64,000 nt of DNA, from positions 64,001 to 128,000 of the forward strand of contig JAVRCJ020000010.1 of assembly GCA_034530875.2 (NCBI GenBank), in the 5' to 3' direction. Made by a program: the position numbers and the translations under genes. The notes under the pieces are model-generated. The model saw only the letters and a program-made list of their open reading frames with translations. It had not been told where the DNA came from and did not search any database. This stretch comes from Nostoc sp. DedSLP01 (lineage in GTDB: Bacteria > Cyanobacteriota > Cyanobacteriia > Cyanobacteriales > Nostocaceae). Shown here piece by piece: positions 1 to 64,000 of the stretch (the stretch's first letter is position 1; the number at the start of each line of letters is the position of its first letter).

Positions 1-118
1 GATGCGTGTAGGTGTAGCTCCTGGCGTAAATTTTCCTCCCATTAGTATTATCAATTGTCCTTTTACAGTCAGAAAATTACCTTGGACTTACGCTCTACCT
101 TGGAATAAAAAGAAGTAA
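1..118 (+). CDS. Possible 3' end of a CDS entering from the left edge (…VGVAPGVNFPPISIINCPFTVRKLPWTYALPWNKKK*)
   Basis: Frame +2 is open from the window edge to TAA at 116-118; too short to assign a family. Confidence 0.35.
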   Translation, partial: MRVGVAPGVNFPPISIINCPFTVRKLPWTYALPWNKKK

Positions 119-236
119 TAAGCTGTCAGGAGCATCTAACGTCAGACATCTTTTCGTGCTGGCTAATGTGAAATTAAGAGTGGAACGAGCTGACCAACTT
201 AACAGAGTATGCGATCGAAGATTACACTGGATCTTG

Positions 237-664
237 GGAGAGAGTAGGCGCAGGCGGTTGCAGACCAGTCAATTGCTACTGGTTTGAGGAAAGTCCGGAC
301 TCCCGAAAGACCAAACTTGCTGGATAACGTCCAGTGCGAGCGATCGTGAGGATAGTGCCACAGAAAGATACCGCCAGGATTAGGGACTAGGAAATAGGGA
401 CTGGGGACTGGGTAAGAATTTTCCTAATCCCCAATCCCCAATCCCCAATTTGGTAAGGGTGCAAAGGTGCGGTAAGAGCGCACCAGCAGCATCGAGAGGT
501 GCTGGCTCGGTAAACCCCGGTTGGGAGCAAGGCCACAGGAACTACGGTTGGTCTTTTACCAGTTCCGTTCAACAAGAGCCGCTAGAGGCGTCTGGTAACA
601 GGCGTCCCAGATAGATAACTGCCCTCGCAAGAGAACAGAACCCGGCTTATGACCTACTCTTTCC
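237..664 (+). ncRNA. rnpB: RNase P RNA (bacterial type A)
   Basis: Conserved GAGGAAAGTCCGG (~287), AGTGCCACAGAAA, GGTAAACCCC and ACAGAACCCGGCTTA (~635-650); 5' GGAGAGAGTAGG pairs with 3' CCTACTCTTTCC (P1). Confidence 0.97.
377..451. repeat. STRR heptamer hairpin inside rnpB helix P12
   Basis: GGGACTA/GGGACTG-type repeats on one arm and (ATCCCCA)n on the other, between ATACCGCC and GGTAAGGGTG. Confidence 0.85.
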
Positions 665-670
665 TTTCAA

Positions 671-713
671 AATGGAGTATTAAACTTTTTAGGTTTGTAC
701 TCCATTATTTTTT
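671..713 (+). terminator. Rho-independent terminator of rnpB
   Basis: AATGGAGTA…TACTCCATT stem followed by ATTTTTT. Confidence 0.75.
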
Positions 714-747
714 GTCTGTCATATTTTGGTAATTTTCACTACAGCCC

Positions 748-778
748 TGTAGAGACGTTGCACTGCAACGTCTCTACA
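748..778. repeat. Perfect REP-like palindrome
   Basis: TGTAGAGACGTTGCA-C-TGCAACGTCTCTACA, 15-bp arms. Confidence 0.8.
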
Positions 779-835
779 ACGATAAATCAAGGGTTTTAGC
801 GTCTAATCCACATAATGCGTAGTTTTGAATTTTGT

Positions 836-865
836 TAGCGCAGCGTTCGCGAGTCTACGAGCCTC
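836..865. repeat. Small dispersed repeat inserted in an (AATTTTG)n tract
   Basis: TAGCGCAGCGTTCGCGAGTCTACGAGCCTC; related copies at 15371-15390 and 28897-28926, and a split copy at 11525-11642. Confidence 0.7.
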
Positions 866-1287
866 ATTTTGAATTTTGAATTGGTATGACGAAGTTCCAT
901 CTTTTCAAGCGTGACATTCTTCACTGGCTCCTTGAGACAACATCAAGGGAGATATGTATTCGGGTAGAGTGATTTTGAGTAAACTAAATTAATAGCCTAT
1001 TTGTACCAAAAATGTAATACACATATTACTCGTACCACTAGTCAATAGCCAAAGATTACGATTAATTTGAAAAATAGTAATCTGAAATGCCTGTAATATC
1101 ATTAATCTGGACGTTACTAGACTTAGTATCGACCTCTGTTTATTTCTGAATGATTGATAACTAACTAAGTAGGTAGACATAATTAAATGTAAAATGCCAA
1201 TCTTTAAAATCCTCTGGTCAACTGGTTTTTACCTTCTGGCTTCTGCCTCCTGCCTTCTACTTATTAATAACTCTTGACTAAGAACTG

Positions 1288-2007
1288 ATGAACCTAGTTT
1301 ATCCACGCCGTCAACGCCAACTCGAAAGCTTAGTCAAAAAGTTTGGTTTGCCAGCACAGGCACCAATCAAATGGCAACTATTAGACTTAGCGCTAACTCA
1401 TCCCACTGTTTCTGAATCGGCAAATTATGAGCAGTTGGAGTTTGTTGGCGACGCAGTGGTAAGGCTGGTGTCAGCTGTTGTGTTATGGGAAAATTACCCA
1501 GATTGCCCAGTAGGGGATTTTGCGGCAATTCGTTCGGTTTTGGTGAGCGATCGCATTCTCGCCCAATTAGCCAGAGAATATGGTTTAGAGCTATATTTAC
1601 TAGTTGCTGGTAGTGCTACAGCTGATAAAGTTGGTCAAGAGTCACGACTAGCAGATGCTTTTGAAGCAGTTCTGGGTGCGCTTTACCTAAGTACTCAGAA
1701 TCTAGAATTAATTCGTCCTTGGCTAGATCCCCACTTTCAACAACTAGCAACAGAAATTCGCCTCGATCCAGCAAGACTTAATTATAAAGCTGCTCTACAA
1801 GAATGGACGCAGGCACAATTCAAAATTTTACCAGAGTATCGCGTTGTGGAAGTTAATCAACCGCACCGCAATCAAGAACGTTTCGTTGCTGAAGTCTGGT
1901 TACACGGAAATATGCTCGGACAAGGTAAGGGACGCTCAATCAAAACTGCCGAACAAGCAGCAGCTAAAGTAGCTTTTTTAGCAATCGCAAATCAGGAAAA
2001 ACCCTGA
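1288..2007 (+). CDS. rnc: Ribonuclease III
   Basis: RNase III signature YEQLEFVGDAV, ADAFEAVLGALYL; C-terminal dsRBD (YKAALQEWTQ…GKGRSIKTAEQAAA). Confidence 0.96.
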   Translation: MNLVYPRRQRQLESLVKKFGLPAQAPIKWQLLDLALTHPTVSESANYEQLEFVGDAVVRLVSAVVLWENYPDCPVGDFAAIRSVLVSDRILAQLAREYGLELYLLVAGSATADKVGQESRLADAFEAVLGALYLSTQNLELIRPWLDPHFQQLATEIRLDPARLNYKAALQEWTQAQFKILPEYRVVEVNQPHRNQERFVAEVWLHGNMLGQGKGRSIKTAEQAAAKVAFLAIANQEKP

Positions 2008-2044
2008 ACTCAAAGGATTGTAATTAAATTAATAATTCAGTTGA

Positions 2045-2181
2045 TTGTCATTAGTCATTAGTCATTAGTTATTTGTTATTAGTTATTAGCCTTTTGTGAG
2101 GTTATCTAAAACTAATTGCCAATACTCAATGCCCACTGACCAATGACCAATGACCAATGACCAATGACTAATAACTAATAA
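2045..2181. repeat. Inverted STRR arrays (GTCATTA)n … (TGACCAA)n
   Basis: Tandem heptamers in opposite orientation in the rnc-oxidoreductase spacer. Confidence 0.85.
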
Positions 2182-2184
2182 AAA

Positions 2185-3288
2185 ATGACAAACCAAATTA
2201 AAATCGCTGTGGTCGGAGTTGGGCGCTGGGGAGTGCATTTACTGCGGAACTTTTTAGCACACCCACAGGTAAGTGTTATTGCTGTAGTAGACCCCCATCC
2301 AGAACGACTAGCGGCGGTAAAACAGCAGTTTAATTTAGAGAGTAATGTCGTATTAACAACTCAGTGGCAAGATTTAAAGCAAGTGCCTGGGCTGACAGCA
2401 GTAGCGATCGCCACTCCCGCTACTACGCATTATGCTTTAATCAAAGACGCTCTCCAAGAGGGTTACCATGTTTTGGCGGAAAAACCTCTAACTCTTAACC
2501 CCGCAGAATGCCGGGAACTTTGCCAGCTAGCAGAGCAGCATCAGTTAATACTGATGGTTGACCACACTTATTTATTTCACCCAGCAGTTGAGCGCGGACA
2601 AGCTGTAGTTCAAGACGGCAAATTAGGGGATCTCCGCTACGGCTATGCCACCCGTACCCATCTAGGCCCCGTGCGGCAAGATGTTGATGCGCTGTGGGAC
2701 TTAGCCATTCACGATATTGCTATTTTTAATACATGGCTGGGTCAATTCCCTGTAAAAGTACAGGCAACAGGTACGGTGTGGCTACAAGGGGAGGGAAGTA
2801 GGGAATGGGGAGTAGGGAATAGGGGAATTAACGATTCCCTACTCCCCACTCCCAACTCCCCATCTCAAGGTTTGGCTGACCTAGTATGGCTAACACTGAC
2901 ATACCCAAATAACTTTCAAGCTTATATTCACTTGTGTTGGCTGAATCCCGATAAGCAACGACGGTTGGGAATTGTAGGCAGCCTTGGCAGCTTAATTTTT
3001 GATGAAATGTCGCGATCGTCACCTTTAACCCTACTGCATGGGGAGTTTGAACGGCAGGGCAATCAATTTATTCCTGTAAATCAAAGTCAGGTGATGCTGG
3101 AATTAGAGCCAAGAGAACCATTGCAGCAAGTTTGCGATCGCTTTGTTGTCTCTATCCTTAACAATACTCCCTCAGAAGTTTCCTCTGGCTGGGTCGGCAC
3201 ACAGTTAGTAGAAATTCTTACTGCTCTGACAGTATCTCTTCAAGAAGGCGGCAAACCTATTTTTCTCAATCGAGAATTAAAATCCTAA
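2185..3288 (+). CDS. Gfo/Idh/MocA family NAD(P)-dependent oxidoreductase
   Basis: GVGRWG Rossmann motif, ATPATTH, HVLAEKP, WDLAIHD. Confidence 0.9.
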   Translation: MTNQIKIAVVGVGRWGVHLLRNFLAHPQVSVIAVVDPHPERLAAVKQQFNLESNVVLTTQWQDLKQVPGLTAVAIATPATTHYALIKDALQEGYHVLAEKPLTLNPAECRELCQLAEQHQLILMVDHTYLFHPAVERGQAVVQDGKLGDLRYGYATRTHLGPVRQDVDALWDLAIHDIAIFNTWLGQFPVKVQATGTVWLQGEGSREWGVGNRGINDSLLPTPNSPSQGLADLVWLTLTYPNNFQAYIHLCWLNPDKQRRLGIVGSLGSLIFDEMSRSSPLTLLHGEFERQGNQFIPVNQSQVMLELEPREPLQQVCDRFVVSILNNTPSEVSSGWVGTQLVEILTALTVSLQEGGKPIFLNRELKS

Positions 3289-3515
3289 CAAACGCAAGCA
3301 AATACAAAAATCAATATTAGCAGGAGTCAAATTCAAAGAAAGTGGGGAGCAGGGACAATATGCTTAAAAGCATAGGATTAAAGCAAGCAAGGATGCAGTA
3401 TTTCTTGCGCTGCACGGTCTCGAAATACATCTTCTTTTTTAGGGGGCTTATATCCCCCAACTAAAGTTACTTAGTTTCGCTACTCCCTACTCCCTCTTTT
3501 TGGTCACATTTAATT

Positions 3516-3578
3516 TACAGCAGTTTGCAAATAAATGAAGTATACAACTGGAGAATTCAATATAGAAATTCTTCTTTT
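3516..3578. repeat. Partial MITE-like end, inverted copy of 11660-11722
   Basis: TACAGCAGTTTGCAAATAAATGAAGTATACAACTGGAGAATTCAATATAGAAATTCTTCTTT matches the reverse complement of 11660-11722 with few mismatches. Confidence 0.8.
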
Positions 3579-3920
3579 CCCTCCTGACTTGAAAGAGCAG
3601 GGGGAGCAGGGGAGGCAGGGGGAGAAAGACACAGCTAAACCATCGAAAACTTTATGATTATCTTATCATTCTTGCTTTTTGGTGATTTTATTCCTTAGAA
3701 GTCCCTGCATTCATCATTTTGTTTTTTGCTATGGCTTTCCCAATGGTATTGCTAGTAGCTAACCTGGCTGCTTAATAATATTAAGAGCGAAAAATTTGAG
3801 TCTTTGATGTAGCAGACGTGAGCTATGCAAGCGTTAATGGGAATACTAGCAGAGTGTAGACGCACTCTGCACGGCTTTTTAAAGAGAAGCAAAAAGCAAC
3901 TTTTCTCAGAATATATATAA

Positions 3921-6900
3921 ATGGCTACTCAAAACCCCAGTCCAATTATTCCCGGATACCAAATTAGCTCTCAACTTTATGCAGGCTCCAGAACCAGAGT
4001 ATATCGAGCTATTCGAGAACAAGATAGACTCGCAGTGGTCATCAAACTTTTGACTTCAGCATATCCCAACTTCAACGAATTACTACAATTTCGCAACCAA
4101 TATACCATTAGCAAAAATCTCAACATTCCCGGAATCATTCATCCTTTATCATTAGAACCCTATGGTAATGGTTATATTTTGGTAATGGAAGATACGGGAG
4201 GAGTGGCTTTACAAGAATACATTCAAACCACTACTCTTTCTCTGGTAGAACTTTTAACAATCGCCATTCAATTAACTGATATTTTCCACGATTTACATCA
4301 CAACCGTGTTATCCATAAAGATATCAAACCTGCCAATATTCTGATTCATCCCCAAACAAAACAAGTCCAACTGATTGATTTTAGTATTGCCTCTCTCTTA
4401 CCTAAAGAAACCCAAGAAATTACAAATCCCAATGTCTTAGAAGGTACACTTACTTATATTTCTCCCGAACAAACCGGAAGAATGAACCGAGGCATAGACT
4501 ACCGTAGCGATTTTTATGCGCTGGGTGTGACATTTTATGAATTATTAACTGGAGAGTTACCATTTATCTCAGATGACCCAATGAAGTTGGTGCATTGTCA
4601 TATTGCACAACAACCGCCAAAGCTAGAAGGCAGGAGGGAAGAAATACCAACAGTCTTAGGCAAGATAATCAACAAGTTGATGGCGAAAAATGCCGAAGAT
4701 AGATATCAAAGTGCGTTGGGGTTAAAGCATGATTTAGCAACTTGTTTGGCGCAACTTCAAGATACAGGAGAAATTACAGATTTTGTCATTGGCAAGCGGG
4801 ATATTTGCGATCGCTTTTTAATTCCCGAAAAACTCTATGGACGAGAATCAGAAGTTGCTACCTTGTTACAAGCTTTTGAGCGTGTTGCCAATGGAACAGC
4901 AGAAATGATGCTGGTGGCGGGATTCTCTGGAATTGGTAAAACTGCCGTCGTCAATGAAGTCCACAAGCCCATTACGCGGCAGCAGGGGTACTTTATTAAA
5001 GGTAAATTCGATCAATTCAATCGCAATATTCCCTTCTCTGCGTTTGTGCAAGCTTTGCGCGATTTGATGGGGCAGTTGTTGTCAGAATCCGATGCACAAT
5101 TAGCCCAGTGGCGAAGCAAGATCCTCTCAGTTGTGGCAGACAATGGTCAAGTTATTATTGAGGTGATTCCAGAACTAGAGCGAGTAATTGGCAAACAACT
5201 GCCTGCGCCAGAACTGTCGGGAAATGCGGCACAGAATCGGTTTAACTTATTATTCCAAAAGTTTATTGCTGTATTTACCAAAGCAGAACACCCTTTAGTG
5301 ATGTTTTTGGATGACTTGCAGTGGGCAGATTTAGCTTCCCTGCAATTAATTAAACTGCTGATGGAGGATCGGCGTTATCTGCTGTTGTTAGGGGCTTATC
5401 GAGATAATGAAGTACAACCTGCCCACCCGTTTATCTTGACGGTGGAGGAACTAAAGAAAGCTGGCAAGACTGTCAATACAATTACCCTCGCTCCCCTGAC
5501 TTTGAGCGATACGAATCAGTTAGTTGCTGATACCTTGCATTGTACGGTTGAGCGAACGCTTCCTTTGACAGAATTAATCGATCGCAAAACTCAAGGTAAT
5601 CCCTTTTTTATCACCCAGTTTCTCAAAAGCTTACACGAAGACGGGCAGATTACATTTAATCGCCATCAAGGCTATTGGGAATGCGATATTGCTCAAATCA
5701 AGGCACTATCTCTTACCGATGATGTGGTGGAATTTCTTACCAATCAGTTGTATAAATTACCTAAGGAGACGCAAAATGTACTGAAGCTAGCCGCTTGCAT
5801 TGGCAACTGTTTTGATTTAAAAACCTTGGCAATCGTTTCACAGCAGTCTGCAACCAATGCTGCAACAGCTTTATGGAAAGCGTTGCAAGAGGGCTTAATT
5901 TTGCCAACCAGCCAGAGTTACAAGTTCTTTCAGGCAGACAGTAGCGAACTTGATTCCCAAACAACGGTTGACGATCGCTGTGTCAATTTAACTTATCGCT
6001 TCCTGCACGATCGCATCCAACAAGCTGCTTACAAGCTAATTGCGGAAGATGACAAACAAGCAACTCATCTGGCGATCGGTCAATTATTACACGCTAGTAC
6101 ACCTGAAACTGAACTAGAAGCAAATATCTTTGAAATTGTCAATCACCTGAATATAGGCATTGACTTACTCGTTCAGCCTGATCGAAAACTTGAGTTAGCC
6201 CAACTGAATTTAATTGCAGGGCGCAAAGCAAAAGCGGCGATCGCTTATAATGCTGCCGTCAACTACTTCACCCAAGGCATTGATTTACTACCTTCTAATA
6301 CCTGGACAGAACATTACAAATTAACCCTGAATCTGCATGACGAGCGTCTGGAAGCTGCCTGCTTGAATACAGACTTTGACAAGCTAGCAGTGTGGGGTGA
6401 CATTGTGTTGCAATCTGCTACTTCTTTACTGGACACCATCAAAGTCTATGAAACCCGAATGATGGCATTCCGGTCTCAAGGTCAATTTGCCAAAGTAGTT
6501 GAGACTGGGTTGCAAGTTTTGAAATTACTCGGCGTGGAATTTCCAGTACAGGTAAATATAGCAGATATTAGTGCAGCTGCCGAACAGACAAGGCAACTGT
6601 GGATGGGACGCGCACCCTTAACCTTGCTGGATTTAGCTATAATGAGCGATCCGCATCAACTGGCAGCCATGCAAATCCTGACAAAACTAGTGCCTTCTGC
6701 ACATATTGCAGCTCCTCTACTTTTACCACTACTTATCTTCAAGCAAGTGGAGGTGTCTATTCAGTATGGAAATTCACCTATTGCCATTTTTTCATACGCA
6801 GACTACGGATTGATTCTCTGTGGTGTTATAGAAGATATTGATGCTGGGTATGAGTTTGGACAACTTTCATTAAAATTACTAGAACAACAGCAGATTAACG

Positions 6901-9900
6901 CTTTTAAAAGCAGGGCTTACTTTATTGTCAACAGCTTTATTCGGCACTGGAAAGAACCATTAAATCGCAGTATCCCATGTTTGCTAGAAGCGTATCACAG
7001 CGGCTTAGAAAGTGGAGATTGGGAATCCGTAGCGTTGAGCTTAGTGGCATATAGTCAGTATAGTTATTGGAGTGGTCGAGAATTAAATGATTTGGCTGAG
7101 GAAATGGAGACTTATCAGCAAGTCATCAGTCAAGTCAAACAAGAAGCAACGTTAAAATATCTAGAGTGTTACCAGCAAGCGATTCTCAATTTATTAGGAC
7201 AAGCGGAAGTTCCTTATTATTTACAGGGCAAAGTCTTCGATGCCGCCGAAATCTTGCCCAGCTTGCAATCTGCCAGCAATCGCACGGGGTTATTTTATCT
7301 TCATCTCAATCAACTTGTTCTGTGTTATTTGTTCGGAGAATACGAAGTAGCCTCACAACAAGCAGCCTTAGCACAGCAGTATAGTGATGCTGTGATTGCC
7401 TATTTCATGGTAGTTGTCCGGGTTTTTTATGATGCTTTAATTCATCTAGCACGCTACACCGATGCTAACGCCCAAGAAAAATCAGTTATTTTAGAGCAAA
7501 TCAATGCCCATCAAGAAAAACTACAAACTTGGGCTACTTATGCTCCATTCAATCATCAACATCGCTGTTCGCTTGTGGCAGCAGAACGCTATCGAGTACT
7601 TGGTCAATTTGCTGAGGCGATGGAACATTACGATTTAGCTATTGCCCAAGCCAAAACGCATGGTTACGTGCAAGAAGAAGCACTCAGCAATGAACTGGCT
7701 GCTAAATTTTACCTCAGTTGGGGCAAACAGAAGGTGGCCGTAAGCTATATGCAGGAAGCATACTACTGTTACGCTCGTTGGGGCGCGAAAGCCAAAACCG
7801 ACGATCTAGAAAACCGCTACCCCAATTTACTGCACCTGATTCTTCAGCAGGGAGTACAACCTCTGAATCTACTGGAAACACTATCACAGAATGCTACTCA
7901 ACTTTCGGTTTATAGCTCCGCTGATTTGAGCCGTGACTCTAGCATCAGCATTAATACTCTCGATTTTGCTGCTATCCTCAAAGCCTCTCAAAGCCTCTCT
8001 GGCACGATTCAATTGGATGAACTGTTGCACCAACTGACTCAGATTATTCTGCAACATTCTGGGGGCGATCGCTGTGCCTTAATCCTACCTAATAATCAAG
8101 GAGAATGGGAGGTGAGAGCCATTGCCACACCCGAAACTACAAAACTGTATTCCCAACCCCTAGAAAACAATCCCGATTTACCTCTCAAGTTGATACAGTA
8201 CGTCAAAAACACCCAAGAAGTTGTGGTGATTGACGAGCTAAAAACCAATTTACCTGTAATTGATGAATATTTACGTCAACGACAACCAAAAAGTTTGCTG
8301 TGCTTGCCGATTCTCAATCAAGGGCATTTAATTGGGATTTTGTATTTGAAGAATAGCTCCACCAGTGCAGTGTTTACGAGTAATCGCATCCTCATTCTCA
8401 ACTTTCTTTGTACCCAAGCGGCGATTTCTCTGGAAAATGCCCGTCTGTATCAAAATTCACAAATTTATGCTCAACAATTAGAAGAATCTCTAGAAAAGCT
8501 ACGGCTCAGTGAAGCCCGCTTTCAAAAACTAGCAGATAATGTTCCTGGTTTGATTTATCAAATTCGGATTAAAGCCGATGGTTCATCTTCAGTACCCTAC
8601 GTCAGTTCTGGGTGTCAAACTCTTTACGAAGTAGCACCAGAAGATGTGAAGTTAGGGAAATACAGTCTGCGTGATTTTGAACATCCCGAAGATAAAGCAG
8701 AGGCTTTTCGGGCAACTATCGAGTCAGCCAAAAATCTTACCCCATTTCGACATGAGTGGCGTATTGTTACGCCCAATGGGAATATCAAATGGGTAAAAGC
8801 CGCTGCCCAGCCAGAACTCAGGGAGGATGGTGAAATGGTATGGGATGGAATGCTAATTGATATTAGCGATCGCAAACGTGCTGAACAAGAGCAGCAGAGA
8901 CTTTTGGAGATTTTGGCTGCTACCCCAGATATTATCGGCATTGCAGATACTAATGGTAATAGTCTCTACATTAATCCAGCTGGACAGAGATTTTGGCAGA
9001 TGGAAGATAGTACGGCTGAATTTCACATTTCTACTGTCACCCCACCTACAGCAATGGAATATCTGCAATCCGTCGCTATTCCCACCGCTATCCGCCAAGG
9101 AACTTGGAGTGGTGAGTCAGCCATTTTCGACTCCCAAGGCAATGAAATTCCTGTTTCTCAGGTAATCATTGCTCAAAAAAATGCCGTTGACGAAATTGAA
9201 TATCTGGCAACCATTATTCGAGATATTAGCGATCGCAAACAAGCTGAAACTGCAATTGAGCAAAAATCCCAGGAACTTAAAAAAGCTCTACAAGAACTAC
9301 AACAAGCCCAACTACAAATGGTGCAAAATGAAAAAATGTCTGCACTAGGTAACTTAGTTGCTGGGGTAGCCCATGAAATGAACAATCCGCTTGGCTTTAT
9401 CTCTGCAAGTCTTCTACAAGCTAAACCCACTGTGGCTGATATCACCGAACACCTGAAACTATATCAAAAAACTCTACCCAATCCCCAAGAGGAAATCAAA
9501 GACCATGCCCAAGAAATTGACTTGGATTATAGCTTAGAAGACTTGCCGAAGATAATCGATGCAATGGTAATAGCTTGTGAAAGATTGAAAAATATTAGCA
9601 CCAGCTTAAGAACCTTCTCCCGTGCAGATAAAGATTATAAAGTGCCATTTAACATCAATGAAGGTATTGACAGTACAATTTTAATTCTCAAACATCGCCT
9701 CAAAGCTAACGAACGACGTCCAGAAATTGAAGTGGTCACTGAGTACGCTAATTTCTCACCAATTCCATGTTTTCCTGGACAACTAAATCAGGTATTTATG
9801 AATATCCTGGCTAATGCTATTGATGCTTTGGATGAGTCAAATGCCGAGCGTAGTTTTAAGGAAATTCAAGCAAATCCTCACAAAATTATTATTAAAACTT

Positions 9901-10157
9901 CAATTGAAAATCACAACGTAAAAATATCAATTGCTGATAATGGCAAAGGAATGAGTGAAGATGTAAAAACACAGATATTCGACGATTTATTTACCACGAA
10001 ACCAGTTGGTAAAGGTACAGGATTAGGACTAGCTATTGCTCGGCAAATTGTGGAAGAAAAGCATGGTGGAAGAATTGAAGTTAATTCTGCTTTAGGATCG
10101 GGAACGGAATTTATAATTTCCATTCCAGTTACAGATGAATTTACTAAAATTCATTAG
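3921..10157 (+). CDS. HstK-type multi-domain Ser/Thr kinase / AAA ATPase / GAF / 2xPAS / histidine kinase
   Basis: HKDIKPAN and DFS kinase motifs, Walker A GFSGIGKT, Walker B FLDDLQWAD, GAF (LLCLPIL…AAISLENA), PAS/PAC (DISDRK x2), H-box VAHEMNNP, G-boxes DNGKG and GTGLGL. Confidence 0.93.
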   Translation: MATQNPSPIIPGYQISSQLYAGSRTRVYRAIREQDRLAVVIKLLTSAYPNFNELLQFRNQYTISKNLNIPGIIHPLSLEPYGNGYILVMEDTGGVALQEYIQTTTLSLVELLTIAIQLTDIFHDLHHNRVIHKDIKPANILIHPQTKQVQLIDFSIASLLPKETQEITNPNVLEGTLTYISPEQTGRMNRGIDYRSDFYALGVTFYELLTGELPFISDDPMKLVHCHIAQQPPKLEGRREEIPTVLGKIINKLMAKNAEDRYQSALGLKHDLATCLAQLQDTGEITDFVIGKRDICDRFLIPEKLYGRESEVATLLQAFERVANGTAEMMLVAGFSGIGKTAVVNEVHKPITRQQGYFIKGKFDQFNRNIPFSAFVQALRDLMGQLLSESDAQLAQWRSKILSVVADNGQVIIEVIPELERVIGKQLPAPELSGNAAQNRFNLLFQKFIAVFTKAEHPLVMFLDDLQWADLASLQLIKLLMEDRRYLLLLGAYRDNEVQPAHPFILTVEELKKAGKTVNTITLAPLTLSDTNQLVADTLHCTVERTLPLTELIDRKTQGNPFFITQFLKSLHEDGQITFNRHQGYWECDIAQIKALSLTDDVVEFLTNQLYKLPKETQNVLKLAACIGNCFDLKTLAIVSQQSATNAATALWKALQEGLILPTSQSYKFFQADSSELDSQTTVDDRCVNLTYRFLHDRIQQAAYKLIAEDDKQATHLAIGQLLHASTPETELEANIFEIVNHLNIGIDLLVQPDRKLELAQLNLIAGRKAKAAIAYNAAVNYFTQGIDLLPSNTWTEHYKLTLNLHDERLEAACLNTDFDKLAVWGDIVLQSATSLLDTIKVYETRMMAFRSQGQFAKVVETGLQVLKLLGVEFPVQVNIADISAAAEQTRQLWMGRAPLTLLDLAIMSDPHQLAAMQILTKLVPSAHIAAPLLLPLLIFKQVEVSIQYGNSPIAIFSYADYGLILCGVIEDIDAGYEFGQLSLKLLEQQQINAFKSRAYFIVNSFIRHWKEPLNRSIPCLLEAYHSGLESGDWESVALSLVAYSQYSYWSGRELNDLAEEMETYQQVISQVKQEATLKYLECYQQAILNLLGQAEVPYYLQGKVFDAAEILPSLQSASNRTGLFYLHLNQLVLCYLFGEYEVASQQAALAQQYSDAVIAYFMVVVRVFYDALIHLARYTDANAQEKSVILEQINAHQEKLQTWATYAPFNHQHRCSLVAAERYRVLGQFAEAMEHYDLAIAQAKTHGYVQEEALSNELAAKFYLSWGKQKVAVSYMQEAYYCYARWGAKAKTDDLENRYPNLLHLILQQGVQPLNLLETLSQNATQLSVYSSADLSRDSSISINTLDFAAILKASQSLSGTIQLDELLHQLTQIILQHSGGDRCALILPNNQGEWEVRAIATPETTKLYSQPLENNPDLPLKLIQYVKNTQEVVVIDELKTNLPVIDEYLRQRQPKSLLCLPILNQGHLIGILYLKNSSTSAVFTSNRILILNFLCTQAAISLENARLYQNSQIYAQQLEESLEKLRLSEARFQKLADNVPGLIYQIRIKADGSSSVPYVSSGCQTLYEVAPEDVKLGKYSLRDFEHPEDKAEAFRATIESAKNLTPFRHEWRIVTPNGNIKWVKAAAQPELREDGEMVWDGMLIDISDRKRAEQEQQRLLEILAATPDIIGIADTNGNSLYINPAGQRFWQMEDSTAEFHISTVTPPTAMEYLQSVAIPTAIRQGTWSGESAIFDSQGNEIPVSQVIIAQKNAVDEIEYLATIIRDISDRKQAETAIEQKSQELKKALQELQQAQLQMVQNEKMSALGNLVAGVAHEMNNPLGFISASLLQAKPTVADITEHLKLYQKTLPNPQEEIKDHAQEIDLDYSLEDLPKIIDAMVIACERLKNISTSLRTFSRADKDYKVPFNINEGIDSTILILKHRLKANERRPEIEVVTEYANFSPIPCFPGQLNQVFMNILANAIDALDESNAERSFKEIQANPHKIIIKTSIENHNVKISIADNGKGMSEDVKTQIFDDLFTTKPVGKGTGLGLAIARQIVEEKHGGRIEVNSALGSGTEFIISIPVTDEFTKIH

Positions 10158-10527
10158 CGAAACAATTTTCATAAATAAATTTAGGGGCTTGTGACCCGGA
10201 CGCAGGGCAAAATATAGTTTCTCCCTTCTAGCTTGCAAATCCTTCTTCGATGAGTATCTATATAGGTCAGCTTCACATTGCATTTTCATGCAAGGCTTGT
10301 GAAACTTGTGTCATCCCGACTGCCTTCTGCCTTTCTTCGGCCATCAGCCTAAGAGGCCTACCCTTCAGATGGAGTGGCTTTTTTCTCAAAGAGCTTAACC
10401 CGAACTCAGGTTACGTATCACAAAAAAAACTCATAATTTATAGAAAAAATTAGTTCTAGATTCTGGAATTGGAATTTGATTGTGCGTATCTACCCTATGA
10501 ACAAAATCAATTCCATCACTTACTTAT

Positions 10528-10797
10528 ATGAAATCTTCCACCCCAGAATTAATTCGAGCTATAACGCCAATGTTTATAGCGACTATTGGAGCAGTCATTG
10601 CTGTTGCTGTTATATTCTCGCCAAATGCAAAAGACCAATCCCAAATGTCTGCTGGGTTTGGACTTGCAGGAACAGCAATAGCTGGTGCTGCTGGTCTTGC
10701 TCAAAGCAGCAAAAATGAGCCTGACTTTTCAGTGAGCAAGCAGGGAGAAAATTTGAAAGTTGAAACCCCAAACTCTGAGTCAGCGGATGAAAGGTAA
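10528..10797 (+). CDS. Small two-TM hypothetical membrane protein
   Basis: 89 aa with two Gly/Ala-rich hydrophobic segments (FIATIGAVIAVAVIF; AGFGLAGTAIAGAAGLA); followed by a hairpin. Confidence 0.7.
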   Translation: MKSSTPELIRAITPMFIATIGAVIAVAVIFSPNAKDQSQMSAGFGLAGTAIAGAAGLAQSSKNEPDFSVSKQGENLKVETPNSESADER

Positions 10798-10835
10798 GTT
10801 TCTCTAATAGAATCTGGCAGTAATTGTATTTATCT

Positions 10836-10872
10836 TTTGAGCCATTTCTTCTAATAATAAATGGCTCAAAAA
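10836..10872. terminator. Hairpin / putative terminator
   Basis: TTTTGAGCCATTT…AAATGGCTCAAAA inverted repeat. Confidence 0.55.
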
Positions 10873-10984
10873 ATTGATTACATTTGAGCAAATTTTAGTA
10901 AAAACATTATTGATAAAGCACCTTATTGAGGTGTGATAATAATCGTTTGTCTCAACAATCTTAGCAAATCGATATCAAATCAAT

Positions 10985-11437
10985 ATGACTACTACTCAAG
11001 AACAAGCCACAACTTCTTGTTATGAGAGATTAGAACCTTCTCAACCTATAGAGAAGCCAGACTCATCCAGTAAAGTTAATAAATGGAATCAGAAATGGAT
11101 CTTGAGCAATATCGTTGATAGGAGGCAAGAACATTTCATCTTAGATGATATGAAATTGACAATAATCAAGTCTAATAATCAGTTTCAAGCCACCTTATCT
11201 TATTACATAACTTCCAAAGGTTGGAGAACAGGAACAACTGAAATGCCAGGAATCCGGATAGGCTTAAATAGCAATAAAGGAATGTTTTTGGCCAACTGGT
11301 CTATTGATAATATTCAGGTAAGTTGTGGAGAAACTCATCAGTATCGAGAACATAAGACAACTTTCAATGCTTATGTTTTTGAAAATATTTTTAAAGCTGA
11401 AAGAGATATTAATAATGGTCGCGTTTATAAATGTTAG
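10985..11437 (+). CDS. Hypothetical protein (150 aa)
   Basis: ATG-started ORF of plausible composition in an AT-rich region; no recognisable motif. Confidence 0.6.
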   Translation: MTTTQEQATTSCYERLEPSQPIEKPDSSSKVNKWNQKWILSNIVDRRQEHFILDDMKLTIIKSNNQFQATLSYYITSKGWRTGTTEMPGIRIGLNSNKGMFLANWSIDNIQVSCGETHQYREHKTTFNAYVFENIFKAERDINNGRVYKC

Positions 11438-11472
11438 GAATTTTATCAAAAACTCTCTTGATGCTAGCAATA

Positions 11473-11722
11473 TAGAGCAGTTTTGATTTGCATGAGTTAC
11501 AGAGTTAATAGTTTTAAGGCAGGATAGCGCAGCGTAAAGCCTTCTCTACGAGAGGCTTTGCCAACGGCATGGCTTCTCTACGAGACGCTACGCGTAGCTT
11601 GCTTCCCCGTAGGGGTACGCTTAGAGCGAGTCCACGAGCGTCGGCAGAGGGCAGAAGGAAAAAGAAGAATTTCTATATTGAATTCTCCATCTGTCTACCT
11701 CATTTATTTGCAAACTGCTGTA
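11473..11722. mobile_element. MITE-like element with nested small dispersed repeats
   Basis: Imperfect terminal inverted repeats TAGAGCAGTTTTGATTTGCATGAGTTACA / TGTCTACCTCATTTATTTGCAAACTGCTGTA; GC-rich nested palindromic units at 11525-11642. Confidence 0.6.
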
Positions 11723-11852
11723 TGTATAAAACCAGAAAGTATACCCCCAACTAAAAATTCAGTTAACTTTCGGAAAACCAGGAAAGATAATTTCAAATTC
11801 ACCTAAACTTAACTCTAATATTTCAAGTACAAATAACAGAAGGAATTTTGGC

Positions 11853-12995
11853 ATGAAAAATTTCAAAATTATGACATTAGGAGCATCAGGTGCAGGAAAA
11901 ACTGTATTCCTTGCCAGTATGTTCAAGGCATTATCAATTCAGAAAAACTCTAGTTTTAAGCTTAATGTTGAAGATTCACAAAAACGAAAATTACTAAACT
12001 CTACCTATACACAGATACTGACTGGAGATACTTGGCCTGCTGGAACAAAAGATATTTCTGAATGGACGTTTACTTGTCAAGTTCAAACAGAAGATCTTGA
12101 TAATTACAATGCTTGTCAATTCACTTACTTTGACTATGCTGGAGGTCGCCTAACTGATGTAGAGAAAGATCCTGACTTGGAAAAAGTTATACAAGAAGCT
12201 GATACGGTTTTAGGGTTACTAGATGGTCATAAAATATATGCTTGGCTGAATGATAGCGATCGACTACGAGCCAATACTTTTTTAAACACGGATTTACCTA
12301 GTATTCTCAACCGGATGCAGAACCTTAAAGTTCCAGTTCACTTTGTTATTACTAAATGGGATGTTCTCGATCGCAAGTTTACCCTATCTCAAATACGCGA
12401 AAAACTTCTCACTATTCCTGCTTTTGCACAATTAATCAAAACTCAAGGTGAAGCAGGTTCTATTGTCCGAATTATTCCAGTTAGTGCTATCGGTTTAGAA
12501 TTTGCTACTCTCCAACAAGATGGAAGTATGAAAAAGAATCCCGGTAAAATTCCCATTCCTTTTTTACTGGAAGTGCCTATATCCTGCGTTCTCCCAGATA
12601 AACTACAACAATTGCACAATGAAAAACAAGCACAAGAAAAACAACTAGAGCAACAAATTCAGAAAATGGAGGGTGGCAATATTCTGGTTAGTGCTTTGGT
12701 TGGTGGCTTAGATATTTTAGGTGTTGGGTTAGATGGAATCGGATTGATATTTGAGATAGATGAAAGTTTCCAAGTATACAGACTAATTGCTAAAACAGCA
12801 TCAATGTTTAATTCTTTGTTAAAGGGGGGGATAAAAGGAATTAATGAAAAAATCAGTAAAGCAGATCGAAAAAAGAAAGAGACTACTCTCAAATCCGTTC
12901 AAGACGAACAGTCTGCACTAATGCACGCAATCAATGTTTTTTATGAATTTGAGAAAGAGTTAATTGATAGTTTTCCAGAGTCGCAATTGGTTTAG
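11853..12995 (+). CDS. TRAFAC-class GTPase (double-GTPase-system-like), copy 1, with C-terminal coiled coil and hydrophobic segment
   Basis: G1 GASGAGKT, G2 WPAGT, G3 DYAG, G4 TKWD, G5 VSA; RBS-like GAAGGA upstream. Confidence 0.85.
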   Translation: MKNFKIMTLGASGAGKTVFLASMFKALSIQKNSSFKLNVEDSQKRKLLNSTYTQILTGDTWPAGTKDISEWTFTCQVQTEDLDNYNACQFTYFDYAGGRLTDVEKDPDLEKVIQEADTVLGLLDGHKIYAWLNDSDRLRANTFLNTDLPSILNRMQNLKVPVHFVITKWDVLDRKFTLSQIREKLLTIPAFAQLIKTQGEAGSIVRIIPVSAIGLEFATLQQDGSMKKNPGKIPIPFLLEVPISCVLPDKLQQLHNEKQAQEKQLEQQIQKMEGGNILVSALVGGLDILGVGLDGIGLIFEIDESFQVYRLIAKTASMFNSLLKGGIKGINEKISKADRKKKETTLKSVQDEQSALMHAINVFYEFEKELIDSFPESQLV

Positions 12996-13025
12996 GCATA
13001 TATTAATAAATCCTCTAGAGTTGCA

Positions 13026-14120
13026 ATGAATAATTACAGTATTATTACTCTCGGCTCGTCTGGTTCTGGCAAAACCATCTTCTTAGCCAGCCTTTTCAAG
13101 GTATTTTCAATACAAGGAAAATTTGGCTTTTCCTTAGATACTCAAGACAGAACTAAAAGAATAACTTTGAATAAAATTTATCACGATTTGACTACAGGAG
13201 AAGAATGGCCTTCAGGTACGAAAAATATTTCTGAATGGGTATTTACTGGCTATGTAAACAACTCAGAAATATCTAAAATCCCAGCTTTCAAGATTACCTA
13301 TATTGATTATAAAGGAGGTCTAATCACAGACCAAGAATCATCAGAAAGTGAAAAAGAGTATGGTGGTTATAATGATTTGGAAACATACGTTAAAGAAGCT
13401 GATGCAGTTTTAGGAATTTTAGATGGGCAAAAGCTACTTTATTTTATGCAGGATCTAACTAGTAACGTTGTTTTAAGATGGCTAAATCAAGACCTACCAG
13501 CTCTCATGCAAATAGTCGATAAATGCAATAAATATATTCCCGTTCATTTTATTATTACCAAGTGGGATTTACTTGAAGGCAGTTACTCTCTAGCAGATGT
13601 AAAAAACCGTTTGTTAGATAAAGTTCCTGAATTTCATAACGTAGTTGAAAATCGGATAAAAGTAGGTTGTCCGGTACGTTTGATTCCTGTCAGTTCTCTA
13701 GGTAAGGGTTTTGCAGTCTTACAATCTAACGGACAGATGAAGAAGGTTTCAGCTAATCCACCACATCCAATCAATGTAGAGTTTCCCCTTGCTTTTGCTT
13801 TGACAGATAAGTTACAAAATCAACCTGGCGCTTCCAAACAAAAGCCTTTCAAATTAATAGTGTGGGATTGGGTTATTATTGGAATTTGTCTTTTTCTCCT
13901 TATACCTACTGCCGGATCTGTATTATTTATTGCTCTGGTTTATTTTGGGTTCCGCCTATTAAAAAATCGTAGCAAAAATACCCAAAAATCAAGTCAAATT
14001 TTACAGAGCGAAGATGCATTTGAACAAATTCTGAGCAAATGTCAGGAAATACAGAGACAATTCAACGCTGATTTCCCTGACTCCGATCTTACTAAAAAGC
14101 CCTCTTTGAAATTTAGGTAA
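13026..14120 (+). CDS. TRAFAC-class GTPase, copy 2, with C-terminal TM hairpin
   Basis: G1 GSSGSGKT, G2 WPSGT, G3 DYKG, G4 TKWD, G5 VSS; hydrophobic WVIIGICLFLLIPTAGSVLFIALVYFGF. Confidence 0.85.
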   Translation: MNNYSIITLGSSGSGKTIFLASLFKVFSIQGKFGFSLDTQDRTKRITLNKIYHDLTTGEEWPSGTKNISEWVFTGYVNNSEISKIPAFKITYIDYKGGLITDQESSESEKEYGGYNDLETYVKEADAVLGILDGQKLLYFMQDLTSNVVLRWLNQDLPALMQIVDKCNKYIPVHFIITKWDLLEGSYSLADVKNRLLDKVPEFHNVVENRIKVGCPVRLIPVSSLGKGFAVLQSNGQMKKVSANPPHPINVEFPLAFALTDKLQNQPGASKQKPFKLIVWDWVIIGICLFLLIPTAGSVLFIALVYFGFRLLKNRSKNTQKSSQILQSEDAFEQILSKCQEIQRQFNADFPDSDLTKKPSLKFR

Positions 14121-14128
14121 TAGGTATT

Positions 14129-15187
14129 ATGAGAATTCAAGCTTGGACTTTTCTCATTAGCCGAAATCAGTCAATTGACTACAAAACTATAGTCGCACCT
14201 GATTTCATTTCCGAAGCTAAAATTCGCAGTTCGCTTACTAAAGCTACAGAAGAAGATTTTCTTGAAAGTGGGCGAATAAGTATTCGTGAGGTAAAGGGAT
14301 CTGAAGTTGGCAACTTTACTGTTGTTTTTCGTTCGGTTAAAGCCAGAAGCAAGGACATAGGAGAGGAAGGAAATGAAGTCCTAAGAGATCCATTTGGAAG
14401 AGAAATTTATTGGGTGGAGGGGCTAGTTTTTCGGAAAAATTTGCCGGAAATTCAGTATAAAGTCGGAGAAACTCATCTCAATCAAGCGCATCAAGAGCTA
14501 CAAGACAAGTATCGTGAATTTTGGTATGAAGATAAGCTTAGTATTTCTGATGTTGATTGGATAGAACTTACATCTGAGCCAGGCAATAAGTCTAGAGTAC
14601 TAGAACCATTGACGATTAGGCTAAAACCTCAATTACCAGAACATCGATCATCAGAAGAACAAAAAATTAAAAATTCTAAATATGTTCTCAGCAAATTTGG
14701 GAGAAACACAACAAGTTTATTTAAATTTGTTTTGATTACAATTACAGGATTATTATTCTTGACTGGGATACTTTGGAAAGTGTGGTCGAACTCGCAATTG
14801 CCAAGTATATGCCTGTACAAGACTCAAGATGTACCAATTCAATTTAATCGGCAAAATCAAAACCCTTCATCACCAGAAGTGTTATTTGGAATTGAGAAAC
14901 TTAAAAAATTGAAACAAGAACATGAAACAGCTTGGATATGGCTCAACGGTTATTTGGAGGTAGAAAATGATTTTGCTAATCGGATTCAAAATGAAGTAGA
15001 CAAACACAAAAAAATTAAAGGTATCACAATAGTTCGAGATGAAAAGATCCAGTCAAGATTAAATATAAATAATCACCCGATTGGCTTGGCGATCGCTCTA
15101 CTTGAAAATAAAAAAGTTGCTAACGGTAAACTTGATGCAACAATCATTGAACCGATTTCGCAAAAAGCATCGTCGTGTAATTTGTAA
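14129..15187 (+). CDS. Single-pass membrane protein, putative GTPase-associated partner (GAP1-N-like N-terminus)
   Basis: Starts 8 nt after the GTPase 2 stop; N-terminal globular domain with RDPFGR, one TM (FVLITITGLLFLTGILW), C-terminal domain with two Cys. Confidence 0.7.
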   Translation: MRIQAWTFLISRNQSIDYKTIVAPDFISEAKIRSSLTKATEEDFLESGRISIREVKGSEVGNFTVVFRSVKARSKDIGEEGNEVLRDPFGREIYWVEGLVFRKNLPEIQYKVGETHLNQAHQELQDKYREFWYEDKLSISDVDWIELTSEPGNKSRVLEPLTIRLKPQLPEHRSSEEQKIKNSKYVLSKFGRNTTSLFKFVLITITGLLFLTGILWKVWSNSQLPSICLYKTQDVPIQFNRQNQNPSSPEVLFGIEKLKKLKQEHETAWIWLNGYLEVENDFANRIQNEVDKHKKIKGITIVRDEKIQSRLNINNHPIGLAIALLENKKVANGKLDATIIEPISQKASSCNL

Positions 15188-15200
15188 TTGAGGCTAAAGG

Positions 15201-15235
15201 GAGGAGAGAGGCTGCGGTTGACAGCCTCTCTCCTC
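15201..15235. terminator. Strong hairpin between convergent genes
   Basis: GAGGAGAGAGGCTG-CGGTTGA-CAGCCTCTCTCCTC, perfect 14-bp stem. Confidence 0.7.
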
Positions 15236-15426
15236 ATAACGATTATCATTGTTGTTTATTGTATATTTTATTGTAAATCCGAGGGTTTAATACCCCTACG
15301 TCTACACGTAGCATATTTTCAGTCGGGGTTTAAATCCAAGGGTTGAAAATGTCTTGAATTTTGAATTTTGTTACCGAGTCTACGAGCGTCATTTTGAATT
15401 TTGAATTGTTAATTCTTGCAAGTCCC

Positions 15427-17550
15427 TCACCTTTGGGACGTCTCATTTGCACAAACCATTCCTTTGGGAAGACTCAGGAGAATAGTCTGCTGGGGCGAAA
15501 GATTAATTTGATAAATCTCTTTTCCAGGTAGTTGCTGAAGCTTTGGAGAGTTCTTTTTCTCTATACCTGTTTTCTCAATTTTGTTGCTTCCCACAACCGG
15601 AGTTTTTTCAGCCTCTTGTAGGTTAGGATAACGGCTGACTTTTACCCCGTCATTACCAGAGGAGAATCCACGATCCTCTGTATTTTCTTCTTTGTTAGCA
15701 ATTGTTAATAAGGAGATATCAATCAAAGGTAAGGTAATCTTCACTGTTGTACCTCGATTGAGTCCTAGACTCTCAAGAGTGATGCTACCTCCCATGAGTT
15801 CGATTAGGTTGCGTGAAATTGCTAGTCCTAGTCCAGTGCCTTCATACTGGCGTGTAGTTGTACCATTCACCATCACAAAAGGACGAAATAGTTTGTGCTG
15901 TTGAGTCGGATCGATGCCTATGCCTGTATCTTTGATAGTAACTACTACCTGAGGTTTACCGCTGTACTCAATGTCTGTAGTAACGGTAATACTTCCTGCA
16001 TCAGTGAACTTAGTCGCGTTACCGATAATATTAATTAATACTTGCTTGAGTTTTGCTGCGTCTGCATTAATCGGTATCGGTTTATTATCTAACTCGCATT
16101 TCAATTGCAAGCCTTTTTGTTGAACGTTAACTGATTGGATATTAATTACCTCCAGCAATAGTTTTCGGAGATCAATAGGTACTGTGACTACTGAAAGTTT
16201 ACCTGCTTCGATTTTAGAAATGTCGAGTAAATCATTAATAATTCCTAGCAAATGAATTGCTGTTTCATCTGCACGTTTGAGAAAATCTGCTTCTTCTTCT
16301 CGGTCGTCACATAAGCCATCTGCAACTAAGCGAATGCAGTTAATAATAATATTTAATGGATTTCTTAATTCATGGGAAGTTGTAGCTAGAAACTGACTTT
16401 TAACTTGGTTAGCACTTTTTGCTTCTTTCCAAGCCATTTCTAGTTCTTCTGCCCCAGCTTTGAGTCGTTCCACCATTTGGTCTAGTGCTTGGGCTAGTTG
16501 ATCGAATTCTCGGATTTTGAAGTTACGGGGAACTGGTTGTGCGGCGTGGTGAGAGTGAATATTTAGAGCGTAGTCTCGTAATTGTTCTACAGGGCCCGCT
16601 AGGTAAGGAGCTAGATAAAAAGATGCTAATAAACTGGCACCAATTAAACCAACTGTTAAAACGATGAGGATGAGTTTGATTTCCTCTAAACCAAAAAGCG
16701 CATTATCAACAGTTGTAACAGCTAAGATCGCCCATTTTTGGTGTTGTTGTTGGCTGAGGGGATTGGCTATTGCTGTATAGCCAGCTAGTAATTCTTGTCC
16801 TTCAAAAGATAAATTAATCGAATCGTTGCGTCCGGTAACTGCATTTTTAATTATGGTTTTGAGTTGGGAAGCATTTGGATGCTGCTCGATATTAGTTCCC
16901 ACCCAACCGGTCAACGGATGTGCCAAAATTGTGCCATCTTCAGCGATCGCTACCATAGCCCCTGTAAGCGATCCCGGGCGATTTATCGTTTTTTGGTATA
17001 TTGCTGACTTAATACTTAAGCTGTAAGCTAAATTTCCTTGGCGATCGTAAACCGGCGCTGTTAATACTAATTGCAGTTGATTTTGTGCGTTTTTGTTACC
17101 AGTGATTCCTGCGTTTGGCGGAAAAACTGCTTTAACATCAATTTTGTCACTAGGCAAAGGTAACCTTAATTCTCCAATTGGTTCATCGCCGCAATCGCTA
17201 GCAATTACCTTCTGATTGAGGAGATTTGTTAACTGGATGCACTCAATACTCGTTGGTAACTGTTGCCTTAGCTCTCTAAGAATTTCTTTTTCTTCTATAG
17301 GCAGATTTGAGGGAATTATTGTTGTTTTACTGACACTCAGCAAATGAGCTTTAAGCAAAGCGATCGCATCTACAGTTTTCTCAGCTTTACTAATAGCGCT
17401 TTCGGTTAAATTTTGGCGCGCAGTTAACAATAGGCTAGAACGTGCCTTATTTAAAGCCACAATTTCACCTACCAGTAAAACTGGCACAAAAAGAATCAAT
17501 ATTCTTGTTACTAAAATTCGACGAAAGGACGATTGATGGGAATTATTCAT
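15427..17550 (-). CDS. Membrane sensor histidine kinase (Cache-like periplasmic domain, HAMP, HisKA, HATPase)
   Basis: Two TMs, HAMP (EFDQLAQALDQMVERL), H-box SHELRNPL, NATKFT, DTGIG, GTGLGL. ATG at 17550 preferred over the TTG at 17598. Confidence 0.9.
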   Translation of the reverse strand: MNNSHQSSFRRILVTRILILFVPVLLVGEIVALNKARSSLLLTARQNLTESAISKAEKTVDAIALLKAHLLSVSKTTIIPSNLPIEEKEILRELRQQLPTSIECIQLTNLLNQKVIASDCGDEPIGELRLPLPSDKIDVKAVFPPNAGITGNKNAQNQLQLVLTAPVYDRQGNLAYSLSIKSAIYQKTINRPGSLTGAMVAIAEDGTILAHPLTGWVGTNIEQHPNASQLKTIIKNAVTGRNDSINLSFEGQELLAGYTAIANPLSQQQHQKWAILAVTTVDNALFGLEEIKLILIVLTVGLIGASLLASFYLAPYLAGPVEQLRDYALNIHSHHAAQPVPRNFKIREFDQLAQALDQMVERLKAGAEELEMAWKEAKSANQVKSQFLATTSHELRNPLNIIINCIRLVADGLCDDREEEADFLKRADETAIHLLGIINDLLDISKIEAGKLSVVTVPIDLRKLLLEVINIQSVNVQQKGLQLKCELDNKPIPINADAAKLKQVLINIIGNATKFTDAGSITVTTDIEYSGKPQVVVTIKDTGIGIDPTQQHKLFRPFVMVNGTTTRQYEGTGLGLAISRNLIELMGGSITLESLGLNRGTTVKITLPLIDISLLTIANKEENTEDRGFSSGNDGVKVSRYPNLQEAEKTPVVGSNKIEKTGIEKKNSPKLQQLPGKEIYQINLSPQQTILLSLPKGMVCANETSQR

Positions 17551-17826
17551 CGAGTGTCTCACTTTGCATCTGCAAACCATAAAAGCAAAGATATGCAACT
17601 TAGACCAGCTAAATGAGACATTTTGTTATGTTACCATCACTTGATGTTCAATGTTTAAAAATAACAAATTGTTATAGTAGAAAAAGAAATGTAGAATACC
17701 AAAATTCATATACCTTAGATTTAAAAAAGATTTGTGTTCCATATCAATAAATTGTGAAACAACAGCTTGCAGGCATGGATTTTTTGATATCTACAGACTA
17801 GCAAGCAAAACTATAAAACTCATCCA

Positions 17827-18648
17827 ATGCTGCAACATCGTCCTCATACTACAGTTGTTTTAGCAATGAGTGCAGATGGCAAGATAGCCGATTTTAGGCG
17901 ATCGGCTGCGAGATTTGGTTCCAGGGCTGACAAAGCACACTTAGAAAAACAAATCGCTGCCTCTGATGCCGTTTTATTCGGTGCTGGTACTCTCGCCGTC
18001 TACGGTACTACACTTACCGTATCAGATCCAACTTTACTGCAACAACGGGCACAAGGGGTTAAACCCTCTCAACCAGTTCATATAGTGATTACACAGTCTG
18101 GAAACCTCAATCCGGAAATTCACTTTTTTAAGCAATCAGTTGAACGCTGGTTACTCACAACAACAGCGGGAGCAGTTTCTTGGCACAAACGCCAAGAGCT
18201 ACTTCCACAGCACTTACCTCAAGAGAGGCAAGTCGCAGACAGCAGTGATTCTACAAAAACGTCGCAGTTGCAACAGCTTTCCGAACCAGAGCAAAATAGC
18301 GCCTCTAAAACCTCTGCACAGGATTTGACTCCAGAATTTAAGCAGATTATGGTTTTTGAAACACCAACGGGAGAAATTGACATTCCCGCTGCATTCAAGC
18401 ATCTAGCCACTCTACATATAACACGCTTAGTGGTTTTGGGTGGCGGTAAATTAGTGGCTTCCTTGCTGGAATTAGATTTAATCGATGAACTATGGTTGAC
18501 TGTTTGTCCGCTGATTTTAGGTGGTAGTACCGCCCCTACACCCGTAGACGGACATGGTTTTATACCACATTTAGCTCCTAAATTGCAACTTCTAGAAGTG
18601 CAAAAAATCGAGGAAGAAGTATTTTTACACTACCGCCTGCAACGATAA
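17827..18648 (+). CDS. RibD C-terminal-like reductase family protein
   Basis: AMSADGKI, DAVLFGAGT, VLGGGKL, DLIDELWLTVCPLILGG. Confidence 0.88.
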   Translation: MLQHRPHTTVVLAMSADGKIADFRRSAARFGSRADKAHLEKQIAASDAVLFGAGTLAVYGTTLTVSDPTLLQQRAQGVKPSQPVHIVITQSGNLNPEIHFFKQSVERWLLTTTAGAVSWHKRQELLPQHLPQERQVADSSDSTKTSQLQQLSEPEQNSASKTSAQDLTPEFKQIMVFETPTGEIDIPAAFKHLATLHITRLVVLGGGKLVASLLELDLIDELWLTVCPLILGGSTAPTPVDGHGFIPHLAPKLQLLEVQKIEEEVFLHYRLQR

Positions 18649-18672
18649 CCTTTCTTAGATTAGGCTAAGTAA

Positions 18673-18861
18673 GGGATTGGGGACTCGGGAGATGGGGAGT
18701 GTGGGGAGTGTGGGGAGTGTGGGGAGATGAGGAGATGGGGAAGTGTGGGAAGTGTGGGGGGAAAGATTTCTTCCCCATCCTCCCACACCTCCCACCCCTC
18801 CCACACCTCCCACACTCCCTGGTTGCCAATGCCCCATACCCAGTCCCCAATCCCCAGTCCC
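18673..18861. repeat. G-rich/C-rich STRR and 9-mer repeat hairpin
   Basis: (GGGGAGTGT)n arm opposite (TCCCACACC)n and CCCCAATCCCCAGT arms. Confidence 0.85.
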
Positions 18862-18876
18862 TTAACATCCGACACA

Positions 18877-20061
18877 ATGGTGGAACAACTCAAGCCCCGC
18901 TATTCAGTCCTTTGGACGAATAAAATCGCCGAAGTACCTCCAAATGCCTGGAATGCTTTGGCAGTGCCACTTAAAACACCTTTTTTAGAGTGGGAGTGGC
19001 TGAACAATCTGGAAACTTCCCAAAGTGCGACGATTAAAAGTGGTTGGTTGCCAAATCATTTGACATTGTGGCGAGACAGAACTCTGATTGCTGCTGCCCC
19101 ACTTTATCTGAAAGGAAATAGTTCTGGTGAATTTGTCTTCGATCATCAATGGGCAGAGTTAAGCGATCGCATTGGCATACGGTATTATCCTAAAATGCTT
19201 GGAATGACGCCATTTACCCCTGCTGAAGGCTATCGGTTTTTAATTGCCCCAGGAGAAGATGAGGACGAAATTACAGCAATCATGGTGCATGAAATTGATA
19301 CTTTCTGTGCTAAAAATCGAATTTCTGGCTGTCATTTTCTCTTCGTCGATCCCCAATGGCGTCCCGTGTTAGAACGGCATGGTTTTACGAGTTGGCTGCA
19401 CCACAGCTTCATCTGGGAAAATTCTGGTTTTAAAACTTTTGATGACTACTTACAAGTATTTAATGCCAATCAACGCCGCAACATTAAGCGGGAACGTAAA
19501 GCTGTGGAAAAGGCTGGTTTGCGATTGCAACCATTCACTGGCGATGAAATTCCTCAGTTTTGCTTTCGTTTGATGTATGACTTTTATAGTGACACTTGTG
19601 ATAAATTCGGCTGGTGGGGTAGTAGGTACTTGACACAGCGGTTTTTTGAACAGCTAGAGAGTGATTATCGCCATCGAGTTTTGTTTTTTGCAGCATATAG
19701 TCAGGACGATAATTCTTATCCTTTAGGAATGTCCTTTTGTTTATTTAAAGATGACAAACTCTATGGACGGTATTGGGGTAGCTTTCAAGATATAGATTGC
19801 TTGCATTTCGATGCTTGCTATTATGCACCGATTGAGTGGGCGATCGCTAACAATATCGCAATTTTCGATCCCGGTGCTGGTGGACGCCACAAAAAACGGC
19901 GCGGTTTTCCCGCTATGCCCAATCATAGTCTGCACCGCTTTTACAATAATCGTTTGGGGCAAATTTTGCGCTCTTATATTAAAGAAGTAAATCAACTTGA
20001 ACAAAAAGAAATTGAGGCAATTAATGCAGAGTTACCATTTAATTCAAACCGCGATTTATAG
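18877..20061 (+). CDS. FemAB-like / GNAT-fold protein
   Basis: PFLEWEWL, PLYLKGNSSGEFVFDHQWA, YYPK…PFTP, LYGRYWG, LHFDACYY, DPGAGGRHKKRRGF. Start at MVEQ (18877); the upstream extension is translated repeat. Confidence 0.88.
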   Translation: MVEQLKPRYSVLWTNKIAEVPPNAWNALAVPLKTPFLEWEWLNNLETSQSATIKSGWLPNHLTLWRDRTLIAAAPLYLKGNSSGEFVFDHQWAELSDRIGIRYYPKMLGMTPFTPAEGYRFLIAPGEDEDEITAIMVHEIDTFCAKNRISGCHFLFVDPQWRPVLERHGFTSWLHHSFIWENSGFKTFDDYLQVFNANQRRNIKRERKAVEKAGLRLQPFTGDEIPQFCFRLMYDFYSDTCDKFGWWGSRYLTQRFFEQLESDYRHRVLFFAAYSQDDNSYPLGMSFCLFKDDKLYGRYWGSFQDIDCLHFDACYYAPIEWAIANNIAIFDPGAGGRHKKRRGFPAMPNHSLHRFYNNRLGQILRSYIKEVNQLEQKEIEAINAELPFNSNRDL

Positions 20062-20088
20062 CCCAATACGCTTGGGTTAACGAAATTT

Positions 20089-20199
20089 GGCATTGCTGAA
20101 TTGAAGTATGAAATTTAATAACTCAATATCTCAAACTCTTGCTCTCTGCGTCTGTGCGTCTGTGCGTGAATTAAATTCATACCTGGATTCAGCAACGCC
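20089..20199. mobile_element. MITE with terminal inverted repeats and 8-bp target-site duplication
   Basis: GGCATTGCTGAATTGAAGTATGAA … TTCATACCTGGATTCAGCAACGCC, flanked by direct repeat CGAAATTT at 20081-20088 and 20200-20207. Confidence 0.8.
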
Positions 20200-20490
20200 C
20201 GAAATTTATCTGTTTAAGCAGGCAGGGGAGGCAGGGGGAGAAAGACACTTTCATTCAAGGCTTGTGTAAACTTGTTTCATTGGGACTGCCTGATTCTGAG
20301 TTTTATTCTATCTTCTACCTTTTTGTAAAAACCTGCCCTTGAAAGTTGCCCCCTACCTCCACAGCGATGGGATATTTTTTTAGTTGGAAGCCCCAGAAGC
20401 TTGCGTTAGTTAGATTTTATCGAAACAATATTCAGATGTTCCCTAAATCACCATAAGATAATTAGCGCGGTATTCATTGAGGAACATTAA

Positions 20491-21237
<747 letters not shown>

Positions 21238-21687
21238 AGAGTACTCAAGGGAACGGGAAACAGAAGGCAGAAAAACAAGCTTATCTGAACTCAAACCCTT
21301 GTCATATCTAGTTTTCTGAATGTGTAAATTTTGAATTGGTATTAGGTGGGTAGGGTACGGCAACGTTCCCTACGCAAAGTCTCTAGATATAACAGTTTTG
21401 GCTTGGTATCATCTTTGGTGCGATCGCCTAAACCTCTAGCTTGCTCTGGAAAGCTGTTTGTGTCATACTTACTTAAAAGTACATATTCCGACCAACTTTT
21501 AGTATTATTCCTCGCGATCGCTAGGAAGTTGGAGTTCGAGGTTAGGAACTGACGAACCGAGGAAAGCAAGATTTAAAGTAGAAATAGTTGCGATCGCTTA
21601 ATTTTTGATAGAAGCACCTCAAGGAAAGCAGGACGAGTGTCTGGTCGTCTTTAAAGTATTTAAGTTTACCTTGAAAAGGAGTACATT

Positions 21688-22887
21688 ATGTCACAGTTGG
21701 AACAAGCACTGCCAGACACCTTTAGAGCCAAAGATTTAGCAACTATCCCTAATATTTTCCAACGGGTTGAGGCTTTGGCCAAAGACTTTGCTACCCGTGC
21801 AGCAGCACACGACAAAGACGGTTCGTTTCCTTTTGAGAATTTTACAGCTTTGTATGAGGCAGATCTGTTGAGCCTTAGCATACCGCGGGAATTTGGCGGT
21901 CAAGATTTGGGGTTAGAAACCATCTGCGGAGCGATTGAAGGTATAGCGCATGGCGATGCTTCCACCGCATTAGTACTGACAATGCACTATCTCCAACATG
22001 CCCATGCAGCTCGGAGTCGTCGCTGGCATCCAGAAGTCTACAAACGGGTGTGTCGTGAATCAGTCGAAGGCATTGCGCTGCTCAATGCTGCCCGTGTGGA
22101 ACCAGAGTTAGGCACGCCAGCCAGAGGCGGATTGCCTGCTACTATTGCTCAACGGACAACAGAGGGCTGGCGTTTAACAGGCCACAAACAGTACACCACA
22201 GGTAGTCCCATCCTGAGCTACTTTGTGGTTTGGGCGCGGACAACTGAAGATGAACCGCAAGTTGGGAATTTTCTAGTTCCGCGGGATCTTCCCGGCCTGC
22301 GAATTGTCGAAACTTGGGATCATTTGGGGATGAGAGCCACCGGCAGCCACGACCTAATTTTAGAGAATGTATTAATTCCTCTCGAATACGCCGTTGATAT
22401 CCGCCCCATCTCTGCAATGCCTGCTTTCGATCCATTGATTTCCAGTTGGGGCAGTTTAACAGTGAGTGCTTTATATCTGGGTGTTGCTACTGCTGCGCGA
22501 GACTGGCTGACTAAATATCTTTGGGAGCGATCGCCATCTAATTTAGGTGAGCCACTAGCAACTTTACCACGTTTTCAAACTGCCCTCGGAGAAATGGAAG
22601 CACTGCTATTTGCTAACCGCAAACTAATTTATAGCTTGGCTCAAGATATCGACAAGGGCGAGTACGAACCTAACGTAGGATTACAGGCACAAACTGTTAA
22701 ATATCTCACCACAACTAACTCGATTCGTGCTGTCGAGATTGCCTTGGAACTAACTGGCAATCCTGGTCTGTTAAAAAAGAATCCTTTAGAACGACACTAC
22801 CGCGACGTTTTGTGCAGCCGTATCCATACACCACAAAATGACGTTATTTTACAATCTTTAGGAAAATCGGCTCTGAAAGTTAAGTGA
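21688..22887 (+). CDS. Acyl-CoA dehydrogenase-family flavoprotein (possibly flavin-dependent monooxygenase type)
   Basis: DASTALVLTMH, GHKQYTTG, WDHLGMRATGSHD, LERHYRD; RBS AAGGAG upstream. Confidence 0.85.
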   Translation: MSQLEQALPDTFRAKDLATIPNIFQRVEALAKDFATRAAAHDKDGSFPFENFTALYEADLLSLSIPREFGGQDLGLETICGAIEGIAHGDASTALVLTMHYLQHAHAARSRRWHPEVYKRVCRESVEGIALLNAARVEPELGTPARGGLPATIAQRTTEGWRLTGHKQYTTGSPILSYFVVWARTTEDEPQVGNFLVPRDLPGLRIVETWDHLGMRATGSHDLILENVLIPLEYAVDIRPISAMPAFDPLISSWGSLTVSALYLGVATAARDWLTKYLWERSPSNLGEPLATLPRFQTALGEMEALLFANRKLIYSLAQDIDKGEYEPNVGLQAQTVKYLTTTNSIRAVEIALELTGNPGLLKKNPLERHYRDVLCSRIHTPQNDVILQSLGKSALKVK

Positions 22888-23165
22888 TATCAAGTCCGGT
22901 TAATCACTTATGATTAACGCATCTGTGCAAAAACCTCAAAAGTCTCTTTCCCCCAATCCCCAGGTCACCAGTCACCAGTCCCTTGCTATAATTACCAATT
23001 TAAAAACCCTAAAACTGGCGAACCAGTTCTAGGGTGTTAGGCGTTTATAGGTTTTTTAATTCCTACTTGGCTACCTCAACGAGCCGCACGCAATTTTTTC
23101 ATTTTTGACTCAATTGTTTGATATTGTTGTGAAAAATTAAAGTTAAATTGCGTGGATTGCCTGTT

Positions 23166-26100
23166 CTAAACAGCAGAGAAATCCCACACGCTGATGGTGG
23201 TGGATTGAACATTAACCAATGTAGCTAATAGCTCTTTAGTCTGACTGATACCGATTAAAGTATTGCTAGAACTTTGGGTAATGCTCAGTTGTCCAAAGGT
23301 CAGACCGTCGCGTAATCCGATAAAGTCCTGACCTTTAACAAAGTTGTAAATAATGTCACTACCAGCGCCAGGATAAAGAACGAATTGGTCGATTCCTGCA
23401 CCACCATAGACAGTATCATTACCAAATCCACCATCTAGAACTGAGTTCCCGCTACCCGCAACTAGTAGGTCAGCACCATTGCCACCTAAGAGAATGTCTC
23501 TGTAAGCGATATTCTGCAACTGGGGCTTGCCGCTAGCATCTACAGGAATCTTGGCTACAGAATCTGTAGAAACTTTTTGATCTAAAATGTTTTCGCCGTA
23601 TAGTTGGTCGTTACCATTACCACCAACTAAGTAATCATCGCCCTGACCGCCTACTAGGGTATCATCGCCATCATTGCCATTGAGATAGTCATTGCCAGCA
23701 CCGGCATCAAGATAGTCGTTGCCACTGCCGTAGAAATCATAACCATTATCAACGATATTAAAGCGATTATCGTTATAACCGTAGCCATCACTGAAATCAC
23801 CGTAGAGGAAATCATTGCCCTCTCCACCTAAGAGTAAGTCGTCGTCAAAACCGCCCTCTAAATAGTCATGACCGCTGCCGCCATTGAGTGTATCGTCATG
23901 ATAGCGATAACTTTCATCCAAGTTGCGACGATTTTCGCTTTGACCTGCAAAAAATGGAAAATCGCCAAAGAGGAAATCATTTCCTCCATCGCCTAACAAA
24001 GAATCTCTACCCAGACTACCTTCTAGATAATCATCACCAGCACCAGCAATTAGGGTATCGTTACCAATGTATAAAGTGGAAACGTTGCCCTCGTAGGTAT
24101 CGCCCTCAGAAGTAGTTAATTGGTCATCGCCAATCAGCAAATCGCTACCGTCACCGCCGAGAAGCGAATCGTTACCCAAACCACCATAAAGGTTGTCATT
24201 GCCAATGCCGCCATCTAGGGTATCGTTGTTGCCTGATAAGCTGTCACCATAGACATAATCGTAACCGTAGGCATGAGTATCATCATCGCCATAAAGGAAA
24301 TCATCGCCGTCATTACCTAAGAGTGAGTCAGTGCCGAGTCCACCTACTAACAGGTCATTACCCGAACCACCATCGAGGGAGTCTATACCATTGCGACCGT
24401 AGAGTTGGTCATCGCCATTGCCACCATAAAGGACATCATTACCGATATCGCCATCGAGTAAGTCGTTTCCTAGTTGTCCGTAGAGGCGGTCATCGCTGCC
24501 TTGACCGTAGAGGAAGTCATCACCTTCACCACCATCTAAAAAGTCGCTGCCTGTTTCACCGTAGATGAAATCATTTCCTTGCTGGCCATAAAGTTGGTCG
24601 TTGCCATCACCGCCAGAAATTGAGTCGTTACCTTGACCGCCATCTAAAAAATCCTCTCCAAATTGACCGTAGATTTGGTCGTCGCCCTCTTCGCCGTAGG
24701 CAACATCATTGCCATCATTACCATATAGTTCGTCGTTTTCTTGGCCGCCATTTAATTGGTCATCACCAGCTTCACCAAATAGGATATCTTTACCCGAACC
24801 GCCGAAGAGTCCATCATTACCATCGCCGCCTTCTAGATTGTCGTCTCCATTTTGACCGTAGAGGATGTCATTATTGGCATCACCATAAAGCCAGTCATTA
24901 CCCTCGCCACCTTCTAGATAATCATTGCCGGAACCACCATTCAAACTATCTGCACCTGCTTGACCAAAAAGGCGATCGCTATCTTCGTTACCAAATAAGA
25001 TGTCATTACCGTCGCCACCTTCTAACAAGTCATCGCCAGAGTCGCCATATAATTGGTCGTCTCCTTGGCGACCATAAAGTTGGTCGTCATCATTGCCACC
25101 AAAGAGAGTGTCGGTTCCTTGACCGCCATCTAGCAAATCGTCGCCCTTATCTCCGAATAGTTGGTCGTTGTCATTTTCACCATAGAGTTGGTCGTTGCCA
25201 TCATCTCCAGAAATGATGTCGATGCCATTACCACCATAAAGGCGATCGTTATTTTCGTTGCCATGTAGGATATCATCTCCGGCTTCACCGTAGATTAGAT
25301 CGTTACCGCCCAATCCACAAATTTCGTTATTGCCAGCATCGCCTTGGAGATAGTCGTCGTATTCAGAACCTTCTAGGTTTTCAACGCCTATCAACACATC
25401 TCCCTTAGCGTCTCCTGCCCAGCCTGTTCCTGTTGTCAGGCTGACTCCAACGCCAATTTCTGATGTGAAATAGGAAGCTGTATCAACGCCAATAAATCCT
25501 AATACGGTTGTGCCGAAGAAACCGCCATCGATGGTATCAGCACCTTTACCGCCAACTAAGAAGTCGTCACCATCATCGCCTCTGATAATGTCGTCCCCAT
25601 CTTCACCAAAGAGGATGTCATCACCACCGCCTCCAGATACCGTATCCTTACCTCCACCCGCATAGATGGAGTTTTTGTTGGTGTCACCTGTGAGTTGGTC
25701 GTTAAAGTTAGAACCGATGATATTTTCAATGCTATTGAGAGCATCAATACCACCAAATCCATCAGTGGCGATACCCAATCCGGGAGTGAAGAGAAATCCT
25801 AAAGTGACTGTGACTCCTTTGGGGTCGCGGCGGTAGCTAACTGTATCGATGCCGTCACTACCATCGAGGAAATCGAAGCCAGCATTACCAATTAACAGGT
25901 CATTACCGCTTAAACCTTCGATCGCGTTGGTTTCGGAGTTACCAATTAAAATGTCATCAAAGCTCGAGCCAACGATGTTTTCTAGGTTTTTGAGGGTATC
26001 GACATTTCCATATCCATCGTAGGCAGTGCCTGCATTAATTCCAAATTCTGGCTCTAAGTCGGTTGTTATGGTTCTTTCATCAACACAATCTATATGGATG

Positions 26101-28073
26101 GAACCACCAGCATTGCTGTAGCCGCTTTGTTCGTCGATATTAACTGTTACGCCATTAGGTGAGGTGACATAGAGGACTGTATCAAAATCTGCGCTATTAT
26201 CTCTCTCTTCACCGCCATCTATCGTGTCATTGCCAGCATCACCGGAGATGATATCGGTACCAGCGCCACCAAGTATGAAGTCGTTTCCTGGGTTGTCAAA
26301 CTTACTAATACCAGGGACTGTTGCCAGTAAATCTGCAAACTGAGCTAATTGCTGTGGGGTTAAAAGTTTGGATAAATCCTCTTGGTTCAGGGATATTAGG
26401 TAGTCGCCAATAATGAAGTCATCACCTGCACTACCATTGAGGAAGTCGCTGCCAGCACCTCCTAGAACAAAGTCACCACCATCGCCACCGTCAATGTTGT
26501 CATTACCAGCATCGCCGGAGATGATGTCATTGCCCGCACCACCAGATATGGTGTCATTTCCTTCTACACCTAAATCGAAGGCACTACTTACACCATTGTT
26601 AATAGTATTAAATCCTTGGGGCAAGAAATAATCGCCGAGAATAATATCGTTCTCTGTCCCAGCGTTGATGTTATCGCTGCCAGCACCACCGAGAATGGTA
26701 TCGCTGCCTTCGTTGCCGTTGAGGAAGTCGTTACCGCCATCACCAGAAATCAGGTCGTTACCCAAACCCCCGGAGATGTTATCGTTGCCGACTGCACCTA
26801 AATCAATGCCAAATTGTCCTTGGGATAAAATATAGTCGCCAGCAAGTACGTCGTCACCATCACCACCATTGATGATGTCGCTGTCTGCACCGCCGAGTAT
26901 GATGTCGTTTCCTTGGTCGCCATTGAGGGTGTCGTTAGCACCATCACCAGAAATGATGTCATTACCTACACCACCGGAGATGTTATCGTTTCCTACATCT
27001 CCTAAATTAAACTGGCTGGGGGTGGCTACATAGTCGCCAATGAGGATATCATCATCAGTTCCGCCGTTGATGATATCGCTACCCGCACCGCCGAGAATGA
27101 TGTCACTGCCTTCGTCACCGTTGAGAGTGTCGTTACCACCATCACCAGAAATCAGGTCGTTACCCAAGCCGCCAGAGACTCTATCATTCCCAGGTGCGCC
27201 TAAGTCAACACCAAATTGTCCGGGGGCTACTAAATAGTCGCCGGCAATGACGTCGTTACCAGTGCCGCCATTGATGGTATCATCGTTAGCTCCGCCCAAG
27301 ATTAAATCGTTACCTGCGTCGCCGTTGAGGGAATCATTGCCGCGATCGCCAAAGATGATATCATCACCATTGCCTCCAGAAACCAAGTCGTTGCCTTCGT
27401 TACCAGAACCGATAGGAATTATAAAATCCCCAAATTTGAGTTTGATATTGTCAATACTTCCCGAACCACCAAAACCCAAAAAAGTACCGCCACCACCATA
27501 ACTTCCTGGGATATCAAACTCACCCAAGTTCAAAGGAACATCTTGTGCAACCAGATTTGTCAGGTAGTCCCCAAAGAGGATATCGTTACCCTCACCACCA
27601 TTTATGGTGTCACTACCACCGCCACCGAGAACAACATCTGCTCCCCCATTCCCATTGAGCAAGTCGTTACCGTCTGCACCTGCATCGTTGGGGCCAAGGG
27701 CATCTCCTAAAATCAGATCGAAATCGTTACCGCCGTTAACTGTATCGCTACCACCAAAACCTGCAAAAAAGTTGCTTGGCCCATCAGGAAGAGGTAGAGA
27801 AAAGCTGATTGTATCTGTCCTGTTTTCTTCATCAAGCAGTGTTGGGATTGTATATGTTACTGAAAAGTTAATAGGTAAATCTATAGCTGGTTCATTTTGC
27901 AGAAAATTAGCTCCAGCATTCCCCACAATAATATCGGGAAGGCTACTCAAGCTAACGGGAATAGGTACATCGATATTAGTTCTTCTGGTTTTAGAACCAA
28001 CCAAAAATTCAATCGTAGCTGTAATTCTGGCAGCAATACGCGGTTGTGTTGTTAAAAAACTAAATAGAGACAT
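23166..28073 (-). CDS. Large RTX (hemolysin-type Ca2+-binding) repeat protein, probable type I secretion substrate
   Basis: Dozens of GGxGxDxLx nonapeptides, three DTxxY…LENxxGS units, cyanobacterial RTX C-terminus (GQDFIGLRDGLTFGQLSI); RBS GAGGA. Confidence 0.9.
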   Translation of the reverse strand: MSLFSFLTTQPRIAARITATIEFLVGSKTRRTNIDVPIPVSLSSLPDIIVGNAGANFLQNEPAIDLPINFSVTYTIPTLLDEENRTDTISFSLPLPDGPSNFFAGFGGSDTVNGGNDFDLILGDALGPNDAGADGNDLLNGNGGADVVLGGGGSDTINGGEGNDILFGDYLTNLVAQDVPLNLGEFDIPGSYGGGGTFLGFGGSGSIDNIKLKFGDFIIPIGSGNEGNDLVSGGNGDDIIFGDRGNDSLNGDAGNDLILGGANDDTINGGTGNDVIAGDYLVAPGQFGVDLGAPGNDRVSGGLGNDLISGDGGNDTLNGDEGSDIILGGAGSDIINGGTDDDILIGDYVATPSQFNLGDVGNDNISGGVGNDIISGDGANDTLNGDQGNDIILGGADSDIINGGDGDDVLAGDYILSQGQFGIDLGAVGNDNISGGLGNDLISGDGGNDFLNGNEGSDTILGGAGSDNINAGTENDIILGDYFLPQGFNTINNGVSSAFDLGVEGNDTISGGAGNDIISGDAGNDNIDGGDGGDFVLGGAGSDFLNGSAGDDFIIGDYLISLNQEDLSKLLTPQQLAQFADLLATVPGISKFDNPGNDFILGGAGTDIISGDAGNDTIDGGEERDNSADFDTVLYVTSPNGVTVNIDEQSGYSNAGGSIHIDCVDERTITTDLEPEFGINAGTAYDGYGNVDTLKNLENIVGSSFDDILIGNSETNAIEGLSGNDLLIGNAGFDFLDGSDGIDTVSYRRDPKGVTVTLGFLFTPGLGIATDGFGGIDALNSIENIIGSNFNDQLTGDTNKNSIYAGGGKDTVSGGGGDDILFGEDGDDIIRGDDGDDFLVGGKGADTIDGGFFGTTVLGFIGVDTASYFTSEIGVGVSLTTGTGWAGDAKGDVLIGVENLEGSEYDDYLQGDAGNNEICGLGGNDLIYGEAGDDILHGNENNDRLYGGNGIDIISGDDGNDQLYGENDNDQLFGDKGDDLLDGGQGTDTLFGGNDDDQLYGRQGDDQLYGDSGDDLLEGGDGNDILFGNEDSDRLFGQAGADSLNGGSGNDYLEGGEGNDWLYGDANNDILYGQNGDDNLEGGDGNDGLFGGSGKDILFGEAGDDQLNGGQENDELYGNDGNDVAYGEEGDDQIYGQFGEDFLDGGQGNDSISGGDGNDQLYGQQGNDFIYGETGSDFLDGGEGDDFLYGQGSDDRLYGQLGNDLLDGDIGNDVLYGGNGDDQLYGRNGIDSLDGGSGNDLLVGGLGTDSLLGNDGDDFLYGDDDTHAYGYDYVYGDSLSGNNDTLDGGIGNDNLYGGLGNDSLLGGDGSDLLIGDDQLTTSEGDTYEGNVSTLYIGNDTLIAGAGDDYLEGSLGRDSLLGDGGNDFLFGDFPFFAGQSENRRNLDESYRYHDDTLNGGSGHDYLEGGFDDDLLLGGEGNDFLYGDFSDGYGYNDNRFNIVDNGYDFYGSGNDYLDAGAGNDYLNGNDGDDTLVGGQGDDYLVGGNGNDQLYGENILDQKVSTDSVAKIPVDASGKPQLQNIAYRDILLGGNGADLLVAGSGNSVLDGGFGNDTVYGGAGIDQFVLYPGAGSDIIYNFVKGQDFIGLRDGLTFGQLSITQSSSNTLIGISQTKELLATLVNVQSTTISVWDFSAV

Positions 28074-29514
28074 GCTCGAATTTCCTCAATTTGTTATTCA
28101 GATATTTGCCTGACGGCACTCACGGCAAACTAATCTCGATGCGGATTAAAAACCGACGAAAAATCAGGATTTATGGTTTGATTTACTTTCTAAGACTCAA
28201 TGCGATGCCTGCACTGTTTGCTAGACAACGCTAAAATTTTTATCAATAAGCAAGGGATAAACGGATTATTTTCAGCTTATTGATAGACGAGTCTTATAAA
28301 AATGATGCAGCTGCCCTGTGATGACTCTTGTCAAATACAAACAGCCATAATTGACCATTCTCGGTCGGTAAATTTAATCGGATAAAACCTCCTTTTAAAG
28401 GATAAAACTCCTAACAACTGGAACTAAATTAGCCGAGTTAATTAACTATTTTTTATTAGTTAATCAGTCCAAAAGTGTTAGAGGTATGCTGAGATACTGG
28501 AGTTTATCCAATTATCAGACGCAGCAGTAAATATTTTATGATTAAAGACGCACCCATCTACAAATTAGACTGATTGCAGAAGTTGGTAAAAAGGTAAGGG
28601 TAAGAAAAAACCTTTTCCAATTTCTGCCTCTTACAAAAATAGTTTTGCAAAAGGTCTATTGTAGATATTATTGTTTAACCCTACTTGGGGTTAAAGACTC
28701 TGTTTTGAACGTTTGGACGAGATAATCAGGGTTTCACACTGTCAAAAATAACCAGAGAATCAAGGTTTAAGCATATACCGAACTCAGGTTCTTTAGGAAG
28801 AAATATTACAACCTCCTAATAACCGCTTACTCTACTAGCGCTAGCTTCCGGCGACCTGAACTTTCTTATGAGTCATGGGTGGAAATTACCCACTGATAGC
28901 GTAGCGGTAGCGAGTCCCCGAGCGTCTTGATTCTGAATTATGCATTCTTATTCAATCTTTAATTCTTCGTAATTACACGGAAAGAAACTACTGTTAATTT
29001 GCCCTTATACTAAACTCATTCTCAATAGAATCACGTATTTCATTAAAAATCAATAATTGTGAGGTTGTCTTTACAGAAAGTTCATATCTTCTTTTTAATT
29101 AGCAGGAATTAAATTAAAGTTTCTTTAAAGTATTAAGCAATAATCAAGTTTTTTATTTAGCTGTATAATAAATGGGTAAAAAATGAATTTACGGTTGAAT
29201 AAAAATAGAATATAGCAGCTTTTTGCCTATTAAAATGTAACAACTTAATTAAATCCTATATGCTACTTAAATAGATATATAGTATAGTCTCTCAGGTTAG
29301 AGAAGAAGGTTATTGATAGATATTTGAAGATGGTATGTCGCAAACCAGATTTTTATCGATAAATCTGGAGCCAGCTTAAGTGCGATCGCACTTACTATCG
29401 AATTGGAAACTGCTATATATTACTCCTACTTAATTTTTACAAAGCTAGGTGCGCTTGTTTTCTGTCTCTACTAGCAATTCAGGAATCAAATCGGATTCAT
29501 ATAGCATTAATGTC

Positions 29515-30258
29515 CTAAAGTAACGTCTGAGAAATAACTTGTAATATTTCTTGCTGATTGCTTTTGAGAAAGAAATGGTTACCAGAAAATGTATGGAGTT
29601 GAAATTTGCTAGAAGTTTGTTCGCGCCAACCGTCAAGGGAAGCAGTCAGAACCACCTCGTCTTGTAAACCACCAAAAACAGAAATAGGGCAATCAAGTGG
29701 AGCTTCTTCTATATATGAATAAGTCTCAGCTATTGCTAAATCTGCTCGCAAGATACTTAAAAACAATTTCATTAATCGAGCGTTTTGCAAGATAACACTT
29801 GGAGTACCGTTAAAACGACATACTTGTTGAAAAAACTCAGCTTCCGGTAGTTGATGAATTGGTGGGTGTAAGTCAGGAGAATTAGGAGCTTGACGGGCAG
29901 AAATAAAAAGATGAAAGGGTTGGCGATGTTTTAATCGACGCAACTGGCGTACTAACTCAAAGCAAATCAAAGCTCCTAAACTGTGGCCAAAAAGAGCAAA
30001 GGGGCGGTCAAATTCGGGTAAAAGGGCAGGTATCATCTCCTGAAGTAGAGGTACTAACTGGGTGAACAAAAGCTCTTTTATTCTGTTTTCTCGTCCAGGG
30101 AGTTGTACTGCACATACTTCTATTTGTGGAAGTAATTGGTCAGCCCAAGGTTTAAAAAAAGAAGCACTCGCACCAGCAAAAGGAAAGCAAAACAGCCGTA
30201 AATTGGCTTGAGGGTTGGGTTTAGGATATACGAGCCAAGGATTTATCATCGCAACCAA
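29515..30258 (-). CDS. Type II thioesterase
   Basis: RLFCFPFAG, VQLPGRENR, GHSLG nucleophile, LRADL, GNHFF. Confidence 0.92.
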   Translation of the reverse strand: MVAMINPWLVYPKPNPQANLRLFCFPFAGASASFFKPWADQLLPQIEVCAVQLPGRENRIKELLFTQLVPLLQEMIPALLPEFDRPFALFGHSLGALICFELVRQLRRLKHRQPFHLFISARQAPNSPDLHPPIHQLPEAEFFQQVCRFNGTPSVILQNARLMKLFLSILRADLAIAETYSYIEEAPLDCPISVFGGLQDEVVLTASLDGWREQTSSKFQLHTFSGNHFFLKSNQQEILQVISQTLL

Positions 30259-30327
30259 AAGTCAATTGTATCGATCGCAAATATTTCTATCTTGTGCTGT
30301 CTTTAAATAGCAAAATAAAGTAGTGAA

Positions 30328-30360
30328 AGTACTTCAGGTAAAAATTAATCCTGAAGTACT
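30328..30360. terminator. Hairpin downstream of the CylK-like gene
   Basis: AGTACTTCAGG…CCTGAAGTACT. Confidence 0.55.
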
Positions 30361-30410
30361 CGATAAACCGAAATGAAAAACCTTATTTCCCTAGATGAAA
30401 GCCTTAAACA

Positions 30411-33400
30411 CTAAACGATACGAAAATCGCTGGCATTAAGAGTAGGATGATTGACAAGGTTAGCAAATACACCGCCACTGCCAAGTCCAGAGCCAGAGCC
30501 GTTTTGATTGTAATATAAATCGCCACGAACTGAATCGTACACAATAAAGGCTTGACTGCTTCTAGCTGCGTTACCATTAGTCACTACAGCAAAATCTTTC
30601 AAGTTGTTAAAGCCGTCTCCTACTGAACTTTTCAAAGCGGTGAAAGTATCTTTACTCAGCACAATCTTGTCACCGAGTTCAAAGTCAGTAATTTTATCTA
30701 CACCAAATTCGCTACTGGCAAATTTTTTGTCTGTGTCGAAGATAAAACGATCTCTACCAGAACCACCAGTCAGGATATCGTTTCCGGCACCACCAACTAG
30801 TTGGTCGTTCCCTGCGCCCCCGATGAGTGTATCGTTACCGGCATCACCATAAAGGGAATCATTACCTCCTTGGCCATTTATAGTGTCATTTCCTGCTTTA
30901 CCGAAAATTTCGTCGTTACCATTAGCTGAATTTGCGATCGCACTTTTCGCACTTAATGATGTCAGATTTTGTGTCGTCGGGTCAGTACCAATCAGGCTGT
31001 CTTTTTGATTGCTACCAAGAATTTTATTGGTGATTGGTGAGGTGGACGGATTAAAAGATAGTAGAGAACCAGTGTTCGCATCAAGTTTGGCTATCCACGT
31101 ATCAACGGTACCAGCATTGACACCTCCAAGAGAACCCTCGGTAAATCCTGTAACGAAGAGATTACCTAAATTATCAACGGTGATACCTGTAGCATAATCT
31201 AATTCAACCGTGCCAAATTGTTTAATCCATTTTTGATTGCCTGCGGTATCATAGCTAGCTACCCAAGCATCAAAAGACCCGGCGTTAGTTCCGCCTAAAC
31301 TACCTTGGGTATATCCAGTCATAAAAATATTGTCTTTGGCATCAATTTTTACGCCACCAAAGAACAAACCATCAGCACCACTAGTACCAAATTGGCGAAT
31401 CCATTCTTGAGTACCATCTGGTTTAGATTTAGCTATCCAGACATCTTCTGCACCGGCATTTGTCCCTCCTAAGTCGCCTCTAGTCCATCCAACTGTGTAG
31501 AGATTACCCTGGCTGTCATGGTCGATATCCCAGGAAAAATCAAAATTTGCACTGCCAAATTGATCGACATTTTGGAGTTGTCCGTTAGTAGCGTTCAATT
31601 TGAGGATAATGGGATCGTAGAAATTAAAAGCTCCTTGACCAGAGTAATCACCATAAGTCCATCCTGTAACGTACACAGAACCATCTTTGCCGAGGGTAAT
31701 ACCGTATGCTTCATCAAATAAAGCCACAGAGTTAATAGGAGATGCAACTTCTGTGTACCATTTCTGATTACCATTGGTATCGTATTGTGCTACCCAGATA
31801 TCATCTTGAGCAGGAAATACTCTGTAAATGTTACTAGTTGGTCTGGGATCTTCCCTAACCGTCAGTCCAGATACGTAAATGTTGCCATTATTATCAACAG
31901 CAATATCGGTAGCAGCATTTAAATAATCAGCTCCTAACTGGCGAATCCATAACTGGTTACCATTGCTGTCATACTTAGCGAACCAAGAATCTTGAGTGCC
32001 GGAATTCAACGAACCCGCTAAATTACCTTGAGTACCTCCAACTACATAAAGATTACCGAATTTATCTGTAGTAATCTCAAAGACTAAATCGTACTTAGAA
32101 GTACCAAACTGTTTAACCCACAGCTGCTGCCCATCGTTGTTGTATTTGGTAATCCAATTATCAAAAGACCCAATATTAGCACCTTGTAAAGCACCATTTG
32201 TCAATCCCGCCGTATAAACATTACCCCAGTTATCTACAGTAATAGCTGCACTGAGATCGATACCAGCAGTTCCAAATTGTTTAATTAGTGGTTGGGCTGG
32301 TTGGAGAGATGGCGTAGTACCTACGTACTTGAAGTTAGAACTGGTGAGATTGAGATTGTAGTTAGCAAATACAATGCCTACTAAATCATCTTCAAAAACA
32401 GATGTACTTCCGGTTTTCTTTTGAAAGATTGCAGTTCCCAAAAATGGAACATTTACCAGTTCGTAATCTGCCGCAGAACCACGTAACTGAATAGTATCCT
32501 GATTAGGATTAAAATCGAAAATAAAGCCAAAGTCATTGTAACCAGATTGATTGTAGTATGACTGTATCCAATCCCCAAGCACAAATCTATCGCTACCTCC
32601 AGAAGGAGGATTGCCTCCCAAGATATTGAAAAAATCTTGGCTTAAATATAGTTTAATTACTTCGGAATCACCAAAGAAAATATCTATATGAGTTGGTACT
32701 TGTGCGGACTGATTCAAACTGTGGTCAATAGGATAAAAAGTATCATCACCTATCCGACCAAAAATTAGTTGAAAGTCAGAAAATCCACCAAATACTAAGT
32801 CGCTAGCAGGTGTTAGTGTTGTAAATAGGGCATCGTATTCGGTCGGAGGTAATTCACCATCTGTGTTGGAGAATAAAGTCTCGAATAAAATGTTATAGAA
32901 TGCACCTATAGCGTTATAAGCTTGTTCAATTGGGTCAATATTAGCCATAGAATTAACTGTCACAGTTAGAGGTTGTTCCAAGGAAAGTCCACCATTATCA
33001 GTAGTGCGAACGCGCAGATTGTAGGTAGATTTAGTTTGAAAGTTGGGAGAATTTTTAATTTTTAAAGTGTTGCCATCAATAATGAAAGCATCATTATCAG
33101 CATCATTAGTTCCTGATACTAATTTGTAAGTAAAAGTGTTTCCAGTATCAGGGTCGGTAGTAATAAATTTGCCAACGTTCGTGCCTGCTGGCACATTCTC
33201 ATTCACACTTGTGGCAGTTAATGTTAAACCTGTGGGAGCTTCGTTAACATCTTTGATTGCGATCGTTAGAGGTTGTTCAAAAGAAAGTCCACCATTATCA
33301 GTAGTGCGAACGCGCAGATTGTAGATAGATTTGGTTTCAAAGTTGGGAGAATTTTTGATTTTTAAAGTGTTGCCATCAATAATGAAAGCATCATTATCAG

Positions 33401-35711
33401 TATCACCAGTTCCTGATATTAATTTGTAAGTAAATGTGTTCCCAGTATCAGGGTCAATGGTAGTAAAATCACCAATAATTGTGCCTGCCGCCACATTTTC
33501 ATTCACAATGGTGGCACTCAATGTTAAATTTACGGGGGCTTCATTAACATTTTTGATTGCGATCGTTAGAGATTTTTCTAAGGAAAGTCCGTCGCTATCA
33601 ATAGTGCGGACACGCAGATTGTAAGTAGATTTAGTTTCAAAATCTGGAGAATTTTTGATTTTTAAACTATTGCCGTCAATAATGAAAGCATCATTATCAG
33701 TATCACCAGTTCCTGTTACTAAGCTATAAGTAAACGTGTTACTAGTATCGGGGTCAATGGTAGTAAGGTTGGCAATAATTGTACCTGCTGCCACATTTTC
33801 ATTCACAATGTTGGTGCTTAATATTAAATCTGTAGGAGATTTTGCAGGATTAAAAGATTTGAGAATACCAGTATTAGCATCTAACTTAACTATCCAAGAA
33901 TCTATAGCACCAGCATTTGTTCTTCCTAAAGAACCGTCAGTAAATCCTGAAACGTAGATATTGCCATTGTTATCGACAGAAATATCTGTGGAATTATCAA
34001 GGTTGGGACTACCAAATTGTTGAATCCAATTTTGGTTACCATTAGTATCAAAACTAGCTACAAAAACATCAAAAGATCCAGCATTGGAACCTGTGAAGCT
34101 ACCATTGGTATAACCTGTGATGAAAATGCGATCGCTAGAGTCAATTGTCAGACCTCCCAAAAAGGCAGTATCAATGCCGGTAGTGCCAAACTGTTTTATC
34201 CAAGCTTTGGTACCATCAGCAAGATACTTAGCTAGCCAAAGGTCGTCAGCACCTGCATTTTCTCCACCCAAGTCACCTTTTGTCCAGCCGTAAGCATATA
34301 TATTGCCTTGGCTATCCACATCGACATCCCAGGAAAATTCAAAACTGGGAGTGCCGAACTGTTTAATCCATTGTTGCTGTCCGGTATTTTGGTCGAATTT
34401 GGATATCCAAGTATCGTAAAAATTGAATTGCCCGGAGTTAGTATAATCGCCATAAGTCCATCCTGTAGCATATACAGAACCATCTTTGGCGACTTTAATT
34501 CCATAAGCTTCATCCCATAAGGCGATGGAAGATTCTGGAGTTCCGACTTCTGTAAACCACTTCTGGTTACCATCGCCATCGTATTTAGCTACCCAGAAAT
34601 CATCCTGAACGGCAATTACTTTATATGGATTATCATCTGGTCTGGGGTCTGGCTTAAGTGTAAACCCTGATACGTAAACATTGCCAGATTCATCAACATC
34701 AATATCAGATATGGCATTGAGAACTTCTGTGCCAAACTGCCGAACCCATAGCTGTTTGCCAGTATTATCAAACTTAGCTAACCAAGCATCTTGATCGGTA
34801 GCTTGTCTTGGTGTTGCTAAGTTACCTTGCGTGCCTCCTGCTACATAGATATTACCCCATTTATCTGTAGCGATCGCTGCCCCCAAATCAGAGTTGGAAC
34901 TACCAAACTGCACTAGGAATAACTGATTACCATTGCTGTCATATTTAGCCAGCCAGTTATCATAAGACCCACTATTACTTCCTTGTAACGAACCATTGGT
35001 ATTGCCAATCGCATAAACATTGCCTTGGCTATCAACTGCACTATCAAGGAGAATATCAACACCAACTGTTCCTATTTGCTTAATTTGCGGTAGTATAGGC
35101 CCTGCTGGTGGGGCGTAACCTACATACTTAATACTAGAATTTTTGCTATCTAAATTATAATTCGAGAAGACAACAGCTACTAAATCTCCATCCCAGAAAA
35201 AGGGACTAGACTTTGATTTTTGATATATTACTGTTCCTACAAAGGGAACAGTAATAAAATCGTAATCTGCCGCAGAACCGTGTAATTGAATTGTGTCTTC
35301 TGCTGAGTTGAAATCTACAATAAATGCAAAGTCTTTATCGCCAGATTGCGTGTAGTTAGAATGCCTCCAATCACCAAGAACAAATGTGTCCGCACCTAAA
35401 GATGGTGGATTGCCTGCTAAGATTTTGAGAAACTCTTGGAAAAAAAGCAGGTTTACTGGTTCTAAATCCCCAATTAATATATCAATATTTGTTTGTGTTG
35501 GCTTCGGTTGAGGAAGGCTATTATCAAAACCATAAATTGTATCGTTGCCTGCCCTAGCAAAAATTAGTTGAATATCAGCATAGTTTCCCCAAACTAAGTC
35601 ACTAGAAGGAGTTAATGTCACCAACAAACTATCTAATTGATTGTCACCAGTAGCGCTGCCATTTAGCCCTATGGTCTTTGCTAAAATTTGGGATAAACTA
35701 TCGCTCGTCAT
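30411..35711 (-). CDS. Tandem CylK/BrtB-like alkylating enzyme: [Ca-binding domain + SBBP beta-propeller]-3x cadherin-[Ca-binding domain + SBBP beta-propeller]-RTX tail
   Basis: Two units each with IF(A/G)RxGxD, DxFVLGDW, DFNxxxDTIQLxG and ~7 W(I/V)(K/R)QFG(T/S) propeller blades; three 100-aa cadherin-like repeats (ENV, DPD, P(D/N)F(E/Q)TK); C-terminal GGxGxD repeats. Confidence 0.85.
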   Translation of the reverse strand: MTSDSLSQILAKTIGLNGSATGDNQLDSLLVTLTPSSDLVWGNYADIQLIFARAGNDTIYGFDNSLPQPKPTQTNIDILIGDLEPVNLLFFQEFLKILAGNPPSLGADTFVLGDWRHSNYTQSGDKDFAFIVDFNSAEDTIQLHGSAADYDFITVPFVGTVIYQKSKSSPFFWDGDLVAVVFSNYNLDSKNSSIKYVGYAPPAGPILPQIKQIGTVGVDILLDSAVDSQGNVYAIGNTNGSLQGSNSGSYDNWLAKYDSNGNQLFLVQFGSSNSDLGAAIATDKWGNIYVAGGTQGNLATPRQATDQDAWLAKFDNTGKQLWVRQFGTEVLNAISDIDVDESGNVYVSGFTLKPDPRPDDNPYKVIAVQDDFWVAKYDGDGNQKWFTEVGTPESSIALWDEAYGIKVAKDGSVYATGWTYGDYTNSGQFNFYDTWISKFDQNTGQQQWIKQFGTPSFEFSWDVDVDSQGNIYAYGWTKGDLGGENAGADDLWLAKYLADGTKAWIKQFGTTGIDTAFLGGLTIDSSDRIFITGYTNGSFTGSNAGSFDVFVASFDTNGNQNWIQQFGSPNLDNSTDISVDNNGNIYVSGFTDGSLGRTNAGAIDSWIVKLDANTGILKSFNPAKSPTDLILSTNIVNENVAAGTIIANLTTIDPDTSNTFTYSLVTGTGDTDNDAFIIDGNSLKIKNSPDFETKSTYNLRVRTIDSDGLSLEKSLTIAIKNVNEAPVNLTLSATIVNENVAAGTIIGDFTTIDPDTGNTFTYKLISGTGDTDNDAFIIDGNTLKIKNSPNFETKSIYNLRVRTTDNGGLSFEQPLTIAIKDVNEAPTGLTLTATSVNENVPAGTNVGKFITTDPDTGNTFTYKLVSGTNDADNDAFIIDGNTLKIKNSPNFQTKSTYNLRVRTTDNGGLSLEQPLTVTVNSMANIDPIEQAYNAIGAFYNILFETLFSNTDGELPPTEYDALFTTLTPASDLVFGGFSDFQLIFGRIGDDTFYPIDHSLNQSAQVPTHIDIFFGDSEVIKLYLSQDFFNILGGNPPSGGSDRFVLGDWIQSYYNQSGYNDFGFIFDFNPNQDTIQLRGSAADYELVNVPFLGTAIFQKKTGSTSVFEDDLVGIVFANYNLNLTSSNFKYVGTTPSLQPAQPLIKQFGTAGIDLSAAITVDNWGNVYTAGLTNGALQGANIGSFDNWITKYNNDGQQLWVKQFGTSKYDLVFEITTDKFGNLYVVGGTQGNLAGSLNSGTQDSWFAKYDSNGNQLWIRQLGADYLNAATDIAVDNNGNIYVSGLTVREDPRPTSNIYRVFPAQDDIWVAQYDTNGNQKWYTEVASPINSVALFDEAYGITLGKDGSVYVTGWTYGDYSGQGAFNFYDPIILKLNATNGQLQNVDQFGSANFDFSWDIDHDSQGNLYTVGWTRGDLGGTNAGAEDVWIAKSKPDGTQEWIRQFGTSGADGLFFGGVKIDAKDNIFMTGYTQGSLGGTNAGSFDAWVASYDTAGNQKWIKQFGTVELDYATGITVDNLGNLFVTGFTEGSLGGVNAGTVDTWIAKLDANTGSLLSFNPSTSPITNKILGSNQKDSLIGTDPTTQNLTSLSAKSAIANSANGNDEIFGKAGNDTINGQGGNDSLYGDAGNDTLIGGAGNDQLVGGAGNDILTGGSGRDRFIFDTDKKFASSEFGVDKITDFELGDKIVLSKDTFTALKSSVGDGFNNLKDFAVVTNGNAARSSQAFIVYDSVRGDLYYNQNGSGSGLGSGGVFANLVNHPTLNASDFRIV
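32950..33840 (-). repeat. Three tandem 300-bp cadherin-like repeats
   Basis: Near-identical DNA at exact 300-nt spacing (e.g. TCAATAATGAAAGCATCATTATCAG at ~33076, 33376, 33676). Confidence 0.9.
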
Positions 35712-36413
35712 TTTCTAGAGCCTCTATTAAGGAGTTAATAACTTAGATTTATTAGATTAGTTTTTAGATATATATCTTAAGGATAATATTTAAAAGTTAC
35801 TCAAAATATTATTCTTAAATAAACCGTTAATAATGCTTTTATAAAGCTCAAATTTTCCCAGACAAACGCATCTAAATTGCTCTTCAGAGCAAACAAGATT
35901 ACGAACTAACACAAAAGTCAGTACAGATACATCTACTTACCTTGACTCAAAGCGATGCCTACGATGGGCTACACCTACAGTCAAATGTTTGTGAATAAGT
36001 AGAAATTAATTAAATTATTTTTGAAAGCATTGAAAATAGTCCAGCCTTATCGAAATTAGGCGGTTGCCATGCACTTTTCCTATTTTTGAAAAAGATAGGG
36101 TAATAATGTTCGGTTAAGGCTAAAAACTAAAACTGATGTAGGTTTGGTTGAGGAGCAAAAGCCATCATCCTCAGGGTTTTGTTGAGTTTTGCTGTAACTC
36201 AACAAAATCTAATTTTCTACTGAACTAAACCGTATTGATAATTAGGGAATATGTAATAATTTTGGTATGAAGCGAGACTTTGCAAATATCTTCTAAACTC
36301 GACTTTATGCAAAATTAAGAACTCATTTTTATTGAAGTCGAGCTAAGAAATTAGATAAAAATGAAGAGTCTGCCCAGAGATAAATCCTGCTTTTCTTCTC
36401 AGTAACGTACTTA

Positions 36414-37400
36414 TTAACCTAAGTTTTTTTTACGAAACATAACGGCCATATTAGTCTTAAAACTCAGCCAATAGCCAAAAATCATGTAGAAGATGAATTT
36501 CAATGAAGTCAGTGCTTTTACAGGTTGGCTGGGTTCATAAATGACATCTAATGAGCCGTCGAATAAACGCACATACTGATTCCACATCCGACTATTCATA
36601 CCAAATAGAAGGTCATGAAATGGGCGTTCAAAGAAAGATACAACTTCCCAATTTTGCTGTTTACCTAGCAATTCCAAAGTTTGTTGAGTATACATGTGAA
36701 GGTGATAAGGAACATGCACCTCGTTATAGTACTCAGCTAAATTAGGTTGGGATAGGTCAATATTGTCTGCGTTTGGTGTGGCAACGAGAATATAACCACC
36801 AGGCGCAAGCAGATTGTCTAACTCAGATAATAGGGTATGAGGATCTTCAACGTGTTCGATAATATCCTGGAGTAGGATGTAATCAAATTTCCCAGGCTCA
36901 AGAATTTTGGCATTGTTGAATTCTGGGTGGGGTGAGTAAGGATCGTACCCACGAACATTTGCAAAGCCAAGTTCTTGCAAATATTTGACAAATAGACCGT
37001 TACCACCGCAACCATAATCAAGAAAGGTGTGATTTTTGTCAAAGCCATGCTTTTTCAGGCGTTTGAGGATATTTTTATAGCAGGCGCGTGCTGAATCATG
37101 AGCAACAGCTTGGGCAATGGGATATTTTGCGTAGTAGCGATCGAGGTCTACAATATCTAGACAATGAATTGTTCGGCAATTTGGACACCGCCAAACTTTG
37201 AATTTCTCATCCCTAAAGGCTCTAACGTTACAGGGAAAAGTAACAAATAGAGATTCGTCACGAGGATCGATACGATAGTTACAAATCAAACACTCAAGGC
37301 GTTGTTTGCTTGCTGTCCCGTTTTGGTTTTGCTGCAAAAGCAAATCATCTGAAAGGCTAAGATTGGACGGGTATTTGTTTGTCATTATCTTCGATCTCAC
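36414..37400 (-). CDS. Class I SAM-dependent methyltransferase with N-terminal Zn ribbon
   Basis: CLIC…CPNC, LDYGCG, IIEHVEDP, LAPGG, TPN, PYH. Confidence 0.88.
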   Translation of the reverse strand: MRSKIMTNKYPSNLSLSDDLLLQQNQNGTASKQRLECLICNYRIDPRDESLFVTFPCNVRAFRDEKFKVWRCPNCRTIHCLDIVDLDRYYAKYPIAQAVAHDSARACYKNILKRLKKHGFDKNHTFLDYGCGGNGLFVKYLQELGFANVRGYDPYSPHPEFNNAKILEPGKFDYILLQDIIEHVEDPHTLLSELDNLLAPGGYILVATPNADNIDLSQPNLAEYYNEVHVPYHLHMYTQQTLELLGKQQNWEVVSFFERPFHDLLFGMNSRMWNQYVRLFDGSLDVIYEPSQPVKALTSLKFIFYMIFGYWLSFKTNMAVMFRKKNLG

Positions 37401-38172
37401 AAAATAGATTTGATAAAAGGTTGGGTTTAACAGTTTGTGTATTTTTACCTTTTTCTAGTATTAGGTATGGCATTCCCGCCCTTCTCGCACACTCGCCATC
37501 GCGGTCGTCGCGATCGCCAATAAATAAACAGTTCTCTACTGCAATCCCTAGAGTTTCAGCGACAAGCAATAAGCCTTTCGGATCTGGCTTGAGCCGTCCT
37601 ACATTTTTATCGGTTGAACTGACAATGCAATTAGGAGATAATCCAAGCTGAGATAACTTATCTCGAGCAGGGTAATCAGAAAATACAGCAGTAGCTAGAC
37701 CGCGATTTGCAACATTTTTAAATAGCTCTAATACTTCAGGATGTCGGCAAGAGTATATGTGTTTTAGCGGTTCTTGAAAAATCCATTTCTGGACTAATTT
37801 ACGTACTTGCTCGATAGAAACTCCCGATACTTCAGCAGCCCATTCATATTGAGCATTTTCTAAATCATCAACAATATTTAATACATTTTTTTCTCTCTCG
37901 TTGATGAAGTTTGTAACTATTTTAACTTCCGGCAGATGTAGAGGATGCTTTAAATAATATTTCAACATTTCTAAACGCATAATCCTATACATTTTCTTCA
38001 AGCTGTATAAAGTGCCATCAACATCAAATATTACAGCTTTTATATCTTGATACTTGAAATTCAGTGTTGACTGCTCAGATTCAGTTAGTAAATCCATCGT
38101 TTCAAAAATGTGGTTATTTCTCATCGGTAAGAACTTGAGGCATATTTTCGGAAGATGGTGTTTTAGCAGCAA
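37357..38172 (-). CDS. HAD-superfamily hydrolase (phosphatase)
   Basis: Motif I FDVDGTL, motif II SD, KPDP, motif IV IGDRDDRD; true start probably 38124 or 38097. Confidence 0.88.
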   Translation of the reverse strand: MLLKHHLPKICLKFLPMRNNHIFETMDLLTESEQSTLNFKYQDIKAVIFDVDGTLYSLKKMYRIMRLEMLKYYLKHPLHLPEVKIVTNFINEREKNVLNIVDDLENAQYEWAAEVSGVSIEQVRKLVQKWIFQEPLKHIYSCRHPEVLELFKNVANRGLATAVFSDYPARDKLSQLGLSPNCIVSSTDKNVGRLKPDPKGLLLVAETLGIAVENCLFIGDRDDRDGECARRAGMPYLILEKGKNTQTVKPNLLSNLFCEIEDNDKQIPVQS

Positions 38173-38181
38173 CTTACTCGA

Positions 38182-39012
38182 TTAACTTCCATACACATTG
38201 CGCCAATATTGCCTAATTGGCTGTGATACATGAGTTCCTAAGCAGAAAACCACGTAATATGTCGTCATAATCGAATATGCAATAAAGTCTTGTCCGATTA
38301 AAGGATCGAACTTAAATGCCAGCAACAGACCGATAAAGAATATAATTTGCAACCACAGCATGATATTGCCCTGGTAGGCTTTTAAAGCAGGACGGCCTTC
38401 TTTCCAACCATCTATGTCTTTCTCAACTATGCGTCTCACAGCAAGAAAGCCAATTCCCGTGCAGAAAGCTGCAAACATCAAAAAATAAGGAACTATTGTA
38501 TCCGTAACTAAGAGAGTCCCCATAAATAATCTCAGGGGCATAGTTATAGCATTGACAAATAACTCTAGATAAGGAATATTTCTCGCTACCAAAGAATAGA
38601 AAAGGTTGACAGCTATAAATGCACAATAGATGAGTGCTATTTTGATGCCAAAGTAAAATAAACCAAAGATGATGCCAAGAGAAATTAAAGATACTGCCAA
38701 AATAGTTGCTGTACTTTTACTAATTCTTCCAGAAGGCAGCGGTCGATTTTTCTTTTGGGGATGTTTGGCATCTTTTTCTAAATCGGTAATAGCATTTATC
38801 GTGTAAATTCCCCCATATATGCAGATATTAAATGACAAATACAGTAAAATTAAAGAAAGTATCAAATTGCCGTCAATTTTTCCAGCAAAAGAAAGTGCGC
38901 CCAAAAGAACAAAGGAAAAATTTGTATGAAACTTAAACCTAATCAAAGAAATAAAATCTTTGAAGGTAGCTTGAGAGTTAATAGATAACTCTCCTCTATT
39001 TTTGGTATTCAT
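38182..39012 (-). CDS. UbiA-superfamily membrane transferase, decaprenyl-phosphate phosphoribosyltransferase-like clade
   Basis: Multiple TMs; YTINAITDLEKDAKHPQKKNRPLPSG, LFYS, LRLFMG, RRIVE. Confidence 0.8.
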   Translation of the reverse strand: MNTKNRGELSINSQATFKDFISLIRFKFHTNFSFVLLGALSFAGKIDGNLILSLILLYLSFNICIYGGIYTINAITDLEKDAKHPQKKNRPLPSGRISKSTATILAVSLISLGIIFGLFYFGIKIALIYCAFIAVNLFYSLVARNIPYLELFVNAITMPLRLFMGTLLVTDTIVPYFLMFAAFCTGIGFLAVRRIVEKDIDGWKEGRPALKAYQGNIMLWLQIIFFIGLLLAFKFDPLIGQDFIAYSIMTTYYVVFCLGTHVSQPIRQYWRNVYGS

Positions 39013-39091
39013 ATTTGCGGGAATTACTGTTATAGATTGATTACTTTCTATGTCTATTTTATGGGTTCCGACATTTTTTATACTTAGATTG

Positions 39092-39961
39092 TCATGAAGA
39101 TTTGATAAAATCGTTTTGCAAATATTTGAATTTTTGAGGTATTTGCTGACAACGCTTTTTATTCAACTCAGTAACACCGATCTGGCGATAAATTAGATCG
39201 CCTAATTGCGGATAAAATTGCCAAATAGCAAATAACAGTTTTGTTAGCCACACTGTGAGAAAGTCTTTATTCACTATCACTTCTACGCGATCGCTTTCGA
39301 TCGCTTGAATTACTGCTTTGGCGACTGCTTCAGGTTTGGAGGTTCCTGATAAACTTGGTGCTGGTATGCCAGTATCAGCTAGCATTCCTTGTTCTGCAAT
39401 ATATCCCGGACAAATTGTGGATATTTGCACGCCAGTACCCACTAATTCTTGTCTGAGGGCATCACCCCACATAAATAAACCTGCTTTACTAGCAGAATAT
39501 ATGCTGTCATAAGGATGGCCTTTCTTAGCAGCTAAGGAAGCGATATTGACAATATGTCCGCTTTTTTGGGCTAACATGTTTGGCAGCAGTAGTCTGGATA
39601 GTTCCATTGCGGCCAGTAAGTTAGTAGAGATGACTGATTGAATATCTGCGGTTGAATAATCTGTGAAAGCTTTATAAATTTCAATACCAGCGTTATTAAT
39701 TAATATGTCAATAGCAGGAACAAGCTGATGAATTTTTTCTATTAAGATGGGGAGTTCTTGTAAATTACTAATGTCACAAGTAATGGGAATAAAGTTACAT
39801 CCTAAAGCTTTAATTTCTGCTGCAACAGCTTCAAGTTGCTGGTGCGATCGCCCCACTCCGATAATAGTAGCTTGTTCTTTGGCTAAAGCACGAGCGATAA
39901 AAACGCCGATGCCGCGAGAAGCCCCTGTTAAAAGTACTGTTTTTCCTGTTATGGTGGTCAT
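39092..39961 (-). CDS. HetN-like short-chain dehydrogenase/ketoacyl reductase (no RGSGR motif)
   Basis: [48 protein letters not shown]; colinear with HetN as I recall it, but AQKSGH replaces ERGSGR. Confidence 0.85.
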   Translation of the reverse strand: MTTITGKTVLLTGASRGIGVFIARALAKEQATIIGVGRSHQQLEAVAAEIKALGCNFIPITCDISNLQELPILIEKIHQLVPAIDILINNAGIEIYKAFTDYSTADIQSVISTNLLAAMELSRLLLPNMLAQKSGHIVNIASLAAKKGHPYDSIYSASKAGLFMWGDALRQELVGTGVQISTICPGYIAEQGMLADTGIPAPSLSGTSKPEAVAKAVIQAIESDRVEVIVNKDFLTVWLTKLLFAIWQFYPQLGDLIYRQIGVTELNKKRCQQIPQKFKYLQNDFIKSS

Positions 39962-40110
39962 AATACCTGGTTAAATGTTGGTTTTTATGGGTACAGATTG
40001 ACTATTTATTAGACGTCTTTTTTATCTCACGCAGAGGCGCGGAGGCGCAGAGAAGAGAACGCAAAGGAGGACTTTTGCAAGAAGTCTATTGATAGTCAAT
40101 CTGGATTGAT

Positions 40111-41973
40111 TTAGTTAACGTTTTGTTTTAAAGAGGGGAAATATTTTCCTCCTAGTTCAATCTCCCCTTGTTCGATTCCAGTTTTGATTCTGGAGAGTAG
40201 GTAGTCACAATTGCGGGCAATAAGATTTGTGCCGTGGTCTGGTTCAATTAAACCGGCTAAGGCAATATCGCTGCCGTATTGCTGGACTAAATCGTATATG
40301 CCCAGGAAGTTGAAGACTCCTGATTCATAGGTTCCGCAGGGAACTGAGGGATTGTTGACGCCTGTGTAATATTCTTTGTCGGATTTAAACCAGTTGAGAG
40401 ATGGATATCCGTGGAAATGAACCATTGGCGCACCATTTTCGATGAGTTCTGGTGCGTATAGGGCAGCAGAAAGAGCGATCGCCACCATCACGTACAAGTC
40501 ATAAGATGGTTTAATATCTCCGGCGCTGGCGTTAATTGCTTGTGGTAGTTGCAACAACAGCTTGTCTTGCAAGCCAATTCTGAGAATATCAGTTTCTAAA
40601 TTTAAGTCTGTTTTCTTGGAACCCGAACGAGAACTGATAACCCAAATATCTGGTATTTGTTTGTATCGATATTCATTACCAATTTTGGTTTTTAAATATC
40701 TCCTTCCCATTTGATTTAGTCGCAGTTCATCGCTGCTAAATCCAGGGATGGGCGATAAGTTTTCCCATTCGCTAGCTGAAATTTCTACAGCACCGATATA
40801 TTGTGGCGGTTCTGCATAAGCAACAAACCCATAAGATACGCCTGTTCTGCCATTGGCCATCCAATCTACAATATCTCGATGGGATTTTCTTTTAATTACA
40901 TCGTCAATTTTGAACCCAGAAGGTAGTAATTCTGTTGATGCTAATTCTTGACCGAATTTTACTAATTGTGCTGCATAAGGAGATTGATTTGGATTATATT
41001 CGCCAAGGATAAATCTGCTCAGTGGTAATGGAAGAATTGGGACGTATATTTTCGGGGTTAAAGACTTTAAAACAAAATCATTTATTGATTCCACAGCGAA
41101 CATGGAATCGGAAAGATTCATATTCAAAATAGAAATGCGATCGTCAGACACCCCAATGACAATTTCTGAAAATGTCCTGACTAGAGTATTTACACCAATA
41201 GGAATTTTTTGTTGATAGGGAAGATTGGGACTAATAAATTGTTCGTCTAAATCTGTGAGAACAATAATTTGGGTATTGGTAGGGTCTTCTACTGGTTGAA
41301 TATTCTCTTCAGCCCAACTGATGAATTGAGCAATTTTTGATACAGACTGCTTTTGATTTTTCCAAATAAACTGAGAATAGAAATTATAGAGATTTTCTGC
41401 AATACAGATTTTTAGCTTGCTGAGGGCATTCGGTTTTCTTTCAACATCGATAATAGCGCTGACATCAGCTTTGACTACTTTAGTTTTGATTGTTTTTCGC
41501 AGATTAGTTAAGGGAATAGTTATTTCATAGTTCATTTCTTTGGTGGCCGATTCCCAATCTACAATCTGCACGCCACAATCTTGGAGTTTTTGAACTAATT
41601 GTTCTCGAAATTTAATAATTGCTGCTTCTTTATATCCCTTGGGTAAAGGTCGAAAAGTGATTCTCAACTTTTGCGCCATAGCGTTAGGGTTGGTAACAGG
41701 CGGCTTAAACTCTGTATCGGTTTTTTGAGAAAATCCGCCAATTAAGCGGCCGATGGTTTGTAAGCTGAGATATCGATCGTTATCTGTAGAACATGCAGCA
41801 TCGTTATTTTTTCCTTGCAGTAAGCTGAGAATTTCGGCTTTGCGTTCTGCTAGTTCTGTTTGAATTTCTGGTGTTAATATTCCTTTGGGTGATTGAATGC
41901 GGAGTTTATCATTATCAACCCATAATTTCACGCCTTTTTGCGTTAATTCGTCTACAAGTTCAGTAACGTTCAT
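40111..41973 (-). CDS. TubC-type N-terminal docking domain fused to an uncharacterised region ending in a class II aldolase/adducin-like metal domain
   Basis: N-term ELVDELTQKGVKLWVDNDKLRIQSPKGILT…LAERKAEILSLL; C-term SRSGSKK, KPSYD, VHFHG, PCGTYE, DHG. Confidence 0.72.
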   Translation of the reverse strand: MNVTELVDELTQKGVKLWVDNDKLRIQSPKGILTPEIQTELAERKAEILSLLQGKNNDAACSTDNDRYLSLQTIGRLIGGFSQKTDTEFKPPVTNPNAMAQKLRITFRPLPKGYKEAAIIKFREQLVQKLQDCGVQIVDWESATKEMNYEITIPLTNLRKTIKTKVVKADVSAIIDVERKPNALSKLKICIAENLYNFYSQFIWKNQKQSVSKIAQFISWAEENIQPVEDPTNTQIIVLTDLDEQFISPNLPYQQKIPIGVNTLVRTFSEIVIGVSDDRISILNMNLSDSMFAVESINDFVLKSLTPKIYVPILPLPLSRFILGEYNPNQSPYAAQLVKFGQELASTELLPSGFKIDDVIKRKSHRDIVDWMANGRTGVSYGFVAYAEPPQYIGAVEISASEWENLSPIPGFSSDELRLNQMGRRYLKTKIGNEYRYKQIPDIWVISSRSGSKKTDLNLETDILRIGLQDKLLLQLPQAINASAGDIKPSYDLYVMVAIALSAALYAPELIENGAPMVHFHGYPSLNWFKSDKEYYTGVNNPSVPCGTYESGVFNFLGIYDLVQQYGSDIALAGLIEPDHGTNLIARNCDYLLSRIKTGIEQGEIELGGKYFPSLKQNVN

Positions 41974-42022
41974 GATTTTTACAACCCTTAATTATCTAAT
42001 CTTTTAAAACTATGACTGCCAA

Positions 42023-44329
42023 TTAAATTTCAAAAACTTCTGTTTCAGATGCCGCTAATTCTGTAGCTAAATGCTGAGAAAGTGCGGCAATTGTGGGATA
42101 ATGCACTAACATTAAAGGAGAAACTTGGACTCCTAAATATTTTTGTCCGGCGCTGGCAATACCAATTGCTAACATCGAATCCAATCCGTAGCTATCAAAA
42201 GGCGATCGAATATCTATTTCATCGGGTTTGACTCCCAGTTCTTTGGCAATTTGGGAAACTAGCCAGTTTTGAATATCTGTAACTGTTAGCGATTGCGGTT
42301 GCAATTGCTGTATGGATGGGGGTTCTGTTAATTTTGCTAAGAGTTGCGATAATAATTGCCATTCATCAGCAGATAGTTTTTCTGCTGCTGGTAGCTGTTG
42401 GATATTTCCTTGCTTAATTAACTCGATAATAGACAAGTCTGCATTGGACTGTTTTGTAGACTCAACCCAATAGCGTTGCCGTTGCCAAGGATAATTTGGT
42501 AATTGGACGCGATGGCACAAATCATCTGGGTACAATGCCGCCCAGTCTATTGTCACGCCTTTGATGTACGATCGAGCAACCGTTTCTAGAATGAATTGCC
42601 AATCTATTGGTTCTAAGTTGAGATTGGGTAGTTGCAGTTCGTCGGGGAAATTACTAGTCGCTTTACCTTGACTTAATCCTTCTACTTCCTTACCATCCCT
42701 AAAAGCCCCTAGTTTGCCTGCTAGTTCTAAGTTGGAACCGGCAATTACAGCGAGACGGTAGGGAAAATGCGATCGCTTAGTATTAGCTGTAAAACAAATA
42801 TCTGCCAAATTCAACTCCGAATTGGCAATTAAGTACTTCTCATAAGCTGCTGTTAACTGTACCAACGACTCTTGTGTTTTCGCAGATAGTGCTAATACAT
42901 GCAGAGGACGCGATAAGCGTTGTGGATTTTCTGTAGCCGTGTATTCTTCCAAGACTACATGAGCATTTGTCCCACTAAAGCTAAAAGCACTAACTCCAGC
43001 TATGCGTTGTTGACTTCCTTGATGCCAAGGCGTGTTTTGTGTCGGTACTTTAACTGGTAATTTCTCCCACTCAATATAAGAATTAGGCTTATTTAAATGT
43101 AGGTGGGGTGGAATTTCCCCATGCTGCATAGCTAGTACTATTTTCATTAAACTCGCCATACCAGAAGCAGCTTCCAAATGACCGATATTAGTTTTCACCG
43201 AGCCAATCAGTAAGGGATTGTCTTGGGGACGATCTTTGCCATATACTGCTGCCAAAGCTTCCACTTCAATTGGTTGTCCTACGGATGTGCTAGTACCTTG
43301 CACTTCTATGTAATTCATCGCATTTGGTGCAACACCAGCATTTTCCAACGCTTGGCGAATCAATGCTTGCTGAGACGGGCCGTTAGGAGCAATTAAACTG
43401 CTGCTGCGTCCGTTGTGGTTGACTGCGGAACCGCGAATTACAGCCAGAATTTTATCTTTATCGGCGACAGCATCAGACAAGCGTTTGAGGACAATGACGC
43501 CACAGCCCTCACCGCGTACATAGCCATTGGCGTCAGCATCAAAGGTTTTGCAGGAACCATCGGCATCTAACATTCTGGTTCTGGCAAAAGCGACGCTGGT
43601 TTCTGGGGATAGCAGTAAGTGAACGCCGCCTACTAGCGCCAAATGACACTCTTGATTGCGTAAGTGCTGACACGCTAAATGTAATGCCACCAATGAGGAA
43701 GAACAAGCGGTATCAACAGCTAAACTCGGCCCTTTTAATCCTAAAAAATAAGATAAGCGTCCAGCCGCTACACTTAAAGCATTGCCTGTAGCACAAAAAG
43801 CATCTACAGCAGTAGCGCCGCCAGTCTGCCAAATCATATTGTTATAGTCGTTGCTACAGATGCCTAAAAATACACCTGTGAGGCTGTTAAACAACTGTTC
43901 TGGTGGCTGATTGGCATTTTCTAGGGCTTCCCAAGCAACTTCTAATAATAAGCGTTGCTGGGGGTCGAGGCTTTTAGCTTCTGTGGCAGAAATCCCAAAA
44001 AATTGGGGGTCAAAGCTATCGAGTTGATGAGTTAAACAGCCTCCCTTACGGGTGTAAATTTTTCCTGGCGTATCTGGGTTGGGGTCGTAGTAAGCTGCTG
44101 TATCCCAGCGTTCTGGAGGAATATCGGTAATTGCATCAACACCATCACGCAACAACTGCCAAAATGCCTCTGGGTTATCAGCACCACCAGGGAATCGGCA
44201 ACCCATGCCTACAATAGCGATCGGTTCTTTTTTCGCATATTCTACAGCATCAAGCTGGGACTGCATCTTCTCTAGCGCCATCAGCGCCCGTTTGATTGGA
44301 GATAGGGAATTAGCTTGTTCAGAACTCAT
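42023..44329 (-). CDS. Type I PKS, non-elongating KS0-ACP (AT absent)
   Basis: DTACSSS and KTNIGHLE present but EAHGTGT replaced by EVQGTST; no GHSxG AT; ACP YGLDSM; C-terminus ETEVFEI. Confidence 0.88.
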
Positions 44330-44420
44330 GGTTGATGTTTGGGTGTAGTGGCAATTTTGGATTTTAGATTTGGGATTTTGGATTGAAAATGCGGATTTAT
44401 CAGCGATTCCAGAATGGCAG

Positions 44421-47400
44421 TTAATATTTCAAGTTGTCTAATTTGCTCAACAACAATGCTTCAGCTTCGCTGTCTGATAATTCCTCTAGTTCTGACTCAG
44501 CCATCCCCTGTGCTGGTACGGGAGAATTATCTGTTGATGGTTCAGGCGCTTGTGCCCATAATTCCTGAATGAAATAACTTACCAGAGCATCCACAGTGGG
44601 ATAATCAAAAATTAAGGATGCAGGGACAGAACAGCCTAAACTGCTTTGCAGACGGTTTCTTAATTCCACTGCCATCAGCGAGTCCATGCCCAATTCTAGA
44701 AAACCTTGTTTGGGGTCAATTTCCTCTGGCGATGCTAAATTAAGCACTTTGGCAATTTGCGATCGCACATAATTCATTAATAAAATTGGGCGTTGTTTCG
44801 GCTCGGCTGAGTCTAGTTGTTGGCGCAGTTCTGATGCCTGGGGTGTATTTTTTGTGCCTACTTCCTTAGTAAATTCTGCTAAGAATGGTAGTTCGACATC
44901 GCTGGGGAATTGGGCTGTAAATTTAGACCAGTCTACTGGTAACACGCCTACTTGAGGTAGATTTTGCTCGATGGCTTTTGCTAATATCTGCAATCCAGCC
45001 TTTAGAGGAATCGGCTGTACGCCCTGAGTTGCCCAACGAGCTTGTTCGCGGCTGCTTAAAGCAGCTGCCATCCCTGCATCCGCCCAAGGCCCCCAGTTGA
45101 TACTTAACCCTGGCAAACCTAATGCTTGACGATGATGCGCCAGTGCATCCATGAAGGCATTAGCGGCTGCATAGTTACCTTGTCCGGGGGAACCTAATAA
45201 AGCCGAGACTGAGGAGAAACAAACAAAGAAGTCTAAGTCTAGTTCCTGAGTTAAAGTATGCAAATTCCACGCACCTGCAACTTTGGGAGCCATGACTCGT
45301 TCAAAATTTTCCCAAGTCTGTCTGAGTAACATCCCATCAGACAACAAGCCAGCTGCATGGATGATGCCACGCAAAGGCGGCATGGATGCCTTCAATGTGG
45401 CTAACATCTGGCTTACGTCTGCTTGCTGAGACACATCTGCGGTCACAACTAACACCCGCGCTCCAGCTTGCTCTAAGCGCTCAATTGCTGGTTGAATTTG
45501 TGGAGATACCCCGCGCCTTCCCGTTAACACAAGATTTTGTGCGCCTTGTTCAACCAACCATTGAGCAACTTGTAAACCCAATGCTCCCAAACCGCCGGTA
45601 ATTAGGTAAGTGCTATTAGCTTGAATCGTTGTTTTCTCGGACTTCTGAATTGGGGGAATGCTGACAACTACCTTACCAATGTGCTTGGATTGTGCCATGT
45701 AACGGAAAGCGTTGGCGACATCCTGAATCGAGAAAACGCTAGCTGGCAGGGGTTTGAGCGAACCCTGTTGAAATTCTGCCATCAGTTCCCCTAACATTTG
45801 CCCGATTAAACTAGGGTTTTCTAGGGAAATATCCAGCAAATCAAAGGGGATATAAGCTACATCAGGTCTGCTATCTTTAACTTGGTCGGCATCCCAGATA
45901 CCAATTTTACCGATTTCCACAAACCGACCGCGATCGCTTAACACTTGCAAACTCTTGGGAATATACTCCCCATTGAGGCTGTTAAGTACTACATCAACGC
46001 CTTGTCCAGAGGTAATTTCTGGAATTTGCTCGGCAAACTCTAAGCTACGCGAGTTCATCACCTGCTGTACCCCCGTAGCTCGTAGATGCTCCCATTTACT
46101 AGGACTAGCTGTAGCTAGTATTTCTGCTCCTACGCGCTGGGCTAACTGTACGGCAGCTTGTCCTACACCCCCAGCAGCCGCATGAATTAATACTCGCTCT
46201 CCCGATTTAAGCTTGGCTTGCTGGTATAAGCCGTAGTAGGCGGTTAAAAAGGCAGTGGGAATTGTCGCGGCTTCCTCAAAACTCAAGTTTTCCGGCTTGC
46301 GAACTACAAATTCTGACTTGACAATTACAAAGCTTGCAAAACTGCCTATAGTCTGAGCCGCAATCACCGCATCGCCTACTTGGACGTGGGAGACATTCTC
46401 GCCAACTGCCACGACTACACCAGAACATTCCCCACCAAAAGGTAACTGCGCGGCATCTGTAATACCCATTTGCTCAGTATATTCCTTGAGCATCCCCAAA
46501 GCATTCAGAACATCGCGGAAGTTCAAACCCACAGCGCGGACAGCAATTTCTACTTCTCCCGGCCCCGGTTGACGGCGTTGCATCGATGCCAAGGTTAAAT
46601 TCTCAAATACTCCGTACTCAGAAATTTGCAGTTGGAAAGGTTGACTGGCAACTGCTGCCTTGCCATTCGTGTCAGACCGTACTAACCTAGCGACATAACG
46701 CAATCCTTGGCGGTAGGCAATTTGGTCTTCTCGGCTTGGTACTAACAATTCCTGAGCAAGGGAGGGGATGCTATCTTCGGGAGCGTTAGGGTCTATATCC
46801 AAGCGAACGCATTGCAATTCTGGGTGTTCTGCGGCAATTACGCGCCCCAATCCCCACAAGGTTGCTGGTTCGACTTGTAGTGGAGTTGGTTGTTCGCCTA
46901 CAGGTTGCGTACCTTTAGTTACTAAATAGAGGCGGGGCAATGCTGGTAATTTGGCATTGTAAATTGCCTGTAGTAAAAACAACACGCTGCCGCAGCTGGC
47001 GAGTTGCGTATCGGTAGTTGTATCGCTACTCCATAAATGGATGATTCCCTGACATGGGTTGTCTTGGATGAGGCGCTCAAAATCTTGGGGACGAGTCAGG
47101 TTAATTTGATAGCGGTCTGCTTGTAACTGCTCGTAAGCTGCTCCCGCAGAAACCATGATGCAGCGATCGCCTGCTGCTGTCAACAACTGCGCTAGTTTCT
47201 GCCCCAAACCCGCTTGGTCGGCAAATATCAGCCAGTTGCTAGTCTGTTTGTTAGTAGATACTGGCTCCAAGTTTTGTTTCTGCCAAGCGATTTGATACAA
47301 CCAGTTATCTGTAGTTTCTTGTGCTGGTAATACTTTTGCCAAGATACGTTCAAAGGCTTTCTTGCTAATGCGACGAAAAGATAAGCCTGTGATTTTGGCG

Positions 47401-50400
47401 ACTACTTCACCAGCGACATTCACCAGCGACAAATCAGCTTGCAGATTTTGTTGCTTGGTATCTTGAAATTCTATCTTTTCTACCCGGCTCCACAGAGAAT
47501 TACCCGCACGTTGGTAGATTTGTAATTGTTCTACACCCACAGGTAAGTAGACATCTTGCTGTCCGCGTTCGGGGAAGTTTGTACCGAGTATTTGGAAGCA
47601 AGCATCTAATAATACTGGGTGTAGTATATATTTGCTAACATCTTCTGTTAGAGGTGATGGCAGGCGAATTTCCCCTAAAGCTTGGGTTTGACCTTTCCAT
47701 AAGCGGGCGATCGCTTGGAATTTTTCGCCGTAATCAAAACCGCGATCGTGTAAGCTTTGGTAGTATTCTTTAACAGATATCTCAGTAGAATACTCACCCA
47801 GCAACCCAGCCAAATCTACTGGGGTAGAATGAGTTTCTGTATTGTCTAACCCTACCTTACCAGATGCATGGAGTGTCCAGCGATCGCCATTACTCTCATC
47901 CTCTGAGTAGCTCAACACCTGCCAGGAATATAGCGTGCTGTTTTCCGGAGTCAGCACCACCTGTACAGTTTTGGGTTCGTCTCCAGAAAATACCAAAGCT
48001 TGCTGAATAGATACCGCTTCTAACTGCACGCGATCTGTTTTGAAGATAATTGCCCCTGCTGACAAAGCCATTTCCATGTATGCAGTGGCAGGTAAGATAG
48101 CGGCATTATAGATGCAATGGTCTTGGAGAAAACTAGGCGATGCAGCACTAATTTCAGACTCAAAATGAATTGACTGGCTGCTTGCTAGGGGCAAACGTTG
48201 TCCCAATAGAGGATGCAGAATTTTTCTAGCTTTGCCATTTTTGGACATTAGCGCAGGTTGATTTTGCCGCACACCAAAGTTTTCTATCCAAAAACGCTGA
48301 CGTTGAAAAGGATAAGTTGGCAAATGCAAACGCACACGGCAATAATCAGCATCAAAAGCTTGCCAATCCAGAGCCACACCATGACAATGTAACTGCGCCA
48401 AGGACGATAACATCACCTGCCAATCATCTTGTCCTGGTCTTATTGAAGGTAACCACAATCCCTCGGCTTTTGTAACGCACTGGCGACCCATACCCAACAA
48501 TATCGGTTTGGGGCCGATTTCTAGATATGCCGCCACCTTCTGTTGTTCTAATGTCGCCATACTCATGGCGAATTCTACCGGGCTGAGAATGTGACGACAC
48601 CAATATTGAGGTGTGGCGATTTCTTGTGTGGCTAATTCTCCAGTCAGATTGGAAATTAGTTTGAGCTTAGGTTGAGCAAACTTAATAGAGTTGGCAACTT
48701 CTACAAACTCTGCCAACATCGGCTGCATCAAGGGAGAGTGGAAAGCATGGGATACTTGCAGGGGTTTGGTTTTTATCCCCATACTTGCGAGTTCGCTGCA
48801 AATCTCACTAATGGCTGATTTCTCCCCAGAGATTACCAAGCTTGTAGGGCCGTTTACCGCAGCGATGGCAATTTTCTCTGGGTATGCTGCTAGTAGTGGC
48901 TCTACTTGTTCAACTGTTGCCATGACTGCTACCATTGACCCGTTTTCTGGTAGGGCTTGCATCAATCTGCCACGGGCGGCTATTAGTTTTAACCCGTCTT
49001 CGAGACTAAATACTCCAGCAACACAGGCGGCGACGTATTCACCGACGCTATGACCTAGCACTATATCTGGTTTAATTCCCCAGGATTGCCATAGTTGATA
49101 GAGGGCATATTCCAAGGCAAATAAAGCTGCTTGGGTGTAGTTTGTATTATCAATGGGGCTTGTGATGCCTGGTTGGGGATATAAAACTTCTAATAATGGT
49201 TTATCGAGATATGGTTTGAGGATTTGGTCGCATTGGTCGATGGTTTGGCGGAATTTGGCTTGGGTTTGGTACAATTTTTGTCCCATGCCTGCGTACTGCG
49301 ACCCTTGTCCTGTAAATAAAAAGGCAATTTTTTTACTAGATGCCTCTGCCTCACTTAAAATCACTCCCGGAACATCTTCCCCCGACACCCAACTAGTTAG
49401 CTGTGTCAATGCTGACATTGTGGAGTCAGCCAAAATGCTGAGACGATATTTCCAATGCGATCGCCCAGTATTAGCAGTAAAGCAAATATCTGCTAAAGAT
49501 GCTTCGGGATGAGACTGTAAATAATTAATATAACGCTGCGCCAATTCCCGCAAAGCCTTCTCAGACTTCGCTGAGAGTGCAAGCAGGTGATAAGGACGCT
49601 CCCCTGCCCCCTGCTCCCTGCCCCCTGCTCCCTGCCCAAATACAGGCGCTTCTGCCAAAATTACATGAGCATTAGTACCACTCGCACCAAAGGAACTGAC
49701 TCCGGCCAAGCGTTGTTTTGCTCCCACCGGCCAAGGTGTAGCTTGGGTGGTTACCGATACAGGTAATTCTTCCCAGTTAATATGGGCGTTTAGTTGCTTT
49801 AAATGCAAGTGTGGCGGAATTTGCTGATGTTGCAGGGAGAGTATCACCTTAATCATCCCAGCAATACCTGCGGCTGATTCCAAATGCCCGATATTTGTTT
49901 TCACCGCCCCAATTTTCAGAGGATTTTCTGCTGTGCGTCCTGCACCCAAAACAGCAGCTAAAGCTCTGACTTCAATGGGGTCGCCCAGGGAAGTACCGGT
50001 ACCGTGAGCTTCTACATAATCTACCTCTTCCGGTTTGACTTTAGCCCTGGTTAAAGCCTGACGAATCAAGCTTTCCTGGGCGGCACGATTGGGGACTGTA
50101 AACCCACTACTAGCACCGTCTTGATTGACTGCCGAACCACGAATCAAGGCTAAAATGCGATCGCCATCAGCCACCGCATCTGAAAGGCGTTTGAGTACCA
50201 AAACCCCACAACCTTCTCCTCTAGTAATGCCATCAGCTTCATTGTCAAAGGTTTTGCAGCGTCCATCAGCAGACAAGACCTTGGCTTTTGATAAGCCGAC
50301 ATTATTTTCTGGAGTTAATATTAAGTTGACACCAGCAGCTAAAGCGCGATCGCATTCTTGGTTCCGCAAGCTTTGACAAGCTAGATGCACGGCTACCAAG

Positions 50401-51053
50401 GAGGATGAGCAAGCTGTATCCACAGCCATACAAGGGCCGTGCAATCCCAAAGTGTAAGACAGGCGACCCGCTACGGCATTGAGGGGATTACCTGTAAGGT
50501 AATAAGGATCGATTTGGCTCAAGTCTCCACCGGGAGTAATCAATCTGGCGTAGTCGTTGGTTGTAATCCCAATAAATACGCCTGTTTGCCCGTTAACTTT
50601 CTCTTGAGGAAGTATCCCCGCATTTTCTAAAGCTTCCCAAGTCACTTCTAACAATATCCGTTGTTGCGGGTCTAACTTCACAGCTTCCCGTGGAGAAATG
50701 CCGAAAAATTGCGCGTCGAATTGGTCTACCTGCTGCAAAAATCCCCCGTAGCGGGAATACATCTTACCTGGTGTATCTGGATTGGCGTCATAGTAATCTG
50801 CCAAAGACCACCTTTCGGTGGGAATTTCTGTAATTGCGTCTACACCATTGATTAACAATTGCCAATATTCTTCCGGATTGGTGACACCACCGGGAAAGCG
50901 ACAGCTTAAACCTACAATAGCGATCGCTTCTGTTTTAGCACGCTCGACAGCTTCTAATTTTTTGACAGCTTCATCTAAAGCTAACAAAATGCGTTGTGAT
51001 GAATTCAGCTGTTCTAATTTATCTTTATCTATTTTTTTTGGTATATTATTCAT
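44421..51053 (-). CDS. Type I PKS module KS-AT-DH-ER-KR-ACP
   Basis: DTACSSS/EAHGTGT/GHLE; AT GHSVG and HAFH; DH HPLLG…DHCIYNAAILP, LLDACFQ; ER LIHAAAGGVG; KR TGGLGALG, LSDG, YAAAN; ACP GMDSL. Confidence 0.95.
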   Translation of the reverse strand: MNNIPKKIDKDKLEQLNSSQRILLALDEAVKKLEAVERAKTEAIAIVGLSCRFPGGVTNPEEYWQLLINGVDAITEIPTERWSLADYYDANPDTPGKMYSRYGGFLQQVDQFDAQFFGISPREAVKLDPQQRILLEVTWEALENAGILPQEKVNGQTGVFIGITTNDYARLITPGGDLSQIDPYYLTGNPLNAVAGRLSYTLGLHGPCMAVDTACSSSLVAVHLACQSLRNQECDRALAAGVNLILTPENNVGLSKAKVLSADGRCKTFDNEADGITRGEGCGVLVLKRLSDAVADGDRILALIRGSAVNQDGASSGFTVPNRAAQESLIRQALTRAKVKPEEVDYVEAHGTGTSLGDPIEVRALAAVLGAGRTAENPLKIGAVKTNIGHLESAAGIAGMIKVILSLQHQQIPPHLHLKQLNAHINWEELPVSVTTQATPWPVGAKQRLAGVSSFGASGTNAHVILAEAPVFGQGAGGREQGAGERPYHLLALSAKSEKALRELAQRYINYLQSHPEASLADICFTANTGRSHWKYRLSILADSTMSALTQLTSWVSGEDVPGVILSEAEASSKKIAFLFTGQGSQYAGMGQKLYQTQAKFRQTIDQCDQILKPYLDKPLLEVLYPQPGITSPIDNTNYTQAALFALEYALYQLWQSWGIKPDIVLGHSVGEYVAACVAGVFSLEDGLKLIAARGRLMQALPENGSMVAVMATVEQVEPLLAAYPEKIAIAAVNGPTSLVISGEKSAISEICSELASMGIKTKPLQVSHAFHSPLMQPMLAEFVEVANSIKFAQPKLKLISNLTGELATQEIATPQYWCRHILSPVEFAMSMATLEQQKVAAYLEIGPKPILLGMGRQCVTKAEGLWLPSIRPGQDDWQVMLSSLAQLHCHGVALDWQAFDADYCRVRLHLPTYPFQRQRFWIENFGVRQNQPALMSKNGKARKILHPLLGQRLPLASSQSIHFESEISAASPSFLQDHCIYNAAILPATAYMEMALSAGAIIFKTDRVQLEAVSIQQALVFSGDEPKTVQVVLTPENSTLYSWQVLSYSEDESNGDRWTLHASGKVGLDNTETHSTPVDLAGLLGEYSTEISVKEYYQSLHDRGFDYGEKFQAIARLWKGQTQALGEIRLPSPLTEDVSKYILHPVLLDACFQILGTNFPERGQQDVYLPVGVEQLQIYQRAGNSLWSRVEKIEFQDTKQQNLQADLSLVNVAGEVVAKITGLSFRRISKKAFERILAKVLPAQETTDNWLYQIAWQKQNLEPVSTNKQTSNWLIFADQAGLGQKLAQLLTAAGDRCIMVSAGAAYEQLQADRYQINLTRPQDFERLIQDNPCQGIIHLWSSDTTTDTQLASCGSVLFLLQAIYNAKLPALPRLYLVTKGTQPVGEQPTPLQVEPATLWGLGRVIAAEHPELQCVRLDIDPNAPEDSIPSLAQELLVPSREDQIAYRQGLRYVARLVRSDTNGKAAVASQPFQLQISEYGVFENLTLASMQRRQPGPGEVEIAVRAVGLNFRDVLNALGMLKEYTEQMGITDAAQLPFGGECSGVVVAVGENVSHVQVGDAVIAAQTIGSFASFVIVKSEFVVRKPENLSFEEAATIPTAFLTAYYGLYQQAKLKSGERVLIHAAAGGVGQAAVQLAQRVGAEILATASPSKWEHLRATGVQQVMNSRSLEFAEQIPEITSGQGVDVVLNSLNGEYIPKSLQVLSDRGRFVEIGKIGIWDADQVKDSRPDVAYIPFDLLDISLENPSLIGQMLGELMAEFQQGSLKPLPASVFSIQDVANAFRYMAQSKHIGKVVVSIPPIQKSEKTTIQANSTYLITGGLGALGLQVAQWLVEQGAQNLVLTGRRGVSPQIQPAIERLEQAGARVLVVTADVSQQADVSQMLATLKASMPPLRGIIHAAGLLSDGMLLRQTWENFERVMAPKVAGAWNLHTLTQELDLDFFVCFSSVSALLGSPGQGNYAAANAFMDALAHHRQALGLPGLSINWGPWADAGMAAALSSREQARWATQGVQPIPLKAGLQILAKAIEQNLPQVGVLPVDWSKFTAQFPSDVELPFLAEFTKEVGTKNTPQASELRQQLDSAEPKQRPILLMNYVRSQIAKVLNLASPEEIDPKQGFLELGMDSLMAVELRNRLQSSLGCSVPASLIFDYPTVDALVSYFIQELWAQAPEPSTDNSPVPAQGMAESELEELSDSEAEALLLSKLDNLKY
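48288..49330 (-). repeat. AT-domain duplication, copy A
   Basis: Near-identical to 53156-54198 (offset 4868 nt). Confidence 0.9.
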
Positions 51054-51070
51054 GCTAAATATAGTGCCTT

Positions 51071-54000
51071 TTATCCAATTAAGCTTTCTAGTTGTGCCAA
51101 TCTTTCAGCAATTGAGGCTTCTAGTTCGTCGTCAGATAGGTGTGTAATTTCTAATACATCCGTAGTTGGCTCGGTTTCTACTTCCTGTTGCTCGTCTTGC
51201 CAATGTAGAACTTCCTTACCCAAATATGTAGCTAAGTCTTGAATGTTGGGCGCTTCAAACAGCAGAGTTCCAGGCAAAGAACAGTTGAGAGCAGTTTCCA
51301 GACGGGTTTTTAAATCAACAGCCATCAAAGAATCTATACCCATCTCAAAGAAACCCCGATGTGTTTCTGGTAGTTCGGACATTCCTAACACTTGAGAGAT
51401 TTGGGTTTGCAAGTATGCAATTAAGATAATTTGACGTTCGTTTACCGTTGCTGTTGCTAATTTTTGTAATATTTCTGACTTCTTTTCTACAGCTTTTCCT
51501 GTATTTTCCTGTACCTGCCTACCTAACTTCTCTAACAGCAGGCGTTGCCCTCTAGCTTCATAAATCCCTTTAAACACAGTCCAATCAATATTAGCGATGG
51601 TGACTTGGGATGCATCTGCTTTCAAAGCCACTCCCAAAGCGTTTAATGCTAGCTGTGGTTGCAAAGCCTGGACTCCCATCCTGGCTAAAAACTGCTCGGC
51701 TTCTCCTACAGCCATGCCTACTTCTGCCCAAGGCCCCCAATTGACGCTCAATGCAGGTAATCCTTTGCTGCGTCGGTAATTTGCTAAGGTATCGAGGAAA
51801 TGGTTGGCGGCTGCGTAATGGGCTTGTCCTTTAGATCCCCACACAGAGGCGATGGAAGAAAAACTAACAAACAAGTCTAATTCCAGATTTTCGGTGAGTT
51901 GGTGCAGAATCCATCCGCCCAGGACTTTCGGACGCAGAATAGATTCCCAAGTAGTCAAATCCATCCCGGTGATGGTATCATAACCGACTACACCTGCTGC
52001 ATGAATTACACCTTTCAGGGGCGGCATTGATTCTGCTACCGTTTCTAGCACGCGCAACATATCTGTTTTATTAGATACATCTGCTTGTGCTATCAAAATC
52101 TTAATTCCAGCCGCCTGCATCTTGCTAATAGTCGCCTGTGCCTCTGATGATGCACCTCTGCGTCCCAGTAACACTAAGGATTTGACGCCTTGGTTAACAA
52201 GCCACTCAGCTAATTTGAGTCCTAAAGCACCCAGCCCACCAGTAATTAAATAAGTACCGTCGTAGTTGAAATTTGTTTGTGATGATGCTGTTGGCTGCAT
52301 CGGTACTAACCGCGCCACATAACGCTGTCCTGAACGAAAAGCTAAATGGTCTTCTTTTTGAGCGTCGTTAATTTCTGCCAACAGCGTTAAAGCTTCATTA
52401 GCTGTAGGTTGTGGGTCTAAATCTATCATTCCTCCCCATAACTCTGGGTGTTCCAGTGCTACTACCTTACCTACCCCCCACACAGGTGATTGCTGTACGG
52501 CTGGTAGTGAGGAATTGACAGACATTGCTCCCCGCGTCACTAACCATAAGGTCGGAGTTACAGGTTGTTGATATTCTGCGATCGCCCCAATCAGATGTAA
52601 TACACTGATACACTCCCCAGACAAAGAGAAATCTGTCGTCTGAGTTGTTTCTAAATTCCACAGATGTATTACTCCCCGCCAAGGCAATTCACCAGATGGC
52701 AAGGCTTCTTGCAATAACCTCGAAAAATCTTCCCGGTGGGCTGGATTTACCGACCAAGTGGTTGTTTCTTGCTGCTGATAGACATCACCAGGATAGACGA
52801 GAATACAGCGATGACCTTGATTTTCGAGTAATTGGGCGATCGCTTGTCCTAAACCACCGCGATCGCCTAATATTAACCAACTACCAAGTTGTTGAGGCAC
52901 TTGTGCCTCCGACTGGCGGCGGGATTGGGGTTGCCATGCAATCTGATAAAACCAATCGGGAATTGTTGGGGAAGCGATTTCTAAATGGTGCTGCTTCACC
53001 AACACCTCCAGCAGTTTTGGTAAATATATCTGCTCGTCTGCCGACAGTTGACTAGCTAACTGCTGAGTTAATTGTTCTACATTTCCCTGATGTAGCAGTT
53101 TCACTATTGAGCTTTGAACTAAGTCATCAGTTTTTTGCTCACTTTTACTCTCTACCCAAAAACGCTGACGTTGAAAAGGATAAGTTGGCAAATGCAAACG
53201 CATACGCTCATAAACAGCGTCAAAGCCTTGCCAATCAACAGCCACACCATGACAATGTAACTGCGCCAACGACGATAACATCACCTGCCAATCATCTTGT
53301 CCTGGTCTGAGTGAAGGTAACCACAATCCCTCGGCTTTTGTAACGCACTCACGACCCATACCCAACAATATTGGTTTAGGGCCAATTTCAACATACGCCG
53401 CTACCTTCTGTTGTTCTAATGTCGCTATACTCGCAGCAAATTCTACTGGACTGAGAATGTGACGACACCAATATTCAGGTGTGGCGATTTCTTGTGTGGC
53501 TAATTCTCCAGTCAGATTAGAAATTAGCTTGAGCTTAGGAGCAGCGAATTTAATAGAGTTGGCAACTTGCATAAAGTCTGCCAACATCGGCTGCATCAAG
53601 GGAGAATGGAAAGCATGAGATACTTGCAGTGGTTTGGTTTTTATCCCCATACTTGCCAGTTGGCTGCAAATTTCACTAATGGCTGATTTCTCCCCAGAGA
53701 TTACCAAGCTTCTAGCGCCGTTAACTGCGGCGATGGCTATTTTCTCTGAGTATGCTGCTAGCAGTGGCTGTAGTTGTTCAACTGTTGCCATGACTGCTAC
53801 CATTGACCCATTTTCTGGTAGCGCTTGCATCAATCTGCCACGGGCAGCTATTAGTTTTAACCCGTCTTCGAGGCTAAATACTCCCGCGACGCAGGCGGCG
53901 ACGTATTCACCGACGCTATGACCCAGGACTATATCTGGTTTGATTCCCCAGGATTGCCATAGTTGATAGAGGGCATATTCAAGGGCAAATAGGGCTGCTT

Positions 54001-55792
54001 GGGTGTAGTTTGTATTATCAATGGGACTTGTGATGCCTGGTTGGGGATATAAAACTTCTAATAATGGTTTGTCGAGATATGGTTTGAGGATTTGGTCGCA
54101 TTGGTCGATGGTTTGGCGGAATTTGGCTTGGGTTTGGTATAATTTTTGCCCCATGCCTGCGTACTGCGACCCTTGCCCTGTAAATAAAAAGGCGATTTTA
54201 CGGCGCTTGTTGCCTTGTGCCTGACCTGTTACTACTCCAGTTGCTTGAGTTCCGGCAGCGAACAGTTGCAACTGCTGCTGTAATTCAGAGTTAGATTTTG
54301 CTAGAACTGCTAAACGGTGTTCAAATTGCGATCGCTTTGTATTAGCCGTATAGCAAATATCTGCCAAAGCTAATTCTGGATTTTCATCTAAAAAGTTTGT
54401 ATAACGTTGTGCTAATTCAGATAAAGCTGCAGGAGTTTTTGCTGAGAGAGTCAGTAGATGCAAAGGACGTTCCAGGGTATCTACTTCCTGGCTGCGATTT
54501 CCTTGTTGCTGCGGTCTACCTTCTTCTAAAATCACATGGGCATTAGTACCGCCAAAACCAAAGGAACTGATACCTGCAAAGCGAGGTGTATTGACCTGCC
54601 AAGGTTGCAGTTGGCAAGGAATAGCAAAGGGAGTGCCAGCAAAGGAAATTAACGGATTTAGCTCCTGAAGGTTTAAATGAGGCGGAATTTGTTGATGTTT
54701 CAGTGCCAAAACTACTTTCAGCAACCCAGCCATTCCGGCCGCGGCTTCCAAATGACCGATATTGGTTTTCACCGAACCAATCCAGCATGGTTGCTCGGAA
54801 CTACGTCCTTGTATGAGAACGGTTTTCAGAGCTTTGATTTCGATGGGATCTCCCAGTGATGTCCCGGTGCCATGAGCCTCAATATAGCTAATTTGGGAAG
54901 GTTCAACACCAGCATTTTGTAGTGCTTGGCGAATCACAGCTTGTTGAGCAGAGCCGTTGGGTGCCGTCATCCCATTGCTCAGACCATCTTGGTTAACTGC
55001 TGAACCTCTGATAATTGCCTGAATATTATCTCCATCCCTAATTGCATCCGCCAGACGTTTGAGTACTATCACCCCACATCCTTCACCACGGACATAACCA
55101 TTGGCTTTAGCGTCAAAGGTTTTACAACGTCCATCCCCTGCCATCATGTGAGCGTTAGAGTACGTGATGGTCTGTTGCGGAGACAACATCAAGCTGACGG
55201 CTCCGACTACAAATAAATCAGTTTCTTGATTTCGCAAACTCTGACAGGCTTGGTGCAGCGCCACTAAGGAGGACGAGCAAGCCGTTTCAATTGTAAAACT
55301 CGGCCCCTTGAGATTTAATAGGTACGATAGGCGAGTAGCAGCAATACTAATGGTATTTCCAGTACCATGATATGCACTGATGCGGTCTAAGTCTTTGGAT
55401 GACAAGATGCCGTAGTCATAATTACCGATGCCAACGACAACCCCCGTTTGGCTGCCAGATATTTCAGCAGGTACAATCCCAGCATTTTCTAAGGCTTCCC
55501 AAGCAACTTCTAAAACTAGGCGTTGCTGAGGATCCATTGCTTTCGCTTCCCGAGGAGAAATGCCAAACAAGTCCGGATCGAACTTATCTACTTGTTCAAT
55601 AAATCCACCGAAACGAGTGTTCATTTTTCCTGGCGTCCCAGGTTGGGGATGGTAAAATTTTTCAATGTCCCATCGATCCACCGGCACTTCTGAAATAGCA
55701 TCAATGCCATTGCGTAAAAGATGCCAAAAAGCTTCTGGATTGTTAGCACCAGGAAAACGACAGCCAATACCAATAATTGCTACGGGTTCCAC
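51071..55792 (-). CDS. Type I PKS module KS-AT-KR-ACP
   Basis: ETACSSS/EAHGTGT/GHLE; AT GHSVG and HAFH; KR TGGLGALG, WGSKGQAHYAAAN (A-type W, no LDD); ACP GIDSL; GTG start with GAGG RBS. Confidence 0.95.
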   Translation of the reverse strand: MEPVAIIGIGCRFPGANNPEAFWHLLRNGIDAISEVPVDRWDIEKFYHPQPGTPGKMNTRFGGFIEQVDKFDPDLFGISPREAKAMDPQQRLVLEVAWEALENAGIVPAEISGSQTGVVVGIGNYDYGILSSKDLDRISAYHGTGNTISIAATRLSYLLNLKGPSFTIETACSSSLVALHQACQSLRNQETDLFVVGAVSLMLSPQQTITYSNAHMMAGDGRCKTFDAKANGYVRGEGCGVIVLKRLADAIRDGDNIQAIIRGSAVNQDGLSNGMTAPNGSAQQAVIRQALQNAGVEPSQISYIEAHGTGTSLGDPIEIKALKTVLIQGRSSEQPCWIGSVKTNIGHLEAAAGMAGLLKVVLALKHQQIPPHLNLQELNPLISFAGTPFAIPCQLQPWQVNTPRFAGISSFGFGGTNAHVILEEGRPQQQGNRSQEVDTLERPLHLLTLSAKTPAALSELAQRYTNFLDENPELALADICYTANTKRSQFEHRLAVLAKSNSELQQQLQLFAAGTQATGVVTGQAQGNKRRKIAFLFTGQGSQYAGMGQKLYQTQAKFRQTIDQCDQILKPYLDKPLLEVLYPQPGITSPIDNTNYTQAALFALEYALYQLWQSWGIKPDIVLGHSVGEYVAACVAGVFSLEDGLKLIAARGRLMQALPENGSMVAVMATVEQLQPLLAAYSEKIAIAAVNGARSLVISGEKSAISEICSQLASMGIKTKPLQVSHAFHSPLMQPMLADFMQVANSIKFAAPKLKLISNLTGELATQEIATPEYWCRHILSPVEFAASIATLEQQKVAAYVEIGPKPILLGMGRECVTKAEGLWLPSLRPGQDDWQVMLSSLAQLHCHGVAVDWQGFDAVYERMRLHLPTYPFQRQRFWVESKSEQKTDDLVQSSIVKLLHQGNVEQLTQQLASQLSADEQIYLPKLLEVLVKQHHLEIASPTIPDWFYQIAWQPQSRRQSEAQVPQQLGSWLILGDRGGLGQAIAQLLENQGHRCILVYPGDVYQQQETTTWSVNPAHREDFSRLLQEALPSGELPWRGVIHLWNLETTQTTDFSLSGECISVLHLIGAIAEYQQPVTPTLWLVTRGAMSVNSSLPAVQQSPVWGVGKVVALEHPELWGGMIDLDPQPTANEALTLLAEINDAQKEDHLAFRSGQRYVARLVPMQPTASSQTNFNYDGTYLITGGLGALGLKLAEWLVNQGVKSLVLLGRRGASSEAQATISKMQAAGIKILIAQADVSNKTDMLRVLETVAESMPPLKGVIHAAGVVGYDTITGMDLTTWESILRPKVLGGWILHQLTENLELDLFVSFSSIASVWGSKGQAHYAAANHFLDTLANYRRSKGLPALSVNWGPWAEVGMAVGEAEQFLARMGVQALQPQLALNALGVALKADASQVTIANIDWTVFKGIYEARGQRLLLEKLGRQVQENTGKAVEKKSEILQKLATATVNERQIILIAYLQTQISQVLGMSELPETHRGFFEMGIDSLMAVDLKTRLETALNCSLPGTLLFEAPNIQDLATYLGKEVLHWQDEQQEVETEPTTDVLEITHLSDDELEASIAERLAQLESLIG
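53156..54198 (-). repeat. AT-domain duplication, copy B
   Basis: Near-identical to 48288-49330. Confidence 0.9.
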
Positions 55793-55922
55793 AACAAAGA
55801 CCTCAAATCCTTAGTATCGCTACTGATACATCAAATGATGTTGATACTCGCCATCGTTTTTACCTAGATATTGCTGATTTATTGATGTTGAGAAAAATCA
55901 TCACTTTTCAGCCACACCTAGG

Positions 55923-57296
55923 CTAAACAACAGCACCAGCAAACTTAACAAATGCTGATTTATTTCGTTGAATAGCTTGTTCGATTGAGCCACCAGCAGC
56001 CATTAACCGCATTTCACGGTTTACAGGCCATAGATAGTCAAGACGACCAAAGAATTTCTGCATATCGAATAACAGATCTTGGTGATACTTGAGATTCAGA
56101 TGAAATCCTTCATGCTCTTGACACAAGCATTTTTCTAGCCAGTGGATAGCATCACGACTAGACATCCCAAATAAGGGAGATGTTAACAACCGATAATATG
56201 CAGTCATAAAAGACGCATCATCTCGGAATGTAACAGGTAACACAGCTGACAATCCGTTCAACAAACCGCCTTGCAGGCGATAGATAATCATGTTCGACAA
56301 CAGTTTTTCATAAGCTGTCGGTTTGGGGAAGTCTTTATAGACCTCCTGAGAAATCACATTGGACATTGTTGTATGAAAGGCTTCATCCAACAAGTGATAG
56401 TAAGAAACTTGTAAAGGAGCAGGAATGAATTGGTTTTTTCTCTCTAGTTCTCTAAACTGGCGGAAGAAGCGATGCTCGTAAGCCTTGAGGGACATATTAG
56501 CAATCATACGAGCCGAGTAATACTGAGCTGCCATGAAAGGCGAACTACCCCAGTTCAAAGTCAAGAATTTAAAGGCAGATATAGAAGCTGTTACGCCTGC
56601 TAACCCATCAGTTGTTGTTGGAATACGATCGACACCACGTTCTTCTAAAAACTGGGAATAATAATCTGCATTCTGGCGATGCATCAGTTTAGTAATCGCT
56701 CTAAATGTAGATTCTTGGAGGGATGACCAATATTCCTTGTTTTGCGACAGCTTGAACTTACCCAACAAGCTAGTGTTGGATTTGGCTAACTTTTTATGCA
56801 GAGTATTACCTAAGGACTGCTTACCTAACAAAGCTACCTTAGTTTTATACCCAATTCTTTGAAAGGTAGTAATGTGAGATTTTTCTTGATTGGTTTCTAA
56901 ATCTAGCTCTTGACACAGAGTTTGGTAGCCACCAAGCTTCGTAAATACACCTGATGTTACTTGGTTGTAAAGCATGGTGTTGGATTCAGAAGCAGCTGTG
57001 TGCTGATACTGTCCAACCCAATATAAATGATTCAAAGCCAGCTTTTGAGAAGTTGAAGCCTGTTCGTAAAGAGGTGTGCCATATAAAGTTGAAAGTTCAG
57101 GTTCGCCCCAGAAATAATTGCTGTTACTGCTATAGTCAAAATTTTTCCCTAGAGCTTCTATTTTTTCAGTGTAATCCGAGTCAGTGTTATTGTTGTATGT
57201 TTTTTCAATTATTTGAAAATGCTTTTTTTGCTTTTTCTTTGATGTATTTAACGATCGTTGATTGTTAGATACCGTGTTGGATGCTATGGATACCAT
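55923..57296 (-). CDS. CylC-type dimetal-carboxylate halogenase (AurF-like ferritin fold)
   Basis: LYGTPLYEQAS…LALNHLYW, ESNTMLYNQ, LDLETNQEKSH, YYHLLDEAFHTT, LDYLWPVNREM; sits next to FAAL and ACP. Confidence 0.88.
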   Translation of the reverse strand: MVSIASNTVSNNQRSLNTSKKKQKKHFQIIEKTYNNNTDSDYTEKIEALGKNFDYSSNSNYFWGEPELSTLYGTPLYEQASTSQKLALNHLYWVGQYQHTAASESNTMLYNQVTSGVFTKLGGYQTLCQELDLETNQEKSHITTFQRIGYKTKVALLGKQSLGNTLHKKLAKSNTSLLGKFKLSQNKEYWSSLQESTFRAITKLMHRQNADYYSQFLEERGVDRIPTTTDGLAGVTASISAFKFLTLNWGSSPFMAAQYYSARMIANMSLKAYEHRFFRQFRELERKNQFIPAPLQVSYYHLLDEAFHTTMSNVISQEVYKDFPKPTAYEKLLSNMIIYRLQGGLLNGLSAVLPVTFRDDASFMTAYYRLLTSPLFGMSSRDAIHWLEKCLCQEHEGFHLNLKYHQDLLFDMQKFFGRLDYLWPVNREMRLMAAGGSIEQAIQRNKSAFVKFAGAVV

Positions 57297-57349
57297 TTAT
57301 ACCCTCAATGACGAATGCAAAACAAAGAAAATCAGCTTTTACCCAATGA

Positions 57350-57391
57350 CATCAAAAGTTGGCTTTTTGGCAAACAAGCCAGTTTTTGATG
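57350..57391. terminator. Intergenic hairpin between ACP and halogenase
   Basis: CATCAAAAGTTGGCTT…AAGCCAGTTTTTGATG. Confidence 0.5.
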
Positions 57392-57436
57392 ACTGACAAA
57401 CTAGAAAAACGCTGCTACAACCTTGAGTTATAGCGA

Positions 57437-57754
57437 TTAATACAATTGAGAACTTAAATGCTCGACAAGACTTTCAATAGTAGGGTAGTCGTAGAGCAGT
57501 GTAGGATCTAAGTCCAATCCCAGCCAATCTGCTAAATCACCGGTCAAACCAACTGCTACAGAAGAATCTAATCCATAAGTACTAAAGGGTACAGTAGTAT
57601 CAATGTCTTCTGTTCCTACTTCTAGCAAATTAGCTATATATGAAAGAATCCAATTTTGAACTTCTTCAGCAGATGGAAGTTGCTTTAATTCCTGTTCTTT
57701 GGTATCTTTCTCAATTTGAGAAACTTGCATTAAATCAAGATTTTGAGTTGTCAT
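57437..57754 (-). CDS. Stand-alone acyl carrier protein (CylB-like)
   Basis: PFSTYGLDSS phosphopantetheine site, LLYDYPTIESL. Confidence 0.92.
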   Translation of the reverse strand: MTTQNLDLMQVSQIEKDTKEQELKQLPSAEEVQNWILSYIANLLEVGTEDIDTTVPFSTYGLDSSVAVGLTGDLADWLGLDLDPTLLYDYPTIESLVEHLSSQLY

Positions 57755-58203
57755 TGTTGCTATTTAACTCGATTATTTAGATATTTTTTAAGTTCGCCTG
57801 GGAAAGAATTACTAAAATAAAATTTCCTCGAAGGATCGGAAAAATAGCTGATATATTTATCAGGCTATTAAATTGACACCACTGATATATTTTCTGTAAT
57901 TCTTCTGATAATACTATTACAGAAATGATTTTTTTGAAATACGTATCCGAATATTTTACCAATCTATTAAAATTCACTTTATATTAAATGTATTAAAACA
58001 GTATATTTCTGGATGCGTGTCTATTTTACCCATTAGAAACACAGCAGATTGCAATTTGGTAAATTACAGGATAAGCAGTAAAAAAACCAGCTTTTAAAAT
58101 GCTTTTTAATTGACTATAAACTACAGTATTTGGCTTTATAATATCCTCACAACCCCCCTTTTACAGGGGGTTTAGTTTTCTACTTTTTCAGGAGGATTAA
58201 ATT

Positions 58204-60051
58204 CTATCCTTGTTTTTCAACTTGCAATTTCTGCAAAATAGTTTCAATCTCTGCTTGTAAATTCATATACTTTTTGGTGCTTTCTGGACTTTCACTCCAG
58301 TCTTGTACAATATCTAAACTGCCTGATAAAAACGCAGCCCGACAAGCATAACGGCGAATTTTACCGCTAGAAGTTTTAGGAATACTTCCAGTTTTCACCA
58401 GTACCACAGCAAAGACATCTAGACCATGTTCTGTGATTACTGCTTGTCTAACCTTATTAACGACTTCTTGAACGTTTAATTTCTTCAAGTAAGTTCTTTC
58501 GACTTCAGCAACAACAACCAATCTTTCAGAGCCTTTGAATTCTACTGCGAAGGCAGCTAAACAACCTATCCTCAAAGCAGGATGGCTCTTCTCTACAGTG
58601 AGTTCAATGTCTTGAGGATAATGGTTTTGCCCGCGAATAATGATGATATCTTTAATCCGACCTGTGACAAACAGTTCGTTATTTTGTAAAAATCCTAAAT
58701 CTCCTGTACGTAGAAACGGGCCTGACGCTTCGCGATCGCTAATTTCCGTATCAGCAAGATAAGCATAAAAGCTTTTTTCTGTCAGTTCAGCTTGGTTCCA
58801 GTAGCCTTGAGCCACACTTGGGCCTGATATCCAGATTTCGCCAACTTCTTTCTCAGAACAAACGCTTAAAGATTCGGGATTGACAATGACAATCTTCATA
58901 TCTTCACAGCTTTGTCCGCACCCGATGAGGGTTCTGGCATCTATCTGTTCGTTTGTAACTTTGACTACTCGATTTTGCTCTAGTGCAGCAGGATCGACTT
59001 TACAAACGATTGGTAATTGCGTTTTCGCTCCTCCAGAAACAATCAGAGTTGTTTCCGCCATCCCGTAGCATGGGTAGAATGCTTTTTGACGAAAACCGCA
59101 GGCTGCAAAAGTTTTGGCGAATTCCTCTAATGTGTGAGCGCGAATCGGTTCGGCTCCTGTAAAAGCAACATCCCAACTACTTAAGTCTAGGCTTTCTAAG
59201 TGTTCGGGCGTGACCTTACGTAAGCATAGCTCGTATGCAAAGTTGGGACCGCCACTAGTAGTAGCTTGGTAGCGAGAAATTGCTTGTAACCAACGCATGG
59301 GTTTTTGCAAAAAGTCTACCGGTGACATCAATACCACGGGAAACCCAACGTAAAGGGGTTGTAAAATACCGCCTATCAATCCCATGTCATGATAAGGAGG
59401 TAACCAAATCAAACCTTTGCTGTTGGATGAATGGCCGAAAGATTGGGCAATGAGGTGAGAATTATGTAAAAGGTTGTTATGGCTGACCATTACACCTTTG
59501 GGATTGCCAGTAGAACCAGAGGTGTACTGTAAAAAAGCTAAGGAATTCTCTTCAAGTTGTACTTGCTGCCACGATCGCGTGAGTTCGCTATCCAATGCAT
59601 CGGTAGTTAACCATTGCAATTTAGCTAGTTCTAAACCTTGTTCGGCAAAAAGCTCGCGGTTATTCACTAATGTTGTTGTAGTGAGTACTATTTGAGCTTC
59701 AGCATCGGCTGTAATTGCTTGCAGTCTATTAAGATTTTGATTTTTTCTCGGTGGATATGCAGGAACGGCTACAACTCCAGCATATAAACATCCAAAGAAG
59801 GCAGCAATAAAATCTAATCCGGGCTGATAAAGCAGCAGGGCGCGTTGTCCAACAAGATTAAGAGCTTGCAAAGCAGAAGCGATCGCTCTAGACTTCAGAT
59901 GCAGTTGTTCGTAAGTCAAACTATCAGCTTCTTGTTCTCCATTTTTGAGAAATGTATAAGCTTTTTGGTCTGGCTGATGCTTGGCTCGGTAAAGAAGTAT
60001 ATCGACTAACGATGAGGCGCTATCTATTGAATGGCTTAAATTTATGGTCAT
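58204..60051 (-). CDS. Fatty acyl-AMP ligase (FAAL)
   Basis: AFLQYTSGSTGNPKG, WLPPYHDMGLIG, PCYGMAETTL, FLRTGDLG, IPKTSSGKI; FAAL insertion (VDPAALEQNRVV). Confidence 0.93.
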   Translation of the reverse strand: MTINLSHSIDSASSLVDILLYRAKHQPDQKAYTFLKNGEQEADSLTYEQLHLKSRAIASALQALNLVGQRALLLYQPGLDFIAAFFGCLYAGVVAVPAYPPRKNQNLNRLQAITADAEAQIVLTTTTLVNNRELFAEQGLELAKLQWLTTDALDSELTRSWQQVQLEENSLAFLQYTSGSTGNPKGVMVSHNNLLHNSHLIAQSFGHSSNSKGLIWLPPYHDMGLIGGILQPLYVGFPVVLMSPVDFLQKPMRWLQAISRYQATTSGGPNFAYELCLRKVTPEHLESLDLSSWDVAFTGAEPIRAHTLEEFAKTFAACGFRQKAFYPCYGMAETTLIVSGGAKTQLPIVCKVDPAALEQNRVVKVTNEQIDARTLIGCGQSCEDMKIVIVNPESLSVCSEKEVGEIWISGPSVAQGYWNQAELTEKSFYAYLADTEISDREASGPFLRTGDLGFLQNNELFVTGRIKDIIIIRGQNHYPQDIELTVEKSHPALRIGCLAAFAVEFKGSERLVVVAEVERTYLKKLNVQEVVNKVRQAVITEHGLDVFAVVLVKTGSIPKTSSGKIRRYACRAAFLSGSLDIVQDWSESPESTKKYMNLQAEIETILQKLQVEKQG

Positions 60052-60756
60052 TTTATAGACACCTGATTTTGAATATTTTTCAGTACATTTTCTCTAAGCA
60101 TAGTTTTTGTAAAAGCGCAATTTAGCGCCAACAACAAACCCTTAGATGGCGGAACATGATTGACTATATAGGTGCGAAAATTGATTGCTCTGATAAGGCA
60201 GCAACTAGATAATAAGGGAGTTACAGCCTATTTGATTTTTATCTAGGTATTTTTATTTTTTCCAAGCTGTTTTAACCTAAATTTAATTGCTCAATAACAA
60301 TTTCAACATTTCATACCTGTTGATTTTACATATACTTGATAAAGCGCATGTAAAAAAAGCTATAGCCTGCTTAATAGTATACGGATATCATATTTTTAGG
60401 CTTAAATCAACGTGCGTAAATTATCTTTTACTTAATCTTTATATATGGCTTGATTGCCTCAATGAGAGCAAGAGAAACTCTTTCACAAAAGAAGCAGTAA
60501 TTACAGCAGATAATAAGGTTAAAAGTCTGTTGTTACATGGCTTCTTTCTGAAAATTTGTACCTCATTTACCTGGATTTTGCTATATTATTTGACTTTGTA
60601 GCTATCAGGCTTACTCAACATATTCGCGCAGTTAATAACTGTATATTGCACAAACAAATCGACAGCCAAATTTTTATAAAAAGTCGCTGTAACTTAACGC
60701 CAAAAATAGTTTTGAATTGATTTATTGATGGTTTTAAATTGATTGATTTTCTGTTA

Positions 60757-60914
60757 TATAGGAATCTGACTTGATTCATGAAATTATTTGCGTGGTGCGC
60801 AAAGCGCAGCGCAAGCGCGATAGACAGGGAGTAGGGAATGGGGAGTAGGGAGTGGGAAAGAAGCCTTGTTTGGGTGTACTGATTTTTTTCACCAAATCAA
60901 ATATGAGTCCTATA
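60757..60914. mobile_element. MITE-like element with TA-flanked inverted ends and internal STRR
   Basis: TATAGGAATCTGACTTGATT … AATCAAATATGAGTCCTATA; a half copy lies at ~29478-29503. Confidence 0.65.
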
Positions 60915-61011
60915 CTATTTCACTCAATTATTGATACAAATCATTTTTCTTTCTTCCTCTGCTCAAGAACTGCTTGCCTAAATGTATCAACCTTAAAGTG
61001 AAACGGTTTTA
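60911..61011. mobile_element. Second MITE-like element abutting the first
   Basis: TATACTATTTCACTCAATTATTGATACA … TGTATCAACCTTAAAGTGAAACGGTTTTA imperfect inverted ends. Confidence 0.55.
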
Positions 61012-61027
61012 GTCCCTTAAATTACTA

Positions 61028-61066
61028 AAACTCAGATTTTGAAACTGGTTCAAGAATCTGAGTTTA
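61028..61066 (-). terminator. Terminator-like hairpin downstream of 61097-62923
   Basis: AAACTCAGATTTTGAA…TTCAAGAATCTGAGTTT. Confidence 0.6.
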
Positions 61067-61096
61067 GCAAAGCGAGTATACTTACGCGATCGATTG

Positions 61097-62923
61097 CTAG
61101 CCTTTATCCTGCCAGATGGGAATTTTATCTGGTTTGACAGAATTTCCTAATTTCTCAAAATCTGCTTTGCTCATATAGTGTACTCTCGGTAAATATTCCC
61201 CTAAAGCACCATCGTGAGAGTTATTTCCGATCAGAGAACGGTCGTATCGTTTGCTAGCCCAATCACTTGCCCATCCCATTCTGCGATCGTCTGGGGTTAA
61301 AGCAAAGTCCCAATCGGGGTAAACACTTATCCACCGTAAAGTCCAGGTGACGTTTGCAGTCGGCCCCCAATTTACCCAGGTGACACCATTGCTGGCTGTT
61401 GCATTTTTAGGGCGGTCTTCCGGTCGAGAGAGAACGATCGCATATCGCCGTTGATTATCTGTGATGATTTCATCATCCATGACTGAATGTAAGGCTGCAC
61501 CAACAAACCCATCAGGTTCTGGTAACGCTGTATCGGTAGCAGTAATTGACCAGTAACGAGCTTGGGCTTTTTTTATGGTGTCTTCACCTTTGCGGGTTCG
61601 TGGGGTAGTCGGCAGTTTACCGGTTAAGACCGCAACCTTACCCCATCCCAAAGACATGCCACGTACTAAATAATTAATGTAATTACATTCAGTTGCTCCC
61701 ACTGAATAGTTACCAGGTGGAGGCATATCTTCTCCGCGGCCTGTGACACCAAGATCGAGATCGCGCACATACTTCTGGTCTAGTTTCAACCAGGGAACTT
61801 CCTGCGCCATTCCTGTAACAATTGCTCGAAAAATCCCAAATTTTTTGAACCACCCCGTTTTTGCATCTTTATATTGAGTTGGTTCTGCGGGAAGTGTCGA
61901 TTTGGCAGCAATCCGCCGATTAACTCGCTTTGTCCAACGTTCAAAATCACTTTGGATATAGTATTTTCTACCATCCGGAAGCTGATAATAGATTTTGGGA
62001 AGTGGTACACCTCCTAAGGAATCTTTGTTTTTATCTATTGCGTAATAGCGAATCCATATCTGACCCATATCCCATACACCCAGTCCATGACCCCAAGGTT
62101 TAGTCTCTCCCCAAGGCCCTTGATACATAATTGCGCCACCCACGCGATTGTTGCCGGGTGCGCGATAGTAAGGAGGACGAAATGCTCGATTCAAATCAAC
62201 AGGATTACCGATTGCTAAATCGAATGTGACTCGATATTTACGTTTGGCAGCGTTACGATCTGCCCCGACTCGGAAGGGATTGACATTTCCCGGTAGCGGA
62301 TTGATATCAACATCTACAATCGGCACTTCACCAACACCAAAGCCCCCATATCGATAGGCTTCAGGATGAAAAGAAGGTGTGATTTGAATATCAAAGAACC
62401 GCGCATAAGGAAATTCTCCTTCAATGATTACCTTACTGCCAAAGGGAGCAAGCAAATTAGGTATCACTAGGTAGGTTGCATTGGGGTCTGGGAAAAACCC
62501 ACGAGTTGCTTTGAGATTAATTTTCTCGGCAGGTCGAATTGCCCATTGTTGCTTAGGTGTAATATTTTCAGGCTTAACTACGCGAAAATTACGAAATTGT
62601 TTAGTATCAACTCCTTTTGGAATCAATTTACTAGGAATTTGAGCAGGAGCCTTATCTGCAAACCATGCTTTAACGTGGGCTTCGAGATTATCGGAGATTT
62701 CTTGTGCTTTGGCAATTACTACTTTTCTATCCCGGAAATGAGGGAATTTAGGTGGAGATGGTGCCAGCCAAGAAGGACGATTTGCTTGTGCCATTACTTG
62801 AGGTTGAGAATTGGCTTTCACAAGATTGGCACGATGGTTAAAATTGGCTGCTAGTAAGTACAATCCTAGAGAAAGCACAGCAGTCAGAGCAATCTTCAAA
62901 AACCGATTGCGGAGACAATTCAT
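61097..62923 (-). CDS. Secreted hypothetical protein (signal peptide; duplicated DUF1254/DUF1214-like beta domains)
   Basis: Basic-hydrophobic N-terminus; two related halves (PDPNATYL…IEGEFPYARFF; NYINYL…LTGKLP…ARYWSIT). Confidence 0.7.
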   Translation of the reverse strand: MNCLRNRFLKIALTAVLSLGLYLLAANFNHRANLVKANSQPQVMAQANRPSWLAPSPPKFPHFRDRKVVIAKAQEISDNLEAHVKAWFADKAPAQIPSKLIPKGVDTKQFRNFRVVKPENITPKQQWAIRPAEKINLKATRGFFPDPNATYLVIPNLLAPFGSKVIIEGEFPYARFFDIQITPSFHPEAYRYGGFGVGEVPIVDVDINPLPGNVNPFRVGADRNAAKRKYRVTFDLAIGNPVDLNRAFRPPYYRAPGNNRVGGAIMYQGPWGETKPWGHGLGVWDMGQIWIRYYAIDKNKDSLGGVPLPKIYYQLPDGRKYYIQSDFERWTKRVNRRIAAKSTLPAEPTQYKDAKTGWFKKFGIFRAIVTGMAQEVPWLKLDQKYVRDLDLGVTGRGEDMPPPGNYSVGATECNYINYLVRGMSLGWGKVAVLTGKLPTTPRTRKGEDTIKKAQARYWSITATDTALPEPDGFVGAALHSVMDDEIITDNQRRYAIVLSRPEDRPKNATASNGVTWVNWGPTANVTWTLRWISVYPDWDFALTPDDRRMGWASDWASKRYDRSLIGNNSHDGALGEYLPRVHYMSKADFEKLGNSVKPDKIPIWQDKG

Positions 62924-63616
62924 AGCTCTAATAGCTCCGATTGGTTGACAAAACTTTGCTATTTGCTTATTGAATAAGCGTTAAACCTAGAAAGGTTTTT
63001 GTAAATAAATATTAAGCTGTTGAGCTTTCTTACCTCAATATCAAATCAGTTATCACCACATATAACATTCCTACATGATTTCGGGTAGGATTTTTAATTT
63101 TGGATAAAGTCTTACCTAGTTGTATAGTCCTTTTGATAAGAGGTTATGTGATGTTTGAACGAATATTTACGATCGCAGATAAAGCAGGAAATTTTAATTT
63201 ATAAGTACTTAAGCAAAGTATCCATTACAATCTAGAACAATTTGTCAATAGTAGTGTTACTTAAAATAATCTTATAAATTAATGTTTTTAATACAAATTA
63301 TAACAGCTATAATACTTGCAGCAGGTTACACTGACAGCTAATTTCCATCGGCATTATTCATTATTGGCGCATAAATTCAGTATAGTAGGAAACTTTAAAT
63401 CTTGATTTTTTCTAAATTTTTAACATAAATAGTAATTAATAAATATTCAATTCTCATAGATGAGGTTTAACTGCTAAACAATGCTAAAGTTAAGCAGAAA
63501 GTAATATGTTTTGCAAAAAGCACAATCGTTTTGTGGGATGGCGATCGCGTTGTTAAAAAGCTAGTTCAAGTTATCAAAATCAGGAACTTTTGACAAATGC
63601 TAATCTATATTTAAAA

Positions 63617-64000
63617 ATGTCTATCGAAATCATAGAAGTTAATAACTCACGCAAAAAACGATTGTTTTTTGAATACAATTATCAACTTTATAAAAACGAT
63701 CCATATTGGGTTTCCTGGCCTGCTACCGATCTTGTCAAGATGTTCGAGCCAGAGCAATGCCCATTTTACCAGCATGGGATTGTAGAAGCATGGCTGGCTT
63801 ACCAAAACGGAAAAATAGTTGGTCGGATTGCAGGTTCCATCGATCGCACTTATAACCAAACCTACGATACACAAACCGCCTTTTTTGGATTTTATGAATG
63901 CATTGATGACCTAGATGTATCAAAGAAATTATTTGAACAGGTTGAGAATTGGGCCAAGTTTCATGGAATGACACAGCTATTAGGGCCTTTTTCTCTGTCT
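63617..64000 (+). CDS. YghO-like GNAT acyltransferase, truncated by the window edge
   Basis: Absent from the ORF track. Translates as MSIEIIEVNN…LYKNDPYWV…VGRIAG…AFFGFYECIDD…LFEQVENWAKFHGMTQLLGPFS with no stop before the edge. Confidence 0.8.
   Translation, partial: MSIEIIEVNNSRKKRLFFEYNYQLYKNDPYWVSWPATDLVKMFEPEQCPFYQHGIVEAWLAYQNGKIVGRIAGSIDRTYNQTYDTQTAFFGFYECIDDLDVSKKLFEQVENWAKFHGMTQLLGPFSLS

Follow-up and report, generated by a model that had tools for sequence, protein, structure and literature searches.

Judged by gene content, gene order and protein identity, the 64,000-nucleotide stretch of Nostoc sp. DedSLP01 analysed here (contig JAVRCJ020000010.1, positions 64,001 to 128,000; the window) carries a chlorolipid gene cluster of the nostochloroside (ngl) family. 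In this cluster, the glycosyltransferase cassette has given way to a UbiA-fold membrane protein and a HAD phosphatase, which likely place ribose from PRPP directly on the lipid alcohol. The predicted product is an O-methyl-ribosyl chloro-lipid that would be oligomerised by a double CylK protein; to this reading as a whole we assign a probability of roughly 0.6. The core of the cluster is already known, and on comparison with the reference cluster the new part is the sugar-cassette swap, in which UbiA and HAD stand in for five gulose/glycosyltransferase genes. The listings of literature searches, with subscription journals outside their coverage, showed no report of a UbiA variant of ngl or of a UbiA-type ribosyltransferase for such lipids.

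An ngl-type core with altered flanks

The ORF check found each of the 14 listed genes as an open frame of the minus strand within 23166 to 60051, and their Pfam families agree with the co-oriented FAAL-to-RTX series described in an earlier note on this DNA. That note ended the cluster at 60051; its upper boundary in fact runs beyond this position and beyond the window end. The note also regarded the cluster as an orphan without a known match. This view does not hold, as the core is the ngl core gene for gene: eight genes in the same order are 81-90% identical at the protein level to a cluster in genome G020, with which an 18-kb DNA block is shared at 86%. The G020 cluster was taken as the ngl reference because no named ngl locus surfaced among the contigs scanned. 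It fits every published ngl number that was checked, with a span of 36,029 bp, Q344 in KS* and the CylK catalytic residues R84/E428/Y460 exactly as published.

The assembly line starts with a FAAL of 615 aa (NglA counterpart; 58204..60051; Pfam AMP-binding; 86% identical to the G020 protein), a stand-alone ACP (NglB; 57437..57754; PP-binding; 81%) and a CylC-type halogenase of 457 aa (NglC; 55923..57296; 89%), which matches an AurF-like Pfam family weakly (E 2.6e-06, below cut-off). Two PKS modules follow, namely KS-AT-KR-ACP (NglD; 51071..55792; 85%) and KS-AT-DH-ER-KR-ACP (NglE; 44421..51053; 88%). Both AT domains read GHSVG/HAFH, and the LxD motif is absent in KR1 and present in KR2. The third KS is joined to an ACP without an AT (NglF; 42023..44329; 88%) and reads Cys/Gln344/His, numbered as in the published NglF, which marks a non-extending KS*; no terminal TE or reductase domain is present. 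The NglG counterpart (40111..41973; 90%) consists by Pfam of a TubC_N docking domain and 560 aa without a family. In its AlphaFold model, residues 327-606 adopt the fold of class II aldolases (Z 14.2, rmsd 2.9, 165 aligned), as the label aldolase-like had anticipated, and H519, H521 and H580 are invariant; the protein is presumed to release the chain and extend it by one carbon. An SDR (NglH; 39092..39961; 82%) completes the core.

The FAAL-to-SDR order, a methyltransferase, the Arg/Glu/Tyr set of CylK, comprising the halide-binding Arg/Tyr and the Glu base, and a thioesterase are shared with ngl (pks3) of Nostoc punctiforme ATCC 29133 (PMC10849952). The gulose-glycolipid feature of ngl is missing: the window cluster encodes neither a glycosyltransferase nor a sugar epimerase, and it is thus a variant rather than ngl itself. 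A gene-for-gene match to a characterised cluster, which the earlier note had named as its refutation, is therefore found for the core and fails for the sugar cassette. Where the window has UbiA and HAD, the reference ngl-type cluster has an FAD oxidase, a second SDR, an epimerase, a GMC oxidoreductase and a GT4. Moreover, the window CylK is doubled and carries cadherin repeats, the TE/RTX and DevC/GNAT/608-aa blocks lie on swapped sides, and the locus lacks the DevB gene.

Other halogenated-lipid clusters were considered and rejected. Clusters of the brt type contain DAR-forming enzymes and a glycosyltransferase, and those of the col and cly types NRPS C/A modules. No DAR enzymes, glycosyltransferases or NRPS C/A modules were found in the window (Pfam), which speaks against brt, col and cly/noc. 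Type III PKS, NRPS and glycosyltransferase families are all absent among the 30 window ORFs, as had been noted from the letters alone, and a match to the cyl clusters, which contain the resorcinol-forming type III PKS CylI (PMC10849952), was rejected on the missing type III PKS.

Downstream on the same strand, a protein of 1766 aa (30411..35711; SBBP propeller, cadherin and RTX by Pfam) holds two CylK/NglO units, confirming the double CylK proposed before. The units match PDB 7RON (E 2e-154), are 58% identical to each other, and are separated by three cadherin repeats, with RTX at the C terminus. The Arg and Tyr that bind the halide and the Glu base are present in each unit as in NglO (R53/E401/Y432 and R986/E1334/Y1365); compared to CylK, BrtB and NglO, the protein differs in having two units in one chain. 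The doubling was rejected as the novelty because an orthologous double CylK, unit for unit 70% identical, occurs in a glycosyltransferase-bearing cluster of Calothrix sp. PCC 7103. A type II thioesterase (NglR counterpart; 29515..30258; minus strand; Pfam; 88% to G020) lies at the 3' end, moved relative to the reference, and travels with an RTX-repeat protein (23166..28073, minus strand). Pfam detected RTX repeats and no catalytic family in the latter, and a role as an enzyme or pore-forming toxin was rejected, as the matches were confined to repeat families and no NCBIfam match reached the cut-off.

On the other flank, outside the range of the earlier note, a 608-aa protein of no known family (61097..62923, minus strand) received no name from Atlas; it is 85% identical to proteins beside ngl-type clusters in G020, G036 and G022. 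The 5' part of a gene for a GNAT acyltransferase of 385 aa lies at 63590..64000 (plus strand); the gene runs on to position 64747 in the same numbering, and a DevC gene follows it. An O-acyltransferase is missing from ngl, and this enzyme is a candidate for that role. A promoter/terminator scan gave fewer sites than shuffled sequences (32 vs 45.8 and 9 vs 10.7, respectively) and was uninformative. Positions 33686-42500 are spanned by one contig in run X1 and by one in run X2; these two runs are possibly the source data.

The UbiA-HAD-methyltransferase cassette

Three minus-strand genes follow the SDR. The UbiA-fold membrane protein (38182..39012) is absent from the ngl-type reference. The HAD phosphatase (37357..38172; Pfam; DxD, S, K and GDxxxD motifs) is listed with a TTG start, and its true start is probably downstream, because homologues have 217-251 aa. 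The SAM O-methyltransferase (36414..37400; Pfam) is related to the ngl-type enzyme, with 60% identity to G020 and 70% to the UbiA-type locus L028; PDB searches with this protein and with GNAT returned nothing specific. Across 47 NglG loci, a glycosyltransferase was found in 36 and UbiA+HAD+MT at the same place in three (L028, L030 and L036), the two never together, and eight had neither label. A UbiA search gave no match in 400 genomes of the phylum and one distant match in 400 genomes of the order (37%, in another context).

The UbiA profile scores decaprenyl-phosphate phosphoribosyltransferase at 152 bits (PDB 8J8J, E 2.7e-43) vs 69, 65 and 33 bits for prenyltransferases. Foldseek of the model gave no donor discrimination, with TM 0.73 for Rv3806c and 0.73 for a prenyltransferase. 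R22, Y70, N73, D77, K87, R90 and Y138 of Rv3806c recur in the window protein, and Q135, K143 and K191 show conservative replacements, such that the Mg/pyrophosphate ligands R22, N73, D77, K87, R90, Y138 and K143 correspond to R25, N73, D77, K87, R90, Y139 and R144 in the window. The acceptor-phosphate ligands K28, Y157 and K191 are replaced by N31, M158 and R193, and the second Asp in the NDxxD motif by A74, in 23/23 close homologues. The window protein thus shares the UbiA fold, the Mg/pyrophosphate ligands and the RxxE motif with the DPPR synthase Rv3806c (PMC10994848) and Citrobacter ORF15 (PPPRS-PRP; PMC11127046), and a HAD partner with the latter; it differs in its identity of only about 18%, in D74>A, K28>N and Y157>M, and in an acceptor that is presumably an alcohol. 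Some points weigh against ribose transfer to an alcohol. Both characterised phosphoribosyltransferases of UbiA fold use a polyprenyl phosphate acceptor and not an alcohol (PMC10994848, PMC11127046). In Rv3806c, K28 and Y157 contact both the acceptor and the 5-phosphate of PRPP (PMC10994848), and the Asp-to-Ala mutant of ORF15 equivalent to Ala74 is nearly inactive (PMC11127046). In favour of it, the installation of ribofuranose by a UbiA-fold enzyme together with a HAD partner is established (PMC11127046). From the profile score, the residue map and the gene slot, the UbiA protein is likely a PRPP-dependent 5-phosphoribosyltransferase acting on an alcohol. The HAD phosphatase likely strips the ribose 5-phosphate, and the methyltransferase likely methylates the primary hydroxyl of the sugar.

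Three other explanations were weighed. The pair may instead make a polyprenyl-phosphate-ribose donor, as Rv3806c and ORF15 do, from which an unlinked GT-C enzyme passes ribose to a lipid or glycan. Although such a donor is the only activity shown for the closest characterised relatives and the HAD partner fits, we consider this unlikely: all 23 close homologues have other residues at the acceptor-phosphate ligands K28 and Y157, Pfam showed neither a flippase nor a GT-C family in the window cluster, and none was recognised beside stand-alone UbiA-HAD pairs among family-assigned ORFs. A role of UbiA as prenyl or alkyl transferase, in ether formation or in the transfer of a chain to a phosphorylated acceptor, with HAD trimming the phosphate and no ribose involved, is equally improbable. 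The superfamily fold, a second PDB match to the ether-forming DGGGP synthase and the loss of D74, K28 and Y157 would suit it; however, the profile favours phosphoribosyltransferase by 83 bits and the window RRxxE matches the KRxxE of that enzyme. Prenyltransferases have a second Asp-rich motif at this position. Such an activity would also leave unexplained the mutual exclusion in the glycosyltransferase slot and the occurrence of the pair in hglT-less lineages with ribose lipids.

Least probable is that UbiA, HAD and MT are passengers and that the nostochloroside aglycone either remains without a sugar or receives a hexose from a glycosyltransferase whose gene lies elsewhere in the genome. The window genome does hold GT4 genes 58% (G000:C3:53432) and 55% (C23:30456) identical to the ngl-type enzyme, which could act in trans. 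Against this, the UbiA-HAD-MT order recurs after NglG-SDR in three distant genomes, the three genes are intact and closely spaced, and a second strain retains the UbiA/HAD region, as run X4 of a second study contains pieces about 95-96% identical over RTX, CylK, UbiA/HAD and SDR.

Stand-alone pairs and heterocyst glycolipids

The ribosyltransferase reading of UbiA and HAD extends to copies outside ngl-type clusters. A stand-alone UbiA-HAD pair occurs in 6/388 family genomes, and in each of the 12 close stand-alone UbiA loci examined, UbiA is directly followed by HAD (six metagenome loci and six genomes, some identical). The glycosyltransferase gene hglT was not found in 5/6 pair carriers vs 21/388 family genomes (present in 367/388), and the Fisher p of 1.7e-6 for pair vs hglT absence is not valid support, because the stand-alone copies group together in a single clade (96/99) and are not independent. 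Four pair carriers had no NglG match, and in G699 a gap lies upstream of a HAD fragment. The pair lies directly beside the hgl island in L077, and the islands of G552, G491 and G698 continue beyond the hglT position. Two observations count against a replacement: G579 and L077 have both hglT and the pair, and G523, G496 and G695 have hgdA without either, with another glycosyltransferase in the hgl island of G523. Named homologues of the pair come from Richelia intracellularis and Calothrix rhizosoleniae; the Richelia pair includes WP_008233618.1.

HglT, the glucosyltransferase of heterocyst glycolipids, uses a nucleotide sugar as donor. The Richelia and C. rhizosoleniae lineages lack hglT and contain pentose or ribose glycolipids where profiled. 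According to a 2025 study (PMC11804610), Richelia has no hglT, and its heterocyst glycolipids carry only pentose. In that study, which used an hglT-deficient Anabaena strain, a replacement for hglT was sought among glycosyltransferases, and four candidates were inactive. The pair is not annotated as a glycosyltransferase; therefore, such a search would have missed it. Compared to HglT, the pair would have a similar role, placing a sugar on a long-chain primary alcohol, with an unrelated fold and PRPP as the probable donor. On these gene distributions, the stand-alone pair likely ribosylates heterocyst-glycolipid aglycones in Richelia. The wider proposal, that UbiA and HAD form a new lipid glycosylation machine in which a membrane phosphoribosyltransferase takes ribose-5-phosphate from PRPP and attaches it directly to a long-chain alcohol, giving the ribosyl chlorolipid here and the sought HglT replacement in Richelia, seems to us somewhat better than an even bet.

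Predicted product and significance

The earlier collinear reading (a chloro-acyl start, one KR-only and one fully reducing extension, a head group and CylK cross-linking) was largely right, apart from its framing as an orphan, and equals the published nostochloroside logic (PMC10849952). The fatty acid loaded by FAAL, which is C16 in ngl, would be chlorinated by the halogenase (C7 in ngl), a step deduced from the 86-89% identity to the ngl-type counterparts. With the domains observed, module 1 should keep the hydroxyl and module 2 reduce fully, yielding a C20 5-hydroxy acyl chain. KS*-ACP would pass this chain to the NglG counterpart, which together with the SDR may form a C21 1,2-diol, as hypothesised for ngl (PMC10849952). 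UbiA would then move ribose-5-phosphate to the primary alcohol, HAD would free O5 and MT would methylate it; the O5 methyl on ribose would be the counterpart of the 6-O-methyl on gulose in ngl. The predicted monomer, if the ngl chain is assumed, is C27H53ClO7 ([M+H]+ 525.3553). On the same assumption, the calculated m/z values are 511.3396 for the pentoside without the methyl, 808.6428 ([M+NH4]+) for a stearoyl ester, 1013.7266 for a dimer minus HCl and 555.3658 for a hexoside. The CylK units, whose catalytic residues are observed, would link monomers into ether oligomers in the manner of NglO, a hydroxyl on the chain of one monomer displacing the chloride of another. The ngl products themselves are 6-O-methylgulosyl 12-chloro C21 lipids and ether oligomers (PMC10849952).

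The cluster thus predicts a nostochloroside-type compound of calculable mass and is by itself a variant. The larger value lies in the swapped UbiA-HAD pair, whose chemistry would give ribose. Ribose heterocyst glycolipids, which Richelia makes, are markers of diatom-diazotroph symbioses, and the pair is a candidate for their transferase. If the proposal is true, UbiA-fold enzymes would gain a new acceptor class, and the pair would provide a gene marker for organisms that make a lipid tracer of marine nitrogen fixation.

The cluster as a member of the ngl family

All 14 genes listed in the earlier note are uninterrupted frames on the minus strand (23166..60051), and ORF and domain scans found the domains claimed for them. 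PKS modules 1 and 2 have full KS, AT, and KR motifs, with DH and ER additionally in module 2, as proposed, and the third KS likewise lacks an AT; motif reading places a Gln at its position 344. The aldolase-like gene likewise encodes a 620-aa protein with a docking domain and a class II aldolase fold (predicted model pLDDT 84; 165 residues align at rmsd 2.9, Z 14.2). Its H519, H521, and H580 are unchanged across 41 sequences. The supposed double CylK is a 1766-aa protein of two units with 58% identity, each with the Arg and the Tyr found in CylK/NglO as well as their acidic residue. The window lies at G000:C10:64001-128000, G000 being the genome of Nostoc sp. DedSLP01 (8.57 Mb, 99.8% complete). 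In each of sequencing runs X1 and X2, which are possibly the source data, one contig covers the stretch between the first CylK unit and the aldolase gene, both included; contigs break off within the cadherin repeats. The run of a second study gave pieces about 95-96% identical over the cluster region. Elsewhere in the window, a small operon of lower GC (36-38%) at 10528-15187 encodes two Double-GTPase proteins (DO-GTPase1/2), along with three ORFs that received no assignment.

The earlier note took the cluster for an orphan, a view that did not survive comparison with ngl, the nostochloroside cluster. According to the available text of PMC10849952, ngl starts with FAAL, ACP, halogenase, KS-AT-KR-ACP, a fully reducing module, and KS*-ACP (H>Q at 344). 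Further genes in that text encode NglG (docking and aldolase), reductases, an epimerase, a glycosyltransferase, NglO, and a thioesterase, for a total length of 36,029 bp. The same text gives the product as a 6-O-methylgulosyl 12-chloro C21 triol, with ether oligomers formed by NglO, a CylK homologue with R84, E428, and Y460. A cluster in genome G020 has the ngl gene order, Q344, and R84/E428/Y460, and its thioesterase-to-DevC span is 36,029 bp; it was taken as the reference. The core genes of the window match it in order, with 86% identity for FAAL, 81% for ACP, 89% for CylC, 85% for PKS1, 88% for PKS2 and KS*, 90% for NglG, and 82% for SDR; the thioesterase, which lies at the 3' end in the window, is 88% identical, and window 40090-57994 is 86% identical at the DNA level. 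Identities to two further ngl-type clusters (G036 and G022) are similar. We put the probability that the cluster belongs to the ngl family at about 95%. Between the NglG and SDR genes, at 40018-40092 and just within the edge of similarity to the reference, lies a short intergenic repeat in multiple copies, marked by a spike in contig depth and by numerous loose ends.

Upstream of the boundary drawn in the earlier note, this locus and ngl-type clusters also share a 608-aa protein gene, a GNAT gene, and DevC. The first (61097-62923) is 85% conserved adjoining ngl-type clusters. Its product has a signal-like segment at the N terminus, and Pfam and NCBIfam scans gave no family; the nearest named Atlas cluster, DUF1214 (0.89), is a lead only. 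The GNAT-fold gene (window 63590-64000, +, continuing to G000:C10:128747; L070:3590-4747) was found at E<=1e-60 in 4/127 genus genomes, precisely those having an approximately 90%-identical NglG, and adjoins the cluster in every one. In its available text, PMC10849952 describes ngl as having no O-acyltransferase for nostochlorosides C-G; the GNAT-fold protein is a candidate for this function.

Relatives of NglG occur in 45 of the 127 genus genomes. Module number and sugar genes, such as UDP-galactopyranose mutase and several MGDG-type glycosyltransferases, are highly variable among the NglG clusters (L024-L068), which implies a large unexplored chlorinated glycolipid family.

A UbiA-HAD pair in place of the sugar cassette

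After the SDR gene, the reference encodes FAD oxidase, SDR, epimerase, GMC oxidoreductase, GT4, MT, and CylK, whereas the window encodes UbiA, HAD, MT, and double CylK. The new feature of this ngl-family cluster is UbiA-HAD in place of the glycosyltransferase cassette. Among 47 NglG loci, labeled by BLAST against previously annotated cluster proteins, 36 have a GT4- or MGDG-type glycosyltransferase, three (L028, L030, and L036) have UbiA-HAD-MT at that position, none has both, and eight have neither label, several owing to contig ends. The window MT shares 70% identity with its counterpart in Microcoleus sp. FACHB-1515, which sits in a UbiA-type cluster, and 60% with the reference, whereas the core is 61-68% identical to the Microcoleus cluster and 82-90% to the reference; UbiA-HAD-MT was therefore probably acquired as one block. 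The double CylK was rejected as a mark of the variant, since the glycosyltransferase-bearing cluster of Calothrix sp. PCC 7103 has an orthologue (70% per unit).

The Nostoc sp. DedSLP01 genome has further GT4 genes, one of them inside a second NglG-type cluster (G000:C3:38631-63998; L071, L072). This comprises FAAL, CylC, a single KS-AT-KR-ACP module, KS*-partial AT-ACP, NglG (67%), SDR, GT4, GMC-like, MGDG-type glycosyltransferase, UDP-galactopyranose mutase, MFS-like, and single CylK genes; no stand-alone ACP was seen in it. Past the window, G000:C10:148000-182300 holds a PKS/NRPS-like cluster with two P450-like genes, labeled from N-terminal sequence and BLAST only.

The HAD protein carries phosphatase motifs. 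A UbiA profile built from 47 of 63 homologues scored 152 bits against decaprenyl-phosphate phosphoribosyltransferase (8J8J), 69 against DGGGP synthase, 65 against AfUbiA, and 33 against ApUbiA. A fold search with the UbiA model also placed 8J8J on top, but did not separate prenyltransferases from it. On the residue map in the available text of PMC10994848 (Rv3806c numbering), R22, Y70, N73, D77, K87, R90, and Y138 are retained, and Q135, K143, and K191 are replaced by N, R, and R. In the window protein, and throughout the set of 23 close homologues, K28 is Asn, Y157 is Met, and D74 is Ala; by these features the protein falls outside the DPPRS/PPPRS family, yet it most resembles that family. 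K28 and Y157 contact the acceptor phosphate and also the PRPP 5-phosphate (PMC10994848, same portion); their loss would fit an alcohol acceptor, though the PRPP 5-phosphate contacts go too. As described in part of PMC11127046, the Citrobacter UbiA-fold synthase ORF15, which has a HAD domain, installs ribofuranose, and its Ala mutant at the D74 equivalent has almost no activity. Gene and domain content, catalytic residues, homology, and distribution are established here, and every reaction is inferred; a ribosyl head group on the product of the cluster is more likely than not, with the other GT4 genes of the genome as a point against it. A distant UbiA relative (37%) in genome G045 (L137:8523-11898) is divergent to a gene for a 756-aa protein, the C-terminal half of which appears polyprenyl-synthase-like by eye.

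Stand-alone pairs and genomes without hglT

Six of 388 family genomes have the UbiA gene, always paired with HAD and with no PKS genes nearby. The same arrangement occurs in metagenome loci L073-L078, several of which are identical to genome copies; the remaining 6/12 metagenome UbiA matches are distant and in other contexts. The UbiA and HAD protein clusters have named members in Richelia intracellularis, Richelia sp., and Calothrix rhizosoleniae. The R. intracellularis UbiA (WP_008233618.1) is 64% identical to that of the window, and the HAD adjoining UbiA in G698 is 62% identical to its counterpart. In the tree, 19 stand-alone rows form a single clade (96/99) nested in a 32-row clade (94/91) with PKS-linked copies, suggesting that the stand-alone copies probably have one origin. 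A search for NglG gave no match in carriers G488, G489, G491, and G698, so the pair there has no ngl-type lipid substrate; NglG is present in carriers G552 and G579. A gene of 362-371 aa lies 3' of the stand-alone pair in G698 (L100:120-2948), L073-L076, G488, G489, and G491, and is Rubisco accumulation factor 1 in G698.

In their available parts, PMC11804610 and its preprint report that three Richelia species lack hglT, the heterocyst-glycolipid glucosyltransferase gene, that heterocyst glycolipids of two are exclusively pentose, and that none of four glycosyltransferases put forward as candidates worked in hglT-deficient Anabaena. The term 'UbiA' has no occurrence in the two main texts or the spreadsheet supplement. 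The sugar is identified as ribose in the accessible text of PMC8969518, citing Schouten 2013. Pentose by itself is not diagnostic, since most cultures have low amounts of pentose glycolipid, possibly in pyranose form (PMC11804610 and preprint, same parts).

With G000 gene L102:7524-8771 as query, taken as hglT from its place in the hgl island and not from a comparison with All5341, hglT was found in 367/388 family genomes but not in five of the six UbiA carriers (G488, G489, G491, G552, and G698; best matches 29-31%), all five of which have hgdA. Unrelated genes stand at the all5343 and hglT positions in G552, G491, and G698 as the island runs on; in G489 and G488 the island stops at a contig edge. 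Against the pair as a replacement for hglT, the two coexist in G579 and L077, in the latter immediately adjacent at the end of the island. Nine of the other 16 hglT-less genomes were searched for UbiA, and none has a close match. G496 and G695 have neither hglT nor the pair. In G699 an 855-bp contig opens with a truncated HAD, and the UbiA search gave no match. G523 has a different glycosyltransferase in its hglT-less island, a 656-aa GT1-family protein (L125:8464-10434) that is possibly a second kind of hglT replacement. Because the stand-alone copies form one clade, a 2x2 test of the pair against missing hglT overstates the association. A role of the stand-alone pair in heterocyst-glycolipid ribosylation in Richelia is slightly favoured, and the main value of the pair is as a testable lead on the pentose-glycolipid transferase.
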